In this document: positions 1-64,000 of the stretch, one piece after another
Numbering within the stretch: position 1 is the first letter of the stretch
Layout of the letters: each line of letters opens with the position of its first letter
Source of the DNA: Candidatus Heimdallarchaeota archaeon
GTDB taxonomy: Archaea > Asgardarchaeota > Heimdallarchaeia > Hodarchaeales > Hodarchaeaceae
Reading direction: 5' to 3'
Assembly: GCA_011364965.1 (NCBI GenBank)
Contig: RDOB01000002.1
Coordinates: 480,001 to 544,000, forward strand
DNA: 64,000 nt
Translations under genes and position numbers: made by a program
The notes under the pieces: generated by a model
The model's input: only the letters and a program-made list of their open reading frames with translations
Databases searched by the model: none
What the model was told of the DNA's origin: nothing

Positions 1-1921
1 AATAATAAAAACTGTTTATTCTTATTAAATTAAAGAATTTAAGAAGACCCAAAGGAAAATCGTTTCCCTTTTCGATCTTAGTTTTAAGAAGTTTAAGCAA
101 TGGAAATATTGATTCTACGTTCTCTTTCATAGCAGGATAACGGATCCCCACACAAGCCATGACTAAACCCAAATTACTTCTCTTATTTTTCCAGTTGAAA
201 GCTTCTGTGTTATCTTCATACCAATAGAACATTCGAGTTTCATTTAATGCAGTTAAATTAGCAAAATCAAGATACTTATCCTCTCCTGTAAGGTTATATA
301 ATTCAGTTAAGCCAGCAACTCCATAAGCAAGTTCTAAAGGTTCCCAAAATAATTCATCAGGAGAGAAACTGATAAATTTATCTGCAGCCTTTCGTGCTTC
401 AGTTAAATATACTGAATCAGAGAATAAAGAATATGCTTGGATCATAATATAGATGTGAATTCCTAAGCAGGCATAATTCTTAGCAATAAGTGTCCAATCC
501 ATGTTCTGTTTTCCTCGATGATCTATATAGGATCTTAATCTTCCTTCGTCCTTTTCAAGGGCAATTTTAAGAGGTTGAAGCGAAAAAGGATCGTAAAAAG
601 CTGTGATCTCATAACCATGCTTTTCTACGAATTCAATTGATTTATTAGCCATATTTCTAAAGGTTTCGATGTAAGTATTTTTCTCACCTAAAATGAGGGA
701 TTGTAGCCGAATTAACCATGCGAAACGTAAAATAGGTTCGAAAAAGTACCAAGAATCCCCTATTGATATGCGAGAAGGTTTTATAATTTTAATTTGCATA
801 TTCTCCTGATCAATGATTAGACCGTTATACAAGTAATTCTCTTTCTCATCAATGAAGTCCTTTACAGCAGAGATTGTGCGTCTTATGTGATTTTCCTGTT
901 GTTTGTTACTATGCAATTTTAAGAAGAGAATCCAAGGAGGAAGAATGTCCAACATAGTCATAGTTTCTGCTGCAAATTGGGATTTTTTTATCCCCTTTCG
1001 ACGTTGCTTTTCAGATTCATCTTGTACATATGCGAAGTATTTGGGAGCCTGCGGGTCAACCCAGCAATATTTCTCTTTTAATAAGTCGTTGATGCATTGT
1101 TGGCTAAAGTAAGTCCATGTCAAGTCTTTTTGGGGAAGATTTTGAGGAAAAGGAATAAAGCTAGGTAGTAATTCAAAACTGCGAGTAACCAGATTACGAA
1201 CAGCTTCCCATTGATTGGAAATATTTTCATGATATTCTTGTGAAATAAGAAAATTATAGTTTAAACGATTTTGAGGAGGAATTTTTACTTGTTTTGGTAA
1301 TTGAACCCGATTAAGCAATCCAAATACACCTTCAGGACGAAAGGCACATTCATAAATTGAGAAACGCTCAATCGTCTCTGGATTCATCCATTGCATTTCA
1401 GAAAAATCTACAAAAAAGTAAGTGGATAATGATGAGTTAGTATTCCATAAGTAACAAGCAGGCATATCATTGGATTTCCATTCATCTGTGTGAGGTGTAT
1501 GGCGCGTAGGTTGGTTAACAAAAATATGGTTTTTATCCTGTCTGGAAGAAGTGGAGGTCATTAAAGTAACTTCAGGAGCAAATTTATCGATCATTATTTC
1601 TTTCTTGGTAATAAGAGTAATTTTAAAATAAAACCAGAGTGTCTCTTTTAGAAATTTTTCAACACTTAATTCAATAATGTATCGATTATCGGTAAGAGAG
1701 GAAATAATTATATCAATTTTTTCTAAAGATGAATTATTTTCTATAATTTTTAGTTTAGTTTTTCCAAATTGCTTTACAAACGAACTTATATTCCAATTAA
1801 AATTATTTATCCACACTCTATTATGTAATAGCTGCAATGAAATATTGTACTCCTCTTCCATTTTAATAAGTTGGATTTTATGACTTTGAGTCATAATTTC
1901 TGATATGATTTGCGTTCGCAT
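1..1921 (-). CDS. Uncharacterised DSWYF-motif (alpha/alpha)-barrel, six-hairpin glycosidase-like protein, cytoplasmic; 3' end runs off the window (>=640 aa); paralog of 16768-18717
   Basis: Not in the ORF track. Hand translation from ATG 1921 (alternative 1894) stays open to base 2: MRTQIISE...LTWTYFSQQCINDLL...GDSWYFFEP...NYACLGIHIYIMIQAYSLF...LFWEPLELA...YPAMKENVESI...LKFFNLIRINSFYY. These blocks are colinear with the 16768-18717 protein. No signal peptide seen. Confidence 0.85.
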   Translation of the reverse strand, partial: MRTQIISEIMTQSHKIQLIKMEEEYNISLQLLHNRVWINNFNWNISSFVKQFGKTKLKIIENNSSLEKIDIIISSLTDNRYIIELSVEKFLKETLWFYFKITLITKKEIMIDKFAPEVTLMTSTSSRQDKNHIFVNQPTRHTPHTDEWKSNDMPACYLWNTNSSLSTYFFVDFSEMQWMNPETIERFSIYECAFRPEGVFGLLNRVQLPKQVKIPPQNRLNYNFLISQEYHENISNQWEAVRNLVTRSFELLPSFIPFPQNLPQKDLTWTYFSQQCINDLLKEKYCWVDPQAPKYFAYVQDESEKQRRKGIKKSQFAAETMTMLDILPPWILFLKLHSNKQQENHIRRTISAVKDFIDEKENYLYNGLIIDQENMQIKIIKPSRISIGDSWYFFEPILRFAWLIRLQSLILGEKNTYIETFRNMANKSIEFVEKHGYEITAFYDPFSLQPLKIALEKDEGRLRSYIDHRGKQNMDWTLIAKNYACLGIHIYIMIQAYSLFSDSVYLTEARKAADKFISFSPDELFWEPLELAYGVAGLTELYNLTGEDKYLDFANLTALNETRMFYWYEDNTEAFNWKNKRSNLGLVMACVGIRYPAMKENVESIFPLLKLLKTKIEKGNDFPLGLLKFFNLIRINSFYY

Positions 1922-2082
1922 ACAAGTTACTTCCGATTGGAACCTTTACAGTCTTAATAACCTACATTTTATTAATAAAATTTAATATTATCTGTTAAGA
2001 TCGAACATACTTTAAAATAAATATATTGCGTGTTTCTCTCGAGAGAATTACAGCAAAAACATTGAAATTATTTCAGTCCCTC

Positions 2083-2103
2083 ACCCAGATATCAGATATG
2101 GGT
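2083..2103. promoter_or_regulatory. Candidate operator ACCCAGAT-N5-ATATGGGT in a divergent promoter region
   Basis: Near-perfect 8-5-8 inverted repeat; the same motif recurs in three other intergenic regions of the locus. Confidence 0.65.
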
Positions 2104-2198
2104 AAGTAAAATTGCATAAAATTTAATAAATAAACTTGAAAGTAAGTTATAACTCGTTAAATGATAGAATATTATCTGCTCAAGTGCCTGTGATTCCT

Positions 2199-4388
2199 AT
2201 GAGTTTAGAAAGTAATGTTAAAGATTCTTCTGTAGATCCTGAATACGAATCAAGCGAATCTTATGAAGAATATATGAAACCTGAGACTGGATTAACCAAA
2301 AGATCTTTGATTATTGCATTAGCTACCCTCTTGATTTGGGGATTAATAAATATCTTTGCAGGGAATTTTGGAGATGCCCCTACGATATTGATTGAAGAAA
2401 TGTCAATCCTTTTTCCATTTTTCTTACTAATTTTTGGTTTACAAGCCCTTGAAAGAATTCGATTACGCGGTATGAAATTAACACGACAGGAATTATCCTT
2501 TATATGGGCAATGTTGATCGTAGGAATACCTATTACTAGTTCTGGATTTTTAGCTGGTCGTTTATTATTAAATGCAATGTTCACTCACCAAGATGAGGCT
2601 CTTTCCCCTCCAAGCGGTTGGGGTCCCTTTTTCTGGGCACCATCGCTGGAAGAAATCAATCGTGCATATGAGGGTGGCGCATTTCCTAATTATGCAGAGT
2701 GGGTTCTTCCACTTGCATTTTGGGCCGTTACTTGTATTGCTTGGGCATTTATGTGCTTGTTTTTAATACAGATTTTTCGAAAACCATGGGTAGATGTTGA
2801 ACGTCTAGCGTTTCCCCTTGCTCAGCCAGTACAAGAGCTACTTGAAGCTCCCTATGCTCCCTTGAAAGAGAAAAATAAGAGATATTTCTGGTTTGCCATA
2901 GGAGCGTTATTAGGTGTCATATACGCTTCATTTGAATTTTTAAGATCTGTGTTTCAAATTGATTTATTTGAAAATATAGATATTTTTGGATTTGTACCTG
3001 GTAGAGCCTGGATGATAGATATTGACCTAGGGAGCGAGTTTGGATTGAGTCAATTTTTACCAAATGCTTACTTAGAAGCTCGGCCTGAACCTATAATGAT
3101 TGCTGCTTTTCTTCTAGTTTCACTTAATGTTCTTCTATCAGGGTTGATTTTCTATTTATTGTTCTGGGTTCTCATTCCAGTTTTTGAGACAGAATTCGGA
3201 ATTATTGATCCCCCTACGATAGCTGCGTCTCCTCCTGATATTGATCTCGGATTTGCACGTTTAGGAGGAATCTCTCTATTTGCTTTCGGAGAATTTGGTA
3301 TGTTCTTTGGAATAGCTATTTGGGCAATAATTCTCCAAAGAAAGTATCTTGCTCGTAGTATTCGTGCAATTTGGGATCATTCAGTTATTGACGAATCAGG
3401 GGAACCAATTTCCTACAGAACTGCTTATTTAGGTTTGATTATTTGTACACTGGTATTCTTTCTCGCTCTAATATTAAGCGGGTCCCCCATCAATGGTGCT
3501 ATTTACACTGTTCTTTTTCTAATAATTGGCTATATTGCTGGGGCGCGGGTTCGGGCAGAAACTGCAGGAGCTGGAATAGGTCATCCTGGATACATACATT
3601 TACATGGTATGCATTCTGTTAGAGTGATTATAGGGACTGAAAACGCGCAAACCCCCGGTTTCTATGTTACTTCTATGTGGATGCAATTTTTCCAAAGAGA
3701 TGCTGCTCCTACAAGTCCAGCAATCTCCGCTTTGGAGGCATATAACGTTGCTCGTGTAACAAATACACGCACGAGGGATATTTTCGTAGCCCAAAGTGTC
3801 GGAATTATCTCAATTATCCTTTTATGTATCGTTGCATGGCCGATTCTTGCATATGCTTATGGATTAGCAAATGAATGGTCAGCTGAGGCAGGACATAATC
3901 TGGATTATAGTGAGTCATCACTTGAGCTAGCCACTGGAGGATTCTGGGATCATAGATCATATGGAATAGAAATTTGGGGTCAAGCGATTTTAGGAATGAT
4001 ATTTGCCATTGGATTGAATGTCCTTCGATTAAGTCGTCCTTGGTTACCTTTAAACCCCATTGTTGCTCCTATTCTACTTAGTATGCGTGGTCCATATTGG
4101 TGGCTTCCAATGTTGATTGCTTACTTAATCAAATTTACAACAGTAAGAATTGGAGGAACCCGTGCTTATACTACATATCTACTTCCTGCAGCAGTAGGGT
4201 ACTTGGTAGGTACTGCTGGTATCTGGGGATATTCACTCGTTTCTGTTATGATTCCAACTATATTCCCATTCTTGTTATTCAATCCATTGATTGAAACACT
4301 CTATTATAATGTACTTGTACTCGGGATTTGGGCTTTAGCTATCATTACAATAATAGGCTTCTTAGTATATAGATTGACACGAAGATAG
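2199..4388 (+). CDS. OPT-superfamily-like multi-pass membrane transporter (DUF6785/DUF6784-like)
   Basis: About 730 aa with many TM helices. RKPWVDVERLAFPLAQ resembles the W-x3-E-R-L-x-F/Y-P motif of this group; also R-x-R-A-E-x-G. Start moved to ATG 2199 (track gives TTG 2136). Confidence 0.75.
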   Translation: MSLESNVKDSSVDPEYESSESYEEYMKPETGLTKRSLIIALATLLIWGLINIFAGNFGDAPTILIEEMSILFPFFLLIFGLQALERIRLRGMKLTRQELSFIWAMLIVGIPITSSGFLAGRLLLNAMFTHQDEALSPPSGWGPFFWAPSLEEINRAYEGGAFPNYAEWVLPLAFWAVTCIAWAFMCLFLIQIFRKPWVDVERLAFPLAQPVQELLEAPYAPLKEKNKRYFWFAIGALLGVIYASFEFLRSVFQIDLFENIDIFGFVPGRAWMIDIDLGSEFGLSQFLPNAYLEARPEPIMIAAFLLVSLNVLLSGLIFYLLFWVLIPVFETEFGIIDPPTIAASPPDIDLGFARLGGISLFAFGEFGMFFGIAIWAIILQRKYLARSIRAIWDHSVIDESGEPISYRTAYLGLIICTLVFFLALILSGSPINGAIYTVLFLIIGYIAGARVRAETAGAGIGHPGYIHLHGMHSVRVIIGTENAQTPGFYVTSMWMQFFQRDAAPTSPAISALEAYNVARVTNTRTRDIFVAQSVGIISIILLCIVAWPILAYAYGLANEWSAEAGHNLDYSESSLELATGGFWDHRSYGIEIWGQAILGMIFAIGLNVLRLSRPWLPLNPIVAPILLSMRGPYWWLPMLIAYLIKFTTVRIGGTRAYTTYLLPAAVGYLVGTAGIWGYSLVSVMIPTIFPFLLFNPLIETLYYNVLVLGIWALAIITIIGFLVYRLTRR

Positions 4389-4405
4389 GAATTAGTGAGT
4401 AGAAA

Positions 4406-7400
4406 ATGGTAAAATTTCAATCTCTCCCAACCTTTTTTTTTTAGCTTTCATTTTATCGGGTATAATATTTATCAATATTGTAACCATTGAATTAAATTCA
4501 AGTAATAAGTCTGTCAGCAGAAATGCGCAGTATTCGCAACAAACTTCTGTAAATTTTTCAGATTTAGCTGATAACATAAATTCAACATATATTAAGAATA
4601 TTGAATCTCATATTTCAAATTTCACCAATTTTGGGAGTCGTTATACTGGATATCCTGGTTATCAGGATGCTGCTACTTATATTCAGAATTTCTTCCTTCA
4701 AGAAGGATTGTCTGACGTCGAAACCCTAACTTATCCCTTAATTTCTCCTATAGATTTTGGATCTGCAATTGAAATGAACGGAGCGAATTATACTGCCTAT
4801 ACGCTTGCTCCAAATTCTGTTCATACTTGTCAGACTCCCAAAGGAGGTATCAGGGGAATTCTTATAGATGGAGGTTCAGGTGAATATGCTGAACTTGATG
4901 GAAAGGAAATTAAAGATTCTATAGTATTATTAGAATTTAATTCGGGGAATAATTGGATAAATGTTGCAAGTTTGGGAGCTAAAAGTGTGATATTTCTTCC
5001 CCCCAAAGATACAAACAGATTCGAAGCAGCTGTAAAAACAATTGAAATCCCATTGAATTTTCCTCGACTATATATCGATAATCAAACGACTGCCTTATCT
5101 CTCAAGACTCTTGCTTTAACGCAAGAAAATGAGGTAATAATTCATTCTAACATGAGATTTGCGTCAATAGAAGCAGTAAATATTGTTGGTATCCTTCCTG
5201 GTAGTTCTACTGATCAAATAATTATATCCTCATATTTCGACTCAAACTCAATAGTTCCATCATTATCTCCAGGTGCTGATGAGTCATGTGGAATATCCAC
5301 ACTACTTGAATTAATTCGAATTTTTAATGATTATAACATTACACCAGAGAAAACAATTGTTTTTTTGGCTTTTTCTGGCCATAATCAAGCCGCAGCAGGT
5401 GCGAGAGAATTTGTTTACCAAAATTATGACAAATTAAATGTCGACTCAGGTATTAAGTTGTTCTTGTCGCTTGATTTTTCTGCTTCGAACAATAAAATAG
5501 GTATAAATCCGTATGGCTATCTCTATAGCTTTAAATTGCAATTTACTACTTCAAATAACCTTGAGGGGAGACTAAAAGACGTCGGAGAAGATTATCTTAT
5601 TAATTATGCTTCTGAAATCCGCAGTCAAACTGGATATACATTTGAGGTCAAATCCTTTATAAATAAACAACGATTTGAAGATATTGCTCCAATTATTTTT
5701 GTGGGTGATCAAGAACCATTTATCGCGAGTAATGTTCTGGGATTATCCTTCTTCACAATGGAATCTTATCGAATGCGCTATAACACGCCTTTTGATATTC
5801 CCTCCCAATTAAATATTGATTTATTAAAAGCTCAAGTAATCTATTCAGTATGTGCTATCACAGAACTTGTCAATGAGGTTAATCTAGATAGTATATTAGA
5901 TTTACAACATAAAGAATTTTCTTTAAAGCACACCACGCATGTTGGATTTGGTAATGTTGAGGGTTATTGTAAAGAGTATAATGAGAGTACTGCATGGCTT
6001 TCAAATGTCCCTAATGCTTTAATTCGTGTGACAACTCTCAATGAAGCCACACGTCAAAAAGGAATTTATGCTTATTACACTAAAACAGATGAAACTGGTC
6101 ATTTTCAAGTAAGGGGAGTATCATCATCTCAACCAGATTACCCCCTGAATTTTATAGCTGAAGGATATGTTTTTGATGCTGAAGGTATGTTGATTAAAGG
6201 TATCAATCTTGGAACACATGGCAAAACATTCAAGAATTCAAATAAATTAACGAATAAGAACACGTTTATCTACCCTACAGTGTTTAAATGTGGTACTCTA
6301 TCATTATTTGGAGTAATTCACCCATACAACCAAATTGAGGTTGCTGATCTTCTTTCATATCATATCTTAGATCCAGAAACAAGAACACTCTTTTTTTCCT
6401 ATGGTTATATAGGAACTAAAACTGTAAGTCTTGTCTTTATAAGTCCTGAAAAACCTTCAATCCTTGTTGGTAAGCTTCCTGATGGAGTTCTAGGAATTTA
6501 TATCACAAATTCTTCTTCGGATAATTTGCGAGGAAATGGTTTATCTGTATCATATGGGGAATTTCGCAATATTGGTCTACATGCTTTTCAATCGTCTCGC
6601 GATCTTCAAGCAATGACGCAAACTTATGTAAACCTTTATTCATCATATAATATCTATGATTCACTGGTTGACGATACATCGCAAAGAGCTGCAAATCTTA
6701 TTCAAGCCGCGAATACATTCTATTCCAATTTAGAATATTCCAAAGCCATAGTGACAATTAAACAAGTTCAAACATGGTCATATGATGCTTTCCAAGGCTC
6801 AAGACGGGTAATCGAGGATGGAACCTCCACAACAATCTTTTTTGCCATCCTACTTCTTCCATTTGCTTTTGTTATGGCTTCTTTGTTATTTGAATTTAAC
6901 TCTGGTGCAAAGAAAGTAGTTGTGACTAGCGGGATTTATGGGTTAACATTATTATTCTTTTACTTCATTCATCCCGGATTGCATTTGTCTTCAAACATTT
7001 TTATGATTATTATTGGGATAATTGCGATCATTTTCGTTTTTCCTGCCCTTTACATGATTTACCAAGAGGGATTTGACTTTCTTCGCAGTTTACGAGTCAA
7101 GCTTATTGGAGCTCATTTTGCGGATACGAGCCGTACATCCACAATACTTATAGCGATGAGTACAGGTATTTCTAGAATGAAGAAAAGAAAAGGTCGTACA
7201 ATTATAGCGCTATCAGGAATTGTACTAATAACTTTTTCTTTAACCTTATTTACTTCAGCTAGTACGCAAGTTTCAGTATTTGCTCGTGCAGAAAATCTCT
7301 CTACACCCTATAATGGAGTATATTTGAGAACTAAAGACTGGACTACTCCTTTATCGGAACAGCTTTTATCCACATTGGAAGTTCAGTACGGAAATGAATC

Positions 7401-8835
7401 TAGGATTTCAACAAGATGGTGGTTTTATCCTCCTAGCCAACAAGCAAACGGATTTGTCAATATTTCAACTCTCTCTGGAGATGCTAGTTGGGAGGGTGAA
7501 GCGATATTAGGTCTTACTGCTATAGAACCCCTATTCCAACCTGTTTTAACTGCTTTGTCCTCTGGAAATTGGTTTACTAATTCATCTGCCCATGAGTGTA
7601 TTTTATCTGATTACTCTGCCGAAATTTTGGGTATTAATATAAACGACACAGTTCTTTGGGCTGGTAGTGAATTTAATGTCGTGGGGGTGGTTGATGGACT
7701 AATTTTTGATGGATTTAGGGATTTTGATAATGAAGCATTACCTCCCAAAAACAGGCGTGCTCCCTCTCCTAATGTTCATATCAAAACCAATCAAACCTTT
7801 TTGTTACCTTCGGAAACAGCTCGTCTATTTGGTGCATCTCTCTACTCAATTTCAATTCTTGCGGAATCTGATCAAGCACTTGAGATTGCAGAAACTTCAT
7901 CTGCAACTTATGGACGTTATTTGGAGATTAGATCGGGTTTTAATGGTCAAGTTACAATACATAAAAGGGTAATACAGAATTTGGGACAAGGACTAGCAGA
8001 AATGGGGATTCCTTTGGCTATAGCTATTTTACTTATGATAAACACATCAGTTAGTACCGTTTATGAATCAAAAAAAGAAATCGCCATATTTACATCTCTT
8101 GGTTTAGCTCCATTCCACATCGCAGGACTATTTCTTGCTGAATTTCTAGTTTATGCTGTAATTGGTGCTGTGATAGGTTACTTAGGAGGTATTACCTCTG
8201 CTGTAACTTTATCTCTACTTGGATTATTTCCTGAATCATTAGCCATCAACTACAGTTCAGGGTCTGTAATCAATGCATTAATGTTTGGAATCTTCGGTAT
8301 CTTGATTAGTACAATATATCCTCTTAGAATATCTGCAAAAATGTCCGTTCCTTCTGTTAAACGTGCGTGGGAGCTTGAAACATCTCCAGAAGAAGATGGA
8401 AAGACATGGATTATTCCTCTTCCCTTTGTAGCTGCAACAGAAGAAGAAGCTGAGGGTATAATTGAATTCTTACGAGAGTTTTTCTATATTTATGAATCTG
8501 AGAGTGTTGGAGGAGCTTTTTTTGCACAAGAAATACAATCTAGAATCACAACAACTCCAAGAGTTGAGAAACATCTTCGAGCTATTGTAACATTAGCTCC
8601 ATTTGATATGGGATTGAAGCAAAAAGTAGATCTCTATACATATCTGGACGAAATTAACTTTAGATACGTATTTATCATCAATTTAGAAAGAATGGAAGGC
8701 ATTCTATCAGCTTGGGAAACATCTGTACGACGATTTGTCGATGCAATACGGAAACAGCTCTTAATTTGGAGAAGTTTACCTCAAGAAGAGAAAATTAGAA
8801 AATCAACAGATTTTCGAAAACACATTACAAAATAA
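4406..8835 (+). CDS. Large membrane protein: signal anchor, degenerate M28-fold/PA domain, beta-sandwich, TM bundle and FtsX-like permease; frameshift at T10 (4433-4442)
   Basis: The track ORF (4708-8835) frame is open back to 4399 and encodes the conserved GSRYTGYPG..AATYI and a hydrophobic anchor. The only nearby ATG (4406) is one base out of frame across the T10 run. FtsX motif ESKKEIAIFTSLGL present. Confidence 0.8.
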
Positions 8836-8850
8836 TTAAGAGGGTATAGA

Positions 8851-10737
8851 ATGACGGCAAGTATTGAAACCATTGAAGCAAATAGTACAAAAGAAACCTA
8901 TCAAAGCGGATTGACTTGGAGGGTTGGCCTAGCAGTTATCTATTCAGCTTTAATTATCCAACCAGCAGCAATTTACTTGTATTTCGTAACTAATAATTGG
9001 TTTATAGGAGCAGTTTTAAACACTACAATAGTGCTTTTTGCTGTTCTAGCGAAAATGGCTGACAATCCATTAACCAAGCAAGAAGTGTTTATAATGATTA
9101 ACGTCACTTCTACTGCTTTAGGTATGGAAATGATTGTTCAATTGGTCTTTAATTACTATTTGAAAAATCACCCGATAACCATATCTACCCTTATAGATGG
9201 AGTCTCCCTTAGTACCTTAATTCCTAATTGGTATGCACCAGAATGGTTTGGCCCAGTTAGAACCATGTTTAATCCAGTTTTTATCTTCCCCCTTATATTA
9301 TTAATGTTTATAGGTATAATCTCTAAGGCTACAGATATTTCTCTAGGCATAATTTTCAATTATCTTTATACTAAAGTTGAAGTCCTTCCTTTTCCAACTG
9401 CAGAAGTCGAAGCTGAGCGTTCAAAATCATTAACTTGGGAGGATAAAAGAAAATTACAAATTTTTTCGATGAGTGCAATTATTGCAAGTGTAGTGGGAAT
9501 AATTTTGTATGCTTTCCCGTTAGTAATGGGTTTAACCATTATACCTATACCATGGTTTGATTTTAATTCAGCAATTGAAGGAATTATACCTGGAGCTTCG
9601 TTTGGTATTGCTACAGACATAATTACCTTCGCTACAGCTTTTATTTTACCTTTCAACGTTGTACTCAGTATATTAATTGCTTCAGTTTTTGTGAATATTA
9701 TTATGAATCCTGTATTAGTTTCAATGGGACTACTTCCTCGTTGGGAACGAGGAATGAGTCTATTAGACACATTTAATAATTCTCAATTAGATTTCTGGCT
9801 TCCTTGGACTGTAGGACTTTTGATAAGCGCTGCGCTGATTCCTGTTCTGAGAAATCCTAAAATATTCTTTACCACAATAAGGGATCTGCGGAAATTGAGT
9901 CGAGGAAAGGGAGAGGGAGTAGAGAATCCTCCAAGGCTGAGTATTTTGATATTCTTTTTTCTTCTCGGAACGGTAGGATCCGTTGCCATAGCAATGTTTT
10001 TAATTCCAAATTTATCTGTCCAGCTGATAATAATATTGCTTATATTAACAGTGGGGTGGAGTTTCATTTCAACGTTAACCATGGCTTATGCTTTTGGAAT
10101 CACAGCAAATCTACCTGTTATACCATATATCAAGGAATCAGTTTTTGTGGCTGCAGATGTTCCACTTGGAGGAGAAATTTGGTTTGTCCCTTTGATAATT
10201 ACTCAAGGTGGGGCTGGATGGGTTGCAACTTTCAAAACTGCAGATTTAACCTATACCAAACGAGGGAGTTTGATAATTGCGTCGTATTTTGCTACTTTGG
10301 TTGCTTGGACTGCTGGTCTTTTTTGGGTATCTGCATTGTTGTCAATCTCTGAAGTTCCCTCTGTGATTTTTCCAGTACCATTTTGGCCATTGGAGGTTGG
10401 CCGGTCGGTAACGTTTGTTAGTAATCCAACAGTCGTAATAAATCCTTTAATTCTTGGAATGACTTTTATTATAGCATTAATTCTATATATAATTGAATGG
10501 CAAGCGATTTTACCAATATCAGTCATATCTATTGCTGTTGGAACTACCACTGCAATCCCCTCTGCTATCACATTATTTCTAGGTGCATTATTAGGTCATG
10601 TTTTGAAGGGTCGAATGAAGAAATGGGATTCTGACCGTGCAATAGTTGTTGCTGGTCTTGGTGCTGGATTGGGGATAGTTATCTCTCTTGCAACCTTCTT
10701 ATCTTTAATACTAAACACAATAGCTTTACCTTTTTGA
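8851..10737 (+). CDS. OPT/YSL-family oligopeptide transporter-like membrane protein
   Basis: 628 aa, many TM helices, N-terminal GLTWR, LTKQE and EVLPFPTA motifs typical of the OPT family. Confidence 0.75.
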   Translation: MTASIETIEANSTKETYQSGLTWRVGLAVIYSALIIQPAAIYLYFVTNNWFIGAVLNTTIVLFAVLAKMADNPLTKQEVFIMINVTSTALGMEMIVQLVFNYYLKNHPITISTLIDGVSLSTLIPNWYAPEWFGPVRTMFNPVFIFPLILLMFIGIISKATDISLGIIFNYLYTKVEVLPFPTAEVEAERSKSLTWEDKRKLQIFSMSAIIASVVGIILYAFPLVMGLTIIPIPWFDFNSAIEGIIPGASFGIATDIITFATAFILPFNVVLSILIASVFVNIIMNPVLVSMGLLPRWERGMSLLDTFNNSQLDFWLPWTVGLLISAALIPVLRNPKIFFTTIRDLRKLSRGKGEGVENPPRLSILIFFFLLGTVGSVAIAMFLIPNLSVQLIIILLILTVGWSFISTLTMAYAFGITANLPVIPYIKESVFVAADVPLGGEIWFVPLIITQGGAGWVATFKTADLTYTKRGSLIIASYFATLVAWTAGLFWVSALLSISEVPSVIFPVPFWPLEVGRSVTFVSNPTVVINPLILGMTFIIALILYIIEWQAILPISVISIAVGTTTAIPSAITLFLGALLGHVLKGRMKKWDSDRAIVVAGLGAGLGIVISLATFLSLILNTIALPF

Positions 10738-10754
10738 GAATAGAATCGACAATA

Positions 10755-11438
10755 TTAGATTCTACTCTCAATCATTTTTGTGACCTTTTCTAAATGGGTC
10801 GTTGTGATTTCCAACGCTTGAATGATTGAATCAATAGTCATTACGAATCTCTTTTTTCTTACGATTCCTTCAAGGTATTTCTCAAGTGTGATATTCCAAA
10901 TAATTGATGAAGGAGATTTGAAGTATTTCTTGAATTCTAATAGATATTGTTCGGGATCTTTCGTATTTATCAGTGGAGAATAAAGCTGAATATTCAAACT
11001 TTCTGGTTTAATATTCTTCAAGTGCGTCTGAAGGTCAATATCCTGCGTTAACAGTTCAGAAAGTGCATCAGAGATCATTAAATTCGGTATTTCTTGTTTT
11101 AAGTATGTTAAGCTAGAAGAACTTGTGAAATAGTAATATTTCTTTATAACTCCTCTTTGCTTTAATTCACACTCCACTCCTTTTAGACCTTGAAATAAAA
11201 ATTTATCTTGATTGGTAAACTCTTCTTCAGAAACGAGAGTTTTTGAAGCTATAAATTGCCATGATTTATCAGCAGAATATGAAAGACGTTTAGGTCTTAA
11301 AAGTATTGAATCAAACGAAGATCTATCAAATGGAATTAGTACACTCCCTCCAATATTTGAAATTTGTAATTCGCCATATTTACCCAGATATTTCGCAAAT
11401 GGGACAAGTAAGATATCGGAATAGGAATCTGTCATCAT
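10755..11438 (-). CDS. Hypothetical soluble protein
   Basis: 227-aa ORF filling the gap; no recognisable motif. Confidence 0.7.
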   Translation of the reverse strand: MMTDSYSDILLVPFAKYLGKYGELQISNIGGSVLIPFDRSSFDSILLRPKRLSYSADKSWQFIASKTLVSEEEFTNQDKFLFQGLKGVECELKQRGVIKKYYYFTSSSSLTYLKQEIPNLMISDALSELLTQDIDLQTHLKNIKPESLNIQLYSPLINTKDPEQYLLEFKKYFKSPSSIIWNITLEKYLEGIVRKKRFVMTIDSIIQALEITTTHLEKVTKMIESRI

Positions 11439-11514
11439 TCTAACCGTTCATTTTTGATTATTATCCTAAGGTCACTCTAGAAGGTATTAGGTATTTACTT
11501 TTGATGTAGCTTAT

Positions 11515-11535
11515 ACCCATATCAATTACCCATTT
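11515..11535. promoter_or_regulatory. Candidate operator: ACCCATAT-N5-ACCCATTT (two half-sites in direct orientation)
   Basis: Exact ACCCATAT half-site plus a 7/8 copy, between divergent genes. Confidence 0.5.
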
Positions 11536-11613
11536 ACCGCTATAGAGAGAAATAATTTTAAATTTAGCAAAAATTACTTTGTGAATTATTGAAATCTGTA
11601 ATGGAGGATTAAA

Positions 11614-13836
11614 ATGAGAAATATCAGGTCTGGAATCGTAATTCTTATTTTTTTAAGCTTAATCTCACTTCAAGTATATAATGTCAGTAATAATTTGAGA
11701 GATGACCAAGGTCTTAATTCCCCCCTTCCTTCTCTCAGTACAAAACAAGCTGATATATTAAAGATAGATATTCAAGTAACTGCCCCAAATGGTTATTCAA
11801 TGCAAGGAAATACTCCAATCATATTGAAACTTTCAACTATAGCTGCACAATTACCTGGAGGATACGATGCATTTGGTGATACAACACCTGCAGACTCCAC
11901 TGACAACATAAAATGGACAGGATCTTATGTAACTTATGAAAATGATATTATTCCAAGTCAAGTTGATGATATTGATAGTACGATCGGATATTCTGCTGAT
12001 GATGAATTTTTGTTTCAGCTTCCGAGCGATGTTTCTTTAGCATCAGGTGAATCGACTGATTTCGCACTTTATATTGGTACAGAAGAATTAAATTTACCAG
12101 AGCCGATTTTCCCTGAAACATGTCCTATCTATGACTATCCGGAATTGAAAGAAGTACAACAAAGATTCCCAGATATGCTTGGAACAGTTTACAATCTTGA
12201 TAACGGAAAGATAAGGGTTAGCGCTCTTGTTGATGCTGCTTGGAGTTCTGGCGGTATGTATCATCTTGCTTTAACCGATGAATTAGGTGAAAACACTTGG
12301 GATGCTATTAAACAAGGTTTTCTTGAAGACTGGGAAGCTTGGAAATGGGCTCGTTTTGCTACAGTCGAGCAATTTATAGAACTAAACGATGCTGCAGGTT
12401 CTAATCCCTTTTATTTACCAGATCCAAGTAGAACATCATTGATAAGTGGGCCTGTGAGATGTCGGATACAAATGCGCTCAACTCCTCCTTATGGTAAAGC
12501 TGCTTCATCTTGGGGAACCATTCCAAATCTCTATGGACTTGTTACATATAATCTTTTTGCCAACTTACCGTATGTAGACTATATATTAGATACAACAGGA
12601 TCAGCTAAAGATGAACATCCAACACTAATTATAGAGCTTCAAAACCGGGAATTTAATCCTGGAGGATACGGAAGTCCTTATAAGGGGTTATATTTTCCAG
12701 GATATGGCTGGCAGGATCGTTCACCTGATGATTTGGACACACATATAGCCACATCTTCCGATTTTACTGACCCTTGGTATATTGAAAAATTACCGCCAGG
12801 TGAGATAATGAATCCTGACTGGGCAGATTCTGACAAGCTAGGTGTTGGAATTATTTTTAATGATGCTGGTCTATCTAATATCACATGGAAACGAGGCTCT
12901 GAAAGCGTAAATCTTGTTTATGATGCAGCAGAGATTCCTTTGCATGCGAGATATCTTCCCTATGACGTTACTGTTACAGATGATGCAATATCGTATATGG
13001 AGGCAGCATATGAGGAATGGCTACGACCTGATCCAGATTTCTCCTTTTCTGTTTCTACTGTAAATGAATTACCTTTTGAAGCCATCTTCGTGAGTAGACC
13101 TGATGTTTATTATGACAATAACACTAACCTCATCCAAATTGAGAATATTACGGCTATTTCGACACAACTTGGGGTTATTAATAATACCATTTCTTCCACT
13201 CATACCTATGAGGTGGTAACTGCTCGTCAAAAGACCTCTACGGGACTAACCGGAGATCTTATTTGGAATTCGACAACTTCTTCTTGGGAAGTAACAAATG
13301 TGGATGTTTCTTCATTAGATCTTGAAATAGCCTATACGGTTTTCGCTACATTCCAAATAGGCGAAATCATTGGTAAAAGTCCGTATTCAAAATCCTTTCC
13401 AGAGATTCCTGATATTTATGCACCCACTATTACGAGCGTCATCCAATCACCTATGGCTACCGCAATTATCCGGCACACAGATGAGGTGAACGTCTCTGCT
13501 CTTGTTACAGATGATGATTCAGGAGTTGAGAAAGTCATTTTATCCTATAATAACGGTGAATGGTTCAATATAACAATGTCCTTAATTTCAGGGCTTTATG
13601 TTGGAACAATCCCTCCTCAAGATGAAGGATTAACAATCTGGTACAAAATCATTGCATACGATTATGAAGGAAACTGGAATGATACAGATCTATTTTCCTA
13701 TACAATAGCGATTGAATATCGGCCAGGGCAAGGATTACTTCCATTGCTTGGAATTTCTGCAATTATTATAATTGCAGTAGTAGTTGCCTTGAGAACAATG
13801 GGAATGCATCGCATTAAATACGATCAGGTTGAATAG
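11614..13836 (+). CDS. Secreted, C-terminally membrane-anchored beta-rich surface protein (DUF4861-like N-terminal region plus Ig-like stalk); paralog of 14126-15583
   Basis: Signal peptide; IPSQVDD...DEFLFQLP and GPVR motifs; many NxS/T sequons; C-terminal TM; SD-like GGAGG upstream. Confidence 0.7.
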   Translation: MRNIRSGIVILIFLSLISLQVYNVSNNLRDDQGLNSPLPSLSTKQADILKIDIQVTAPNGYSMQGNTPIILKLSTIAAQLPGGYDAFGDTTPADSTDNIKWTGSYVTYENDIIPSQVDDIDSTIGYSADDEFLFQLPSDVSLASGESTDFALYIGTEELNLPEPIFPETCPIYDYPELKEVQQRFPDMLGTVYNLDNGKIRVSALVDAAWSSGGMYHLALTDELGENTWDAIKQGFLEDWEAWKWARFATVEQFIELNDAAGSNPFYLPDPSRTSLISGPVRCRIQMRSTPPYGKAASSWGTIPNLYGLVTYNLFANLPYVDYILDTTGSAKDEHPTLIIELQNREFNPGGYGSPYKGLYFPGYGWQDRSPDDLDTHIATSSDFTDPWYIEKLPPGEIMNPDWADSDKLGVGIIFNDAGLSNITWKRGSESVNLVYDAAEIPLHARYLPYDVTVTDDAISYMEAAYEEWLRPDPDFSFSVSTVNELPFEAIFVSRPDVYYDNNTNLIQIENITAISTQLGVINNTISSTHTYEVVTARQKTSTGLTGDLIWNSTTSSWEVTNVDVSSLDLEIAYTVFATFQIGEIIGKSPYSKSFPEIPDIYAPTITSVIQSPMATAIIRHTDEVNVSALVTDDDSGVEKVILSYNNGEWFNITMSLISGLYVGTIPPQDEGLTIWYKIIAYDYEGNWNDTDLFSYTIAIEYRPGQGLLPLLGISAIIIIAVVVALRTMGMHRIKYDQVE

Positions 13837-13841
13837 ATAAC

Positions 13842-13897
13842 TGAGAATCTTTAATAAGCAGAAAGTTAAGATTCTCAACCTTTTTCTATTTTTTTTT
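13842..13897 (+). terminator. Hairpin plus T-tract terminator
   Basis: TGAGAATCTT/AAGATTCTCA 10-bp inverted repeat followed by T runs just after stop 13836. Confidence 0.6.
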
Positions 13898-13973
13898 GAA
13901 TTCAATATTGATAGAGAAGTGTCTATCTTTTCCATTATTAAGGTAAACTCGAATTAGCTTAATCTCTTACTTC

Positions 13974-13994
13974 ACCCATATAATTGATACGGCT
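13974..13994. promoter_or_regulatory. Candidate operator ACCCATAT-N5-ATACGGCT
   Basis: 17/24 identical to the 2082-2105 site; upstream of 14126. Confidence 0.6.
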
Positions 13995-14125
13995 TAAAAT
14001 CCAATCTAATCTGGAAAATCTATCGTTAAACTTAAATAAGAATATACGTATCAGTTCCCGTTGTTAGAGAAGATAATCCTAACAATGAATTGAGATAAAA
14101 CTCGTCTTGAAAAGAGGAGAATCTA

Positions 14126-15583
14126 ATGCGAAAGAATAAATTAGCTTTTTCATTCTTGTTTGCTGCGATCTTTTTGTCACTCTTTGTTGTACCCACAATC
14201 GTTAGTGCTGCAGAGGGTAAAAAAGTAGCTGTGTTCAAAGTGACCGCAGGAACAGATGATATAGTAGCAAAAACCCCCATCGTTATCAAAGTTGAGGATT
14301 TACCAGAAGGGGTTACTGCATTAGCAACTGCAGTTGTATATGATGGAAGTGATGCTTTACCCACTCAAGCAGATAATTTGTACGGTGATAGTGCCATTGA
14401 TGAAATAGTATTCCAATTACCCGAAACGATTGCTGCAGGTGAATCTGCATCTTTTACACTCTATGTGGACGAAGAAGCATCTAATAATGGACAAAATGCT
14501 AGCGCTACCATTGATCTTGCACATGAGGATCATTATAATGAAACTTATGAGAATTGGCTACCTGCTGCTTATGTAGCAGGTTATAAGAATGCTTCTGGTT
14601 ATGCACCAGCAGTCGATGAAGTTGGTGAAGTGATTTGGGTTGAAACTGACTGGGCTATTCTATGTTTATATGTATCTGCTGGTTGGCGTCAGGGAACATG
14701 GAAGCATGCTTACATTAAAAACTCCAATCATGATGCATTAATGGCAAATTATGATCCTTGGACTGATTGGCGTTGGCAATGGCTTCGTTTTGGATACGAA
14801 TCCGATTATGGTTGGCATAACGGAGATTACCCAGATGAGGTTATGATTGCTAAAGTAGGACCTGTAAGAGCTGTAGTACAGACAAAAACTGGAGTTGGTT
14901 ATGTTGGACCCACAGGAAACGTTGATAATCTAAAATTACTCCGAACCTATACAATTTATAGTGGTTTCCAAGGTTTGAGGCAAAATATCCGTATGACTGG
15001 TTCGGATGCTGCTCAAGCTGCCACTGATTTTACTGCCCTGTATAATGGAGAAAACCTCACATTCGTTAGTAAATGGATGGACTTCGGTGTAGAAAGCACA
15101 GATGATCCTTGGGTTTATGTAGCCACTGGAAATAAATACGATCGAGTATATTCTCCAGGAACACCTAATGCTGGAGGAAATTCAAACCGTCAGAATGGTG
15201 ATAACCAGTATCTTGAACTAGCTGAGATGGAAGATTCGTATTTTGCTATGTACAGTAGTACTACCAATAATGGATATGTTATCAACTTCGGACTCAATTT
15301 TACCTGGATCATGGATTACGTTGTTGGTATTGATTGGTCGGATGGAGAAATTGTCGTTAAGCAAGAATACGATAAATTCCCATTAACTGGTGTTGAGCGA
15401 GTTTTCATTCCGTTTGGCGGATCTACCACTGATGTTGAGGCAAAAATTGATGGTTTGAATGCTATGTGGACTGCTGACTTTTCCTATGAAGTTACCAAAC
15501 CTGCTCCCGCTCCTGGATTCGAGCTTTTCGTTGGATTGTTTGCCTTCGCTGCTATAGCAATCTTTTATAAAAAGAGGAGATAA
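14126..15583 (+). CDS. Secreted PGF-CTERM (archaeosortase-type) surface protein, DUF4861-like; paralog of 11614-13836
   Basis: Signal peptide ending VSA-A; LPTQADN...DEIVFQLP; GPVRA; C-terminus APAPGFELFVGLFAFAAIAIFYKKRR is PGF + TM + basic tail. Confidence 0.8.
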   Translation: MRKNKLAFSFLFAAIFLSLFVVPTIVSAAEGKKVAVFKVTAGTDDIVAKTPIVIKVEDLPEGVTALATAVVYDGSDALPTQADNLYGDSAIDEIVFQLPETIAAGESASFTLYVDEEASNNGQNASATIDLAHEDHYNETYENWLPAAYVAGYKNASGYAPAVDEVGEVIWVETDWAILCLYVSAGWRQGTWKHAYIKNSNHDALMANYDPWTDWRWQWLRFGYESDYGWHNGDYPDEVMIAKVGPVRAVVQTKTGVGYVGPTGNVDNLKLLRTYTIYSGFQGLRQNIRMTGSDAAQAATDFTALYNGENLTFVSKWMDFGVESTDDPWVYVATGNKYDRVYSPGTPNAGGNSNRQNGDNQYLELAEMEDSYFAMYSSTTNNGYVINFGLNFTWIMDYVVGIDWSDGEIVVKQEYDKFPLTGVERVFIPFGGSTTDVEAKIDGLNAMWTADFSYEVTKPAPAPGFELFVGLFAFAAIAIFYKKRR

Positions 15584-15606
15584 ATCCTCTCCTTCCCCCT
15601 TTTTTT
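15573..15606 (+). terminator. Short hairpin plus T-tract between convergent genes
   Basis: AGAGGA/TCCTCT stem over the stop codon, then a C-run and T7. Confidence 0.4.
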
Positions 15607-15612
15607 ATAATT

Positions 15613-15834
15613 TTAGGTTAAAATTACCCATGTTTCTTTATCTTTGGTTAATTCTTTCACAATTTCTTTCTCTTTTAGTAGTTCTAGTGCTTTCAAGAAG
15701 TATATATTTGCTAGTTTAGTCTGTTTCTTCAACTCCAACATTGAAAGTTTTTTTTTATTATGTTCTAATGTTTCAAGAATTGTACCTTGACTCATTCCAA
15801 GAATTCGAGAAGGAATTACATTTGCAGACATCAT
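15613..15834 (-). CDS. Small winged-helix DNA-binding protein (DUF2582-like)
   Basis: 73 aa, basic; GTILETL...LSMLELKKQTKL...ALELLKEKEIV wHTH pattern; 12 bp downstream of GH130. Confidence 0.6.
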   Translation of the reverse strand: MMSANVIPSRILGMSQGTILETLEHNKKKLSMLELKKQTKLANIYFLKALELLKEKEIVKELTKDKETWVILT

Positions 15835-15846
15835 TAAAACCTTATT

Positions 15847-16743
15847 CTAAAGAGCTTGCAGGAGTTTTGTTTTGTCAATGAAAGCGACTGCTATACATTT
15901 ATCAGCAGCTCCATAATAAACCAAAAATTTCTTATCTTTCTCGACCACTCCACAAGTAAAACAAACATTTGGTACGTCTCCTTCCTTTTCGTAATCTAAT
16001 TCAGGCTTTAAAATCGGATCCTCGATAATACTAATAATCTTCGTGGGATCCTTCAGATCAAGAAGCATTACTCCTAAACTATAATGTAATTCCTTACTTA
16101 CACCATGATAGAAATTCACCCATCCTTCATCTGTTTTAATTGGGGGTGCTCCTGCACCTACTTTGAAATCTTGCCAAGAGTTTTTGATAGGAGAGAAGAA
16201 TTTTTTATGATCCGTCCAATTTTTCAGATCTTTTGAGTATGCAATCCACATATCAGGTTCTGGTGCTCGATGCATTAGTGCATAACGTCCATTTATTTTC
16301 TCTGGAAATAATACTCCATCTTTATCACGATACTCATTAATTACTGTTCCATATTTTTTGAATGTTTTGAAGTCAGAGGTTGAAGCAATTCCTATATGGA
16401 AATCCACATCCCCTGCGGGAACAGGTGTTCGAACTGCGGTATAACAGATGTAATATTTTCCTTCCAACCATGTTATGCGGGGATCCTCGACTCCATACTT
16501 TTCAAATGGTTCCTCTGGTACCATTACGGGTTCTGGTCGTGCTTTAAAATTATAACCATCATCACTCTCTGCCAAACCTAAAGTGGAAATATACGTTTCA
16601 TAATTTCCAATTGCACGATATAATAAAATTATTTTTTCTTTGAATAGCGTTGCTCCGCAGTTAAAAACTGCACCTTGTTGCCATTCATAATTAGGATTCG
16701 GTTTCAATACTGGATTTTTCTTATAACGCTCTAAATATACCAT
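15847..16743 (-). CDS. Glycoside hydrolase family 130 protein, probable beta-mannoside phosphorylase
   Basis: NPVL, AVFNCGA, LLYRA, GVEDPRIT, DKDGVLFPEKING, HR, KVGAGAPP, YHG, PNVCF and YYGAAD motifs; basic phosphate-site residues appear retained. Confidence 0.92.
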   Translation of the reverse strand: MVYLERYKKNPVLKPNPNYEWQQGAVFNCGATLFKEKIILLYRAIGNYETYISTLGLAESDDGYNFKARPEPVMVPEEPFEKYGVEDPRITWLEGKYYICYTAVRTPVPAGDVDFHIGIASTSDFKTFKKYGTVINEYRDKDGVLFPEKINGRYALMHRAPEPDMWIAYSKDLKNWTDHKKFFSPIKNSWQDFKVGAGAPPIKTDEGWVNFYHGVSKELHYSLGVMLLDLKDPTKIISIIEDPILKPELDYEKEGDVPNVCFTCGVVEKDKKFLVYYGAADKCIAVAFIDKTKLLQAL

Positions 16744-16767
16744 TTTATTTTCATTCCTTTCAATATT

Positions 16768-18717
16768 TCATTTTTTTGGTTGTAATATCTTTACAAAGAA
16801 TATTGTAAGTACAATTAAAGATCCTATTAGAAAGATTATGATTGGCACTGATTCTTCAAGCGAAGGATAATGACTTTGGGGAGTTGTTGTTGCAGTTGTA
16901 GTACTTGTTTCTGTTAATATTGCGCTTGATGTAGCAGTTGTTAACCAATTGGTTTCCTTTGGAGTATATTCGAAAGAAATCATATTATCGGAATTAATTG
17001 TCAAATAAGATGATCCTAAACTAGGAAGAGTTATATTAAATGCCTCTCCTGGTTGGATGTTCTCTAATAAAAGAGACCCATTCGCATAAATATTATAAGG
17101 GGCATTCATTTGCTTTAAAGTGAATTCTAAGGTCTTTGATTCGGTATATGGATTAAAAACAATAAATTGTCGTCGATTTGGAGTGGTTGGATAGCCACGA
17201 TCAAATATATTAAGATTTAGAATCATTGCATTCCTATCAGATGATTCAGCAAGGGCTTCAAATAGTAACATCAGCCAAAAAGTTTCCCCAGCACCATAGA
17301 TCTCTTTACCATTGTAGCCAGTTAAATAACGATAACTTTCTGGTTCATATTCTCTCACGGCATAATAATCGATATCCTCATATGGGATATACTGCAGACT
17401 TGTAGGTCCAAAAGGTCTTTCCTGTTCATCAGGGATATTCGGAGAGAAAAAGTAGAAATGATTGATCCTATTAAGATTGAAGATTTTTAGTGGTTCAATG
17501 GCTTTAAAATTTGGGATTTTATATAAGAATTTGAATAAATCTACCCAAAAAATTATACTTTCGATATTTTCTTTTGCAGCAGGTGCATTAATTCCCCCAG
17601 TTTCTTTAGGATTATAATAAGGTGAATAAAGGCCGTCCCGCCACGTTAAAGGAAGCCAATCACTTGATTGAGGATAAAAATTTTCTAATCCAGTTGAGCC
17701 ATGGTTATAGTACATTGCTTGCTGTTCTGCATAAAAGAATTCTAAAGCTAATTGAACAAAGTCTCTAGGAGTATCGATAATGTCATCAATTAAATCATAT
17801 TGAATTAATTTCGCAGATGCCGCAACTGCAGCTGCTAACTCTTGTGGTTCATATAATAGCATATAAGGTGGTTGAACCAAACGCATTGTAGCTAAAATTT
17901 TATCTGCTTCCTCTAATAAAGTGATATTTCCTGTTAGTTCATATGCAGTTATCAAACTATATGCTAATAAACCTCCAGTACAGTAGTTTACAGTATTATA
18001 TCCACTTGCAGCATATTTAGTTATGGGGTCAACAAATTGAGGAAAGAGATAATTAAAATTATGTGCCATATCTATGGCTGACTGTAAGCTCCCAAAATAG
18101 GGTTCACCTAATACAGTTTCATTAGAAATCGAATAAAGATGTCCCCATTTTAGTACCGAGTTTTCCATGAAATACCAACTATCATGCTTTCCCTCATTTG
18201 GACGATTAGTCGATTGTTTAGTAATAGGATTATAATAATCGGGTAAATCATTTATCATGTCCTCTAATATATTCATACGAGATGTATTTGATGGAAATAA
18301 ACGCAAATATTGATATAACGGCCAGATTACATCCATTGTACTCATTAATTCAACAATTTCACGTATTCTATCAGCACCTCCCCATCCGTCTGTACCTTTA
18401 ACATAGGGCCTGAATCCCTTGATATTAGTAATAGGTTCAATTATCCAGCTAAGATCAAAGATCATTAAATCTTCTATACTCTTCTCCGCATAATCTGTCC
18501 ATGATGTTGCATTTTCTGGAAAATTACTATAACTTGGCAAAGTTTCTAAATCCGTCTTCTTTTGAGAAATCATTGCTTCCCAAGTGGTTTGAAAAGTGTC
18601 AGAGCTTTGATCAATTTGAAAAAAATTAGAACTCGGAGTAATAAACGGAAGAATAAAAATACAAAGGAATCCTCCGGTAATAAATATTGTAGTTGTTTTT
18701 CTATTCACGTTAATCAT
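16768..18717 (-). CDS. Secreted, membrane-anchored DSWYF-motif (alpha/alpha)-barrel glycosidase-like protein
   Basis: N-terminal hydrophobic signal; HDSWYF; AYELTG...LEEA helical-hairpin repeat; Thr-rich linker; C-terminal TM plus KK. Confidence 0.75.
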   Translation of the reverse strand: MINVNRKTTTIFITGGFLCIFILPFITPSSNFFQIDQSSDTFQTTWEAMISQKKTDLETLPSYSNFPENATSWTDYAEKSIEDLMIFDLSWIIEPITNIKGFRPYVKGTDGWGGADRIREIVELMSTMDVIWPLYQYLRLFPSNTSRMNILEDMINDLPDYYNPITKQSTNRPNEGKHDSWYFMENSVLKWGHLYSISNETVLGEPYFGSLQSAIDMAHNFNYLFPQFVDPITKYAASGYNTVNYCTGGLLAYSLITAYELTGNITLLEEADKILATMRLVQPPYMLLYEPQELAAAVAASAKLIQYDLIDDIIDTPRDFVQLALEFFYAEQQAMYYNHGSTGLENFYPQSSDWLPLTWRDGLYSPYYNPKETGGINAPAAKENIESIIFWVDLFKFLYKIPNFKAIEPLKIFNLNRINHFYFFSPNIPDEQERPFGPTSLQYIPYEDIDYYAVREYEPESYRYLTGYNGKEIYGAGETFWLMLLFEALAESSDRNAMILNLNIFDRGYPTTPNRRQFIVFNPYTESKTLEFTLKQMNAPYNIYANGSLLLENIQPGEAFNITLPSLGSSYLTINSDNMISFEYTPKETNWLTTATSSAILTETSTTTATTTPQSHYPSLEESVPIIIFLIGSLIVLTIFFVKILQPKK

Positions 18718-18845
18718 CCAATGTCTAACTCCTTGGGAAATCCTACGGAGTTTATATGAACATAAAGTTGATTTCCAAGATTAAGCAAATTATTCTAGGT
18801 CTTCATGCTTGATTAAATAAGTTTGATGCTCATTAATCTCTTAAT

Positions 18846-18866
18846 AACTGTATTTATTATATGGGT
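18846..18866. promoter_or_regulatory. Candidate operator AACTGTAT-N5-ATATGGGT
   Basis: Exact right half-site and 5/8 left half-site, upstream of the 18717-to-15613 operon. Confidence 0.55.
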
Positions 18867-18913
18867 TGACGCAATTTGTAACTAAAAGGATTTATTTTTC
18901 ACTGAAAGCGATT

Positions 18914-21900
18914 CTAATGAAATGAAAACCAGTAATTCGGAAAGTTAAGAACATCAATTACATCAAGTTTCATGTGGCAAACTGGACAATTCTTTTTCAA
19001 TTTTAAGCTTTCAAGAAGGTGTTTACGGTGGAAAAAACTTCCACATTGAGGACATCTTACGATTTCCTCTTTATTCTGGAGTTTTACTACAGATGTTCGA
19101 CATACAACACACGTAAGACGTTGAGAGCAAAAACCACAGTTTTTTTGGTCTTCTAAAATTGGATTTTCACATTGAGGACATTTACTTTGGTTTAGTTTTT
19201 TGATCTCTACAGCGGGTTTTTCCTCGGAATAAACGTCTTTCAAACCAGCGTTCCAAATTTGTTCCAGAGCTTCTCCTGATTGGATATTAAAGCGCGAGGC
19301 AAAAATATCTAGAGCCTGTTTATATACACTTAGATGAATTTGTTTTTCAGGTAAATTCATCAGGAGTTTAAGATTCTTCCAAGAATAATATCTTCCCAAT
19401 AAGGGAATTAGCATATGCTGGATGTCCTTTCGATCTTTAGATTTCTGATATAACTCATAAAAGTACTTATCTGGCGTGTCAGGTGGATTATCGAGATAGT
19501 ATTGAGTTAATATATCCAGAATGTCATTTTCTATTGGTAACATATCTAAGTTGAACAATATTTTCTCTATTGTTGTATTGGGAACGTTTACAAAAAATGA
19601 GATCAGAAATTTGGCGCGAACTAGTTTAAATTTAATAAGCAAATTGTATATTGATAAATCATTTTGTGTTGTTCTTCCAGTGACTTTTTCAAGGAAAATT
19701 TTGATCAATTTGGATCCTGGTTCTGGGAAATCAGTCGAGGATTCATAAATCTGGAATATTTCAGTCATTACTTTAGTAGAGAGCGAAGGATTTCTTACTA
19801 ACCCTATAAGTTGTTCTGTTAGTGTGAATATTAAAAGATCAGTTTTAAGTTGCGGAAGTAGATTCGTAATTAGCTGAAGACTATCATTTTGGGAAAGAGA
19901 CTGGATATACCCTTTAGTTTCTTGTATTAACGTACTCAATTGATTTTTATCAATAATTCTCAGGACATCTAATTCATAGTGTGTGAAAAATGAATTTAAT
20001 AGGGTAAGTGCAAAAGATTGGCTTTCTGGTATAATGATAATTTTAGATATTCTAATAATGACTAATTGAAGAAATTTTTCTCTATTTAGCTTTGTGAATT
20101 CTAATAAAAAGCGTTCTCTAATAGAATCCTTGACTGGATATCTATCTGTGAAGGAAAAAGCAGAATAAATTATGCGAGGACCAGCTCCTACAAATTTGGG
20201 GATAATAGATTCCATTAAAAACTCTAAATGAGTCTCTGGTATTCCTTGGAGAATCTCTGTTACATTCGGTATACTCATATTAAACGCTTGATTTATGAGA
20301 ACTGAGAAAGTTGATAATGAATTTAAATTTGATTTACGAAAAATACGCCAAAATTCATCCAATTCAATTTGCAGTATTTCTGGAAAGAATCCTTCTATTA
20401 ATTGCTTAGAACGCGAAGATGCTTTCTCGCTGCTATAATTTCTCACAATAGGCCAAATAACATCCTTAGAGCTCAAAAGTAGTAAGGATCTCCATTTTTC
20501 AAGGAACTCTGTTGTAGTGAAACACCGATTTACAAGAATAGAGTAATGTTCTGAAGAAAGATTTGAGGCCAAATCTTCTGTTTGAAAAGCAAATTTATTT
20601 CCCTTTGATAAAATCTCCTCGAAATTTGAATCTAGATGAATCTTAAGATAGGGATTTAAAATGGTGCGTTCTCGTACGGTTAAAGAACGAGGAGAATACA
20701 AAATCGGTCTAAAAATATCGAAATCATTGAATAACCCCTGTAATTCGAAGGTCCACTCCCTATCTAAGATATAATTACCAATTTTCTCTTTTATGGCTCG
20801 TGTACTTAAAGAAAAGAGAGTAGACAAAACAGAAGCAGATAATAATTCCATATTTTTGTATATTACTTGGCAATAATCTTCCCAATAGTTTGAGGCATTC
20901 TCCAATACTATTGGTTTCAATAATTTTTGAGATTTACCTTTTGATTTTAAATAAAATGATAAAAGTATTACTGGATCATCTTTTGCATAGATTGAAATTT
21001 CTTCTTCTAGAAAATTTGACAATTTTAAATTTGAAAGTATATTCTCTTCATTCAATAGATCTAATAAAATTTTTACAACGGAGGTTTGTTTTATTTTATT
21101 CAGTTGATCAAATAAATCATGTATGATCACTAATTCTTCATATTGAACTAAAGTATAAAATATTATCTGAATATTTCCGCTATCTTCTTTTATTTTCATA
21201 TTTACATATTCTATAATAAATATATTAATATTAGAGTCTTTTTGTCCTTTGTGAATCTCTAATAATGTCTCTAAGGAAACTTCTCTTTCTTTAAACCATT
21301 TTAACAAAGTCTTCATATAAGGCTTTCTTGTGACTTTCTGAATTCCTGTTATAAATGAAAGTTCTTGCTTTGAGGTTCCTGATAGATCAAGAAATCTAGT
21401 GAATCGTTTTATAGAAAGGATTATGACATCTTCTACATTTTTGAATATTTGAATGCGTTCGATTAATTTTAATTCATAAAAAAAGGTTTTCACTATATGA
21501 AATGGATCTTCTAAATAAGCTTTTAAAAGCTCTGAATGGATTTCTGGTGAAGAGGAACCCCATAATCTAAATAGAAGAACAATTTGTGACGGATTTAGAT
21601 TAGATATTGAATTTTTTACTTTTTCATAAACTTGCTTTGAAAGGTCAGGATTGATACTTGTGAGAATTTTTGAAATAATATCTTTATTTGTCATTACTAG
21701 TTCTAGATGGGAGATGATTAAATTTAGAATGGCATGTTGAGACTCAATTTTCGCTTTTTTGATAAAAATAAGGAATTCTGGGGTAGATAGGAGTTCAAAA
21801 ATTAAGCTAACATTCTCTCTCGAACACAAAGGAATTGAATTGGTAATTAGGTCAAAACTAGAAGGAAGGAGCTGAATTAATCCGAATTTGTTCCATTTAT

Positions 21901-22048
21901 ATCTTTCGCCTTTGAGATATTCATTATAGAAATAATGCAAAGCATATTCAGGGTTTTCTTTAATGAAGGTGCGAACTTTCCTCTTCCATAGTAATGGAAG
22001 GTGATCCTTCCAAGAAATATCCAAACCAAGATTACCTTGGGAGTTCAT
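18914..22048 (-). CDS. Long alpha-helical (solenoid-like) protein with C-terminal Zn ribbon and RING-type finger; putative E3 ligase or scaffold
   Basis: About 950 aa of Leu/Ile-rich helical sequence, then C-x2-C-x10-C-x2-C and C-x2-C-x15-C-x2-C-x4-H-x2-H-x10-C-x2-C. Confidence 0.75.
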   Translation of the reverse strand: MNSQGNLGLDISWKDHLPLLWKRKVRTFIKENPEYALHYFYNEYLKGERYKWNKFGLIQLLPSSFDLITNSIPLCSRENVSLIFELLSTPEFLIFIKKAKIESQHAILNLIISHLELVMTNKDIISKILTSINPDLSKQVYEKVKNSISNLNPSQIVLLFRLWGSSSPEIHSELLKAYLEDPFHIVKTFFYELKLIERIQIFKNVEDVIILSIKRFTRFLDLSGTSKQELSFITGIQKVTRKPYMKTLLKWFKEREVSLETLLEIHKGQKDSNINIFIIEYVNMKIKEDSGNIQIIFYTLVQYEELVIIHDLFDQLNKIKQTSVVKILLDLLNEENILSNLKLSNFLEEEISIYAKDDPVILLSFYLKSKGKSQKLLKPIVLENASNYWEDYCQVIYKNMELLSASVLSTLFSLSTRAIKEKIGNYILDREWTFELQGLFNDFDIFRPILYSPRSLTVRERTILNPYLKIHLDSNFEEILSKGNKFAFQTEDLASNLSSEHYSILVNRCFTTTEFLEKWRSLLLLSSKDVIWPIVRNYSSEKASSRSKQLIEGFFPEILQIELDEFWRIFRKSNLNSLSTFSVLINQAFNMSIPNVTEILQGIPETHLEFLMESIIPKFVGAGPRIIYSAFSFTDRYPVKDSIRERFLLEFTKLNREKFLQLVIIRISKIIIIPESQSFALTLLNSFFTHYELDVLRIIDKNQLSTLIQETKGYIQSLSQNDSLQLITNLLPQLKTDLLIFTLTEQLIGLVRNPSLSTKVMTEIFQIYESSTDFPEPGSKLIKIFLEKVTGRTTQNDLSIYNLLIKFKLVRAKFLISFFVNVPNTTIEKILFNLDMLPIENDILDILTQYYLDNPPDTPDKYFYELYQKSKDRKDIQHMLIPLLGRYYSWKNLKLLMNLPEKQIHLSVYKQALDIFASRFNIQSGEALEQIWNAGLKDVYSEEKPAVEIKKLNQSKCPQCENPILEDQKNCGFCSQRLTCVVCRTSVVKLQNKEEIVRCPQCGSFFHRKHLLESLKLKKNCPVCHMKLDVIDVLNFPNYWFSFH

Positions 22049-22185
22049 AAGAGAAAACTGTCCTTCTAGTTCTTATATAAGTAAGACATAGAATATTTTT
22101 CAAATAGTTATCCATATAGGGAGTTTAAAAAATGATATAACTGGTTTTTTTTAACTATTTTGTTGAATAAAAGGGTAGAAGGCTT

Positions 22186-23412
22186 TTAAGTTGCTAAAGA
22201 GACTTCTTTTCCGGAAATAAAGACCTTTTCGACTTTAGAGTAAAATTCAAAGGGATGTCCTGACCAAATCACAACATCAGCGTCTTTCCCAGCCTCTAGT
22301 GATCCGATTTTATTCGATATGTTTAAAATTTCGGCAGGATTTATGGTTACACACTTTAATGCTTCTTCAGGAGTTAATCCTTCCTTAATAGCGTACATTG
22401 GTAGCAAATGGAAATGATTCATTGGAGTTAACGAATCAGTTTGTAGAGCTACTTTTACCCCCGCTTTCACCAAATCAACAACTGTTTTAAATCCTCTGTC
22501 ACGAGTTTCCGGCTTACTCACCCAATAAAGAGTTGGACCAATAACAGCAGGGTATCCTTTTTCTACTATATAATTCGTTATTTTATTCCCCTCTGTACAA
22601 TGGATGAGTACTAGATCTACACTAAATTCCTCCGCAATACGAATTATAGTTGCGATATCATCTGCACGATGGGCGTGTGCATGGAGCGGAATTTCCCTTT
22701 GGAGAACTTTAACTACCGTATCTAACATTAAATTCCGTTTAGGAGGTGCTGGAGGATCCTTTCCTTTTTCCATGGCATTCCTTACCTTTGTTTGGTATGT
22801 TTCCTTCTCATCAATATAGTTCAGAGCCTCAGTAAAGGTTTTGCGAATTAAAGCTGCTATCCCCATACGTGTAGATGGCATACGCTTGTTAAGTTGTCCA
22901 TGTGTTCTTTTTGGATTCTCTCCTAAAGCTATTTTCAAACCTGAAGGTGCACGTAAAATCATATCGTCAACTATAGGACTTTCTATGACTTTCACCGTAA
23001 ATGTTTCTCCTGAAACTACATTACCTGACCCTGGACCAGTATTAATACAGGTAACTCCCCCCCTTACTACTTCTTTCAGAGAAGGCTCGAAAGGATTAAA
23101 GGAATCAATTCCACGGACATGAGGTGTAATTGGGTCAGTCATCTCATTACCATCCATACCAGCCCAACCAATACTTCCGTCAAAGAGACCTTGATGTGTA
23201 TGTGCGTCAATAAATCCAGGTACAATATATTTCCCAGTAACGTCAAAAATCTCCGCCCCCTCTAAAGAAAGATTTGTACCAATCTCTTTAATCTTCTCAT
23301 TTTCGATTAAAACAGTTGCATTCTCAATTTTTCCTTGAATAGGACAAAATAATGTTCCATTTACTAGTGCAATCATTGGATTTCCCATCATTGCATCTGT
23401 ATGCACAAGCAT
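22186..23412 (-). CDS. Amidohydrolase family protein (imidazolonepropionase-like)
   Basis: PGFIDAHTH, HAHRADD, NPAEIL, GSLEAGKDADVVIW; true start may be a few codons downstream. Confidence 0.9.
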   Translation of the reverse strand: MLVHTDAMMGNPMIALVNGTLFCPIQGKIENATVLIENEKIKEIGTNLSLEGAEIFDVTGKYIVPGFIDAHTHQGLFDGSIGWAGMDGNEMTDPITPHVRGIDSFNPFEPSLKEVVRGGVTCINTGPGSGNVVSGETFTVKVIESPIVDDMILRAPSGLKIALGENPKRTHGQLNKRMPSTRMGIAALIRKTFTEALNYIDEKETYQTKVRNAMEKGKDPPAPPKRNLMLDTVVKVLQREIPLHAHAHRADDIATIIRIAEEFSVDLVLIHCTEGNKITNYIVEKGYPAVIGPTLYWVSKPETRDRGFKTVVDLVKAGVKVALQTDSLTPMNHFHLLPMYAIKEGLTPEEALKCVTINPAEILNISNKIGSLEAGKDADVVIWSGHPFEFYSKVEKVFISGKEVSLAT

Positions 23413-23560
23413 AAAATTGTTATGAGCGATTAACCGTTCTTGTTATACTCTGGAGATTCTCAATCGACAAGTCAGAGGTGACTGATTTTGCGTCAGGTCT
23501 ATATGGAGGAGTCAGAACTCGCTGATTAGTAAGAGATCTTTTTCTGTTTCAGAAAAGAGA

Positions 23561-24916
23561 TTAAAGGTAATTTGGTTTTCCAATACCAACATAGAAGAAT
23601 CCTTTTTCTTCCACAAATTCTCGATTATATACATTCCTTCCATCTATAATTATTTTAGTCCTCATCAGCTGCTTCAACTGATCGAAATCTAGATTGAAAT
23701 ATTTTTCATGTTTGGTGACAATTATTGCACAGTCTGATCCTTCTAGTGCCAAATTTATATCATTAATAACCGGCCAGTCTTCAAATAAACTTGAATTAAC
23801 AAAGTAATCATGTACTTTGACATTTGCTTCATAAGAATCAAGATATTTTATAAGTGGAAGTGCTGGGGTATTTCTTGTATCATCTGAATCCTCTAAATAT
23901 GCTATACCTAATACCGTTATTGTTGCATCCTTTAACATAATTTCATGTTTTTCTAAGGCAGCTTTTGCCAATCCTCCAAGATGAATTGGCATATAATTAT
24001 TAATTTTTCTTCCAAGGGTGATAAATTCAGGTTCGATAGCTCCTAATCCATATGTTTGTACTCCATAGCGTAATAGCCAAGGATCTTTCGGTAAACAATG
24101 TCCTCCCACTCCTGCTCCAGGATAATGCATATGCCGATCATGCCTAGCATTAATGAGTTCGATGATTTCATAAATATTTACATGCATACTTTCGCAAACA
24201 AGAGCCATTTCATTTGCAAAAGCTATATTAATATCTCGATATGAATTCTCAATAGTCTTTGCCAGTTCTGCAGACAAACAGCTCGTAACTGATATTTCTT
24301 TTGAGACTACATGCTTATATAGCCACACTGCTTTGTTCGTAGATTCTGGAGTAATACCTCCTACAACGCGCGGCATATTTACAATGTAATCAAGCAATTT
24401 ACCTGGCATAACTCTTTCATACGAAAATGCGAGATAAAAATCTCTCCCGGCAACTAGTCCTGATTTTTTTTCCAATATGGGTTTGACTACATTTTCAGTT
24501 GTACCTGGAGCTACAGTTGATTCGATAATTACTGTAACCCCTTTCTTTAAATAAGCTCCTACTTGAGAACTAACTGATTTGAGTGATTCATATTGTGGAA
24601 CATGGGTTTCATCTGTTGGGGTTTGCACATCGATGAGGATAAAGTCTGCATTTTTTGCAATTGATGGGTCATCTGTGACTTGGAATGATCCTTTCTTAAC
24701 AACACGTGAAATCAAATCATCAAGACCAGGTTCTTTTCCTTTGAAGGGTGATTCTCCCCGATTTAAGACAGTTATTTTCCATCCAGATCGCTTGGAACGT
24801 CTTTGAACCCCTGTAACCCGAAATCCATTTACATCTGCTAGAAGGGCTGCGATAGGAATTCCTACATAGCCCATTCCAAAAACAACACAATGAATATTAG
24901 TCATATTTATTTCCAC
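23561..24916 (-). CDS. wecC: Nucleotide-sugar dehydrogenase (UDP-N-acetyl-D-mannosamine dehydrogenase-like)
   Basis: GMGYVG, ESTVAPGTT, ENSYRDINIAFANE, GVGGHCLPKDP. Confidence 0.85.
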   Translation of the reverse strand: MEINMTNIHCVVFGMGYVGIPIAALLADVNGFRVTGVQRRSKRSGWKITVLNRGESPFKGKEPGLDDLISRVVKKGSFQVTDDPSIAKNADFILIDVQTPTDETHVPQYESLKSVSSQVGAYLKKGVTVIIESTVAPGTTENVVKPILEKKSGLVAGRDFYLAFSYERVMPGKLLDYIVNMPRVVGGITPESTNKAVWLYKHVVSKEISVTSCLSAELAKTIENSYRDINIAFANEMALVCESMHVNIYEIIELINARHDRHMHYPGAGVGGHCLPKDPWLLRYGVQTYGLGAIEPEFITLGRKINNYMPIHLGGLAKAALEKHEIMLKDATITVLGIAYLEDSDDTRNTPALPLIKYLDSYEANVKVHDYFVNSSLFEDWPVINDINLALEGSDCAIIVTKHEKYFNLDFDQLKQLMRTKIIIDGRNVYNREFVEEKGFFYVGIGKPNYL

Positions 24917-25348
24917 ATAAATTCAAATAAATAGGTAATCATTTGAAGTTAATCATTCAAATATCTAGTTGAAATATCTATCTCCGGCGAATTCAAGACT
25001 TCTTTTGTATATTGTTGTATGAGACAAGGTAACCACTAAGATGAAAGCGATGATCAATTTTATTCTAGAAAAATAAGATCACTTATAAATGAATTTAGGG
25101 AACTTTATATCATTTAAAAGGAGTTTAAGTTATTTAATTGAAATTATCTAGGAGAAAAGCCTATTTTCTGTTATTAATAAGGAAATAAGAGAAGAGACAA
25201 TCGATATATCCTGTTGTGTTGTACTTAAAATGTCGCACTTAATTCTTATAAAGAAATTAGTGAGAAGAGGTACCTTAATCTCAAAATATTTTTGTACAAG
25301 ATATTGGCTGATTTTTTGATTCTTTGAGAAATTAGAAGGTGTGAATAT

Positions 25349-26620
25349 ATGAAAACTCAACTATTAGCAGATGAGATACTCAATACCATGAATTTAAGGA
25401 AACGTTATGGTATATTCAATAATAATATGATGTTTCTACTGAATGATGATGATAAAGCATTAGCATCAGAATTACAAGAAACATGTATTGAATTTGATGA
25501 AAAAATAGGTGGCATTTCAGGTCATAATAATATGAATCTGTACGACCATTTTTCGTGGGCTGGAAAACATGGACTAATTAATCGTACAAACGACTATCCT
25601 CATCGTGATGATTTACATATTGGAATGAAAGCAGAAATTATACGTCAGTGGACAATGGACATCTTAAATCCTCAATTGAGCCTTGCACTGGGCGCCTCTG
25701 TACTAGCAATAAATCCCATTGCTCATCATAATGAAGGCAGGGAAAATTTAAGGAAAGACTTAGTGGATCTTCTAGATGGAAATAAAATTGGCTGTATATG
25801 TATAACGGAACCCGAACGGGGATCCGATGCTGTAAATATGACTGTAAAGGCAGAAAAAGCTGATGATGGGTTCATTATTAATGGGATAAAATGCTATAAT
25901 ACTAACTCGCCAGCAGCTGATATTGCTGTTGTTTATGCTGTATATAATACTGAAGATCCAAGAGGTACCATGGTTCAAGGTGTAAGTCATAAAGCATGGG
26001 ATAAAGGGTTTAGAGCTGAAAGAATAGGGATTCCTTCGGTTCCTCATATTCAAATTGGAAAAACCATCTTTAACGATGCACACATCCCCGCCGATTATGT
26101 TACTGGCGATGATGGAAAGGGATATGAAATATTGTTTGAAGGTCTTGTCCCAGAACGAATTGGAATTGCTGCACTAAACGTGGGACAGATGTGGGGAGCT
26201 TTTACTATTGCCTCGATATATTCAACCCTCCGTAAACAATTTGGAGAGAAAATTCTTCTTCACCAAGCAGTAGGAATGAGTGTCTTAGCAAAATATCACT
26301 CTCGTTTAATGGCAGCTACAATGGCATTGTTGAAGCTCGCTGAAACATACGATGAGAAAAAAGACGAATTGGCTGGATTGCCACCAACGATGAATCCTCT
26401 TGTTGCATTCGCATCACAAATGAAAGAATTTACATCTTACTTATATCATGATCTAACTTATGAATTAATGCATGCAATGGGTGGCACGGGCGTGACTGAT
26501 CAGACATTGATGCCTTATTATCAGGGTGTTTCCGAAATAGCTGAAGTTGTGGGTGGTACTCGTAATGTTCAGTTATTAATTGGCAGTCGAACCATTAATA
26601 CCATGGTAAAAATGAGTTAG
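25349..26620 (+). CDS. Acyl-CoA dehydrogenase family protein
   Basis: CITEPERGSD, NGIKCY, RKQFG, MGGTG, GGTRNVQ. Confidence 0.88.
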   Translation: MKTQLLADEILNTMNLRKRYGIFNNNMMFLLNDDDKALASELQETCIEFDEKIGGISGHNNMNLYDHFSWAGKHGLINRTNDYPHRDDLHIGMKAEIIRQWTMDILNPQLSLALGASVLAINPIAHHNEGRENLRKDLVDLLDGNKIGCICITEPERGSDAVNMTVKAEKADDGFIINGIKCYNTNSPAADIAVVYAVYNTEDPRGTMVQGVSHKAWDKGFRAERIGIPSVPHIQIGKTIFNDAHIPADYVTGDDGKGYEILFEGLVPERIGIAALNVGQMWGAFTIASIYSTLRKQFGEKILLHQAVGMSVLAKYHSRLMAATMALLKLAETYDEKKDELAGLPPTMNPLVAFASQMKEFTSYLYHDLTYELMHAMGGTGVTDQTLMPYYQGVSEIAEVVGGTRNVQLLIGSRTINTMVKMS

Positions 26621-26819
26621 ACATAACTCTTCCTCATTTTTTTTTTCATTTTTTAATTTTAATACCTTTATTTTTTGATTTCTATTATTTATTGAAATAA
26701 AATCCGTATGAATTGCGGATAAGTTATTTAGGTGTGCTTTTTTAAAAACCAGCCCTAATTCTATATAGCAAACGAGTATTCTAGAAAAAATCCTGCAAAG
26801 TGGTAACGGAGAATTACTT

Positions 26820-27713
26820 ATGCCCTTGCTTTGTGTCAAGATTTACAACAAAAACTATGATGAAATCCAATCAACAGTTAATCCTCCTCCCATATCCCTT
26901 TCCAAACAGTTTCTATTTCATTTGGGGCAGATTTCTAATGGTAACCTTTCCTATGTAGTACAAGCAATTCTGAATCATGATCAAATATTTGCTTTTACGA
27001 GTAAAAATGAATATTTTATTTTAGCAATAGCTACCAATAATACTCCCTATGATAAACTAAGACAATTTCTTCTCCTTCTCTCTGATGCGTTAACGTCAGA
27101 TATTCTTCTACCTTGTCAAGAGTCATATCAAATGTTTCAGGATCTATGTGATTCTTCTATAAAAACAGTAGACTCAGCTCCTGAGTTAACTGTTGCTTTA
27201 CTAGGTTTAGAGCGATCTGGTAAGACCACTTTCGCTAATTACTTTTCTAATCGCAGTCTTGCAGCATTTGATACCTATTCTCCAACTCATCTCTTGAACA
27301 TTATTCGAATAAATCAACATATGAGGATTCCTGCATTAAAATTGTTTGATTTAGGAATGAACTTCAAAAGTCAATGGTGGAAGTTTAGAAAGGAATCTGA
27401 TGCCTTTATTTTTTTTGTTGATAGTGCAGATGTCAGGATGAATGAATCTCGTGACCTTTTTAACGAGATTCGTAGTTTCTGGGATCTTCCATATGTAATT
27501 GCAGCGAATAAGCGCGATACATCAAAAATCGTAAATATCAGAAAGTACCTATCTCGTAAGTTTTGTGTTCCTATTAGAAATATCTTCGAAATTGAAACTT
27601 ATACAGGTACGGGTGTTTATAGCCTTTTAGCAGAACTTATAACTAGAATCCAAGATCAAGATGTAACATTATCTTTGATTGGAAAAATTCCCAAACAGGG
27701 AAGAGGTTTATAA
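26820..27713 (+). CDS. Arf/Sar-like small GTPase with an N-terminal longin-like extension
   Basis: G1 GLERSGKTT, G2 SPT, atypical G3 DLGM, FFVDS, G4 NKRD; ~120-aa N-terminal alpha/beta domain. Confidence 0.75.
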   Translation: MPLLCVKIYNKNYDEIQSTVNPPPISLSKQFLFHLGQISNGNLSYVVQAILNHDQIFAFTSKNEYFILAIATNNTPYDKLRQFLLLLSDALTSDILLPCQESYQMFQDLCDSSIKTVDSAPELTVALLGLERSGKTTFANYFSNRSLAAFDTYSPTHLLNIIRINQHMRIPALKLFDLGMNFKSQWWKFRKESDAFIFFVDSADVRMNESRDLFNEIRSFWDLPYVIAANKRDTSKIVNIRKYLSRKFCVPIRNIFEIETYTGTGVYSLLAELITRIQDQDVTLSLIGKIPKQGRGL

Positions 27714-27782
27714 GGTTAAATTTATCAGTAAGGTGTGGAATTTATCAATATTTACTTACATTCAGGAAATTAACCGTTAACA

Positions 27783-29084
27783 ATGAAATTACAAAATAAT
27801 AAAGAATCTAATATGACAAGTCAAACCAAGAGGCAACTAGACGCATTCGTTTCTGTTACAAAAGCCTTCCTACAGTACGATTTCCAAGGTATGATCGATG
27901 AAGTTTTAAGGACAATTATCAAAATGGTGGAAGGCGAATTTGGAGGAATATTCTTAGCTCGAGAAAAAAGTGTTGAATTAATCTCTAGTACCGATGATGT
28001 GCCAGAGGGGCTATTGAAAACTGTAAAGCATCAAAATTTACCAAATACAGATGAATCGGAATACTTGATGGAATCTGAGATTCTTGGATTAGCTACACAG
28101 ACAGTTAAGGAAGCAAAAACTAAAATATGGTCTGGAGAGAGCGTATCCAATTTGATGATTTCCTCTGCAGCTCAAGAAGTGGTGAATAATTTAGGGATTA
28201 CTGATATATTGTCTGTACCAATAATGTATAAGAAATCTCCCTTAGGTGTTATTCAGCTAGCTCGAATTGGGAATAATGAGTTTACAACACAAGAAATTTC
28301 ACTTATTGAGAGTTTTGCGAGAGAATTGGGTCTGGTTATTACTGTGAGAGAGACTCGTGAAACGATCGTTGAAGTAAGTAAGGAATTAGAGTTTTATGTT
28401 GACCTCCTTACACATGATGTATCAAGTCAAGCTATGATTGCCTATAGTTGTTTGGAAGAGTTAAAAACCAAAGAAGGTGAAGACGAAAATTACTATTTCT
28501 TTGTAAATACAGCCTTAGAAAGCCTGATTAGGGTTCAAACTGTAATTGATCAGGTTAGAATTCTGTCTCATGTACGGAGCATTAAAGATCAAGATTTGAC
28601 ACCTATTTGCCTCCGAAAATGCATTGAAAGGTCGATAAAGACTATAAAAGCGATGTTTCCATCAGAATCAATACAAGTAACTATTAAATCCCCTCAAGAA
28701 GATATCTATACCTTTGGAACTCCAATTTTGGATAATGTTTTTACCAATCTTCTTCAAAATGCAGTTTTTGCAACAGAAAAACCCAAGAAACAAATAAACA
28801 TATCAATCCAAGAATTGAAAAGATTAGGTTTATGGAAAATCGAGATTGAAGATTTTGGATGCGGAGTTCCTGACAATCTGAAGGAAAAAATTTTTGAGCG
28901 ATTTTTTGGTACGCGAACTGGGAAGGGGCAAAAGAAAGGATCAGGATTGGGTCTTCACATCGTATCAACAATCCTCAATCGAATGGGAGGAGAAATAAGT
29001 GTTCAAGATCGCGTCGAAAATGATTATAGTCAAGGCGCGAGATTTATACTCCATTTTCAAAAATACTGTGAATCGGTTTCTTAA
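27783..29084 (+). CDS. GAF-domain sensor histidine kinase
   Basis: GAF domain, H-box LTHDV, N-box NLLQNA, DFGCG, GSGLGL. Confidence 0.92.
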   Translation: MKLQNNKESNMTSQTKRQLDAFVSVTKAFLQYDFQGMIDEVLRTIIKMVEGEFGGIFLAREKSVELISSTDDVPEGLLKTVKHQNLPNTDESEYLMESEILGLATQTVKEAKTKIWSGESVSNLMISSAAQEVVNNLGITDILSVPIMYKKSPLGVIQLARIGNNEFTTQEISLIESFARELGLVITVRETRETIVEVSKELEFYVDLLTHDVSSQAMIAYSCLEELKTKEGEDENYYFFVNTALESLIRVQTVIDQVRILSHVRSIKDQDLTPICLRKCIERSIKTIKAMFPSESIQVTIKSPQEDIYTFGTPILDNVFTNLLQNAVFATEKPKKQINISIQELKRLGLWKIEIEDFGCGVPDNLKEKIFERFFGTRTGKGQKKGSGLGLHIVSTILNRMGGEISVQDRVENDYSQGARFILHFQKYCESVS

Positions 29085-29209
29085 TCTATATAATATTTTA
29101 TCTAGCCATTTTCATCTTTAAGTTTTTTATTCATTAGTTTTGGTTGACATATTAATTATAAGTTGTATCTCAGGAATTTCAAAACAGCAAAATTAAGAAG
29201 ACCAGAAAA

Positions 29210-29746
29210 TTGATATTAAATGGAACAAAGACGATGATTAGACGAAATAAAGAGCTTATTTTGGGTAAACTATCTCATTCCAGTCAATTTAAAATAAATT
29301 TTGTCTGTTCTGGCAATATTATTCGTAGTCCTTATGCTCAACTCCTCTTCACATATATTATAAAAAATTCCGAATTAGAAAATAGAATTACAGTCGAATC
29401 CAGCGGAGTGAAATATCGAAATTGCCAAATCTCATGTGAAAGTTACCAGATGTTACTTACAGAAGGAATTCCTGAAGAAAAAATCCTAAAATTTACTCCA
29501 AGATTCTTTATAGATTATCCACACATATATGAGGATGTTGATTTAATCTTAGTTATGGAAAAAAACCATATAAAGTATATACCAGAACAGTTTAGAGAGA
29601 AAGCTTTTCTCCTCCTTGAATTTACACAAGGGGATGCAATTGACGTTCCAGATCCTTATTTCGACCCTCCATATGAGAGAGTATTTTCAATGATCAAACA
29701 ATCATTGTTAATATTAAAGGATCAAATGCTGAAAAGTATTCAATAA
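29210..29746 (+). CDS. Low-molecular-weight protein tyrosine phosphatase family protein
   Basis: CSGNIIRS P-loop and DVPDPY; probable start ATG 29234. Confidence 0.85.
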   Translation: MILNGTKTMIRRNKELILGKLSHSSQFKINFVCSGNIIRSPYAQLLFTYIIKNSELENRITVESSGVKYRNCQISCESYQMLLTEGIPEEKILKFTPRFFIDYPHIYEDVDLILVMEKNHIKYIPEQFREKAFLLLEFTQGDAIDVPDPYFDPPYERVFSMIKQSLLILKDQMLKSIQ

Positions 29747-29768
29747 AGAAGAACCAGAATTTCTAGGC

Positions 29769-31163
29769 TTGGAATTAAATTTGAATTTAACCATACAAAG
29801 AAGGTTAAGAGGAAAACAGCTTATCAAGAAAGTATTCAACCATGAGAAATTAGACGAAATTCCGTGGGTTCCGTTTGCAGGAGTACATGCTGGAGCATTA
29901 ATGGGCTATAGTGCCACTGAAATACTAACAGATGGTAATAAACTACTTGAAGCACTCCTCAAAGTGAACAAATCCTATCACCCTGATGGTCAACCTATTA
30001 CTTTTGATCTGCAAATAGAAGCTGAAATATTGGGGTGTGAATTGAAATGGTCAGAGAAAGCACCCCCCATGGTTTCCTCTCACCCTCTTTCTGAGGATGA
30101 GAATATCCCTAATTACATTCCTAAAAAGACAGATGGCCGGCTTCCCTTAATCCTAGATGTAATGAAACGATTTCAGGAAATTGTTGGTGATGATACTGCG
30201 CTTTTCGGACTGGTTTGCGGCCCTTTAACACTTGCATCCCATCTTCGAGGGATTAATTTATATCTAGATTTAATTTCAAACAAGTTTTATGCTCATAAGT
30301 TACTTAAATACACCACGAATATAGCAATTCAAATAGCAAAATATTATATTAATGCTGGGATGGACATTATAGCTATCGTGGATCCTGTGGTATCCCAAAT
30401 TTCCCCAAAAACCTTCGATGAATTTTTAACTTCTCAATTAAAAGAGATTTTTCAGTATATTCATTCAGAGAATTGTTTGTCATCTTTTTTTGTCTGTGGA
30501 GATGCAACTAAGAATTTGGAGCCTATGTGTAAGACTGGCCCTCAATCTATTTTTATTGATGAAAACATCAACATGGTAGATGCTTATAAAATCATTTCTT
30601 CTTATCACATAATCCTAGGGGGTAATATTCCTTTAACAACAGTCATGCTATTTGGAACTCAACAAGATACTATGCTTTATGTTGTTGATTTGTTAGAAAA
30701 ACTAGGGTCAAATAGTGGTATAATAATTGCTCCAGGGTGCGACATGCCTTATGATGTCCCTCCTGAGAATGTTATTGGAGCAGTTCAAGCAATTCATGAA
30801 CCTGAACTAATTAGGAAATCCTTGATGGAATATAAAAATACTTCTTTTGATTTAGAAATAAAATTACCCGATTATGATCAATTGGAGTCTCCTTTAATTG
30901 AGGTTTTTACAATAGATTCAGCTGTATGCGCAGCGTGTGGGTATACCTTGGAAATGGCCAAAGAAGCGAAGAAATACTTTGGAAACCAAATAGAATTAAA
31001 GGAGTACAAGCTTACTGAGAAGGAAAACATTGTAAGAGCAAGAAAACTTGAAATAGCGAATGTACCCTGTATTTTAATTAATGGGAAAGTAAAATATTCG
31101 TCATTAATTCCCTCTAAGGATGAATTAATTAGGGAAGTGGAAAGGAATTTCCCCTGTTCTTAA
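29769..31163 (+). CDS. Uroporphyrinogen decarboxylase/MtaA-like methyltransferase family protein with C-terminal thioredoxin-like (CAAC) domain
   Basis: EAEILG, GPLTLA, GGNIP, APGCD; C-terminal CAAC...VPCILING. Confidence 0.85.
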   Translation: MELNLNLTIQRRLRGKQLIKKVFNHEKLDEIPWVPFAGVHAGALMGYSATEILTDGNKLLEALLKVNKSYHPDGQPITFDLQIEAEILGCELKWSEKAPPMVSSHPLSEDENIPNYIPKKTDGRLPLILDVMKRFQEIVGDDTALFGLVCGPLTLASHLRGINLYLDLISNKFYAHKLLKYTTNIAIQIAKYYINAGMDIIAIVDPVVSQISPKTFDEFLTSQLKEIFQYIHSENCLSSFFVCGDATKNLEPMCKTGPQSIFIDENINMVDAYKIISSYHIILGGNIPLTTVMLFGTQQDTMLYVVDLLEKLGSNSGIIIAPGCDMPYDVPPENVIGAVQAIHEPELIRKSLMEYKNTSFDLEIKLPDYDQLESPLIEVFTIDSAVCAACGYTLEMAKEAKKYFGNQIELKEYKLTEKENIVRARKLEIANVPCILINGKVKYSSLIPSKDELIREVERNFPCS

Positions 31164-31262
31164 TTAAAGTTGTTTGATGAATATTACAATGATGGAATTT
31201 TCGAAGGATTATGATTTTGAATCTTTAATTTTCATACGTAATTATAATCTGGGTGACAGCAA

Positions 31263-31751
31263 GTGTCTGATGAAGAGAAATTATCAAGGATTGAATGGCA
31301 TAGAAAGATGGCAGTTCAATTCTTTAATCAAACCTGGGATATATTGGATAAAAAAGAGCGAACTGAAGACGACAATAATCGGATGATCCATTTAACTCAT
31401 GGATCAGCCTTACATTGGAATATCGTTGTTGAATCAGGTAAGTACTCTGATTGTGGTCCTCTTAATCTAGAGCGAGGAGAATGGCAAATATCACGAGTTT
31501 ATTCTGTAGTAGGAAATCTTGAATCGGCTTTATATCATGCTCAGCGGTGTCTAAAGATTTGTAAAGCTAATAAAATTGAGGATTTCGATATAGCGTTTGC
31601 ATATGAAGCAATGGCTCGTGTTTTTTCTCTTTCGGGGAATACTAGTGAAACAGAAAAATATATAAAACTCGCACAAGAGGCAGGAACCGCTATTAAGGAT
31701 GAAAAAGACAAGGAGTACTTTTTCAATGAATTGAGTAGTATATTAGTATAA
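31263..31751 (+). CDS. Conserved hypothetical helical (TPR-like) protein
   Basis: FNQTWDIL, H-x-S-x2-HW, RGEWQISRVY and AFAYEAMAR, a recognisable conserved uncharacterised family. Confidence 0.75.
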   Translation: MSDEEKLSRIEWHRKMAVQFFNQTWDILDKKERTEDDNNRMIHLTHGSALHWNIVVESGKYSDCGPLNLERGEWQISRVYSVVGNLESALYHAQRCLKICKANKIEDFDIAFAYEAMARVFSLSGNTSETEKYIKLAQEAGTAIKDEKDKEYFFNELSSILV

Positions 31752-31865
31752 TAGATTATAATAAATGAAATTTTTATTCAGATATTTATTTACTACCGTA
31801 ATATAAACCATTTTTTAGATTCCTTTTTCTCCTTCCCCTAAAAATTTCTCAAAGGATGTCCTTCA

Positions 31866-32525
31866 TTGCCTCTAATAGAACTGATACAAAGTGTGTTTCT
31901 TGCATTTTTCACTGTTTTTTTAATGGAAATTGGTGATAAAACTCAACTAACCGCGTTTACCTTAGGTTTAAAATATCGTAGCCCTTGGAAGGTTTTTTTT
32001 GGTGTTTTAATAGGGCTTACAGGAGTAACAGCCATTGCTGTAATTATAGGAATTATTTTGAAAACAACCTTTGAGTATGAATTACTAAAACCTGTTATTG
32101 CAACCCTCTTTATTTTGGGGGGGATTTTACTATTATTTCATGAGATAAAGAACCAGAAAAATGATTCCATTCGTATGTGTCCGGTTTCATTAGAAAAATG
32201 TGAAAAATCTAAAGAAAATTGTTCTGAAATCGAAGAATGTGAACTATATTTAGATGAAGTAGTTAGAAAAGGGGCTTTATTTAACTCTGCTGTGATCATG
32301 TTTTTTGCTGAATTAGGTGATAAAACAATGCTTATGGGTTTAGGACTCGCTACCCAATTTGATCCTCTCGGGGTTTTTGTAGGTGCAGTTATCGCGTTAG
32401 CTTTAATCAATTCAATTGGTGTTTTTATGGGAGACAAAATTGCGCAAAAAGTTCCAAGAAAAATTTTAGGATATGCAAGTGCATTGCTTTTTCTAATTAC
32501 AGGGCTCTTCATTTTATTACTTTGA
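31866..32525 (+). CDS. TMEM165/GDT1 (UPF0016) Ca2+/Mn2+ transporter
   Basis: Two E-x-G-D-K-T motifs (EIGDKT, ELGDKT); 6 TM. Confidence 0.92.
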   Translation: MPLIELIQSVFLAFFTVFLMEIGDKTQLTAFTLGLKYRSPWKVFFGVLIGLTGVTAIAVIIGIILKTTFEYELLKPVIATLFILGGILLLFHEIKNQKNDSIRMCPVSLEKCEKSKENCSEIEECELYLDEVVRKGALFNSAVIMFFAELGDKTMLMGLGLATQFDPLGVFVGAVIALALINSIGVFMGDKIAQKVPRKILGYASALLFLITGLFILLL

Positions 32526-32545
32526 CCATCTTGATAGTAAATAGA

Positions 32546-33364
32546 TCATTTGGAAATAACTTTAGCCGCTGTTTCCTTTGGAAGAGCAAAAAAACCCGCA
32601 AAAATGAATGCTAGAGATACTAGGAATAAGTTAAAGCAAATAAAGTAAATATAAGTTAAATTTGGTTCTTGAAAATGCCAAGGAGCCCAAGCAGCATACG
32701 TTAATGCTAGTAATGAAAATCCAAGGGTTAAAAGACGGGCTGAAGACAAATCTAGATCCTTGCTATAATTATAAAAGAGATAAGCTATAATTACGCAAAT
32801 CGGGATGAAAAACCAAAATAAAAATCCATACATCGTTTGTTCAATTGAATTTTGATCCAAAACCCATAATAACCTCCATGTAAACCACCCCTCTCCAATC
32901 AGGAAGATTAGAAACCCTGGAAGATAAATTAACTTTTTATTATTCGTTAATAACATCATTGTGCCAATTATCATACCTGCTACCCAGAATATCATAGGAT
33001 TTCTCCAAATAAAAAATAAAGCAGGATTATTCATATTTGCTAAATCAAAGGCCAAAGCTTGTAAACAAAGTCCGATAAAAGTGATTCCATATAGAAGGAA
33101 GGAAATTCCCCATATTAACTGGTATTTAGCTGCACTTCGCGGTGGAGATTTTGCAAAATATCTATAGCAGAGATATCCACCAATGGAGAATATTAAGATA
33201 AATGCTGATATCGATGGGCCGAAGAGGACAAAACTTTGTTCTAAGATGGGGATTTCAAATCCCTTTGGTGTGGTTGTGACTGTTATTGCAGATAGAATGT
33301 AAATTATTATCAGTGTAAAGATAAAAAATTTATGTTTTGTAATTGGGTCAGACTTTTGTGACAA
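32546..33364 (-). CDS. Hypothetical multi-pass membrane protein (about 8 TM)
   Basis: 272 aa with alternating hydrophobic helices; GAGG upstream. Confidence 0.7.
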   Translation of the reverse strand: MSQKSDPITKHKFFIFTLIIIYILSAITVTTTPKGFEIPILEQSFVLFGPSISAFILIFSIGGYLCYRYFAKSPPRSAAKYQLIWGISFLLYGITFIGLCLQALAFDLANMNNPALFFIWRNPMIFWVAGMIIGTMMLLTNNKKLIYLPGFLIFLIGEGWFTWRLLWVLDQNSIEQTMYGFLFWFFIPICVIIAYLFYNYSKDLDLSSARLLTLGFSLLALTYAAWAPWHFQEPNLTYIYFICFNLFLVSLAFIFAGFFALPKETAAKVISK

Positions 33365-33485
33365 TTGTATGCCTCAAATTGTCTTCTAACAGGTAATAGG
33401 AAGATTGAAAATAATATTTCGTTTTACAATTAAATTGACTTTATAAAGTTGGCGTCATACAAAGGAAAATAGGTGCGTCAATATT

Positions 33486-34538
33486 TTGACCGATTTAATT
33501 GTGGATTTAAGATCAGATACTGTAACTAAACCCTCTCCAGATATGTGGAATGCCCTCAAATCACTGACTAATGACGATTTAGGTGATGATGTTTTTGGTG
33601 AAGATCCAACAGTTAATGAATTGGAGAAAATTGCTGCAAAGATAACTGGAAAAGAAGCAGCATTATTAGTAACATCTGGGACTCAAGGAAATCTCATTTC
33701 TCTTTTAAGCTCCACTTCTCCTGGAGACGAGATTCTTATAGAAGAACAAAGCCATATTTTCCATTATGAAGTTGGTGGTGCTGCACGGATTGGTGGATTA
33801 ACTTCTCGAACATTCAGCACACTTCGGGGGACTCCTAAACAGGAAAACCTTCAACCTCTTATAAGGGAACGAAATGATCTCCATCAAGCTTGGACAACTT
33901 TACTAGCAGTAGAGAATACGCATAACAAACATGGTGGTACTATTGTTTCCCCATTGGACTTAAAATTACTTAAAGAATTCTGTACAGAGAATGATCTTAA
34001 GTTTCATATGGATGGAGCCCGAATATTCAATGCTGCTGTAGCTTTAGGTATGAAAGTTAAGGATTTTGCTCAATATGTAGATAGCCTCACCTTTTGTTTA
34101 TCCAAAGGATTATCTTGTCCAGTTGGTTCAATTATAGTCGGAGACCTTGAATTTATACAAAAATCAAGGAAATATCGAAAAATGCTTGGAGGAGGTATGA
34201 GACAAGCTGGTATCCTTGCTTCCATGGGTTTAATTGCATTAAAAGCAAACTGGATAAAAAGGCTAGCAGAAGACCATCAAAATGCCAAACTCTTGGCAAA
34301 AGGCCTTCAAGAGTTAACAGGATCGATCATTGCTAATATACCTGAGACCAATATTGTAATTGCTCATTTTGATGAATCGATTCCAATAAACGAATTCGTA
34401 AACTCAATCCGAAAGAAAGGAGTTCTCGTTTTACCAATGGATTCTCATTCAATTCGCTTGGTAACTCATTATGGCATAACAAAAGCTGATATAGATTTTG
34501 CAATTCAAGAAATAGTTGAATCAATAAAATTAATATAG
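33486..34538 (+). CDS. ltaE: Low-specificity L-threonine aldolase
   Basis: DLRSDTVT, GDDVFGEDPT, SGTQGN, ENTHN, HMDGARIFNA, CLSKGL, GGGMRQAG. Confidence 0.93.
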   Translation: MTDLIVDLRSDTVTKPSPDMWNALKSLTNDDLGDDVFGEDPTVNELEKIAAKITGKEAALLVTSGTQGNLISLLSSTSPGDEILIEEQSHIFHYEVGGAARIGGLTSRTFSTLRGTPKQENLQPLIRERNDLHQAWTTLLAVENTHNKHGGTIVSPLDLKLLKEFCTENDLKFHMDGARIFNAAVALGMKVKDFAQYVDSLTFCLSKGLSCPVGSIIVGDLEFIQKSRKYRKMLGGGMRQAGILASMGLIALKANWIKRLAEDHQNAKLLAKGLQELTGSIIANIPETNIVIAHFDESIPINEFVNSIRKKGVLVLPMDSHSIRLVTHYGITKADIDFAIQEIVESIKLI

Positions 34539-34554
34539 AATCACTTAAATTAAA

Positions 34555-35385
34555 TTAACGATTATGCTTTTGGAGAAAATATACGACTTTTTCATTAAAT
34601 TCTAGTGAATTCTCCATGTTAGATGTATGTCCTGCGTTTTTTATAATATCTACTTCACAGATAGGAATCAAATTTTGAATTTTCTCTGCGTGTTTGAATA
34701 TAGATTTTTCTTCAAATTCTCCATTTAATACAAGAGTGGGAACGGTAATTCGAGATAATTTCTGAAGAGTAAAATCATATAAGGATCCAAATACCTTTAA
34801 ATACTCTTTTTTATCTAATTTAAGCATCTGATTTCGTTCGTATTCAACGATTTCCTCATTTCCAATCCATTCTTTACTTCTTGTTGATTTTGCTAGCCAG
34901 AAAGAGAATTTAATGAATCTATGAACTCCCAGTAATCGTAAAGTTAGTAACATTATCCATTTTGGCCCAACTAGATATCGCATAAAATAATCCCAAGTCG
35001 TTAGGGTTATTGTCGCAGCTGTATCTGCTAGAATTAGTCCAGACAATTTGTCTGGATATTTTGTTGCGTAAACTTGAGCAATCATTCCTCCTAAACTTAA
35101 TCCACATATTATTGGTTTTTTGATATTTAATTCAGTGAGGAGGCCATACAAGTCATCTGCATAAAGTTCTACTGAGTATTTCTTTAAAGAGGATCCCCCT
35201 GTTTTTCCATGCCCCCTAATATCGTATATTAGCGTTTGGTAATCATTAGAGAAAAATTTTACCTGTGATTCCCACATAGAAGAACTAACAAATGCTCCAT
35301 GGATGAATACAAATGTTTGCCCTTTTCCTTGAACATCATAATTAACATTGAGGTCTCTAACTTGAATGTATGGCATATTTATCAA
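34555..35385 (-). CDS. Alpha/beta hydrolase
   Basis: FIHG, YDIRGHG, GLSLGG nucleophile, AGH. Confidence 0.9.
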   Translation of the reverse strand: MINMPYIQVRDLNVNYDVQGKGQTFVFIHGAFVSSSMWESQVKFFSNDYQTLIYDIRGHGKTGGSSLKKYSVELYADDLYGLLTELNIKKPIICGLSLGGMIAQVYATKYPDKLSGLILADTAATITLTTWDYFMRYLVGPKWIMLLTLRLLGVHRFIKFSFWLAKSTRSKEWIGNEEIVEYERNQMLKLDKKEYLKVFGSLYDFTLQKLSRITVPTLVLNGEFEEKSIFKHAEKIQNLIPICEVDIIKNAGHTSNMENSLEFNEKVVYFLQKHNR

Positions 35386-35477
35386 CTTTAAGATTGATTC
35401 TTATTTTAAAATCAATGGATTTTATTCCTTGTCAATACAGAGTTTCATAGAAACAAGAGATTCATGATTCAAAAAAG

Positions 35478-36737
35478 CTATTTTAGTAAGTATTCAATAT
35501 AATTCTTTTTATATTTAAATTTCTGTTTTTTAGCGACGCGTGATAATAATTTACTAGTACAGCTGCCAAATTGAGTTGCTTTATTATTTTGAAAAGCAAT
35601 TTTCGGTGGTAATCCCAAACTTTCACCCATTCTTCTCCAAATGTACTTTTTAATCCCATTATTGACCTTTAACAACGTTGGGAGATTCAATGCAATTTTG
35701 TATAATTCCGAGCAAATAAAAGGTGCTTTCATATCGCATTTGAAGTATGATGCCAAGCGATAATCCTTATACAAATCACGAGTATAAATAGTATCGAATT
35801 TTTCTTTAGAAATTTCTTCAAGTGTTTTGTTTGGATCTAAATGTCGTGCTTCTAAGGAAAATCCCATAAATAATTCTTCTGTACCTATTGCAGTAAGAAT
35901 TACATCAGATTTATCGAATACGGCCTTTTTAATACCATGGTAAAGAACTATGGCAACTTCCAGAAGTACAACACGAGGAACTGTCTTTACAATGTTACTA
36001 AAGAAACCTGTTTGTACAATCTGTTCAATCTCAAATAGGGAATCTTCGATCATGGATTCGGATAATGGAACTAATTTTAACTCAATACCAAGTAAATTAG
36101 CATTTATTTTGGCAGCAATTACATCGTGCGATTTTAAATCTCCCACCACATATCCAATAAAAGGTATATTATTTCTTTTTAATATTTGAGCAATAATTGA
36201 TGAATCTACACCTCCTGAATATAACAGTGAAATTTTTTGGTAACCTTTGATGGATTTAAGAACGGTTGCTTCACTAACTTGAGCTAGTAATTGTACAATT
36301 TGTTTTTCGTCAACAAATGTCGCTTTGTGATTTATAGGAAGTTTATCAATAATTTGAACTTGTGTAGATTTCATATTGATTTTAACATAAAGACTAGGAT
36401 TCAAGAGAGAATATTTAATCTTGATTTTGCCATTTAAATCAGTTGTAATCTGGAATTTTCTGTTTGAAGAATACCAAAATAGCGGAATTTTTCCAAATCG
36501 GTCTGTTAATATGAAGAGATGCTCCCCCTTAGAAAAAACCAATATAAACGGTTCAGATATGGTGGAAAGCTTACTAATAATATCATTTTTTCCAAACCTT
36601 AAAATATTGAGAAGCTCTTCGTGGATATTCTTATGAGAATAGATATAAAAGCCTTGTAAAACCTCTCCAATATTATAAAAAAGGTTAATTCCCTCTTCCA
36701 TCTCCCATTTCTGGGAATATTCCGTTTTTGATGCCAC
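35478..36737 (-). CDS. Asparagine synthase-related protein (synthetase domain with eroded glutamine amidotransferase part)
   Basis: DRFGKIPLFW, PP-loop SGGVDSS, KYIWR, KATQFGS. Confidence 0.8.
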   Translation of the reverse strand: MASKTEYSQKWEMEEGINLFYNIGEVLQGFYIYSHKNIHEELLNILRFGKNDIISKLSTISEPFILVFSKGEHLFILTDRFGKIPLFWYSSNRKFQITTDLNGKIKIKYSLLNPSLYVKINMKSTQVQIIDKLPINHKATFVDEKQIVQLLAQVSEATVLKSIKGYQKISLLYSGGVDSSIIAQILKRNNIPFIGYVVGDLKSHDVIAAKINANLLGIELKLVPLSESMIEDSLFEIEQIVQTGFFSNIVKTVPRVVLLEVAIVLYHGIKKAVFDKSDVILTAIGTEELFMGFSLEARHLDPNKTLEEISKEKFDTIYTRDLYKDYRLASYFKCDMKAPFICSELYKIALNLPTLLKVNNGIKKYIWRRMGESLGLPPKIAFQNNKATQFGSCTSKLLSRVAKKQKFKYKKNYIEYLLK

Positions 36738-36757
36738 TGTGAAGTTGGATAGAAAAA

Positions 36758-37111
36758 TTACTCCTCACCAGATTTTTCAAAACTATATCGTGTTGCTACG
36801 ATATCTATAATAACACCATATGCAATACCAGCAAAAAAACTTAGAATATCTCTAAATTCTGATGTGAAAAAAATTGCAGATGTGACTAATAATCCTAATA
36901 TTGCTCCTCGAATAATTACATTCGAATAATTCTTAGCAAATGTTAAATCACTTGCGAAACCGATCATTAGACCCATAATTACTCGATTATACCACATAGC
37001 GAATAAGAATATCTCATTTCCTTGGTAACCAATTCTCAAGCCTATCCCAATAATACATAGAATTCCTAAGATAACACCCAGCCCTGTACTGATTATTAAA
37101 CGTCTATTCAT
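36758..37111 (-). CDS. Small 4-TM membrane protein
   Basis: 117 aa hydrophobic; WYNRVIMG motif. Confidence 0.75.
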   Translation of the reverse strand: MNRRLIISTGLGVILGILCIIGIGLRIGYQGNEIFLFAMWYNRVIMGLMIGFASDLTFAKNYSNVIIRGAILGLLVTSAIFFTSEFRDILSFFAGIAYGVIIDIVATRYSFEKSGEE

Positions 37112-37178
37112 GGTTAACTGCCCCAGTGGAAGTTATATGTCTTTATTTTTGAATTTTTTTCAATTAGATCCGACAGTT

Positions 37179-38132
37179 TTATTTATAAACCTCATTGAAT
37201 CGTGATAAAATCTCATCTTCTAAAGGCATAGAATTTTGAGCTCCTCGACGAGTAACTGCAATAGATGCAGCAGTATTTGCATATTTTGCAGCAGTGAATA
37301 TGTCATAACCTTTAACCACATAACTAGTAAGTACTCCATTGAAGCAATCTCCTGCACCAACAGTGTCGACTGGATTTACTTTAATCCCAGAAATAAGGCT
37401 AGCTTTCCCGCTTTTGGCCTGATAAACAAAACACCCTCTTTGTCCAAGAGTAGTAATAACATTTTCAACCCCAATTCTCGAAATATCTCTTGAAATGGAG
37501 ATTAATGCGTTTTCATCAAGTAAATTTGGATTGTTTAATCCTAATGAAGAATGGAGTTCGAGTAGCTCATTTTCATTAGGAGTAATAATTTTTAATTTTT
37601 TCAATATTTCTTCTGGTATAGGTTTAAAAGGAGCTGGATTTAAAATCGAAAGTGTAGAATCTTTCGTGTTATTAAATATTTCAGTAATGATATCCATATG
37701 GATTTCCATTTGTACAACAACAGCAGATGCGTCTTCAATAATCGTTTTTATATTAAAAATTTCTTTCAGTGATACTAATGCATTTGCTCCAGGGGCAACA
37801 CTTATCATATTCTGCCCTTGAGCATCTAATAATATAAAAGCCACACCACTCGGATTTGTTTGATCTATTATAATATTTTTTACATCTATACTTTCTTTTT
37901 TGAGATTAGAAATCATTTGGTTCCCAAAATTATCATTTCCTACCCTTCCTATGAACTTTACTTTACTACCTGACCTAGCAGCCGCAACTGCTTGATTTGC
38001 ACCTTTACCTCCAAAAGATTGAGTAAATTTGCCTCCTGTGACCGTTTCGCCAGGTTTGGGAAACCTTTTTGAATAAATGTTTAAGTCTATATTACTAGAA
38101 CCGATAATAAGTATGTATGGATCGTTCTTCAT
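37179..38132 (-). CDS. rbsK: Ribokinase (PfkB family)
   Basis: GSSNID, GGKGANQA, NPAP, PNENE, DTVGAGDCF. Confidence 0.92.
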   Translation of the reverse strand: MKNDPYILIIGSSNIDLNIYSKRFPKPGETVTGGKFTQSFGGKGANQAVAAARSGSKVKFIGRVGNDNFGNQMISNLKKESIDVKNIIIDQTNPSGVAFILLDAQGQNMISVAPGANALVSLKEIFNIKTIIEDASAVVVQMEIHMDIITEIFNNTKDSTLSILNPAPFKPIPEEILKKLKIITPNENELLELHSSLGLNNPNLLDENALISISRDISRIGVENVITTLGQRGCFVYQAKSGKASLISGIKVNPVDTVGAGDCFNGVLTSYVVKGYDIFTAAKYANTAASIAVTRRGAQNSMPLEDEILSRFNEVYK

Positions 38133-38399
38133 TGTAGAATACTATATTTTTCCTATCAGATAATAATTTTATGGAGCTCGTCCGACACAGGGTTTAAAAA
38201 AAGGCATATATTTAGGAATTTAACCTATGACAAGGGGAGGATCCAAAACGCCTAAAGTAATAACAAACTGTCATGTCTGTTAGATATTATGTCATATTAG
38301 CATTGAAATCAATTATTGGTGAACCTTAAATAAGTAACAGAAAGCAAAATTCTTATTTTTCTAGGTCAATAGTAATTTTACATCAAGATAGTTGAAAAT

Positions 38400-38858
38400 A
38401 TGATGACATTGATAAGAAGAGCAGTAGGTGCTATAATTCAATATAAAACGCAATATATCCTCATACATAAGGTTAAACTAATGGAATTGGCAGAAACACC
38501 AAGGGAAATAGAGGGAGAATGGGATTTTGTAAAAGGAGGAGTGGAACAAAGCGACATCAGTCTAAATGAGACTTTGTTCAGGGAGTTAGAAGAAGAAACG
38601 GGTTCAATTCAATATACTATTTTAAAAAAATATCCTGAAAAACTTCGATTTCAATTTTCTAAACAGGTAGAGGGTTTAACTCATCAAGAAACGACAATGT
38701 ATTTAGTGAAATATATCGGTCATTTGAGGGATTTGCAACCACGAGATCAAGAGATTGATCAAATTGGGGTTTTCTCTGTGAATGAAGTTATTGAGAAGCT
38801 AGCGCATACAGAAACAAAACAATTCTTCCTAAATAACATCTTAGTCAAAGAAAAATAA
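38400..38858 (+). CDS. Nudix hydrolase (RppH-like)
   Basis: Nudix box GGVE...RELEEETG. Confidence 0.88.
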   Translation: MMTLIRRAVGAIIQYKTQYILIHKVKLMELAETPREIEGEWDFVKGGVEQSDISLNETLFRELEEETGSIQYTILKKYPEKLRFQFSKQVEGLTHQETTMYLVKYIGHLRDLQPRDQEIDQIGVFSVNEVIEKLAHTETKQFFLNNILVKEK

Positions 38859-38882
38859 GATGTGATCACTTAACGATCAGTT

Positions 38883-39545
38883 TTAGAATGTATATCCTAT
38901 ATCTTTTACTACGTAATTATACCATTTTAACTGATAACCGACAATTACTGGTAATTTTGATAGAGACACCCAGAACAGTTTAAATTTATGGTTATCACCA
39001 AAAACTTCCCATTCCTCCTGAACTGCTTCATTAGACCATACATGGAAAAAATGTTGTATCGATGTTTTTGCCAAGATTCTAGTCGGAACCCATCCTGTTA
39101 TTTGGTAAGTAATATATTTAGGGTGGGGAAATTTGTCATACTCAATATAGGTAACTTGGGTGAAGTTCACATGAGAACGTTGCGAAGTCACAGTAATTCC
39201 TTTCCTGAAATTGACCCAATTAAAGCTGGTTAAATCAGGACGGGAATAAACATTAGATTTTTCGCTAATAAGATATTCATTCTCCCTGGTCTTACTTTCA
39301 AGAGATCCTATATATTGTTTAATCTCAATGTCGTTCAATCCTGTTTCTTCATATATCTCTCTCATTAAAGCTTCTTCTACAGTTTCATTTGCTTCAATAG
39401 TTCCTGAGGGAAATTGGATGCCTGCATAAGGATGCTGAAGTACAAGGATTTCCTTGGTATTATCTTTTTCTCGTGCAATAAACGCAGTAACTTTCCCAAT
39501 AGCCATGCTATTAATAACCTCCTCTAAATTGGTAAATAATATCAC
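38883..39545 (-). CDS. Nudix hydrolase with internal insertion
   Basis: GTIEANETVEEALMREIYEETGL. Confidence 0.85.
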   Translation of the reverse strand: MILFTNLEEVINSMAIGKVTAFIAREKDNTKEILVLQHPYAGIQFPSGTIEANETVEEALMREIYEETGLNDIEIKQYIGSLESKTRENEYLISEKSNVYSRPDLTSFNWVNFRKGITVTSQRSHVNFTQVTYIEYDKFPHPKYITYQITGWVPTRILAKTSIQHFFHVWSNEAVQEEWEVFGDNHKFKLFWVSLSKLPVIVGYQLKWYNYVVKDIGYTF

Positions 39546-39600
39546 ATAAGAGAAAGAATTAGAAAGTATATGGTATTATTCTTTTAATAATAATTTCTGT

Positions 39601-39723
39601 GATGGCAAGACAAGGGATTATTCTACTTAGTAAAGTGGAAAAATTACCGAAAAAACTACCAAAGCAATTGCATGGACTTCTAGGCTGGAACCAGAGGAAT
39701 ACAATCCTATTATTGAAACATAA
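39601..39723 (+). pseudogene. Degraded 3' remnant of a DUF6745-like domain gene
   Basis: Frame from 39601 reads DGKTRDYST**SGKITEKTTKAIAWTSRLEPEEYNPIIET*, matching the recalled A-x-A-W-T-F-x-L-x-P-E-E-Y-x-P-x2-E-T C-terminus of that family. Confidence 0.5.
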
Positions 39724-39781
39724 TTGTGAATTGGTGTGCACGCAAAATTACTTTTAAAAGAGGTATTGTTTTTTAATTTCT

Positions 39782-41842
39782 TTATCTTTCATCATCCTTG
39801 TAAAAGTCTAACTCTTCTCCAAGAAAATGATGGAGGAACCAACGATAGTTTTGTGTCAGAATAGCGTAATTTTCTCTAGGTTTATTGATACTATGCCCCA
39901 TTTCAGGAAATACAAATAACTCTGTCTGAACTCCTTTTTCTTTGAGAGCTCTATAGAGCATTTTTGAGCTGTATAATGGGACTCTTTCATCAATTTCGCC
40001 ATGTTGTAATAACATTGGAGTATTAGAATTCTCTAATCCAGTAATAGGTGCTGTTTTCTCGAAAATTTCATCCATTCCATTTTCAAAGGGAGCTCCGCTT
40101 CGATATGTCTTAGAACCAGAGAAAGGGATTGAATATCTCATATCTGAACCATAAAAGTATATTACCCAGCTAGAAAGAGTTGAACAACCACTTGCAGCAC
40201 AAAACCGATTTGAATGCATTGCTGCAAACGCACTGATATAAGCTCCCTGACTTCCTCCACATATACCTATCTTTGTTTCATCAATATACCCGAGATTAAT
40301 AAGATGATCAATAGCTGATTCTAAATCCCATAGATCTCCGACTCCAACATTATTAACAAGGAGTTCTTTAAATGCTTGTCCCTTTCCCAAAGACCCCCGA
40401 TAGTTTATTTTAAGGACAAGAATGTCTTTAATAGAAAATTGGACAACTGGATAATAAAATTGATCCATTCCTTCCAGAAGAACATTAGCAGATGCTGCGT
40501 GTGGTCCACCATGTATATTGAATAAAATAGGATATTTTTTGGTATGATCAAAATTTGATGGTTTCCTTAAAATACCTTCGATTTCCGTTCCATCTTTGCT
40601 TGTCCATTTTATAGATTCTACTGTACCCAAATCCCAATTTTCAACCGTTTTATTAAAATCGGTCAATTGTGTTAATTCTCTTCCTCGTGTTGTTAAACGA
40701 CTTAAATAAACATCATTTATTGAAGTCGAAGAGACACCAGGAAAGCTCACATCTCCAGCATCATTAACATGAAACCAATAATCTGGCATAAACCCCTCTA
40801 AATCTATTTCCTCTATTTTACCATTCTCTGATAACTTTGCTATCACTTTTCTACTCTCTTTCCAAAAGATAAAATAGATACCAGCTTTAGTCCAATAAAT
40901 TCGGTTGGTTAATGGATCATGATCAAATTTATCAGTCAAACAAATCATATGATCTTGACAATTAGGTTTCTCAAGATCTGAATGAGAAAGAATCCATAAA
41001 TCTGCTTGAGTAAAATCACGATTATCACGTTTTTTACTAAGAATAAGAAGTTTAGAGCCATCTGGAGAAACAGCAACAATTTTAGCTCCTTGAGGGAGAT
41101 TGAGTTGTGAAATAATTGGCACCTGATTAGGTTCAGAAGAGATTATTCCTGATTTAAATTGAATCTGAAAATTACTTGCATCATATTCGAACACGAGATC
41201 ATCCTTGCAACGACAATTCAAGAATATCATATCATTATTTGGTGAAGGAACTATTGAAACAATTTTTACAGTTTCAGGAAGAAATTTACCTAAATCAATG
41301 ATAGCTTCATTAAAAGTATTTTTTAACAGTTGTTGGCGTTTGATTTTAGTTGCATTTATATAGAAAGCAGAGGATGTGCTTTTTTCTTCTTCAACATGAA
41401 TAAAATTGCCAAACTTCTCTTTTCGATTTTTTCTTTCTTGATTCAAATTATTAGCTAGATACACAAAGCCTTCAGCAAATGGAAAAAAATCCTCTATTCC
41501 CCCTTCATGAGCAGTAACCTGAAGTCCCTCTCCAATAAGGTTTTCAAAAATAAATATTTGAAATTCATTGTTTTTATTTGCTTTCATAACTGCTATTGTC
41601 TCTTCATCTAGCCAATGAAATGTAAAAGGTCTTCCTGTTCTCGTTAGATAATAAGAAGAAGATTTAGCGACGTCATAGATCTGAAGATAAATATCTAATT
41701 TATTCTCAGACAAATTCATTGTTCCACTCCGAAAAGCTACTTTTGATCCTGTAACATTTACTTTTACGTCCCCAACTAATGGTAATAGAAGAATATCCTT
41801 GATTGTTGGTCTGTACTTTTCGGTTATGTGATTATCATCCAT
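39782..41842 (-). CDS. S9 family (prolyl oligopeptidase/acylaminoacyl) peptidase
   Basis: Beta-propeller N-terminus, HGGP, NYRGS, GGSQG nucleophile, HGEIDERVP, MGH. Confidence 0.92.
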   Translation of the reverse strand: MDDNHITEKYRPTIKDILLLPLVGDVKVNVTGSKVAFRSGTMNLSENKLDIYLQIYDVAKSSSYYLTRTGRPFTFHWLDEETIAVMKANKNNEFQIFIFENLIGEGLQVTAHEGGIEDFFPFAEGFVYLANNLNQERKNRKEKFGNFIHVEEEKSTSSAFYINATKIKRQQLLKNTFNEAIIDLGKFLPETVKIVSIVPSPNNDMIFLNCRCKDDLVFEYDASNFQIQFKSGIISSEPNQVPIISQLNLPQGAKIVAVSPDGSKLLILSKKRDNRDFTQADLWILSHSDLEKPNCQDHMICLTDKFDHDPLTNRIYWTKAGIYFIFWKESRKVIAKLSENGKIEEIDLEGFMPDYWFHVNDAGDVSFPGVSSTSINDVYLSRLTTRGRELTQLTDFNKTVENWDLGTVESIKWTSKDGTEIEGILRKPSNFDHTKKYPILFNIHGGPHAASANVLLEGMDQFYYPVVQFSIKDILVLKINYRGSLGKGQAFKELLVNNVGVGDLWDLESAIDHLINLGYIDETKIGICGGSQGAYISAFAAMHSNRFCAASGCSTLSSWVIYFYGSDMRYSIPFSGSKTYRSGAPFENGMDEIFEKTAPITGLENSNTPMLLQHGEIDERVPLYSSKMLYRALKEKGVQTELFVFPEMGHSINKPRENYAILTQNYRWFLHHFLGEELDFYKDDER

Positions 41843-42242
41843 ATTTTATCATTTCCATCAGTAAAAATAATAGTATTAAATTGAATCAAATAGCAGATAA
41901 ATGAATTTATAAAGGAGATTCTTGTGGTAAAACTTTCTAGCTAAACCTATAAACCATTCAGTTAATTATAATTCAGGTTATAAGGAATAATATACAAATT
42001 AGCTTTGGACCTGATATTTTTCGCTGATTTCATCTCCACTGTATTATGTAAAAGTAAATAAATTATAAGAGAGTACGATAATCATAGCTCAAAGCATTTG
42101 ACAATTTATTAAAGACAGATCTAGAGAAGATAAAAAATAAGGAATTCTCAGTGTCGTCAAAGTTTCATTTTGCGACTTTGACAAGTTATATATTATAAAC
42201 AGGGTATTCTAAGTACATCGTTCTATTAGAATCTACTAAGAA

Positions 42243-43478
42243 TTATCTCTTTTCTATCTTAGTGGAGAATTGATTTAGCCAATTTTGGATGTAATCTAAT
42301 GCTAGTCCCACATTGCCAGCTTGACAATGATGAGAAGCATTATCCTCCTTAGTGAAAATTCTCCCTGTTATAGATTTTGCATTCTTCAGCGCTTCTACTT
42401 GTTTTTTGTAGAAAAACCGCGCTTTTCCATCTATATCATCTTCACCTATCAAAATTAGTACATCTTGTTTTATAAGATGAGAAATATTTTTGGTTGTATA
42501 ATTCTCGCTAGCTTCTTTTAAATAATCATATACACTCTCACAACCCGTGTTAAATAAAGCATGACTAAAGAACCACTCTGAATGAATCCTTTTGGGGTCA
42601 GATGGACTTCTCTTGTTTATTATTCTATTGAATAAACGGTTTGTTTTCGATTTAGCTTTAAATTTAAACAATATTTTGAGTAGTAATCTTGTAGAGAGCT
42701 TGTTTTGTCCTATCAAATCGTAGATAACACCCCATAACACTACACGCGCTACCCTTGGTTCAAAGGCCGCAGCACGCGGAGCTAGGAATCCCCCTAAAGA
42801 CATTCCGATAAGAGTTACTTCATTTAAATTGAAATAATCAAGAATCGCTTTGGTAGGGGTCTCCCAATGAGGATCCATTTTTAGATTGTAATGATGAAGT
42901 GGACGACCCTGTCCAGGGCCTTCAAACATAAAGATTTCGTATCCTATATTAGCGAAAAACGTAGCAATTGGATATAATTCTTCAATAAAAGAATCAAAGC
43001 CTCCGTGAAATAGAATGACACCTTTATTTTCATTAGCTGGAGTTAAATGCATTACTGATAAAAATCCGTCTTTATAGGGAACTTCCAACCTTTCAAAAGG
43101 CTCTGTTTGGAATGTTACATCGAATAAATCCAGAAATTTATTGTAAAAATTTTCTTTGTCTTGATCTGCTGGATTCGTGTAAAATTCTGCCGCTCGGTAT
43201 AGGATACAGGCCTCTTTGAATTGTTTCTTTGCTTCAGCTTGTTCAGCAAATCTATTCATCTCTTGTTTCCAAGAATTGAAGTCCTCTATATTGGAGGAAA
43301 CCTGCTTCAATAATTCTGGTTCAAGCCACCCCAATGTGTAATATCTATTTAGCTGAAAATTAAATGCAAGGAGATATTTTGCAGGATGAAAATCTTGTAA
43401 GCCAATAGGAAATTTAAAATCAAAATATTTTTTTGTTTCATCCTTCGTATTGGGATTATTTAATGTTTGATCCTTCAT
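42243..43478 (-). CDS. Alpha/beta hydrolase (FrsA/DUF1100-like)
   Basis: YRAAEFY, GGFDS, EGPGQG, GMSLGG, AAAFEPR, HCQAGN. Confidence 0.88.
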   Translation of the reverse strand: MKDQTLNNPNTKDETKKYFDFKFPIGLQDFHPAKYLLAFNFQLNRYYTLGWLEPELLKQVSSNIEDFNSWKQEMNRFAEQAEAKKQFKEACILYRAAEFYTNPADQDKENFYNKFLDLFDVTFQTEPFERLEVPYKDGFLSVMHLTPANENKGVILFHGGFDSFIEELYPIATFFANIGYEIFMFEGPGQGRPLHHYNLKMDPHWETPTKAILDYFNLNEVTLIGMSLGGFLAPRAAAFEPRVARVVLWGVIYDLIGQNKLSTRLLLKILFKFKAKSKTNRLFNRIINKRSPSDPKRIHSEWFFSHALFNTGCESVYDYLKEASENYTTKNISHLIKQDVLILIGEDDIDGKARFFYKKQVEALKNAKSITGRIFTKEDNASHHCQAGNVGLALDYIQNWLNQFSTKIEKR

Positions 43479-43550
43479 AATTTTTCCTTTCTTTATTAGA
43501 GAATTTTAAGGCAATTCAAAGTTTTTTAAATACTAAGTATTCTTTTCGAA

Positions 43551-43574
43551 TTTATTGCCTAAATAGACAATAAA
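43551..43574. promoter_or_regulatory. Palindromic operator TTTATTGCCTA-AA-TAGACAATAAA
   Basis: 11-bp arms with one mismatch between the divergent hydrolase and regulator; AATTTATTGCCT repeated at 43549 and 43704. Confidence 0.6.
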
Positions 43575-43752
43575 ATATTTCTATGTTATAAGTTTTTAGA
43601 TTGATGTAGAGAATAGATTAAATTTAGCAATACGATTATTTTTTCCTATTGCAATAAAATAAAGCAAATTTAAACGTTTTAGTTATATTTATTAAGAAGA
43701 AATAATTTATTGCCTTACAAGAATTTAAATTCCTTTAGGATAGATTTCATAA

Positions 43753-44262
43753 ATGAAAGATGAAGCTATAAACCTAAAAGACGCATTTCTAATGATGATG
43801 GAAGAAAGAGCGGTACGAGGAGGATCTAATGTTTCACTAGGGAGAATTCTAGGATTGTTTTTGATTGAGGATCAACCAATGGATCAAAAAGAACTAGCAA
43901 ACCTTAGTGGGTACACAAAAGCTCATGTAAGCAAAGTATTACGGCAATTATTACTAACAGGAATCATAAATAAAACAGTGGTTACCACATCGTCCCCAGG
44001 AAGGCCCCGAATGATTTATAACTTAGATAAACAAGGATATGATATTGCACAACCAGGGATTTTGACTAATATTCGAAGTCTTACTCATACTAAAGAGAGA
44101 TTGCTGGAAATAAAACTTGGTTCATTTAAAGGAAAGAAAATCAGAAAAAGCGAAGATGATATTCAAATTATGAAAATTATAGAGATTTACATCGATTACA
44201 TAACCAGAATGGTAGCAATACTAGAAGAAGCTTTAAAAAAACAAATGTCAAAGGAGAAATAG
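43753..44262 (+). CDS. GbsR/MarR-family winged-helix transcriptional regulator
   Basis: GRILGLFL...ELANLSGYTKAHVSKVLRQL...GRPRMIY. Confidence 0.85.
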   Translation: MKDEAINLKDAFLMMMEERAVRGGSNVSLGRILGLFLIEDQPMDQKELANLSGYTKAHVSKVLRQLLLTGIINKTVVTTSSPGRPRMIYNLDKQGYDIAQPGILTNIRSLTHTKERLLEIKLGSFKGKKIRKSEDDIQIMKIIEIYIDYITRMVAILEEALKKQMSKEK

Positions 44263-44329
44263 AAATGCTCCATATTGAGAGTAAAGAAAAAAATTACTGC
44301 TATCTGAGATGATGAAAGCATATTCTCTT

Positions 44330-45196
44330 TCATTTTAAAAATGTTCCATTTCTGTACTCTTTGAAGGCATATTCTATTTCTTTTTTGGTATTCATTACAA
44401 TTGGTCCGTACCAAACAATAGGTTCATTAATTGGTTTACCTGAAACCAGTAAGAATCGTACTTTCTTGCTCGTAGTTATGATATTAACACTATTCCCTTT
44501 ATCAAATACAATCAACTGTTCTTTTGAGTAATTTTTACTCTTCTCTAAATCAAAAAATCCTGATCCTTCTATTACATATGCGAAAACGGTATAATTTTCC
44601 TTAATTATGTGTTCATGGGATGAATTTGGGGGAACTGATATATCTAGGTATTCGGGGTCTGCAATAATGTTTTTCACCGGTCCTACTATTCCATTTATTG
44701 TCCCAGCCAATAATCGGATTTCTGTTCCCGAATCTAATTTTATATGTGGAATCTGGTCGTTAGTTATGTCTTGATAGCGTGGAGGCATCATCTTGTGTTT
44801 TGCAGGTAGATTTACCCATAGCTGGAAACCCCATAGCAGTCCATTTGTCTGTATTGGCATCTCCGAATGAATAATACCACTACCTGCGGTCATCCATTGA
44901 ATATCTCCACCCTGAATTATTCCTGAATTTCCCAGACTATCCTTATGATTCATCTGGCCATGAAGCATATAGGTTACAGTTTCAATCCCTCTATGTGGAT
45001 GAGTTGGGAAACCAGCTATATAATCATCAGGATTATCAGAATGGAAATCATCTAGTAGGAGAAACGGATCAAGTAACTTCACTTCGTTGTGAGCAAAGGC
45101 TCGTTTTAAACGCACACCTGCCCCTTCTAATGCCGGTTTGCTCTGAAAAGTTTTATAAATTTTCCTTGGTTCATTCATAAGAGATCCTTTGTACAA
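44330..45196 (-). CDS. Pirin family protein
   Basis: DPFLLLD, HPHRGIETVTY, WMTAGSGIIHSE, QLWVNLP, GPIVMNT. Confidence 0.95.
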   Translation of the reverse strand: MYKGSLMNEPRKIYKTFQSKPALEGAGVRLKRAFAHNEVKLLDPFLLLDDFHSDNPDDYIAGFPTHPHRGIETVTYMLHGQMNHKDSLGNSGIIQGGDIQWMTAGSGIIHSEMPIQTNGLLWGFQLWVNLPAKHKMMPPRYQDITNDQIPHIKLDSGTEIRLLAGTINGIVGPVKNIIADPEYLDISVPPNSSHEHIIKENYTVFAYVIEGSGFFDLEKSKNYSKEQLIVFDKGNSVNIITTSKKVRFLLVSGKPINEPIVWYGPIVMNTKKEIEYAFKEYRNGTFLK

Positions 45197-45769
45197 ATTT
45201 ATATATATCTACTATTCGAGTTTTCGTATTCGTTTGTAATATCTATTTAGATGGAAATTGAAGATTTCTTTGTCAAATGAAATTCATCAAATGGACAAGA
45301 TCATATCCACCCTGTGATATATGTGACACAAATCATTTAGCTTCGTCTCAACTTCCTGAATTTAGTATATTAGAAATTCAAAGTACATTTAAAAATTGAA
45401 AAATTAGTTTCACTCCTGTTAGAAAGATACCACAAACGATTTTAGACATGATTGCACCTCATGCACTAAATACGCATAATGTGTTAAAGCTGCGGTCACT
45501 GGAGATCCAGGTGACTTACTGGAAGCGTTTATGGCTGAATATTCGATAAAATTTCTTAATTCAGATATTATAGAGGATTTAATGTAGAATATACTTTATT
45601 ATGAACTAAAATGGTTACCCCGATTTCAGGAAATCACTCCAATAGAAAAAGCCCTCTCAAAAATACAAAATTGGGTTAAACCACTAGAATTAATCCCAAA
45701 AAATGCCAGGATAATAAAAAACCCATCAAAAAACAAACTGAGACAGTTCTCACTTGTTTATTGAATCAT

Positions 45770-46156
45770 TCATATTATTTGATTGACAACATTGATGGAA
45801 TTTAAAAATTCTTCGATTTGCTTTAATAGGTTGGCACTTCTAATAGGTTTTCCCAGAAATCTAACTGCTCCCGTATCAAGAGCTCTGCTCTTAATAGATG
45901 AATCAGCACTTATGAAGAAAATTTTTGCATGAGAATCATAATGTAAAATTTCTTTTGTGGTATCAAGTCCATTTTTAAACGGCATCCTATGGTCCATTAA
46001 TATAATATCTGGTCGAGGTTGAATATTTTTATATTTTTCTAAAGCCTCATCTCCATTAAAAGCTTTCCCAACAACTTCATGTCCCCCCCATTTGAGAAGC
46101 TCCTCAAATAGGAAAATAATATCCGGATCATCTTCAATAATAAAGATACGTGCTAT
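45770..46156 (-). CDS. Stand-alone CheY-like response regulator, apparently with a non-canonical ATA/ATT start
   Basis: Frame extends 53 codons upstream of the track ATG (45997): IARIFIIEDD...PDIILMDHRMP...ISA...KP. Bounded by in-frame TAA at 46160-46162; GAGGGA 6 nt before ATA. Confidence 0.8.
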   Translation of the reverse strand: MARIFIIEDDPDIIFLFEELLKWGGHEVVGKAFNGDEALEKYKNIQPRPDIILMDHRMPFKNGLDTTKEILHYDSHAKIFFISADSSIKSRALDTGAVRFLGKPIRSANLLKQIEEFLNSINVVNQII

Positions 46157-46588
46157 AATTTATCCCTCGATATTTTTTGGATTAAAGCTTCTTGTAGATG
46201 ATCCTAACTTCATTAATTCTTTTAAATCTACCTTAATGGTATATCCTCTTGGAGTATCCGAATTATAGAAATATGGGTGAAATAGGGTTTTCTGAAATAA
46301 TCCTTTGATTTATATTTTCAAAATTTACCAAATTCAATAAGTATTAGGATAGGGTCAAAATCATCCTGTTTTATTCCTACTGAATTAGGTTTCCTTTCGA
46401 AAGAGAAGATTTAGTTTTAAAAATTCCTTTTTTATAACAATTTTTTTTAAGGTAAATTTCCTTTTATATTCTTAAATATATTCGAAAGAAAACTTTACCT
46501 TACTATCTTTGAAATTAAAACCAGAATTTACCTGTTTAGCTTATATTTTTGACTTTATTCATACAATACGAGCAATTAGGTTCATAAG

Positions 46589-47284
46589 GTGCATGTAATG
46601 AGTAAATCTATGATTCAAATAGCAGGTCTTACGAAATTCTATGAACAGGGGGAAGTAGCAATTCCTGCTTTAAATGGAATTGATTTAATAATTGAGAAAG
46701 GCCAATTTATTGTAATTTTAGGTCCTAGCGGATCAGGGAAAACCACATTGTTAAATCTCGTTGGAGGTATTGATTATAAAACTGAGGGATCTATTATCGT
46801 GAACAATCAAGAGATTACCTGTTTGCGTGAGAAAGAATTAACAGAATATAGAAAAAGGGAAATTGGGTTTATATTTCAATTTTATAATCTTATTCCAACA
46901 TTAACAGCTTCGGAAAATGTTGAAATTGCTGCACGATTGAAATTTTCTCAGAATGCACGCAATAAAGCTCTCGCTATGCTTGCTGAAGTTGGTTTGGCAG
47001 AAAAAGCTCATAAATTTCCATCACAATTATCTGGAGGAGAGCAACAGCGGGTTGCGATCGCCAGAGCATTAGTAAAAGAACCAGATTTAATACTCGCTGA
47101 TGAACCAACAGGTAACCTAGATTCTGTAACTAGTGATAAAATTTTGTCAGTAATGGTTAAAGCCTGTAAAGAGAGAAGTACAACCTTTTTGATTGTAACT
47201 CATAATAGATCTATCTCTAAACTTGCGGATAAAATCATCTATTTAAAAGATGGTAAAATTTTTGGAACTTCCGACTCCGAATAA
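46589..47284 (+). CDS. ABC transporter ATP-binding protein (LolD/MacB type)
   Basis: [32 protein letters not shown]. Confidence 0.95.
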
Positions 47285-47304
47285 TTCTAGAAAGGTGTTT
47301 TATT

Positions 47305-49725
47305 ATGCTTTTTGTAAAAAAAATAATCCGAGACTTATCAACAAATAAAAGTCGTTCCGTTCCAGTCATTATCTTAATCATTGTAAGCCAAATGGCAAGT
47401 GTCCTATATATCGAATTTGGTATAATCATAGATGTTTCAAAAGATAGATATTATGATGAAGTGAATCTTGCTGATGTTTGGATTGATACACTACCTATTA
47501 CATCTGCAGTTTTTAATGAAACAATTATAAATAATTGGAAAGATGGATTCGACATTGATTATGTTCAAACTCGCCTTTTTTTCCAAGGAAATATTGAAAT
47601 AGAAGGAGAAAAGATACCTATTGATATTATTGGTCATCCAGAGGATCAACAAGCTGCTGTTAGTAGAATTATAACTGCTGATGATAGTTATTTTGATGAT
47701 GTTCAGAACTTATCAAATGCTGTGTTCATTGAACGCGCATATATGAAATATTATAAAATATCTAGGAATTCTTCACTCGCTGTCAGATGTTCGTGTGGGA
47801 TTGAGACATTTAACTTTACATTAAAGGTCTTAGGTGGGGCAAATAGTGCAGAATATCCGCTTACGCCTGGTGAAGGTGCGTTACAGTTTGCTAATTCTGC
47901 AAATTTTGCACCTTTCTTGAGAATGAGTGTTTTTGTGCGAAATGATTTTCTTCAGGAACACATCTTTGAAAGTAAAGAATTCTACAATCAAATCTGCGTA
48001 TCAATTCAAGAAAAGGAGAGTATTCCAGCTTTCATTAGGTCTCTTAAACAAGATTCCTCAAATTTTGGGTACTCTATTTTGGCCATAAGAGAATACCCAA
48101 ATCTAATGGAAGATATGATTGATATGATGGTTGGAGTAGGGTGGGGATTAGCCCTTTTCTTTCTTATAATCAGCTTATTTGTGACATACACAATTATTAA
48201 TAGATTTATAAAAGAACAGCGTCCTCATATTGGGATAATGAAAGCGTTAGGTTATAATAATACTTCAATTTATATTAGAACCTTCTATTATGGTCTGATT
48301 TTAGGTTCTTCATCAATAATTGGAATAATTATTGGTGTGCTTCTCAGTTTTGGAATTATCGACTTAGGAATAGATACTTGGCTTTCTCTGCCATATAAAA
48401 TTATTTCTATCCCATTTTTACAATATATTGTATTAGTACTTGCAACAATCATCTGCTCACTAATAGCATGCTTCTTTTCAGCTCGGAATGTTGTTAAGAT
48501 AAGTCCTCAAGCTGCAGTTCGGCCTGAGATAGCAGAAAGAGATGTTAAGAGTTTTTTTGTTGAGAATTTTATTCAGAAGATCTTCCGTTGTCAACTCAAT
48601 CCACAAATAAAATATTCTATTAGAAATGTCTTCACAAATCCTAAACGATCCATCAATACCACGATCATTCTACTCATGGCTGTTTCACTTTTTGGAGCTT
48701 TTTTCACAATTATAGCAACTGTGAGTGGAGGAAGTACTCAAATGTTTATCTATGAGCAATGGGATGCACAGATCAATTTAAATCAACCCCAACAATTCTC
48801 AGATTTTGAATCATCTCTATTGAACAAATTAAACATAACCAAACCAATTATCATAGAACCTATGCTTGTTGATATAGCAAGATTATATCAAAAAGATACA
48901 TGGAGTAAAATCACTTTCACAGCTCTTATAAATCAGTCTCGATTAAAAAGATTTGAGGGGATAGATACTGGATTTAGAAACAATTTGTCAGCAATAGTTT
49001 CTCCTGACCTAGCTACACTCTATGGTCTCAATGAAGGAGAGAATTATAAAATTGGAGGTAGAAATGGAACTGAGTATCAGATAACAATACAAAAAGTACT
49101 ATCTACCCAATTAAGCTCAGGTTTCTTTATTCCACTTGAAATAGGACGTCTTTTATCTTTTGGTAATGATATAGATGATCAAGTAAATATGGTATTGATG
49201 GGGGATATAGAAGATTCTTTTTTTGAAAATTCAGTTATATTAAGTATGAGCGAAATTCAATCTATAATTCTAAAATCTGAACTAATAGATGAGATGGATG
49301 TATATAATTTCAGGATTCAAGCCGTAATGGCTGCAATATTGGGATTATTGATTATAATAGCTGCAATCATAATCTATAGCATCATGACAATAAATATTGC
49401 AGAAAGAAAGATCGATTTGATAATTCTTAAGACCCTTGGAGTTCATAATCGCGTATTATATCTTTGGGGAGGTGTTGAAGCTTTATTCTATTCACTTCTT
49501 GCAAGCTTAGGATATTTCATAGGTTATTTAGCCTCAAATTGGTATATGGGGATTCTTCAGGATCTAATGGAGCGCCCTCTTGTTACTCCGTTATTATCAT
49601 TCGAACATTATATCCTATGCTTAATTTTGGTAATAATAGCTGCTTATGCTGGCCAGTTCTTTGCTCTATATCAAGTATTGAAGCAGAGAATAGCCTTAGT
49701 TGTTAAAGAAAAGCTATTTGCCTAG
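47305..49725 (+). CDS. FtsX-like ABC permease (duplicated MacB/FtsX architecture)
   Basis: Two FtsX motifs (IGIMKALGY, IILKTLGV) with extracytoplasmic domains. Confidence 0.9.
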   Translation: MLFVKKIIRDLSTNKSRSVPVIILIIVSQMASVLYIEFGIIIDVSKDRYYDEVNLADVWIDTLPITSAVFNETIINNWKDGFDIDYVQTRLFFQGNIEIEGEKIPIDIIGHPEDQQAAVSRIITADDSYFDDVQNLSNAVFIERAYMKYYKISRNSSLAVRCSCGIETFNFTLKVLGGANSAEYPLTPGEGALQFANSANFAPFLRMSVFVRNDFLQEHIFESKEFYNQICVSIQEKESIPAFIRSLKQDSSNFGYSILAIREYPNLMEDMIDMMVGVGWGLALFFLIISLFVTYTIINRFIKEQRPHIGIMKALGYNNTSIYIRTFYYGLILGSSSIIGIIIGVLLSFGIIDLGIDTWLSLPYKIISIPFLQYIVLVLATIICSLIACFFSARNVVKISPQAAVRPEIAERDVKSFFVENFIQKIFRCQLNPQIKYSIRNVFTNPKRSINTTIILLMAVSLFGAFFTIIATVSGGSTQMFIYEQWDAQINLNQPQQFSDFESSLLNKLNITKPIIIEPMLVDIARLYQKDTWSKITFTALINQSRLKRFEGIDTGFRNNLSAIVSPDLATLYGLNEGENYKIGGRNGTEYQITIQKVLSTQLSSGFFIPLEIGRLLSFGNDIDDQVNMVLMGDIEDSFFENSVILSMSEIQSIILKSELIDEMDVYNFRIQAVMAAILGLLIIIAAIIIYSIMTINIAERKIDLIILKTLGVHNRVLYLWGGVEALFYSLLASLGYFIGYLASNWYMGILQDLMERPLVTPLLSFEHYILCLILVIIAAYAGQFFALYQVLKQRIALVVKEKLFA

Positions 49726-49766
49726 AAAGAGTAGGAATGATTTGTTTATTAAAAAGCAAAAATAAC

Positions 49767-49791
49767 GCTCAGTTGAGATTTCTAACTGAGC
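49767..49791. terminator. Stem-loop between the convergent permease and histone genes
   Basis: GCTCAGTT/AACTGAGC 8-bp stem; followed on the minus strand by TTATTTTTGCTTTTT; 12 nt after the histone stop. Confidence 0.65.
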
Positions 49792-49803
49792 TTGTTTCTA
49801 TAT

Positions 49804-50070
49804 CTAGATTTTGGACATTGCTAACTTAATATCATCACCCTTAACGGTTTTTCGACCAGAATTATTAGTAATTTCAACCGCATATTTTGCGATTTTTCCA
49901 CCATGCTCTGTAATAATTTCGTTCAAGGCACTAACAGCATCTGCTGACACTCGAAATGCACCTGCATCACGAATGATACGTTCAACCCTCGCGCTAGCAA
50001 ATCCACCTGCTCCAGCCTTCGCAGGAGCCTTTTTTGCCGTTTCTTTTTTAGTAACTTTCTTTTTTGCCAT
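49804..50070 (-). CDS. Archaeal histone with a lysine-rich N-terminal tail
   Basis: Histone fold VERIIRDAGAFRVSADAV...GRKTVKGDDI, preceded by MAKKKVTKKETAKKAPAKAGAGG. Confidence 0.93.
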   Translation of the reverse strand: MAKKKVTKKETAKKAPAKAGAGGFASARVERIIRDAGAFRVSADAVSALNEIITEHGGKIAKYAVEITNNSGRKTVKGDDIKLAMSKI

Positions 50071-50297
50071 TTTGTCATCAATTCCAATTAGTCAAATCAA
50101 GCCAGAAGCTTAAAGAACTATTGCCTTAATAAACTTGTTGCTTTTTTTATTTAGGTGATACCTTTGGAGTTAGCTCATACATGGGATATCAAGAGCTAGT
50201 ACTAAACCTATCATCCTTTGCATCATAGTGAAATCAAATTAACACCCTTCACAAGATGGTACGTGAGTTATTTGGGAAGATATTCAATTCTATTATT

Positions 50298-50921
50298 TTA
50301 AGAAAATTGGTCAGCTATGCACCTATCACAGAGAATAATTCTCTCTCCTCCTCGCTTATCAATGATATCAGAACAATTTTGACATATATAATGTTTACAA
50401 TTTGAGCATCTAAGGATACCAATGTTAGATCTACATAGATTGCATCTAAAGAAACTTAAGTCTGTTTCAAGTTTTGAAATCAGAGATAGAAGTATCTTCT
50501 TAATTGTACTGGGAGTTTTAATAGAGCTATTAGTCCATATAGATTCCATCAGCATTTTAATTGATTTATCGGATATCTCTTTTGGTAAGGCTATATTCAA
50601 GTTTTCAGTTTCTAAGGGGGCAATGATTATTTTCCAAACCGCTTTGGGATAGATAAATACATGTTTCCGATTATTTATTTTGATATCAATCGATCCGATT
50701 AGTCCTGCATCCTCCAAAGCTGATAAATGAAAATCTAATCCCGCTCGTTGCAGATTAAATTCGCTTAATAGCTCTGATTTAGTTAAGAATATGTTTTTAT
50801 TAATGTAAGTGAGGATTTCCAGACGTTTAGTATTTGCTAAAGCTCGAATTAGTTCGAATTGTTGATCTGTAATTATCTTGGAATTTATTTTATGATCGTT
50901 TTCGGAATGAGGATTGCTCAT
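50298..50921 (-). CDS. ArsR-type HTH protein with C-terminal Cys-rich zinc finger
   Basis: ALANTKRLEIL...FHLSALEDAGLI; C-terminal CNLC..CSNC..CQNC..CDRC. Confidence 0.8.
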   Translation of the reverse strand: MSNPHSENDHKINSKIITDQQFELIRALANTKRLEILTYINKNIFLTKSELLSEFNLQRAGLDFHLSALEDAGLIGSIDIKINNRKHVFIYPKAVWKIIIAPLETENLNIALPKEISDKSIKMLMESIWTNSSIKTPSTIKKILLSLISKLETDLSFFRCNLCRSNIGILRCSNCKHYICQNCSDIIDKRGGERIILCDRCIADQFS

Positions 50922-51069
50922 ACATAAAGTATTACTGGAAACATAATAAATTTCACGGTTAAGTACGAAGGAGTTGGCCTAAAGTAAGTCGATTTACTAA
51001 AGCTCGAAAAGAATTTATAGCTCAACTAATAAAAAATGAGGAAGATAATTAGATTGGAGATGAGAAATT

Positions 51070-52806
51070 TTGGTAAAACCCGAAGATATACCATTATACC
51101 CTCAAGATGTTCCCAAAACGATCGATTACCCCGTATTTCCTCTTTATCAATACTTAGACGATGCAGAAAGAGACTTCCCTAATAATGAAGCGTTTATTCT
51201 AGAAACTCAAAGCTTCGATAAAATTGCTAAGGTAACTTATGCAGAATTAGGTAAATATACAGATATATTTGCAGCATTCCTTGCAGCTAAAGGAATTGGT
51301 CCTGGAGATAAGATTGGAGTCTTTCTACCAAATATGATTGAGTTTGTTATTGCTTATTACGGTATTCTGAAAGCAGGAGCGACAGTGGTTAGTTTAAACT
51401 TTCAATACCCTCCGAGTGAATTGAGAGGACAGCTAAAGCAAAGTCAAGCAAAAGGAATTGTCTGTGCGGATATGATAACACCTGCTGCTCAACCCTACGA
51501 AACCTGCAAAGAAATAAGAGATCAAGTCGGGTTCATTGTCGTAGCAAGCATTAAACCCTATTTATCAGGCATAAAAGGTATCTTGGGGTCACTTCTTGGA
51601 AAAATCAGCAAAAAAGATTCCCGTGATTATTATTTACATGAAATATATGATCAATATGGAAGAGATCAAAGGCCAAAAATTCAAGCACCGAAACCAGAAG
51701 ATGTAGCAGTAATAATGTTTACAGGAGGGACAACTGGGACTCCCAAAGGTGCAATGTTAACACAGAAGAACCTTGTTTCAAACGTGGTGCAATGTTCTGT
51801 ATGGATGCAACCACCACTAGAGCGAGGGCAAGTGAATGGTATTGGTTCATTGCCTTTTTACCATTCGTACGGAGCTACTACATCTATGAATCTTGGGATA
51901 TATTTGGCCAGCAGAATGATATGTATGATGGATCCTCGAGAAGATAAATTCAACCAAATCTTATATCTTTTAGAAAAATATAAGGTGCATCTCTTTAATA
52001 CTGTTCCCACTCTTTATATTGCACTGCTAAATCATCCTCGTTTACGCGAATTTGATTTGAATAATTTAATGTACGGAACAAGCGGTGCTGCCCCGTTACC
52101 TATCGCGGTTATTGAGGAATTCGAGAAAAGGACAGGCGCAAACATTGCTGAAGGATACGGACTTACAGAAACAAGCCCCGTTACTCATATAAATCCAATG
52201 GCTCCTGCTCCAGGAAAGAAAAAACCTTGGAAGAAAAATGGGTCAATTGGATTACCTATACCTGATACAGATGTGGTTGTTGTAGATATTGGGACAGGTA
52301 ATAAGCTCTTGGAGCAAAATGAAGAAGGGGAAATTGCAATCCATGGTCCCCAGGTCTTTGCTGGTTATTATTTAAACGAAGACGCCACAAAAGAAGTCAC
52401 AAGAGTATTCAACGGAAAAAACTATTTTTTAACAGGTGATATTGGGAAATTCGATGAAGACTTTTATTTCTATATTACAGACAGAAAGAAAGATATGATT
52501 GATGTTGGCGGTTTCAAAGCATATCCGAGAGAAATTGAAGATGTTCTTATAGCACATCCCAAAATTTCCAATGCTGCATGTATTGGAGTCCCTCATCCGA
52601 AGGTTGGGGAGACAGTAAAATTATTTATTGTGCCTAAACCTGAGACTGACCTTACTAAAGCTGAGGTTCTATCTTACTGTCAAGAAAAGCTTGTGAAATA
52701 TAAACAACCTCATAGTGAGGAATATATCGAATTTCGAGATGAATTACCAATGACTCAAGTTGGTAAAGTATTACGACGTGCTTTAAAAGAAGAAGAAGGA
52801 CAATAA
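51070..52806 (+). CDS. fadD: Long-chain-fatty-acid--CoA ligase
   Basis: FTGGTTGTPKG, EGYGLTETSP, TGDIG, DRKKDMI, GKVLRR. Confidence 0.9.
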   Translation: MVKPEDIPLYPQDVPKTIDYPVFPLYQYLDDAERDFPNNEAFILETQSFDKIAKVTYAELGKYTDIFAAFLAAKGIGPGDKIGVFLPNMIEFVIAYYGILKAGATVVSLNFQYPPSELRGQLKQSQAKGIVCADMITPAAQPYETCKEIRDQVGFIVVASIKPYLSGIKGILGSLLGKISKKDSRDYYLHEIYDQYGRDQRPKIQAPKPEDVAVIMFTGGTTGTPKGAMLTQKNLVSNVVQCSVWMQPPLERGQVNGIGSLPFYHSYGATTSMNLGIYLASRMICMMDPREDKFNQILYLLEKYKVHLFNTVPTLYIALLNHPRLREFDLNNLMYGTSGAAPLPIAVIEEFEKRTGANIAEGYGLTETSPVTHINPMAPAPGKKKPWKKNGSIGLPIPDTDVVVVDIGTGNKLLEQNEEGEIAIHGPQVFAGYYLNEDATKEVTRVFNGKNYFLTGDIGKFDEDFYFYITDRKKDMIDVGGFKAYPREIEDVLIAHPKISNAACIGVPHPKVGETVKLFIVPKPETDLTKAEVLSYCQEKLVKYKQPHSEEYIEFRDELPMTQVGKVLRRALKEEEGQ

Positions 52807-53158
52807 AATCATTTTTCTTTATTTTCTTATTTTATCTAAAATTAGATTGATTATTGTTCAATAATCTCCAGTAACTAAAGTCCATCTCCCAGATTATAGA
52901 GATTGGTGTGTAGTTATTCCTTTCTTTTCGATGATATACAAACATAATTTTTGTCTTTCAAAAAATAAACCTAAAAAAACCCAATCTTCTTCTACTAATC
53001 ATATTTGCATCTTCAAATGCCAATGGAGAATAGATTTTCCACAATTTAGCTTAACAAATAATAAATGATAGCGTTCAAATTTAGGGAGAATGTCAGGAAT
53101 CACCTCTCAATTTGAAAGTGCTTTCCTGAAATTTTCATCATAATTCATTTGGGAAGGC

Positions 53159-55888
53159 CTACGAGAGAGGATTGAGGGGATGATGAACAGATTTTACGGG
53201 GAATAAAAGCTGAAATTCATTTCCCTTAGGATCTAAAGGGATAATCTTCAATGTTCCGTCGTAACGTTTCATAATAACAGAAGAAAGGGCAATAGGAAGA
53301 TAATGGCCTCTTGACTCCCATTTCTCTGTAATAGGTGAGGTGAGCTGAGTACTGATTAATTGAGGTATTGGCTGTGAATAGTTGTCACGAATCGATATAC
53401 AAAAGTTTGAGGGAAGTAATGAAGCTTCAATTAGAATAAGCAATTTTGATTTTTTAGTATCTAGATCACTATAATTAGAATTGAGAATAAAGAACAATAA
53501 TTCATAAAATGCATCGTATAGATAATTATCTCCCTCTAGTCTGATACTTGAAAGAGTTGATTCATTTACCTCAATTACCTTGAGATGCGATAAAGATGTA
53601 AATTTTTCCACAGTTTCATTAATTAATTCTAAAATATTTAATTTTTCAGCTTTGTAGGGGAGTTCTGATTGAAGTACAGCAAAAATTTTACTTACTAGCT
53701 CAATTTTTCTAGATGATTGGTGAACTATCTTCCGCAATTGCTTGATAATTTCGTGATCCAATTCATAACTTGTATTATACTTGTGTAATAATAAATCTAA
53801 GGCAAATAAAATTTTTTGGAGATCATTATTAAGGAAATGGCTGGACATTGCATGGTAGCGTTCTTCTTCAAGTTTAATTTGATGGATTCTTTTCTCAGAC
53901 TCCCAGAGTCTTTGCTCCACCTCTTTGATTTTGGTTATATCAGTGAATACTGATAAAACCCCCTCAAAATCTCCTTCCTTGGAATGAAGAGGTGTAGCAG
54001 AAATTATTAACGGAATATGCTGGCCATCTTTCCCTAAAGCTACTGTTTCATATCTGCTACTTATACCTTCTGATCGCTTAGATGTCTCATTTCTGACCAT
54101 TTCCAAATAGTCTGGTACAATAAAATTGGACCAATGTTTATTAAGCAATTCTTCTTCCGTATATCCTAACAGGGTGACAGTTTGTGGATTAGTAAAGGTG
54201 AAAAAACCTTCAACATCTTCTAAAACAACACCTTCTTCCATCTTCTCAATGAGCATTTGATATTTTTCTTTGGCTTCTTGCAATGCGATTTCTGCTCTTT
54301 TTCGTTCTGTGATATCCCTCACGATACTTTGAATAACCTTCTGACTACCAATCTTAAATAAACTTGAGGATACTTCAGCAGAAAATGTTTTTCCCTCCTT
54401 TTTCATGAAGTCTATCTCAAAATTTACAAATCCTTTTTGTATAATTGTTTCAAAAGCCTTTTTTGATGCCTCAAGCATGACTGGAGGATGAAGATCAGCG
54501 ATCTTTAATGAAAAAATGTCTATTTTGGTGTATCCAAAGAGTTCTAGCACCTTTTGGTTAACATCAAGGATATTTCCTTTAAGATCATGTAGAAAAATCG
54601 CGTCATTTGAATAATGGAAGAGGTTACTATATTTTTCCTCACTTTCACGTAATGCTTCCTCGGCTTTCTTCTGGCTTGTAAGATCTCGAAATGCCGTAAT
54701 TCTAACAGTCTTGCCCTCATATTTTGCAAGTTTTGCTTTAATTTCTACTGGGAAGGTTGTGCCGTCTTTTCGTAAAGCAAGAGCTTCATAAGGTTCTTCT
54801 GATCCACTTAAAATATTTTTGAGAATTAGTTCACGAGACTTAGGAGCTGCATGTTCCAGACCATTAGAACCAAGAATTTCAGAGAGTTCATAACCTAGCA
54901 GATTAGTATACATTTCGTTAGCTTCAATGATTACTCCCTGATCATGAATTATTAGTCCCTCAAACGCTGCTTCAGATAACCTCCGATATCTTTGTTCACT
55001 CTCACGTAAGGCTCTTTCTATTTGCCTGTGCTTTGTAGTATCATGGCCGATTATTTGAATAGCTTCTATTCTATTATTTTTCATTAATAGGGTGGGTACA
55101 ATTTCAAAATTATGTTTCACACCCAAACTATCATTCAATTCTAGATCAATTGGTTTAATATCTGATTTACTCGGTAATTCAGAAAATTGTTCGTCATATT
55201 TCCTTTTGTCTTTCTCAGTTAATATATTTAGCTCAATAAAATGTTTACCTATCAATTCTTCTTTAGGATAGCCAATGAATTCACTCACTCGATTGTTACA
55301 GTCAATAAGATAACCATTTAGATCCATTAGTGCCATTAGATCGGGTATTGATTCAAATAGCGTCCTGTACTTCTCTTCGCTCTCTTTTAGAGCCATCTCT
55401 GCTTTTTTTTGATCTGTAATATCCGCTAGAACCATTGTAGCTTTTTCTGCATTCCCTTGATTATCCAAAGTAAATTTAGTTCTTGCTGAAATCCAAAATA
55501 AGGTGCCATTTTTTTTCCTAATTTTAAAATTAGCATGCCTGGGGGTAATGTCTTCACCAGAGAGTAGTGACATTTGTCTTTTGATAAAATAGTCTTTGCT
55601 TTCCTCTTCTAATAGATCAAAAGGGTCAAAAGATAATAATTCTTCTTTCGTGTATCCCGTCCGTTCACATACGATGTTATTCACAGATATAAATTTTCTT
55701 TTTGTAATATCCACTTCGAGAATTCCTGCGGGAGATTCTTCGATTAGTTCCTTAAGTTGTTGTTTAATTTTCTTTATTTCTTTTATACGATTTATATATG
55801 AGGTTCTAAATTTCTCTAGCGTTATTCTCGCATCCTCCGGGATATCCTTCCGATCTATTAATGTAGCAATTTCTGCTTGCATATTCAT
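53159..55888 (-). CDS. Five-PAS sensor protein with degenerate histidine-kinase C-terminus
   Basis: Five PAS/PAC repeats ending D-I/T/L-T; H-box-like HFLNNDLQ; ATPase N/G boxes eroded. Confidence 0.85.
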   Translation of the reverse strand: MNMQAEIATLIDRKDIPEDARITLEKFRTSYINRIKEIKKIKQQLKELIEESPAGILEVDITKRKFISVNNIVCERTGYTKEELLSFDPFDLLEEESKDYFIKRQMSLLSGEDITPRHANFKIRKKNGTLFWISARTKFTLDNQGNAEKATMVLADITDQKKAEMALKESEEKYRTLFESIPDLMALMDLNGYLIDCNNRVSEFIGYPKEELIGKHFIELNILTEKDKRKYDEQFSELPSKSDIKPIDLELNDSLGVKHNFEIVPTLLMKNNRIEAIQIIGHDTTKHRQIERALRESEQRYRRLSEAAFEGLIIHDQGVIIEANEMYTNLLGYELSEILGSNGLEHAAPKSRELILKNILSGSEEPYEALALRKDGTTFPVEIKAKLAKYEGKTVRITAFRDLTSQKKAEEALRESEEKYSNLFHYSNDAIFLHDLKGNILDVNQKVLELFGYTKIDIFSLKIADLHPPVMLEASKKAFETIIQKGFVNFEIDFMKKEGKTFSAEVSSSLFKIGSQKVIQSIVRDITERKRAEIALQEAKEKYQMLIEKMEEGVVLEDVEGFFTFTNPQTVTLLGYTEEELLNKHWSNFIVPDYLEMVRNETSKRSEGISSRYETVALGKDGQHIPLIISATPLHSKEGDFEGVLSVFTDITKIKEVEQRLWESEKRIHQIKLEEERYHAMSSHFLNNDLQKILFALDLLLHKYNTSYELDHEIIKQLRKIVHQSSRKIELVSKIFAVLQSELPYKAEKLNILELINETVEKFTSLSHLKVIEVNESTLSSIRLEGDNYLYDAFYELLFFILNSNYSDLDTKKSKLLILIEASLLPSNFCISIRDNYSQPIPQLISTQLTSPITEKWESRGHYLPIALSSVIMKRYDGTLKIIPLDPKGNEFQLLFPVKSVHHPLNPLS

Positions 55889-56208
55889 TACCTTTTTTTA
55901 TTTCATGATTAAAATGGATTGGGTATGATGTTTTATTGATTTAATCCCGTAACTATTAATCAATATGAAGAATAAGATCCCCGCTCCATGCAAAAGCATA
56001 AGTAGCTCAAATTCTACTAACATTTTAAATCCTGCGTGAAATATGTAGTTTATAATTGTAAATACCTATCTGGTATTAAATATTAACTTTGCTAATTTGA
56101 AGGAATAATTATAATTGGAGATCTATTATCAAACCAAAGGTCAATATCTAAATATTGCCACAAAATTAGAAAACAGAAAGAAAAAAACATATAGTATAAA
56201 TCTGATTT

Positions 56209-57120
56209 ATGGGATTAGTCGAAATAAAGGTCTTTTTCATCAGATATTTAAATGTGAGAAAGATTGAAATGCTGGTTCTCCTAACGAGCTTATTGTTTCT
56301 GCTTCTTCTTTATTTCTTAATTACTTTGTTAATAGTCTTAATTTTTGCGAATTTTCCTCGTAATTCAATGAATGATGTACCTGAGTGGGGATTTGTGACA
56401 GAATACAGAATTCCAACAGTTAAGGGAAAATCCTTGGAAGCGTGGGTGGTAATCCCGAATTTAAATTCTCTTGATCCTAGTAAGCCTGCAATTGTCCTTC
56501 TCCATGGATGGGGGCGTAATCGTGGACGTATGGTGTCACGTGCTCGTATTTTTGGTAATAAAGGGTATAAAACGATTTTATTTTCCGCAAGAGATCATGG
56601 TTCTTCTGATAAGGAACGTTTGGGAATGACGATAGTTCGTTTTTCACACGATCTAGAGTCGTGTGTGAATTGGTGGAGTAAACCAGTTGTTTTAGATGGT
56701 CATTCGATAGGAGGTGGTGCTTGTCTCCTTGTTGCTGCACGAAATCCTCTTGTAGTTGGAGTAATTGGAGAAAGTGTTCCCCTCTCAATACCTGGGAGTT
56801 TAAAGTATATTTATCGTCCTGTTATGAAATGGTTCACCCCTTTATTTTTACCTGGAATTAGAGTAATAACCTCTATTAAATTTCGAAAATATAATAAATC
56901 GCATTATAGTCCTCAGGATGCTGCTTATTTGATAAAAGTTCCAACATTACTCATTCATGGCAAATCAGATGAATTATTTCCCTATACAGACACAGAAATA
57001 TTAGCTAAGAGCATTAAAAAGTCGCATTTATGGCTTCCGCAAAACGTGAACCATTATAATATTGAGGAACATCCTGAGTATTCAAATCGCGTTCTTAATT
57101 TTTTGGAATTGATAAAATAA
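56209..57120 (+). CDS. Membrane-anchored alpha/beta hydrolase
   Basis: N-terminal TM, HGWG, GHSIGG, HGKSD; probable start ATG 56269. Confidence 0.85.
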   Translation: MGLVEIKVFFIRYLNVRKIEMLVLLTSLLFLLLLYFLITLLIVLIFANFPRNSMNDVPEWGFVTEYRIPTVKGKSLEAWVVIPNLNSLDPSKPAIVLLHGWGRNRGRMVSRARIFGNKGYKTILFSARDHGSSDKERLGMTIVRFSHDLESCVNWWSKPVVLDGHSIGGGACLLVAARNPLVVGVIGESVPLSIPGSLKYIYRPVMKWFTPLFLPGIRVITSIKFRKYNKSHYSPQDAAYLIKVPTLLIHGKSDELFPYTDTEILAKSIKKSHLWLPQNVNHYNIEEHPEYSNRVLNFLELIK

Positions 57121-57132
57121 GAGCGCATTCAG

Positions 57133-58074
57133 TTAAAGAAGCGGGAGGACCTCGTCTTTAAAAGTCGATAAGGGATCCGCAAAGCTACACTGAAAATGGG
57201 AGATGAATTTGTATACTCCTGTGCTTTCAATAAATTCTTTCAGTTTTTCTGCCAAAGTTTCTGGTGTTCCCCATGGCATTTCCTGAACTAAATCTGAGGG
57301 ATTTTTATCAGAAAACCGTTGATTGTTAGTAATGAGATCTTTGGCATGCGTAAAGACTTCATTTTCAGTTTTAAATATATACATTCCACCAAAAGCTGAT
57401 TTAATTATATCCGAAGGATTTTTACCGAGATTTTGAACTTCTTCATCGAATTTATGATACACTCTGATTGAATCTTTAAAATTTAATCCAGTATTGAATC
57501 CATCTGCTATTCTTGCTGCCATTTTTAAAAATCGTGGTTTAGATCCCCCAAGATGAATTGGAATCGGATTACTAGGTTTAGGAAAATTACGGTTATCTTT
57601 TAAAGTCCAAAATTCTCCTTTGAAGTCCCATTCTTCGATATTCGGGTTAAGTAACGCTTTTATAATAGTCACAGTTTCCTCTAGTTGCCGTAACCTTACA
57701 CTTGGAGGTGGAAAAGGGTATCCATATGCGAGATATTCATCTTCTTTCCATCCAGTCCCTAGAAGTAATTCAAAGCGACCTTTTGAAAGAAAATCAATTG
57801 AAGCTGTCATTTTCGCAAGAATAGCTGGATTTCTGAAAGATTGACATAATACAGTATGTCCACCATGTATCTTTCGAGACCACATAAGTACAGCTGTAAT
57901 GAAAGTCCAAGCATCTAAGTAAGGTTCCTTTCCATTTATTTTATCGTCGAATCCAGTTAAATGATCATTAGTATAGATGCCATGGTATATTCCTAATGAT
58001 TCTACTTCTTCAACAAAGGATCTCAGTTTCTCTACTGACCAAGAGGGCTCGCGAAGATATATCCCCCATTCCAT
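57133..58074 (-). CDS. LLM-class (luciferase-like, possibly F420-dependent) oxidoreductase
   Basis: DH, RNPAILAK, SKGRFELLLGTGW..EY, IHLGG. Start set to ATG 58074 to remove the overlap with the divergent glutaredoxin. Confidence 0.88.
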   Translation of the reverse strand: MEWGIYLREPSWSVEKLRSFVEEVESLGIYHGIYTNDHLTGFDDKINGKEPYLDAWTFITAVLMWSRKIHGGHTVLCQSFRNPAILAKMTASIDFLSKGRFELLLGTGWKEDEYLAYGYPFPPPSVRLRQLEETVTIIKALLNPNIEEWDFKGEFWTLKDNRNFPKPSNPIPIHLGGSKPRFLKMAARIADGFNTGLNFKDSIRVYHKFDEEVQNLGKNPSDIIKSAFGGMYIFKTENEVFTHAKDLITNNQRFSDKNPSDLVQEMPWGTPETLAEKLKEFIESTGVYKFISHFQCSFADPLSTFKDEVLPLL

Positions 58075-58189
58075 TTTATTCAAATTCCGAATCTCCGTTT
58101 TCGAAATTTCATTGGTATCTATAAAGATAATGACTGCGAACAATCCGCAATCCTTTTGAGTTTTATTAAGAAAGGAGGTCTGAGGAAAG

Positions 58190-58516
58190 ATGTCGCTGAA
58201 TTCAATAACAAAACTATCTGAACTAAAAAACCACATCGTTTCTGTTGAAGGAACTCGTACCTCGCACCCAAAAATATTTACTTTCACGATTTCTACTTGT
58301 CAGTGGTGTAAAAAGGGGAAAAGCTGGTTAAAAGAGAATGGTTTTGCTTATGATTATATTGACATTGATAAAATACCAATTGAAGAAAAAAATGCACTAA
58401 AAACGGAATTACAGGAAGTTTTTGGAGTACGGCCTCGATTTCCATTTTTAATTGTTGGTAGTACAGAATTTCTAGTTGGTTTTAGTGTTAAGAACTGGGA
58501 GGAATTACTATTATGA
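58190..58516 (+). CDS. Glutaredoxin-like protein
   Basis: STCQWC active site and cis-Pro FP; SD-like GGAGG upstream. Confidence 0.85.
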   Translation: MSLNSITKLSELKNHIVSVEGTRTSHPKIFTFTISTCQWCKKGKSWLKENGFAYDYIDIDKIPIEEKNALKTELQEVFGVRPRFPFLIVGSTEFLVGFSVKNWEELLL

Positions 58517-58839
58517 GTGATAATAAAAAAGCATTGAATGATGTAAAATCGTATGTGGAAAAAATTGCAGAGCGAAATAACTGGATATTAAATCCAGATA
58601 AGGAAACCCTTCAAAATCTAATCGAGGGTTTAATGGTCAATATTAATCGGTATGGTTATTATAACTGCCCATGTAGGGATTCTCAGGAAGATCGTAATTT
58701 GGATAAGGATATTATATGCCCTTGTCGATACAGTGAACCAGATATAAGAGAATTCGGCCACTGTTACTGTGCTCTTTATTTTGATGAGGATTATGATTTC
58801 TCCAAATCAGTTGAGATGATTCCCGAAAGACGTGAGTGA
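58513..58839 (+). CDS. Ferredoxin-thioredoxin reductase catalytic subunit-like protein
   Basis: CPCR, ICPC and HCYC motifs; 4-bp overlap with glutaredoxin. Confidence 0.92.
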   Translation: MSDNKKALNDVKSYVEKIAERNNWILNPDKETLQNLIEGLMVNINRYGYYNCPCRDSQEDRNLDKDIICPCRYSEPDIREFGHCYCALYFDEDYDFSKSVEMIPERRE

Positions 58840-59091
58840 TATTCTCCCTAGATTTTTATTTTTCCTTGCAGGAATAAACTACCTTACATCATCCGTTATA
58901 TACCTTCTTAGGTGTTACTGAACTTCCCAATCTAGCGAAAAAACACATTCTGAAGTTAATTATATCATCTACAGTTATAAGAATGGAAATAAGACCGTAA
59001 AAAGGCCGTTTTCTCAGATAAATGAAACAGGCTTGGTATAATATTCTTTTTATAGGTTAATTATTCTCTCATTTTTTCAGTTTTTTCCCTT

Positions 59092-59709
59092 TTGGAAGTA
59101 ATTTATATGGCGGATACTGATATATCATATGATGCTCCCTCTTGGGAGTATATTGAAACTTTAACAGTAAAATTATTTCAAAAATTAAAAGAAAATGCCT
59201 TTCACCCTGATATTATTGCTGGGATTAGTCGGGGTGGCCTAGTTCCAGCGAGAATAATCTCGGATCTATATTTAACTTATGGAGAAAAGCCCACTCTATC
59301 GGTGATGCAAATAGGTTTGTATGCAGGCGTGGGAAAAACATTTAAAGAACCAATAATATATCAAGATCTCCCTGGACATATCCATGGGAAAAAAATTCTT
59401 CTGATTGATGATGTAGCGGATAGTGGAATTTCCTTAGACTTTGCATTACAATATCTTAGTATGAAAAAACCTGCTGCAGTAAAAATCGGCACTTTATATT
59501 ATAAACCATGGTCAAAAATTAAACCTCATTATTATGTGGAAGAAACCGAGGCGTGGATAATTTTTCCTCATGAAAGATATGAATTCATGCAAGAGCAAAT
59601 GAAAAAGAAAGGACTTTCAATGCTAGAAGCGCGGAAATTTTTCATAGAGGACATACATCTCCCCACTTATTCTGTTGATAATTTCCTTAGTATCAAAAAC
59701 AATGGTTGA
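59092..59709 (+). CDS. Purine phosphoribosyltransferase (archaeal Gpt/Hpt-like)
   Basis: SRGGLVPA, LLIDDVADSG, WIIFPHE; probable start ATG 59107. Confidence 0.88.
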   Translation: MEVIYMADTDISYDAPSWEYIETLTVKLFQKLKENAFHPDIIAGISRGGLVPARIISDLYLTYGEKPTLSVMQIGLYAGVGKTFKEPIIYQDLPGHIHGKKILLIDDVADSGISLDFALQYLSMKKPAAVKIGTLYYKPWSKIKPHYYVEETEAWIIFPHERYEFMQEQMKKKGLSMLEARKFFIEDIHLPTYSVDNFLSIKNNG

Positions 59710-59857
59710 AAATATAAGAAAGTGAGGAGTGAATCAAGAACATAAAAATACCCTTTTTATTAGGGAAAGAATTTTAATTACTATACCATAATACTAATGG
59801 ATTATCTCTTTCAGAGATGTAATTTTCCCTAATTAGTTATTCAGTGTAATAGAAGGT

Positions 59858-60820
59858 ATGTATGATATGAATCCTTTTAGGAAAGGTAAAAAATCTGATC
59901 TCGAATTATTAGATGAAAAAATTGATCAGAGATTACATGATATAGAAAAACAGGTTGAAGGGATGGCTTCTCGGGTTAGTTCTCTGACAAGTTCAGTAGA
60001 TCAAAAGGAAGTAGATATCCGAAAATCCGCCACGAAGGAGTTTAAGCATCAATTAGATGAAGTTAGGACCTCTTTGGAACAACTAAGTCTAGAACTAAAT
60101 AATCAAATACTCGATGTGAGTAATCGAGTTGAAAACCTTGACCAAAATTCAAGTAATTGGTCTTTCGCAATCAATGAGCAAGTTGAAGAATTTCGATCCA
60201 AATATGTAGATGTTTTAGAGGAATTACGTCAAGCTAAGAATATAGCGGTTGAGAGAGAAAAAATTATTACCGAAAAATACGAAGAATTGGTAAAACAGTT
60301 GAAAGAAAAGGAAAAGCTAGCATTAGAACGCGAATCTTTATCAACTGAACGAATTAGTTCCCTTCAAGGTGAGGTGGAAAAGAGAGAGCAAGAACTTGGC
60401 AAAAATCAAACTAAGCTGACTGAACTCGAGGCAGATTTGAAAGAGACAAGAACCTTAATAGATGAGCTACAAAAAGCGAAGTTTGATGCCAAGGAATTGG
60501 AAATTAATCATAAAAAGGCATTAGAAGAGATTGAGGATCAAAAGTATGAAATTGAAAGACTTAGATCTCAGATTAATACAATGGTGGAGGATAATAAACA
60601 ATCTATTGCTACAACTAAAGCTGTTAAAACTTTCCTCGCAGATAGTGAATCGGGTAGGATATTAAGTCTTTTACTGAACTCAGAACGGATAACAATTGAT
60701 GAATTGTCTTCTTTGACTGGAATTGCTACCTTTACAGTCCATCAAATTATTCAACGATTCAGTGGTCTGGGAATTGTTACTTATGATGAAGGTGCAAGAA
60801 AAGCAAGGCTTCATGATTAA
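59858..60820 (+). CDS. Long coiled-coil protein with C-terminal winged helix
   Basis: About 240 aa of E/K/L heptads, then ITIDELSSLTGI...FSGLGIV. Confidence 0.75.
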   Translation: MYDMNPFRKGKKSDLELLDEKIDQRLHDIEKQVEGMASRVSSLTSSVDQKEVDIRKSATKEFKHQLDEVRTSLEQLSLELNNQILDVSNRVENLDQNSSNWSFAINEQVEEFRSKYVDVLEELRQAKNIAVEREKIITEKYEELVKQLKEKEKLALERESLSTERISSLQGEVEKREQELGKNQTKLTELEADLKETRTLIDELQKAKFDAKELEINHKKALEEIEDQKYEIERLRSQINTMVEDNKQSIATTKAVKTFLADSESGRILSLLLNSERITIDELSSLTGIATFTVHQIIQRFSGLGIVTYDEGARKARLHD

Positions 60821-60837
60821 ATCTAAGGTCGTCATCT

Positions 60838-61383
60838 TTGGCAATGGAGTTCAAATTTGAAGAAAGGACAATAGCACTCGTGAAGGGTGATATTACCAAA
60901 CAAGAAGTTGATATAATAGTTAATGCTGCCAATCCTTCATTAAGAGGAGGTGGAGGAGTCGATGGAGCAATTCATCGAGCAGGAGGGGAGGTGATTTTAC
61001 AAGAATGTATTCAAAAGTATCCTCATGGATGTAAAACGGGCGAGGCTAGAATTACAACTGCAGGAAAAATGGCTGCAAAGTGGGTTATTCATACTCCTGG
61101 GCCAGTCTGGAAAGGAGGACACGTAGGAGAGGTTTCGTTATTAGAAAGTTCTTATCGTAACTCTATCTCATTAGCTAATGAGTATAAAGCTGATTCTATT
61201 GCTTTTCCCTCAATTTCAACAGGAGTATATGGTTTTCCAATACATCTAGCAGCAAAAATTGCTATAAAAACAGTTTTATCTATGTTTTCTCGGACTACTC
61301 TTTCTCGGGTCCATTTTGTTCTATTTAGCGAGAAAGATTTTCAAATATATTTCAAGGAGCTCAAGAATTTCATAATAAACTAG
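60838..61383 (+). CDS. ymdB: Macro-domain O-acetyl-ADP-ribose deacetylase/ADP-ribosylhydrolase
   Basis: GDIT, VNAAN, GGGGVDGAIHRAGG, HTPGP, FPSISTGVYGFP. Confidence 0.9.
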   Translation: MAMEFKFEERTIALVKGDITKQEVDIIVNAANPSLRGGGGVDGAIHRAGGEVILQECIQKYPHGCKTGEARITTAGKMAAKWVIHTPGPVWKGGHVGEVSLLESSYRNSISLANEYKADSIAFPSISTGVYGFPIHLAAKIAIKTVLSMFSRTTLSRVHFVLFSEKDFQIYFKELKNFIIN

Positions 61384-61409
61384 TATACGTTGAAAAGAAA
61401 AAGAAGGTT

Positions 61410-62642
61410 TTACTCTTGGGAGTAATTTTTGGCCATCTCAGCTCGTGAAATTACGATTCGTTGAACTTCATTTGTGCCTTCATATATGGGTGTAATCCTG
61501 GCATCTCGATAATGACGTTCCACATCGTACTCTCTAATGTATCCATAGCCACCATGCATTTGTATTGCTTCATATGTTACTTCTTGAGCAATTTCTGATG
61601 CATAAAGTTTGGCGATGCTGGCATATTCCGCAAAATCCATTTTCTTATCTTTCATTCTGGCAGCTGCAATATATGCGAGTCTTGCAGTATGAATTTTGGT
61701 AAAGAGGTCAGCCATTTTAAATTGGGTAACTTGGAAGCTTTCTATGGTTTTCCCGAATTGCTTTCGTGTCTTTACATAGTTTACTGCTTTTCTGTAAGCA
61801 GCATCTGCAATTCCCACACTTTGAGCTGCAATTCCTATTCTTGCAGCAGACAGCTCATATAATACCACACTGAATCCTTTGCCAATTTCTCCAAGAACAT
61901 TACTTTTAGGTATAACTGCATCTTCTAAAATGACTTCTCCTGTCGCATTAGAATGTAAGCCCAATTTTTCCTCGAGTCTAGAAATTTTAAAACCTGGATT
62001 ATCTTTACTGTCTAGAATAAATGCAGTTAGACCTCTAGAACCTTTTTCAGGATCAGTTGATGCTAGAAAGAGAAAGGTATCTGCAATTCCAGAGTTAGTA
62101 ATAAAATTTTTACTTCCATTTATTATATAATGGTCACCGTGATCAACTGCTTTTGTTTTTAAAGAACCTAGATCCGAGCCTGATCCTGGCTCTGTAAAAA
62201 GCAATCCTCCAATTTTTTCACCATGAGCAAGCTTTGGTAGGTAATATTCTTTAGCTTCCTCTTTTCCAAAAGCTTCTATAACATCACTTGAAGAATTTTG
62301 TAATCCAAAGAGTAGAGACGTTCCTGCATCAGCTCGTGAAATTCGTTCATAACACGCATTTACTAGAGAAAAGCTCAATCCTATCCCATCATACTTCTCC
62401 GGTATCGCTAATCCCATTAAATCATTTTCACAAAGTAATTTTAGTATTTTGTATGTCTGAGGTGGATAAGCTACTTTTCCTGTTTCTACATCAAAAGAAC
62501 ATCCTATTTCATCCATTTCCTGGGCATACGGTTCAATATCCTTTTTACAAATCTCATCGAGAAGCTCTAGTATCATTTCATTCTGTTCTTGTTCGTCTTT
62601 ATCAAATCCATGCGTTCCAAATACTTGTAACAAATCTTTCAT
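61410..62642 (-). CDS. Acyl-CoA dehydrogenase
   Basis: TEPGSGSD, GSKNFITN, RKQFG, HGGYGY, IYEGTNEVQ. Confidence 0.95.
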   Translation of the reverse strand: MKDLLQVFGTHGFDKDEQEQNEMILELLDEICKKDIEPYAQEMDEIGCSFDVETGKVAYPPQTYKILKLLCENDLMGLAIPEKYDGIGLSFSLVNACYERISRADAGTSLLFGLQNSSSDVIEAFGKEEAKEYYLPKLAHGEKIGGLLFTEPGSGSDLGSLKTKAVDHGDHYIINGSKNFITNSGIADTFLFLASTDPEKGSRGLTAFILDSKDNPGFKISRLEEKLGLHSNATGEVILEDAVIPKSNVLGEIGKGFSVVLYELSAARIGIAAQSVGIADAAYRKAVNYVKTRKQFGKTIESFQVTQFKMADLFTKIHTARLAYIAAARMKDKKMDFAEYASIAKLYASEIAQEVTYEAIQMHGGYGYIREYDVERHYRDARITPIYEGTNEVQRIVISRAEMAKNYSQE

Positions 62643-62804
62643 TTAATCCAATCCTTCTAAATCTCAAAAATTGGTTTTTTTATCCTTCAAATTTTCAAAT
62701 GAGTGTACCTAGCAGGATATTCCCTACTAGCTTACCGAATGCAAAATTACTTACTAAAAAATAAAAAAATTCTGGCAGAATATTGGTTAAGATGTAGCTA
62801 TTAT

Positions 62805-63083
62805 CTATTTTTTACTATCAAATTCACTAAAGGTTGTGAAGATTGTCGATAATTTTTTGCTGTAACCTTTCGAGATGTTGAATTTTTGCCTTACTTTCCA
62901 TATTCCCTCTTTATTTTTTTGCCAACCATAGAGTCTTAATTGGTGTTTATTTCCAGTTTCTACCAATACAATAGCTTTAAGCCAAGAAGATGTTTTTGCT
63001 AATCTTTTCCCAGCGAGTACTTTTATTGTTTTACTTACAGGAAATTCTACTGTATCATCATTCAATAATTCCATTAAACCCAT
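62805..63083 (-). CDS. Small basic hypothetical protein (possible PC4/PUR-like ssDNA-binding fold)
   Basis: 92 aa; beta-strand-rich LRLYGW..WK..KFNI followed by a helix. Confidence 0.55.
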   Translation of the reverse strand: MGLMELLNDDTVEFPVSKTIKVLAGKRLAKTSSWLKAIVLVETGNKHQLRLYGWQKNKEGIWKVRQKFNISKGYSKKLSTIFTTFSEFDSKK

Positions 63084-63292
63084 AATTTTTCACTCATTTG
63101 ATTTACTTCGCAGAAAATTGAATCTGCCTTTTTTGATAGATTCATGTCTTAAAAAAACCTTTCGGTTATTTTAGAAAGTACTGGCTTTTTTATTTAGGTT
63201 AAATTATTTTCTATAGTTTCAATTAATATATAAAAGCATCTCGTTGAAGTTAGGAAGATTTATAGTTTCCATTTAACCATAAAATCATTAAA

Positions 63293-64000
63293 TTATTTAA
63301 ATAAAAGTTTGGATGTTCTTTTTTCTTCTAAAAATGTTTCTTTTACTAATTTAATAATCTCTTCGTTTTCCGAAAAATCCATTTGAAATTTACTTTCACC
63401 AATTGTATAATCAGGGAATTTTTCTGTTAATTGAAGAAGTTTCAATCTTAAGCTCACTGTAACATGCTCATCACATACTATCGCAAAAATTAGTGGATCA
63501 CGGTGCCCTACTAGAACAATAGAATCACGATAATGTATCTCATCTAGCTCTTTTAATGATAATGAACGAGACATTGTATTCATTGCAGAAATAAGACCGG
63601 AGAGTAATAAACGGTCAATTTTAAAAGACTCATCAAAATAATAAACAAAAACAGGAAGAGAAGATTCTGAATCTAATACAATAAGGGATAGTAGTCTAGT
63701 TTCGCGGTCTTCAATTGTCCATCGTGATCTATGAGGTAGTAAATTTGTAAGGAAATCTATAGATTCTAGAGCTATTGATTTTAAATTCGGAACTTCAGCT
63801 AAATTTAATTTTAATAACCGTATGTTTTCTTCGGAGAAAAATTCCAAATCTTTGCTCTGTTGGGCGTCATTTACTAATTTATTTGCCTCTGTCAATTGAT
63901 TTGTAAAAGATTTTGTGATAGCGAGTGTAACTTTAGAAATATATGACCATCCAACTACTTCTTGGCCTTCAACCAGTACTCTGAGTTCATCTGCAGTAAT
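63293..64000 (-). CDS. 5'-truncated protein with C-terminal longin/roadblock-like domain
   Basis: Frame open from the window end through the track start 63895; SLIVLD..SLPVF...LLSGLISAMNTMS...IFAIVCD pattern typical of Asgard longin-like domains. Confidence 0.7.
   Translation of the reverse strand: MTADELRVLVEGQEVVGWSYISKVTLAITKSFTNQLTEANKLVNDAQQSKDLEFFSEENIRLLKLNLAEVPNLKSIALESIDFLTNLLPHRSRWTIEDRETRLLSLIVLDSESSLPVFVYYFDESFKIDRLLLSGLISAMNTMSRSLSLKELDEIHYRDSIVLVGHRDPLIFAIVCDEHVTVSLRLKLLQLTEKFPDYTIGESKFQMDFSENEEIIKLVKETFLEEKRTSKLLFK

Follow-up and report, generated by a model that had tools for sequence, protein, structure and literature searches.

The first 18,866 nucleotides of the window, i.e., the whole 64,000-nucleotide stretch of DNA analyzed here, belong to a Hodarchaeales (Heimdall-group) Asgard archaeon and contain most of a ~26-kb gene island. 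We judge it somewhat probable that this is a co-regulated island for harvesting a mannose-containing glycan, probably one with beta-1,2-mannosides, by means of an ABC-linked membrane machine of the g2, g3 and g4 proteins. We propose that the surface-anchored proteins g6 and g7 would bind the glycan and the surface-anchored g9 would cut it, that the fragments would pass the membrane through the g2-g3-g4 machine, and that the cytoplasmic g1 and the putative phosphorylase g8 would finish the breakdown to mannose-1-phosphate. An unstudied membrane machine, comprising a dead-peptidase/FtsX protein, two OPT-like proteins and a neighboring ABC ATPase module, would thus occupy the place of a normal sugar transporter.

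Table 1. Predicted genes and operator sites of the island within the window.
Feature	Coordinates	Strand	Basis
g1, cytoplasmic member of GH76-like (alpha/alpha)6 barrel family	1..1921	-	ORF, g9 paralogy, no TM
Operator pair, g1/g2 divergent promoter: ACCCAGAT(+) and ACCCATAT(-), spacing 13 bp	2083..2103		motif search
g2, DUF6785/DUF6784 polytopic membrane protein, OPT superfamily	2199..4388	+	Pfam, profile-profile, TM map
g3, 1478-codon M28/MacB_PCD/FtsX fusion	4399..8835	+	Pfam, TM map, active-site table
g4, OPT-like 14-TM protein	8851..10737	+	orthologs with PF03169; adjacency survey
g5, conserved 227-aa cytoplasmic protein	10755..11438	-	conservation; no family match
Operator pair, g5/g6 divergent region: ACCCATAT and ACCCATTT, direct, spacing 13 bp	11515..11535	+	motif search
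g6, surface protein: signal/anchor, DUF4861-like galactose-mutarotase-fold region, Ig-like domain, C-terminal TM anchor	11614..13836	+	g7 paralogy, TM map
Operator copy upstream of g7	13974..13981	+	motif search
g7, surface protein: DUF4861 N-terminal match, galactose-mutarotase-like supersandwich, Heimdall-CTERM	14126..15583	+	Pfam, NCBIfam, model
g8, cytoplasmic GH130	15847..16743	-	Pfam, NCBIfam, PDB matches
g9, surface-anchored GH76-like (alpha/alpha)6 barrel and beta-sandwich, Thr-rich linker, C-terminal TM	16768..18717	-	model, structure comparison
Operator copy upstream of g9	18859..18866	-	motif search

The first-pass annotation described ten contiguous genes in this interval, while ORF calls on the window give nine large ORFs. 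The g1 ORF runs off the window, and the C-terminal 171 of its 811 residues are encoded before the window's start. The two paralog pairs noted earlier are confirmed by BLAST (g6/g7, E 2e-11; g1/g9, E 2e-16). The transmembrane (TM) prediction finds no TM segment in g1, g5 and g8 and an N-terminal signal/anchor plus a C-terminal anchor in each of g6, g7 and g9, in agreement with the earlier placement of one barrel outside the cell, the other inside and the GH130 protein in the cytoplasm. The short gaps within the membrane operon are also as described, i.e., 17 nt from the g2 stop at 4388 to an ATG at 4406 and 15 nt from the g3 stop at 8835 to the g4 ATG at 8851. The ATG at 4406 is not in the reading frame of the g3 ORF, and the two frames join at a T10 run (4433-4442); another possible start of g2 is a TTG at 2136. 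Synteny comparison revealed that the gene order g1-g2-g3-g4-g5-g6-g7-(g8)-g9 is kept in 11 species of the host's genus.

The predicted substrate is read from folds and nearest relatives. g8 matches PF04041 with 226 bits (cut-off 26) over profile positions 27-316 of 320 and is a member of GH130. Its best NCBIfam model is NF052550, the beta-1,2-mannobiose phosphorylase equivalog (319 bits, under the 450 cut-off), and it matches PDB entries 9fj8 and 7fip over its full length (E 1e-76); its nearest characterized relatives are beta-1,2-mannobiose and beta-1,2-oligomannan phosphorylases. As a measure of overall similarity only, g8 reaches 319 and 256 bits with the NCBIfam phosphorylase models versus 126 with the beta-1,2-mannosidase model. 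Of the mannose-containing cargo suggested previously, with N-glycans as its example, mannosides are plausible, and the NCBIfam and PDB matches of g8 point to beta-1,2-mannosides, not to N-glycans specifically.

Neither g1 nor g9 has a Pfam match at E <= 0.01, Glyco_hydro_76 included, and g1 has no NCBIfam match either. The structural model of g9 (pLDDT 87, pTM 0.85) matches GH76 alpha-mannanases and BT_3782 in VIA comparison (Z 24, rmsd 3.5-3.9 A over 326-337 residues), and its Foldseek matches are GH127/146, AGE, GH88 and GH76 proteins. GH76 enzymes have two neighboring catalytic Asp residues; conserved acidic residues of the barrel family are D179 (in DSWY), E270, E290, E383, E447 and D448. 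The family has 440 cluster representatives, all sampled named members of which are annotated as 'hypothetical', and elsewhere the barrel domain is fused to Laminin_G_3, CBM96 and SLH. Based on the g9 model, which bears out the earlier description of the barrels as (alpha/alpha) and has a carbohydrate-active type of fold, we assign g1 and g9 to an unannotated family of putative GH76-like (alpha/alpha)6 enzymes.

The surface proteins g6 and g7 have a predicted carbohydrate-type fold resembling galactose mutarotase and the GH38 C-terminal region. The g7 model (pLDDT 82) matches the C-terminal region of Ams1 (GH38) with a VIA Z score of 18.9, followed by PL26 and aldose epimerases; the first-pass annotation had staked its proposal on the surface proteins not having non-carbohydrate folds. 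The Heimdall-CTERM of g7 (NF045529, residues 461-485) scores 25.9 bits against a cut-off of 24, and g6 shows a weak Pfam match to Big_7. The g5 protein was previously called a wHTH, a name that we drop, as no HTH family or structure was matched in Pfam, NCBIfam, a PDB profile search or Atlas. It is kept in 10 of 11 congener loci and adjoins the g2-g3-g4 triad in three TACK loci.

The membrane triad combines two OPT-like proteins with a fusion protein. g2 exceeds the Pfam gathering scores of both DUF6785 (129.7 bits, cut-off 25) and DUF6784 (34.9 bits, cut-off 26.4) and has about 12 TM segments. g4 of the window reaches no Pfam threshold, including that of PF03169 (OPT); its orthologs, which are 29-32% identical (31-32% in distant archaea), match PF03169, weakly in some loci. 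BLAST relates g2 to g4 with an E value of only 0.14, and profile-profile comparison does so with a probability of 98.4% (E 9e-15, 558 columns), the homology spanning the whole length of g2. In a survey of 80 loci, g4 directly adjoins g3 in nearly all relatives with long enough flanks. g3 consists of an N-terminal anchor, an outer head of ~780 aa with a PA/M28 fold and a remodeled metal site, three TM segments, a MacB-type periplasmic core, an FtsX TM bundle and a conserved 170-aa cytoplasmic tail. Its FtsX match scores 40.9 bits in Pfam (cut-off 25.5), and its MacB_PCD match scores 22.4, under the cut-off of 27, and is on record for many orthologs. With an FtsX C-terminal TM domain and a periplasmic core, g3 has the features of a type VII ABC permease. 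It was also considered as an active M28 peptidase and rejected as such, given that neither the general-base Glu nor the full set of co-catalytic zinc ligands (H, D, E, D, H) is retained: compared with the Aeromonas aminopeptidase, H97 is replaced by Tyr, E151 by His and E152 by Asn. Among 82 g3 relatives, the catalytic Glu (E151) is absent from all, with His in its place in 80; H97 is Tyr in 67, and the E152 position holds F, H, W or Y.

The system was previously called a non-ABC importer, which is at odds with a module encoded 0.8-5 kb before the window, consisting of a 200-aa FtsX protein (FtsX200), two ATPases and a PqqD-like protein. Of 21 genomes of the genus, 13 have g3, and exactly these 13 have an FtsX200 ortholog; the module's promoter carries the ACCCATAT motif also found in the island, and in bacteria such components are operonic with the fusion, e.g., as g3/g4/330-aa protein/PqqD/FtsX/ATPase in Armatimonadota and ATPase/g2/g3/g4 in Latescibacterota. 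Judged from gene neighborhood, the adjacent and co-occurring ATPase genes may encode the cognate ATPase of g3. On these sequence comparisons, the membrane system is probably not "non-ABC". We propose that g3 may serve a MacB/FtsX-type (type VII) ABC system as its large permease subunit, with the small FtsX subunit, the two ATPases and the PqqD-like protein as its partners, rather than part of a free-standing secondary carrier. The two OPT-fold proteins may form the pore, and the ATP-driven FtsX fusion with its remodeled M28/PA head may capture or feed the substrate.

The claim that one motif is common to all four promoter regions is upheld. ACCCATAT occurs seven times in the window, and four of the copies occupy promoter-type intergenic regions, one in each of the four (2096-, 11515+, 13974+ and 18859-), against an expectation there of about 0.04, derived from 2.55 per 64 kb. 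The island as a whole has five exact copies in five promoter-type regions, including that of the ABC operon, out of 105 copies genome-wide. Besides the window, the g1/g2 operator pair is conserved in 3 of 10 congener loci holding that region, and 13-bp-spaced pairs are found at the same site upstream of g7 in 6 of 9 congeners. Motif pairs spaced by 12-14 bp number five genome-wide: two in the island, one on contig 14 and two that flank tandem small genes beside a GAPDH-like gene on contig 11. This operator is probably that of two small, paired proteins, putatively of the winged-helix type, whose genes lie on a different contig.

The survey of neighborhoods for CAZymes, proposed in the first-pass annotation, gave a divided answer. 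The triad occurs with GH130 and the barrel in three of the sampled distant archaeal loci: a Thermoproteota archaeon with a single same-strand run (GH130/g9-like/g3/g4/g6-like/g6-like/g2), a metagenomic archaeal-type contig (L010) and a Nitrososphaerota-labeled locus. The triad is accompanied by GH130 at L005 and flanked by GH66, GH15 and Glucodextran_C at L003; in 14 further TACK loci, the glycoside hydrolases listed are only GH130 (two members) and GH31 (one member). The system was previously described as archaeal, which is too narrow, as bacteria hold most members of the fusion family and it is widespread in Armatimonadota, Latescibacterota, Gemmatimonadota, Omnitrophota and Planctomycetota. 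Among the sampled bacterial neighbors of the fusion (232 ORFs at 37 loci), no family of glycoside hydrolases is seen repeatedly, so the machine as such is not specific to glycans; those that recur are Peptidase M16, M19, amidohydrolases and TPR proteins. The barrel family has yet other contexts. In a Chloroflexia bacterium (L154), it is part of the run LacI/SBP/two permeases/GH130/barrel/GH2 beta-mannosidase, and two other loci read LacI/SBP/permeases/MGH1-like GH/unknown/barrel and TonB-dependent receptor/barrel/GH130. Because GH130 and the barrel adjoin the triad in archaea and, in bacteria, common transporters of the sugar ABC or TonB-dependent kind, the triad appears to fill the importer slot. 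The earlier scheme of surface capture, outside cleavage, import, inside cleavage and phosphorolysis thus fits the enzyme and surface folds, the archaeal recurrence and the bacterial importer context.

The bacterial neighbors also suggest another function, namely that the machine moves peptides or glycopeptides and that the island degrades glycopeptides, e.g., other cells' glycoproteins, with the CAZymes trimming the glycan part. In addition to peptidases and amidohydrolases in place of glycoside hydrolases beside the bacterial fusion, the OPT superfamily membership of g2 and g4, the M28/PA fold of the g3 head and the PqqD-like domain in the conserved module are consistent with this function. 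PqqD domains are known peptide-binding domains. We nevertheless consider it rather unlikely: the catalytic Glu is gone from every g3 relative and the first His ligand from most, a Pfam search revealed no peptidase gene in the island, and in other lineages the GH130-barrel cassette is served by simple sugar ABC importers or by TonB-dependent receptors. Alternatively, the island may remodel the cell's own envelope glycans, with a type VII ABC mechanotransducer controlling the surface GH76-like enzyme, as FtsEX does wall hydrolases, and with a synthetic GH130. Known MacB/FtsX systems do their work outside the membrane rather than in import, the fungal GH76 wall protein Dfg5 is among the structural matches of g9 (Z 19) and the surface proteins carry archaeal sorting signals. 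This function is improbable, however, as the cytoplasmic location of the g1 paralog and the putative phosphorylase implies an intracellular oligosaccharide pool, the barrel family accompanies GH130 in LacI-controlled uptake operons and the island is dispensable, being absent from 8 of the 21 genomes of the genus. That the CAZyme genes simply adjoin the membrane operon, with no function in common, is very improbable, since, although most bacterial loci have the triad without CAZymes and GH130 is often missing beside the island in congeners (besides the window, it adjoins the island in only 2 of 11 congener loci), every promoter region shares the operator, synteny is kept across the 11 species despite rearrangements and two loci (L107 and L156) have operon-like fusions of all parts.

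The proposed harvest of a mannose-containing glycan invites comparison with known systems. Like the polysaccharide utilization loci (PULs) of Bacteroidota, e.g., the yeast-mannan PULs of B. thetaiotaomicron with surface and periplasmic GH76 enzymes, the GH130 protein BT3780 and SusC/SusD, the island would be a co-regulated cluster with surface glycan binders, outer and inner copies of a GH76-fold enzyme and a GH130 protein that may act on beta-1,2-mannosides; BT_3782 and the BT GH76 enzymes are the best structural matches of g9. Unlike these PULs, the island has no outer membrane to cross, its barrel enzymes have no Glyco_hydro_76 match by sequence, its last step would be catalyzed by a cytoplasmic phosphorylase and its transporter is of an unrelated, unstudied kind; Pfam identifies no SusC-like TonB-dependent transporter or SusD-like lipoprotein either in the nine genes or in the module before the window.

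In common with type VII ABC transporters (MacB, LolCDE, FtsEX and BceAB), g3 has an FtsX bundle of four TM segments, a MacB-type periplasmic core and separately encoded ABC ATPases nearby. Unlike them, it is a tandem 8-TM fusion, with the 780-aa remodeled M28/PA head as its first outer domain; it is consistently encoded together with OPT-fold proteins; and its module adds a PqqD-like protein and a 200-aa FtsX subunit that lacks an outer domain. To the best of our knowledge, no MacB-type ABC importer is known. The g4 orthologs, by their PF03169 matches, and g2, by its homology to g4, resemble OPT carriers (TC 2.A.67), the known cargo of which, to our knowledge, is peptides and metal chelates, not sugars; here, by contrast, two OPT-fold proteins form a pair whose genes flank that of an ABC permease, and the context is glycan rather than peptide or metal chelate. 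In bacteria, GH130 operons that include SBP-dependent sugar ABC importers, e.g., the beta-1,2-mannoside phosphorylase loci of Thermoanaerobacter and the Chloroflexia locus L154, pair a GH130 phosphorylase with further mannoside-active enzymes, as the island may do; L154 also has the same barrel family. In the island, however, the putative binders are not an SBP but surface proteins with a membrane or lipid anchor, and the triad is found in the importer's place.

The window lies on contig 9 of the source genome (G000:C9:480001-544000; 2.97 Mb in 16 contigs) and contains nine large ORFs, g1 to g9, in positions 1-18866. The first-pass annotation counted ten genes there, but most of what it observed is borne out. 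Its spacing of the three-gene membrane operon (g2, g3 and g4, referred to here as the triad), with gaps of 17 and 15 nt, is correct, and the paralogous pairs that it named are recovered (g6 and g7, E 2e-11; g1 and g9, E 2e-16). By BLAST, g2 and g4 are barely similar (E 0.14), while profile-profile comparison aligns them over 558 columns (probability 98.4%, E 9e-15) and the OPT model is matched by g4 orthologs; the description of two OPT-like proteins therefore stands. A hydropathy scan predicts that g1, g5 and g8 are cytoplasmic and that g6, g7 and g9 are outside, each with an N-terminal signal or anchor and a C-terminal anchor. In the same scan g3, the M28/MacB_PCD/FtsX fusion, is predicted to consist of an N-terminal anchor, an outer head of ~780 aa, three TM segments, an outer MacB-type domain, an FtsX bundle and a 170-aa cytoplasmic tail. 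The hairpin and T-run directly 3' of g6 look like a terminator between g6 and the g7 unit. For the 1044-aa protein encoded beyond g9, no sign of membership in the island was seen.

Coordinates of the island genes and of other features discussed in the text (window positions unless a locus or genome is named)
Feature	Position	Strand	Description
g1	1-1921	-	full length 811 aa, extends 514 nt upstream of the window
g2	2199-4388	+	DUF6785 and DUF6784
g3	4399-8835	+	Peptidase_M28, MacB_PCD and FtsX
g4	8851-10737	+	ORF
g5	10755-11438	-	ORF
g6	11614-13836	+	ORF
g7	14126-15583	+	N-terminal DUF4861 match, Heimdall-CTERM
g8	15847-16743	-	GH130
g9	16768-18717	-	ORF
Motif pairs	2083/2096 and 11515/11528		ACCCATAT
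ATG before g3	4406		not in the frame of the long ORF
T10 run	4433-4442		joins the two frames
Congener frame problem	L044:5300-5345		sole upstream ATG out of frame across a T run
Hairpin	13843-13890		GAGAATCTT...AAGATTCTC, then T-run
1044-aa ORF	18914-22048	-	helical; zinc ribbon and RING-like finger at end (weak DZR, zf-RING_2, Prok-RING_1 matches)
ABC module	L002:6917-11168		5083 to 832 nt before window start
Upstream motif copy	L002:8567		exact ACCCATAT
Contig-11 gene pair	G000:C11:381799-382701 (L140:9799-10734)		tandem paralogs, 105-115 aa, 53% identical; GAPDH-like gene after
Short g3 paralog	L006/L007 and G074:C14:285517-289089		~1250 aa
GH66/GH15 locus	L003:2968-18791		assembly GCA_964655075.1
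Distant fusion locus	L008:1-24617		BNR_2 and URO-D-type genes

Eleven species of the genus, labeled Hodarchaeales or Heimdallarchaeota, share the gene order g1-g2-g3-g4-g5-g6-g7-(g8)-g9, with g9 sometimes relocated; the GH130 gene is adjacent in only two of these 11 congeners besides the window. A scan of 400 Asgard genomes places the fusion almost exclusively in this genus, where it is found in 13 of 21 genomes.

The fusion differs from a canonical M28 peptidase in its active site. Relative to the Aeromonas aminopeptidase, the g3 head has Tyr for H97, His for the general base E151 and Asn for E152. In an hmmalign alignment of 82 fusion-family members, His occupies the E151 position in 80 and Tyr the H97 position in 67, the E152 position carries F, H, W or Y, and D281, D359 and D466 are nearly invariant. 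By this alignment the canonical two-zinc peptidase site is absent throughout the family and a conserved alternative site stands in its place; the head is therefore remodelled, not decayed. The C-terminal tail of g3 has no match among solved structures. A complex prediction of three TM pieces of g3 with g4, run without controls (score 0.01), is evidence neither for nor against their association. The start of g3 is also unusual: every ortholog has a T8-T11 homopolymer in its signal-anchor codons, and the frame problem of the window recurs in one congener, which could reflect a phase-variable start, slippage during transcription or a homopolymer error in the assembly. A shorter g3 paralog is found in many genomes of the genus, though one query did not find it in the source genome. 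It aligns only to residues 1 to ~960 and ~1195-1478 of g3, so the MacB-type outer domain is missing. Since it stands alone, without OPT-like neighbours, it was rejected as a part of the system.

The first-pass annotation took the importer to be non-ABC. Just upstream of the window is a module of PqqD-like, 313-aa and Cys4 genes, two genes for ABC ATPases and one for a 200-aa FtsX protein with four TM segments but no outer domain (FtsX200). In each of the six named Heimdall-group loci inspected, the module lies next to g1. FtsX200 occurs in the same 13 genomes of the genus as the fusion and in none of the other eight; these genomes are kin and the genes linked, so the co-occurrence represents one island and not 13 independent events. 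Bacterial operons provide independent support for the link. Directly downstream of g3-g4 in Armatimonadota is a run of a 330-aa homolog of the 313-aa protein, PqqD, FtsX and an ATPase that matches ATPase1 of the upstream module at 311-335 bits, and several Latescibacterota loci have a 262-aa ATPase directly 5' of g2-g3-g4. In each of five Thermoproteota genomes that have the triad, a single clear FtsX200 ortholog is encoded away from it. Linkage, co-occurrence and the bacterial runs therefore make the non-ABC reading, and with it an FtsX protein lacking an ATPase, most likely wrong. The machine is very likely ATP-driven, which alters how reconstitution should be done; its gene content would fit an ATP-powered type VII ABC system with OPT-fold partners better than a non-ABC importer.

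Nor is the fusion confined to archaea, as had been supposed: a genome-collection scan yielded at least 540 loci, including those of Armatimonadota, Latescibacterota, Gemmatimonadota, Omnitrophota and Planctomycetota, with archaeal loci in Bathyarchaeia and Thermoproteota. In the surveyed fusion loci g4 is next to g3 almost everywhere and g2 often. A survey of genes neighbouring the fusion addressed the proposed association with CAZymes. Counting the 25 commonest neighbour families per group, so that single GH matches may be hidden, Armatimonadota-type loci (17 loci, 119 neighbour ORFs; recurrent Peptidase_M16 and others) and those of Latescibacterota and other bacteria (20 loci, 113 ORFs; recurrent TPR, M19 and amidohydrolases) have no recurrent GH family, and further TACK archaea (14 loci, 78 ORFs) have GH130 twice and GH31 once. 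One Omnitrophota locus has GH130 just upstream. Judged by these neighbourhoods, the machine as such is not glycan-specific, being widespread in bacteria and not tied to CAZymes there. The association is specific and recurrent in archaea. Locus L005 has the triad followed by GH130; L010 has GH5, a CE7-type esterase, the triad, GH130 and a protein of the g1/g9 family; L107 is a one-strand run of GH130, g9-like, g3, g4, two g6-like genes and g2; and L156 has the triad, GH130 and a g1/g9-family protein. In L003, GH66, GH15, two Glucodextran_C proteins and a HAD hydrolase flank the triad, which appears to be a dextran/alpha-glucan version of the arrangement. Elsewhere, a 27%-identical fusion and its OPT-like partner lie amid BNR_2 (sialidase-like) and several URO-D-type genes, with a second FtsX protein (996 aa) and a separate DUF6784 gene (L008).

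The enzymes point to the substrate. The best family for g8 is the beta-1,2-mannobiose phosphorylase equivalog (319 bits, under the cut-off of 450), and g8 aligns over its full length with solved 1,2-beta-oligomannan and beta-1,2-mannobiose phosphorylases (E 1e-76). By sequence, g1 and g9 have no match in Pfam, NCBIfam or PDB, and comparison of g1, g9 and g7 with PDB chains gave nothing usable (best LanC-like, E 0.3). The confident g9 model (pLDDT 87, pTM 0.85) combines an (alpha/alpha)6 barrel and a beta-sandwich, for which an exhaustive structural search places GH76 alpha-mannanases and BT_3782 on top (Z 24, rmsd 3.5-3.9 A, 326-337 residues) and Foldseek finds GH127/146, AGE epimerases, GH88 and GH76. 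The g7 model (pLDDT 82) is a galactose-mutarotase-type supersandwich, nearest to GH38 alpha-mannosidase C-terminal regions (Z 18.9), PL26 and aldose epimerases. Both models thus have carbohydrate-type folds, which sets aside the possibility that the barrel and surface proteins are of non-carbohydrate fold. A profile of the g1/g9 barrel family finds 440 cluster representatives; all named members of the ten clusters checked are titled hypothetical, and larger proteins join the domain to Laminin_G_3, CBM96, SLH and HpiC1-like modules. Unannotated, GH76-like in fold and partnered with GH130 in bacteria and archaea, it is a candidate new glycoside-hydrolase family.

Five distant members of the barrel family were sampled for gene context, one of which was uninformative. 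In Chloroflexia the order is LacI, SBP, two permeases, GH130, barrel and GH2 beta-mannosidase; a second member follows LacI, SBP, permeases, an MGH1-like GH and an unknown gene; a third lies between a TonB-dependent receptor and GH130; and that of L156 adjoins the triad and GH130. GH130 and the barrel protein thus form a conserved catabolic cassette, with a transporter that varies by lineage. By gene order, the triad occupies in archaea the position held elsewhere by an importer, which is the strongest argument that it would import the substrate. The interpretation of the locus as resembling a polysaccharide utilisation locus is supported in the source archaeon and in several other archaeal lineages, and the substrate is likely to bear beta-mannosides. 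A peptide or glycopeptide cargo and a role in envelope remodelling are rival, less probable readings.

The motif reported for all four promoter regions, ACCCATAT, is found in each: four of its seven copies in the window are in the four promoter-type intergenic regions. A fifth exact copy precedes the ABC operon by ~160 nt. With 105 copies, the genome as a whole has no general excess of the motif. Copies are often paired at 13-bp spacing; the source genome has only five pairs (spaced by 12-14 bp and allowing one mismatch in total), two in the island, two on contig 11 and one on contig 14, where its neighbours on either side are an LVIVD-repeat gene and a DUF3795 gene. The motif upstream of g7 is kept in 6/9 congener loci, and that between g1 and g2 in the window and in three of the ten congener loci having the region. 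Called a wHTH protein in the first-pass annotation, g5 gave no HTH signal in Pfam, NCBIfam, a PDB profile search or the Atlas, whose feature search returned no usable match. It was rejected as the operator-binding regulator because of this and because the operator flanks another pair of small genes. These are the tandem genes on contig 11, each with a 13-bp-spaced ACCCATAT pair upstream. In 18 of the 21 genomes of the genus, some lacking the island, both genes and motif are retained, and the proteins have sub-threshold wHTH matches only (DUF2582, HTH_45; E ~0.02). We suggest them as a better candidate regulator than g5, and offer operator and regulator together for a candidate Asgard sugar regulon.

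Hodarchaeales are the Asgard group nearest eukaryotes and their physiology is mostly inferred; the island outlines a concrete, testable carbohydrate-harvesting pathway for them. Literature searches found nothing on DUF6785/DUF6784, and those on FtsX with M28 and OPT, on GH130 with archaea and OPT, or on Asgard polysaccharide utilisation found no description of this system. The new elements are the fold assignments, the operator with its candidate regulator, the argument from the transporter slot, and the connection between the fusion and the GH130/barrel cassette. To the best of our knowledge, no member of the triad membrane machine has been studied, and the importer slot of a mannoside cassette is the first functional context for this widespread multi-subunit machine. 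More tentatively, and with the odds rather against it, the triad, the small FtsX subunit, the ATPases and the PqqD-like protein might constitute a new class of uptake machine, in which a MacB-type mechanotransducing ABC system would power or gate OPT-fold channels; it would then be the first type VII ABC importer, and archaea would have recruited it to import oligosaccharides instead of using SBP-dependent ABC or TonB-dependent systems.

Follow-up and report, generated by a model that had tools for sequence, protein, structure and literature searches.

Two deeply paralogous six-hairpin proteins, A and B, of a conserved Hodarchaeales locus: candidates for an unclassified glycoside hydrolase family

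The window is a stretch of 64,000 nucleotides of DNA from Candidatus Heimdallarchaeota archaeon (Hodarchaeales). It carries the gene of a protein, B, and most of the gene of a related protein, A, with the genes of Table 1 between them. In four genomes of the genus, genes A and B lie on the same strand, 15–17 kb apart. The first-pass annotation had the two copies bracketing the locus, which agrees with this spacing; A, however, is not a strict edge, as synteny goes on past A through an FtsX gene and two ABC ATPase genes. The DUF6785/DUF6784 gene is divergent to A in the sister genome too. The 227-aa protein may be a regulator of the locus. The GH130 gene follows B on the same strand after a gap of 24 bp; the best NCBIfam model for its product is beta-1,2-mannobiose phosphorylase, whose equivalog cut-off of 450 bits is not reached (319 bits). 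The 8-mer ATATGGGT is present in seven copies in the window (2.2 expected), four of them in promoter-side intergenic regions of the locus, among which are the regions ahead of A and of B.

Table 1. Positions of genes, domains and motif copies in the window
Feature	Positions	Strand	Basis
Protein A, window part (residues 1–640 of 811)	1..1921	-	No signal peptide or TM helix; cytoplasmic (predicted)
A (alpha/alpha)6 barrel, window part (residues 237–640)	2..1213	-	Models and alignments
A N-terminal beta-sandwich (residues 1–230), missing in B	1232..1921	-	AF2 model, alignment, PL27 5no8 match from residue 11
ATATGGGT 8-mer inside an ACCCA...TGGGT inverted repeat, divergent intergenic region of A and the DUF6785 gene	2096..2103	+	
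DUF6785/DUF6784 polytopic membrane protein, candidate transporter, divergent from A	2136..4388	+	
Membrane protein with M28-like, MacB periplasmic-core and FtsX domains	4708..8835	+	
628-aa protein, no family match; syntenic 637-aa gene in sister genome	8851..10737	+	
227-aa protein, no family match; syntenic 226-aa gene in sister genome	10755..11438	-	
740-aa protein, weak Ig-like domain match, candidate surface protein	11614..13836	+	
485-aa surface protein, DUF4861 N-terminal match, Heimdall-CTERM sorting signal	14126..15583	+	
GH130 enzyme, 298 aa, without signal peptide	15847..16743	-	
Protein B, 649 aa, surface-anchored paralogue	16768..18717	-	BLASTP to A, topology signals, AF2 model
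B C-terminal TM anchor, residues 620–645	16783..16860	-	
B C-terminal beta-sandwich, residues 490–573	16999..17250	-	AF2 model
B (alpha/alpha)6 barrel, residues 46–486	17260..18582	-	AF2 model, family alignments
B N-terminal hydrophobic helix, residues 6–26 (signal peptide or anchor)	18640..18702	-	
ATATGGGT 8-mer upstream of B	18859..18866	+	

Protein A is predicted to be cytoplasmic from the absence of a signal peptide and of a TM helix. Its reading frame, read at first as an ORF of positions 1–1921, is indeed open, but it is not the whole gene: it opens at 1921 on the minus strand and overruns the window edge, which leaves 640 aa inside. The full-length protein has 811 aa (G000:C9:479486-481921, gene end at C9:479486). 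Upstream of the ATG the frame stays open for only eight more codons, too few to conceal a signal peptide. The extra N-terminal domain (about 220–230 aa) is without counterpart in B; its near-invariant residues in the family alignment include W96, Q137-P138-T139, N151-D152, W178 and R186. The barrel as a whole spans residues ~237–711. Invariant residues in its window part are E319, D325, D389, E395, E527, E530, K599, E600, E603 and R634.

Protein B is predicted, from its topology signals, to stand on the cell surface. A Thr-rich disordered linker (residues 596–618) precedes the C-terminal TM helix. Invariant residues of the B barrel are E123, D129, D179, E185, E290, E293, K382, E383, E386, R417, E447 and E478. 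The topology of each protein is kept in orthologues (about 28 A-type and at least 30 full-length archaeal B-type).

A and B are homologous. Pairwise BLASTP is significant for the window part of A against B (E=2e-16) and for the full-length proteins (E=5e-34, 27% identity, ~570 columns, A 223–761, B 31–536). The seven motif blocks set down earlier as colinear all follow the same order in this alignment. No other family copy is found by tblastn in the whole genome. In the family tree A clusters with cytoplasmic Chloroflexi enzymes and B forms a separate clade with a long stem. A and B are deep paralogues. Of the first description of A as the cytoplasmic twin of the surface protein, the paralogy and the inside/outside topology stand; "twin" is too strong because the two fall in different deep clades, and the tree rules out a recent duplication within the lineage.

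The family comprises 441 cluster representatives at 50% identity (profile search). It ranges over Acidobacteria, Chloroflexi, Bacteroidota-type multidomain proteins and one Hodarchaeales genus. Distant members carry fused SLH, Laminin_G_3, F5/8-type-C, HpiC1-like and fn3 modules; such fusions are usual in secreted glycan depolymerases. Nine further species of the genus were sampled and four of them have the A/B system; the sample of 191 further Asgard genomes yielded none. The system appears to be an accessory trait of the Hodarchaeales genus and was probably acquired horizontally. Two further proteins were compared as possible relatives and rejected: an 856-aa TAT protein that follows GH130 in Acidobacteria, considered as a third paralogue (hhalign probability 0.2%), and the weak GH76/AGE-like protein of the genome itself, L004 (hhalign probability 1.5%).

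Two family alignments were used (19 and 21 sequences, identity down to 25–31%). The acidic residues of the motifs DSWY, EPxE and KENxE, which the first-pass annotation had singled out as shared, are invariant in both. The A and B subfamilies have eleven invariant carboxylates in common. Invariant A/B pairs are D389/D179, E527 and E530/E290 and E293, and K599-E600-N601-x-E603/K382-E383-x-x-E386. In the DSSP string of the A model, eight of the eleven carboxylates lie at -3 to +5 residues from the starts of helices 320, 390, 528, 598 and 698, and these helices alternate along the barrel. In six-hairpin enzymes the active site is built at the N-termini of the inner helices. Judged by helix positions only, the invariant carboxylates would share one pocket.

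GH130 adjoins family members in Hodarchaeales, Chloroflexi and Acidobacteria, often together with a GH2 beta-mannosidase. In this genome and in the sister genome GH130 comes next after B; immediately upstream, the sister genome has GH20, GH2 beta-mannosidase and a second GH130. The Chloroflexi row consists of LacI, a sugar-binding protein, two permeases, GH130, the family member and GH2 beta-mannosidase. In Acidobacteria a TonB-type receptor, a family member with TAT signal and a GH130 with signal peptide stand together. One bacterial B-type gene is without GH130 within its 11-kb contig. Distant members elsewhere lie beside a GT4 glycosyltransferase or GFO/IDH/MocA oxidoreductases, and the contexts of P0116, P0134 and P0114 are uninformative or non-mannoside; the mannoside link may therefore hold for some clades only.

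Both proteins proved unclassified, as first annotated, against Pfam, NCBIfam and PDB sequences: no family match is obtained with single sequences or with the A1 profile. PF03663 (GH76) gives none for A or B at E≤1 and none in 19 A1 members at E≤0.1; PF07221 (AGE superfamily) gives none in Pfam searches with single sequences and A1 members; PL27 gives none at E≤10 with the A1 profile against PDB sequences. The A/B family is likewise absent from the literature searched (Hodarchaeales glycoside hydrolases, DUF6785, Asgard with GH130, new GH families with GH130). Matches to GH9, the C5-epimerase C-terminus, GH127 and LanCL1 are sub-threshold, cover one hairpin and are taken as six-hairpin background. 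PF07944 (GH127/GH146) reaches E=0.003–0.09 only, over one hairpin (12–13 bits for A, cut-off 24.9 bits). The hallmark of GH127/GH146 is a cysteine nucleophile with a Cys-rich zinc site; the family alignments contain no Cys conserved across the A and B subfamilies.

A non-catalytic or non-glycan role (glycan-binding receptor, LanC-like or terpene-cyclase-like enzyme) is the least likely of the readings considered. LanCL1 is the best match among PDB sequences, over one helix hairpin and at a non-significant E=0.14–0.3, and terpene cyclases and thioester domains have the same fold (Z 14–17). Conserved Cys or His for zinc binding of the LanC type are absent, and sugar chemistry is indicated by the eleven invariant carboxylates and by neighbouring glycan enzymes in three phyla.

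The AF2 models of A (pLDDT 86.3, pTM 0.91) and B (pLDDT 87.3, pTM 0.84) are both (alpha/alpha)6 barrels with a C-terminal beta-sandwich, to which A adds an N-terminal beta-sandwich. The six-hairpin barrel is typical of glycoside hydrolases and lyases, the classes to which the proteins had been provisionally referred. Hundreds of six-hairpin structures match the models at Z≥8 (top Z 22.6). GH76 alpha-mannanases come first for the A barrel (Z 21–22.6, rmsd 3.5–4.2, 300–333 aligned residues) and, independently, for the B barrel (Z 20.0–20.4, rmsd 3.3–3.9, 323–334 aligned residues). Next come further six-hairpin enzymes that act on glycans, namely PL27, MmpH alpha-mannosidase, GH88, GH15 and GH8. 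The lead of GH76 over other six-hairpin families is small for both models. Z declines smoothly from GH76 (~22) to AGE-type epimerases (18–19) and terpene cyclases (16–17), and therefore the fold does not fix the chemistry of A and B. Foldseek with the whole A model gives low TM-scores (0.16–0.31) because of domain orientation; the barrel was resolved by VIA-align. ESM Atlas searches (features and structure) return "hypothetical" clusters only and then a rhamnosidase six-hairpin cluster, none of them named.

GH76 endo-alpha-1,6-mannanases share the (alpha/alpha)6 barrel with A and B and are their top structural match overall (Z 20–22.6). The structures are BT3782 (4mu9), BT2949 (4v1s/4v1r), BT3792 (4c1s), Bacillus circulans Aman6 (4d4a) and Salegentibacter GH76A (6shm). 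A and B differ from them in low identity (8–13%), in the missing PF03663 match, in about 100 residues of insertions in the barrel, in the C-terminal beta-sandwich and, in A, also in the N-terminal beta-sandwich. Bacteroides thetaiotaomicron has GH76 and GH130 genes in one mannan locus. The catalytic pair of GH76 is an adjacent Asp-Asp, nucleophile and acid/base. Neither family alignment contains a conserved Asp-Asp dipeptide, and therefore the GH76 mechanism cannot be transferred to A and B. The only adjacent acidic pair, E665-D666 (B: E447-D448), is late in the barrel, with the Asp conserved at 76–79%. The invariant Asp-Ser D389-S390 has a fractional barrel position similar to that of the GH76 Asp-Asp, as read from aligned ranges only; that D389 is equivalent to the GH76 nucleophile position is a guess.

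PL27 L-rhamnose-alpha-1,4-D-glucuronate lyase BACCELL_00875 (5no8) is, like A, composed of beta-sandwich, six-hairpin barrel and beta-sandwich. It is the only solved protein that matches nearly all of A, N-domain included (A residues 11–727, Z 20.5, rmsd 8.4 over 474 aligned residues, identity 10%; Z 18.1 with B). A and B might accordingly be polysaccharide lyases, PL27-like or toroid-plus-sandwich, on a uronate-containing glycan, and invariant Tyr, Asn, Lys and Arg residues as well as the DUF4861-like surface protein of the locus would suit such enzymes. This is considered unlikely. With eleven invariant carboxylates and just two invariant basic residues (K599, R634), the site would accommodate an anionic substrate badly. 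The conserved neighbours, GH130 and GH2 beta-mannosidase, act on neutral mannosides and do not belong to uronate pathways; no GH88/GH105 or KduI-type genes are present in the contexts examined. At the sequence level PL27 is not matched in PDB.

A GH130 gene beside that of a six-hairpin protein, within a mannoside catabolic operon, is likewise seen in a pathway of epimerase and phosphorylase, in which cellobiose/mannobiose 2-epimerase stands with 4-O-beta-mannosyl-glucose phosphorylase; the pairing of epimerase and GH130 is established (e.g. PMC12871903). By analogy the barrel could epimerise or isomerise oligosaccharides and so make the substrate ready for GH130. The conserved adjacency of GH130 is in line with this, and AGE-superfamily epimerases and isomerases match both models (Z 15–19, 335–354 aligned residues). 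AGE-type catalysis, however, depends on a pair of histidines, and the family alignments contain no His column conserved across the A and B subfamilies. Pfam GlcNAc_2-epim is not matched even at E≤1. A and B are far larger than the 2-epimerases and multidomain; a surface-anchored, extracellular copy, TAT-secreted copies by TonB receptors and SLH/CBM-like fusions fit an epimerase poorly. This function is put at the same low probability as that of a lyase.

The domain order of A (N-terminal beta-sandwich, (alpha/alpha)6 barrel, C-terminal beta-sandwich) is that of glycoside phosphorylases and transglycosylases of GH65/GH94/GH15-like architecture, and GH94 cellobiose phosphorylases come first by Foldseek E-value (3.5e-7). 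TM-scores to GH94 are just 0.24–0.28, with rmsd ~25; VIA Z is 14.4, against 22 to GH76; Pfam GH65 and GH94 are not matched. It is very unlikely that A is such an enzyme and B its hydrolytic or binding derivative.

A and B belong to a conserved locus for glycan uptake, next to a mannoside phosphorylase, and therefore probably represent a new glycoside hydrolase family that acts on mannose-containing glycans. The explanation given somewhat better than even chances is that of an unclassified family with divided labour: breakdown of a mannose-containing glycan polymer by the surface copy, and trimming of the oligosaccharide, after import, by the cytoplasmic one. B would be exported and held at the surface by its C-terminal TM helix behind the Thr-rich stalk. 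With its bare barrel and beta-sandwich it would convert extracellular mannose-containing glycan to oligosaccharides, to be imported via membrane proteins encoded between A and B. Cytoplasmic A would trim the imported oligosaccharide; its conserved N-terminal beta-sandwich is probably a lid over the pocket. Cytoplasmic GH130, putatively co-transcribed with B, would phosphorolyse the remaining beta-mannoside. Catalysis in A and B would be of carboxylate acid/base type at the barrel mouth, with D389, E527/E530, E600/E603, E665 and E701 (A numbering) as candidates. The analysis establishes the paralogy, the topology signals, the fold, the conservation of residues and of gene order, and the linkage to GH130; hydrolase activity, the endo/exo split, the mannoside substrate, the transport route and the choice of catalytic residues are inferred.

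Bacteroidota polysaccharide utilisation loci combine a surface endo-enzyme with an intracellular or periplasmic exo-enzyme of one family. Like them, the A/B locus has one enzyme of the family outside and one inside, along with importers, binding proteins at the surface and a regulatory motif in common. It differs in lacking a SusC/SusD pair, in its single-membrane archaeal host, and in the candidate transporters, DUF6785/DUF6784 and the M28-FtsX fusion, neither of known function. More speculatively, A and B may found a new CAZy GH family for a mannosidic linkage with few or no dedicated endo-enzymes known (e.g. an endo-beta-1,2-mannanase, or an N-glycan/alpha-mannan core-cleaving enzyme feeding GH130). 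By the same tentative proposal the locus, with DUF6785 and M28-FtsX membrane proteins as its foundation, would be an archaeal single-membrane analogue of the polysaccharide utilisation locus and would have been exchanged between Hodarchaeales and Chloroflexi.

Nothing in A and B is contrary to known principles, and new GH families of this fold appear regularly. If the activity is as proposed, a new GH family of ~440 clusters at 50% identity would be added, and the missing depolymerase would be supplied for a recurrent GH130-centred mannoside pathway. The archaeal order that stands nearest to eukaryotes would then have a complete catabolic system for a complex glycan, with one step outside the cell and one inside.

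The ORF of A (P0001), predicted to be cytoplasmic, runs past the window start; only ~8 extra open codons lie 5' of its ATG. Its window fragment matches the predicted surface-anchored B (P0002) at E=2e-16; the full-length protein matches at E=5e-34, with 27% identity over ~570 columns (BLASTP; A 223-761, B 31-536). All seven pairs of colinear motif blocks described in the first-pass annotation, which had set the significance of the pairwise alignment as a test, are present and ordered in the full-length alignment. A third copy was not found by tblastn in the 2.97-Mb assembly (87% complete). A hydrophobic N-terminus is absent in A and in ~28 archaeal orthologues. In B, as in full-length archaeal B orthologues, the N-terminal helix is hydrophobic and a Thr-rich linker precedes a C-terminal TM helix whose tail is basic. 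Since these opposite signals are kept in orthologues, the proposed placing of one copy inside and one outside the cell is well supported at the sorting-signal level. Bacterial B-type proteins carry signal or lipoprotein-like N-termini, without a C-terminal anchor; twin-arginine signals and a TAT_signal match occur in a bacterial clade of ~760 aa.

Coordinates of genes, protein segments and invariant residues (G000, genome of the window; C9, its contig; L001 and L004, stretches of G000; L002, of a sister Hodarchaeales genome; L006 and L007, of Acidobacteria)
Feature	Position	Strand	Remarks
A	window 1-1921; ends C9:479486	-	811 aa, 640 aa within window (G000:C9:480001-544000)
A domains (AF2)	1-230; about 237-711; 713-811		beta-sandwich; (alpha/alpha)6 barrel; beta-sandwich
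B	16768-18717	-	649 aa
B, N-terminal half (AF2)	6-26; 26-39; 46-486		TM helix; disordered; barrel
B, C-terminal half (AF2)	490-573; 596-618; 620-645		beta-sandwich; disordered; TM helix
Invariant A/B, first group	E319/E123, D325/D129, D389/D179, E395/E185		both family alignments
Invariant A/B, second group	E527/E290, E530/E293, K599/K382, E600/E383, E603/E386		both family alignments
Invariant A/B, third group	R634/R417, E665/E447, E701/E478, E710/E487		both family alignments
Further invariant (A numbering)	W269, Y298, W391, Y392, N482, Y697		both family alignments
M28-like/MacB periplasmic-core/FtsX fusion	4708-8835; L002:3085-7218, 19753-22394
227-aa protein	10755-11438
1044-aa protein	18914-22048	-	mostly helical; directly upstream of B
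297-aa protein	26820-27713	+	Arf-family domain
ATATGGGT, promoter-side copies	2096-2103, 11515-11522, 13974-13981, 18859-18866		8-mer search
FtsX and two ABC ATPase genes	L001:11087-13168		far side of A
734-aa six-hairpin protein	L004:691-2895 (G000:C9:454038-456242)		~25 kb before window
845-856-aa TAT-signal proteins	L006:13419-15989, L007:13404-15941		Acidobacteria

The AF2 model of A (pLDDT 86.3, pTM 0.91) has three domains; that of B (pLDDT 87.3) has the barrel and C-terminal sandwich as in A, the N-domain being absent. GH76 alpha-mannanases, among the barrels proposed earlier for comparison, rank first for both (A: Z 21-22.6, rmsd 3.5-4.2, 300-333 aligned residues, 10-12% identity; B: Z 20.0-20.4). 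PL27, the SSV19 virus tail protein, MmpH, AGE-type epimerases (Z 15-19), GH88, terpene cyclases and GH15 follow. Z declines smoothly; the modelled fold thus places the family (A, B and homologues) in the six-hairpin superfold, nearest GH76, without making it a GH76 member. The tail protein of SSV19, an archaeal spindle virus (PDB 7xdi chain F), matches the barrel and C-terminal sandwich of both models (A 270-811, B 74-575; Z 19.6-19.8, 343-350 aligned residues, 9-12% identity); a related glycan-active module may therefore be present in the tail of an archaeal virus. A second six-hairpin protein of the window's genome, 734 aa, has weak GlcNAc 2-epimerase, GH88 and GH76 Pfam matches (E 7e-10 to 1e-6); it is unrelated to A and B by hhalign.

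Carboxylates are invariant in both family alignments, and the shared acidic motifs DSWY, EPxE and KENxE, pointed out earlier from two sequences, are thus truly invariant; their residues may be catalytic. Eight of the invariant carboxylates lie at -3 to +5 residues from where helices 320, 390, 528, 598 and 698 start; the active centre of six-hairpin enzymes is built at such positions, and these carboxylates may form a single acidic pocket. A phosphorylase or transglycosylase is a very unlikely reading of the family, and a non-catalytic or other function the least probable. Neither a His or Cys column shared by A and B nor a conserved Asp-Asp pair was found in the two alignments. AGE epimerases are defined by a His pair, GH127 by a Cys and GH76 by Asp-Asp; membership in all three was therefore rejected. 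An epimerase, to which the AGE-type fold neighbours would point, is unlikely, the His pair not being conserved across A and B. PL27 aligns over A 11-727, but a lyase is just as unlikely, the PL27 membership test being negative.

No match of A or B reaches any Pfam or NCBIfam threshold. Sub-threshold one-hairpin matches are to GH9, the C5-epimerase C-terminus and GH127 (E about 0.01-0.1). PDB chain sequences are unmatched by A, B or a 19-sequence profile (best LanCL1, E=0.14), and nothing on the family was found in the searchable literature. Of the earlier proposal of an unclassified glycoside hydrolase or lyase, the unclassified status holds against Pfam, NCBIfam and PDB sequences, in which the family is unnamed; the family also falls outside GH76, AGE, GH127 and PL27. 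A-type homologues occur in Hodarchaeales/Heimdallarchaeota MAGs (48-71% identity) and Chloroflexi (33-36%); B-type homologues in Hodarchaeales (46-62%), on Anaerolineae-labelled and unlabelled bacterial-looking contigs (up to 61%) and, at 28-31% identity, in a ~760-aa clade, one member of which is labelled Acidobacteria. Searched exhaustively with a profile, 1.84 billion cluster representatives gave 441 matches with E<=1e-3, of which 96 have E<=1e-30. Distant members carry fused SLH, Laminin_G_3, F5/8-type-C, HpiC1-like, fn3 and Big domains, modules usual in secreted glycan-active enzymes.

In a maximum-likelihood tree of 70 members, the B clade has a long stem of 1.21 changes per column (support 100); among the remaining members, archaeal A is sister to the Chloroflexi A-like proteins (support 100). 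By this topology A and B are deep paralogues, each with bacterial relatives. The description of A as a twin of B thus holds as paralogy but not as recent duplication, which the tree rules out. Eight bacterial-looking B-type proteins (P0049, P0050, P0054, P0055, P0066, P0072, P0076, P0078) fall within the archaeal B clade, with support 95-99. They have lipoprotein or signal N-termini, lack the C-terminal anchor, are 58-62% identical to archaeal B and are called bacterial from signal-peptide pattern and composition, the Anaerolineae label being on related partial sequences only. The nesting hints at inter-domain transfer, and suggests either a Hodarchaeales to Chloroflexi/Anaerolineae direction or a mis-binned origin. 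In a 201-genome Asgard sample the family is confined to the window's own genus (4 of 9 other species); in the window's genome and three of those 4, a distance of 15-17 kb separates A and B, both on one strand. This patchy distribution suggests an accessory locus.

A and the gene of a DUF6785/DUF6784 membrane protein are divergently oriented; next come the M28-like/MacB/FtsX fusion and 628-aa and 227-aa proteins without a family match. Also in the locus are two surface proteins, of which one bears a Heimdall-CTERM signal. On the minus strand, the gene for a cytoplasmic GH130 follows B after 24 bp; the model that fits this GH130 best is beta-1,2-mannobiose phosphorylase (319 bits, under the equivalog cut-off). 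The genes that lie past B are unrelated (RING/zinc-ribbon protein, amidohydrolase, UDP-glucose dehydrogenase, acyl-CoA dehydrogenase, others). At the C-terminus of the 1044-aa protein, weak Pfam matches (E about 1e-3) point to a double zinc ribbon and a RING-like finger. With its Arf-family small GTPase domain (E 3e-11), the 297-aa protein is a typical Asgard eukaryotic-signature protein. The 8-mer ATATGGGT occurs 7 times in the window (2.2 expected; 0/100 shuffles reached 7). Four copies lie in intergenic regions on the promoter side of genes in the locus. One of these regions is upstream of B; another is the divergent A/DUF6785 region, whose copy is part of an ACCCA...TGGGT inverted repeat. 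The distribution is consistent with one regulon; ATATGGGT is likely an operator for a regulator of the locus, which may be the 227-aa protein.

The sister genome repeats this gene order; in it, GH20, GH2 beta-mannosidase and a second GH130 precede B and its GH130. The fusion is kept beside DUF6785 membrane proteins, and its second copy there adjoins GH130 and GH4. Synteny between the two genomes extends to the FtsX and two ABC ATPase genes beyond A, whose products might power the fusion. A Chloroflexi operon with an A-like gene encodes LacI, a sugar-binding protein, two permeases, GH130, the family member and GH2 beta-mannosidase. The acidobacterial order is a TonB-type receptor, a TAT-signal member, GH130 with a signal peptide and an 845-856-aa TAT-signal protein. 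The last always follows the family member and its GH130, has no Pfam or NCBIfam match, was rejected as a family member on comparison and is a candidate further uncharacterised enzyme of the same pathway. Around more distant members the neighbours differ, and GH130 is absent from one bacterial B-type contig. Linkage to GH130 and beta-mannosidase genes extends over three phyla, and the A/B pairing is conserved within one locus.

B would depolymerise an extracellular mannose-containing glycan, the products would be imported via membrane proteins encoded between A and B, A would trim the imported oligosaccharide, its conserved N-domain probably capping the pocket, and GH130 would phosphorolyse the residual beta-mannoside. 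Most of the nearest relatives by fold act on alpha-mannan (GH76, MmpH, Dfg5); from these and from GH20 and GH2 beta-mannosidase in the sister genome, an N-glycan-like or fungal/algal mannan is tentatively favoured as substrate. The finding of the first-pass annotation is real and its interpretation largely reasonable; the surprise is moderate, not high. Judged against Pfam, NCBIfam and PDB sequences, the family is probably a new one, with a fold and a system logic that are both well known.
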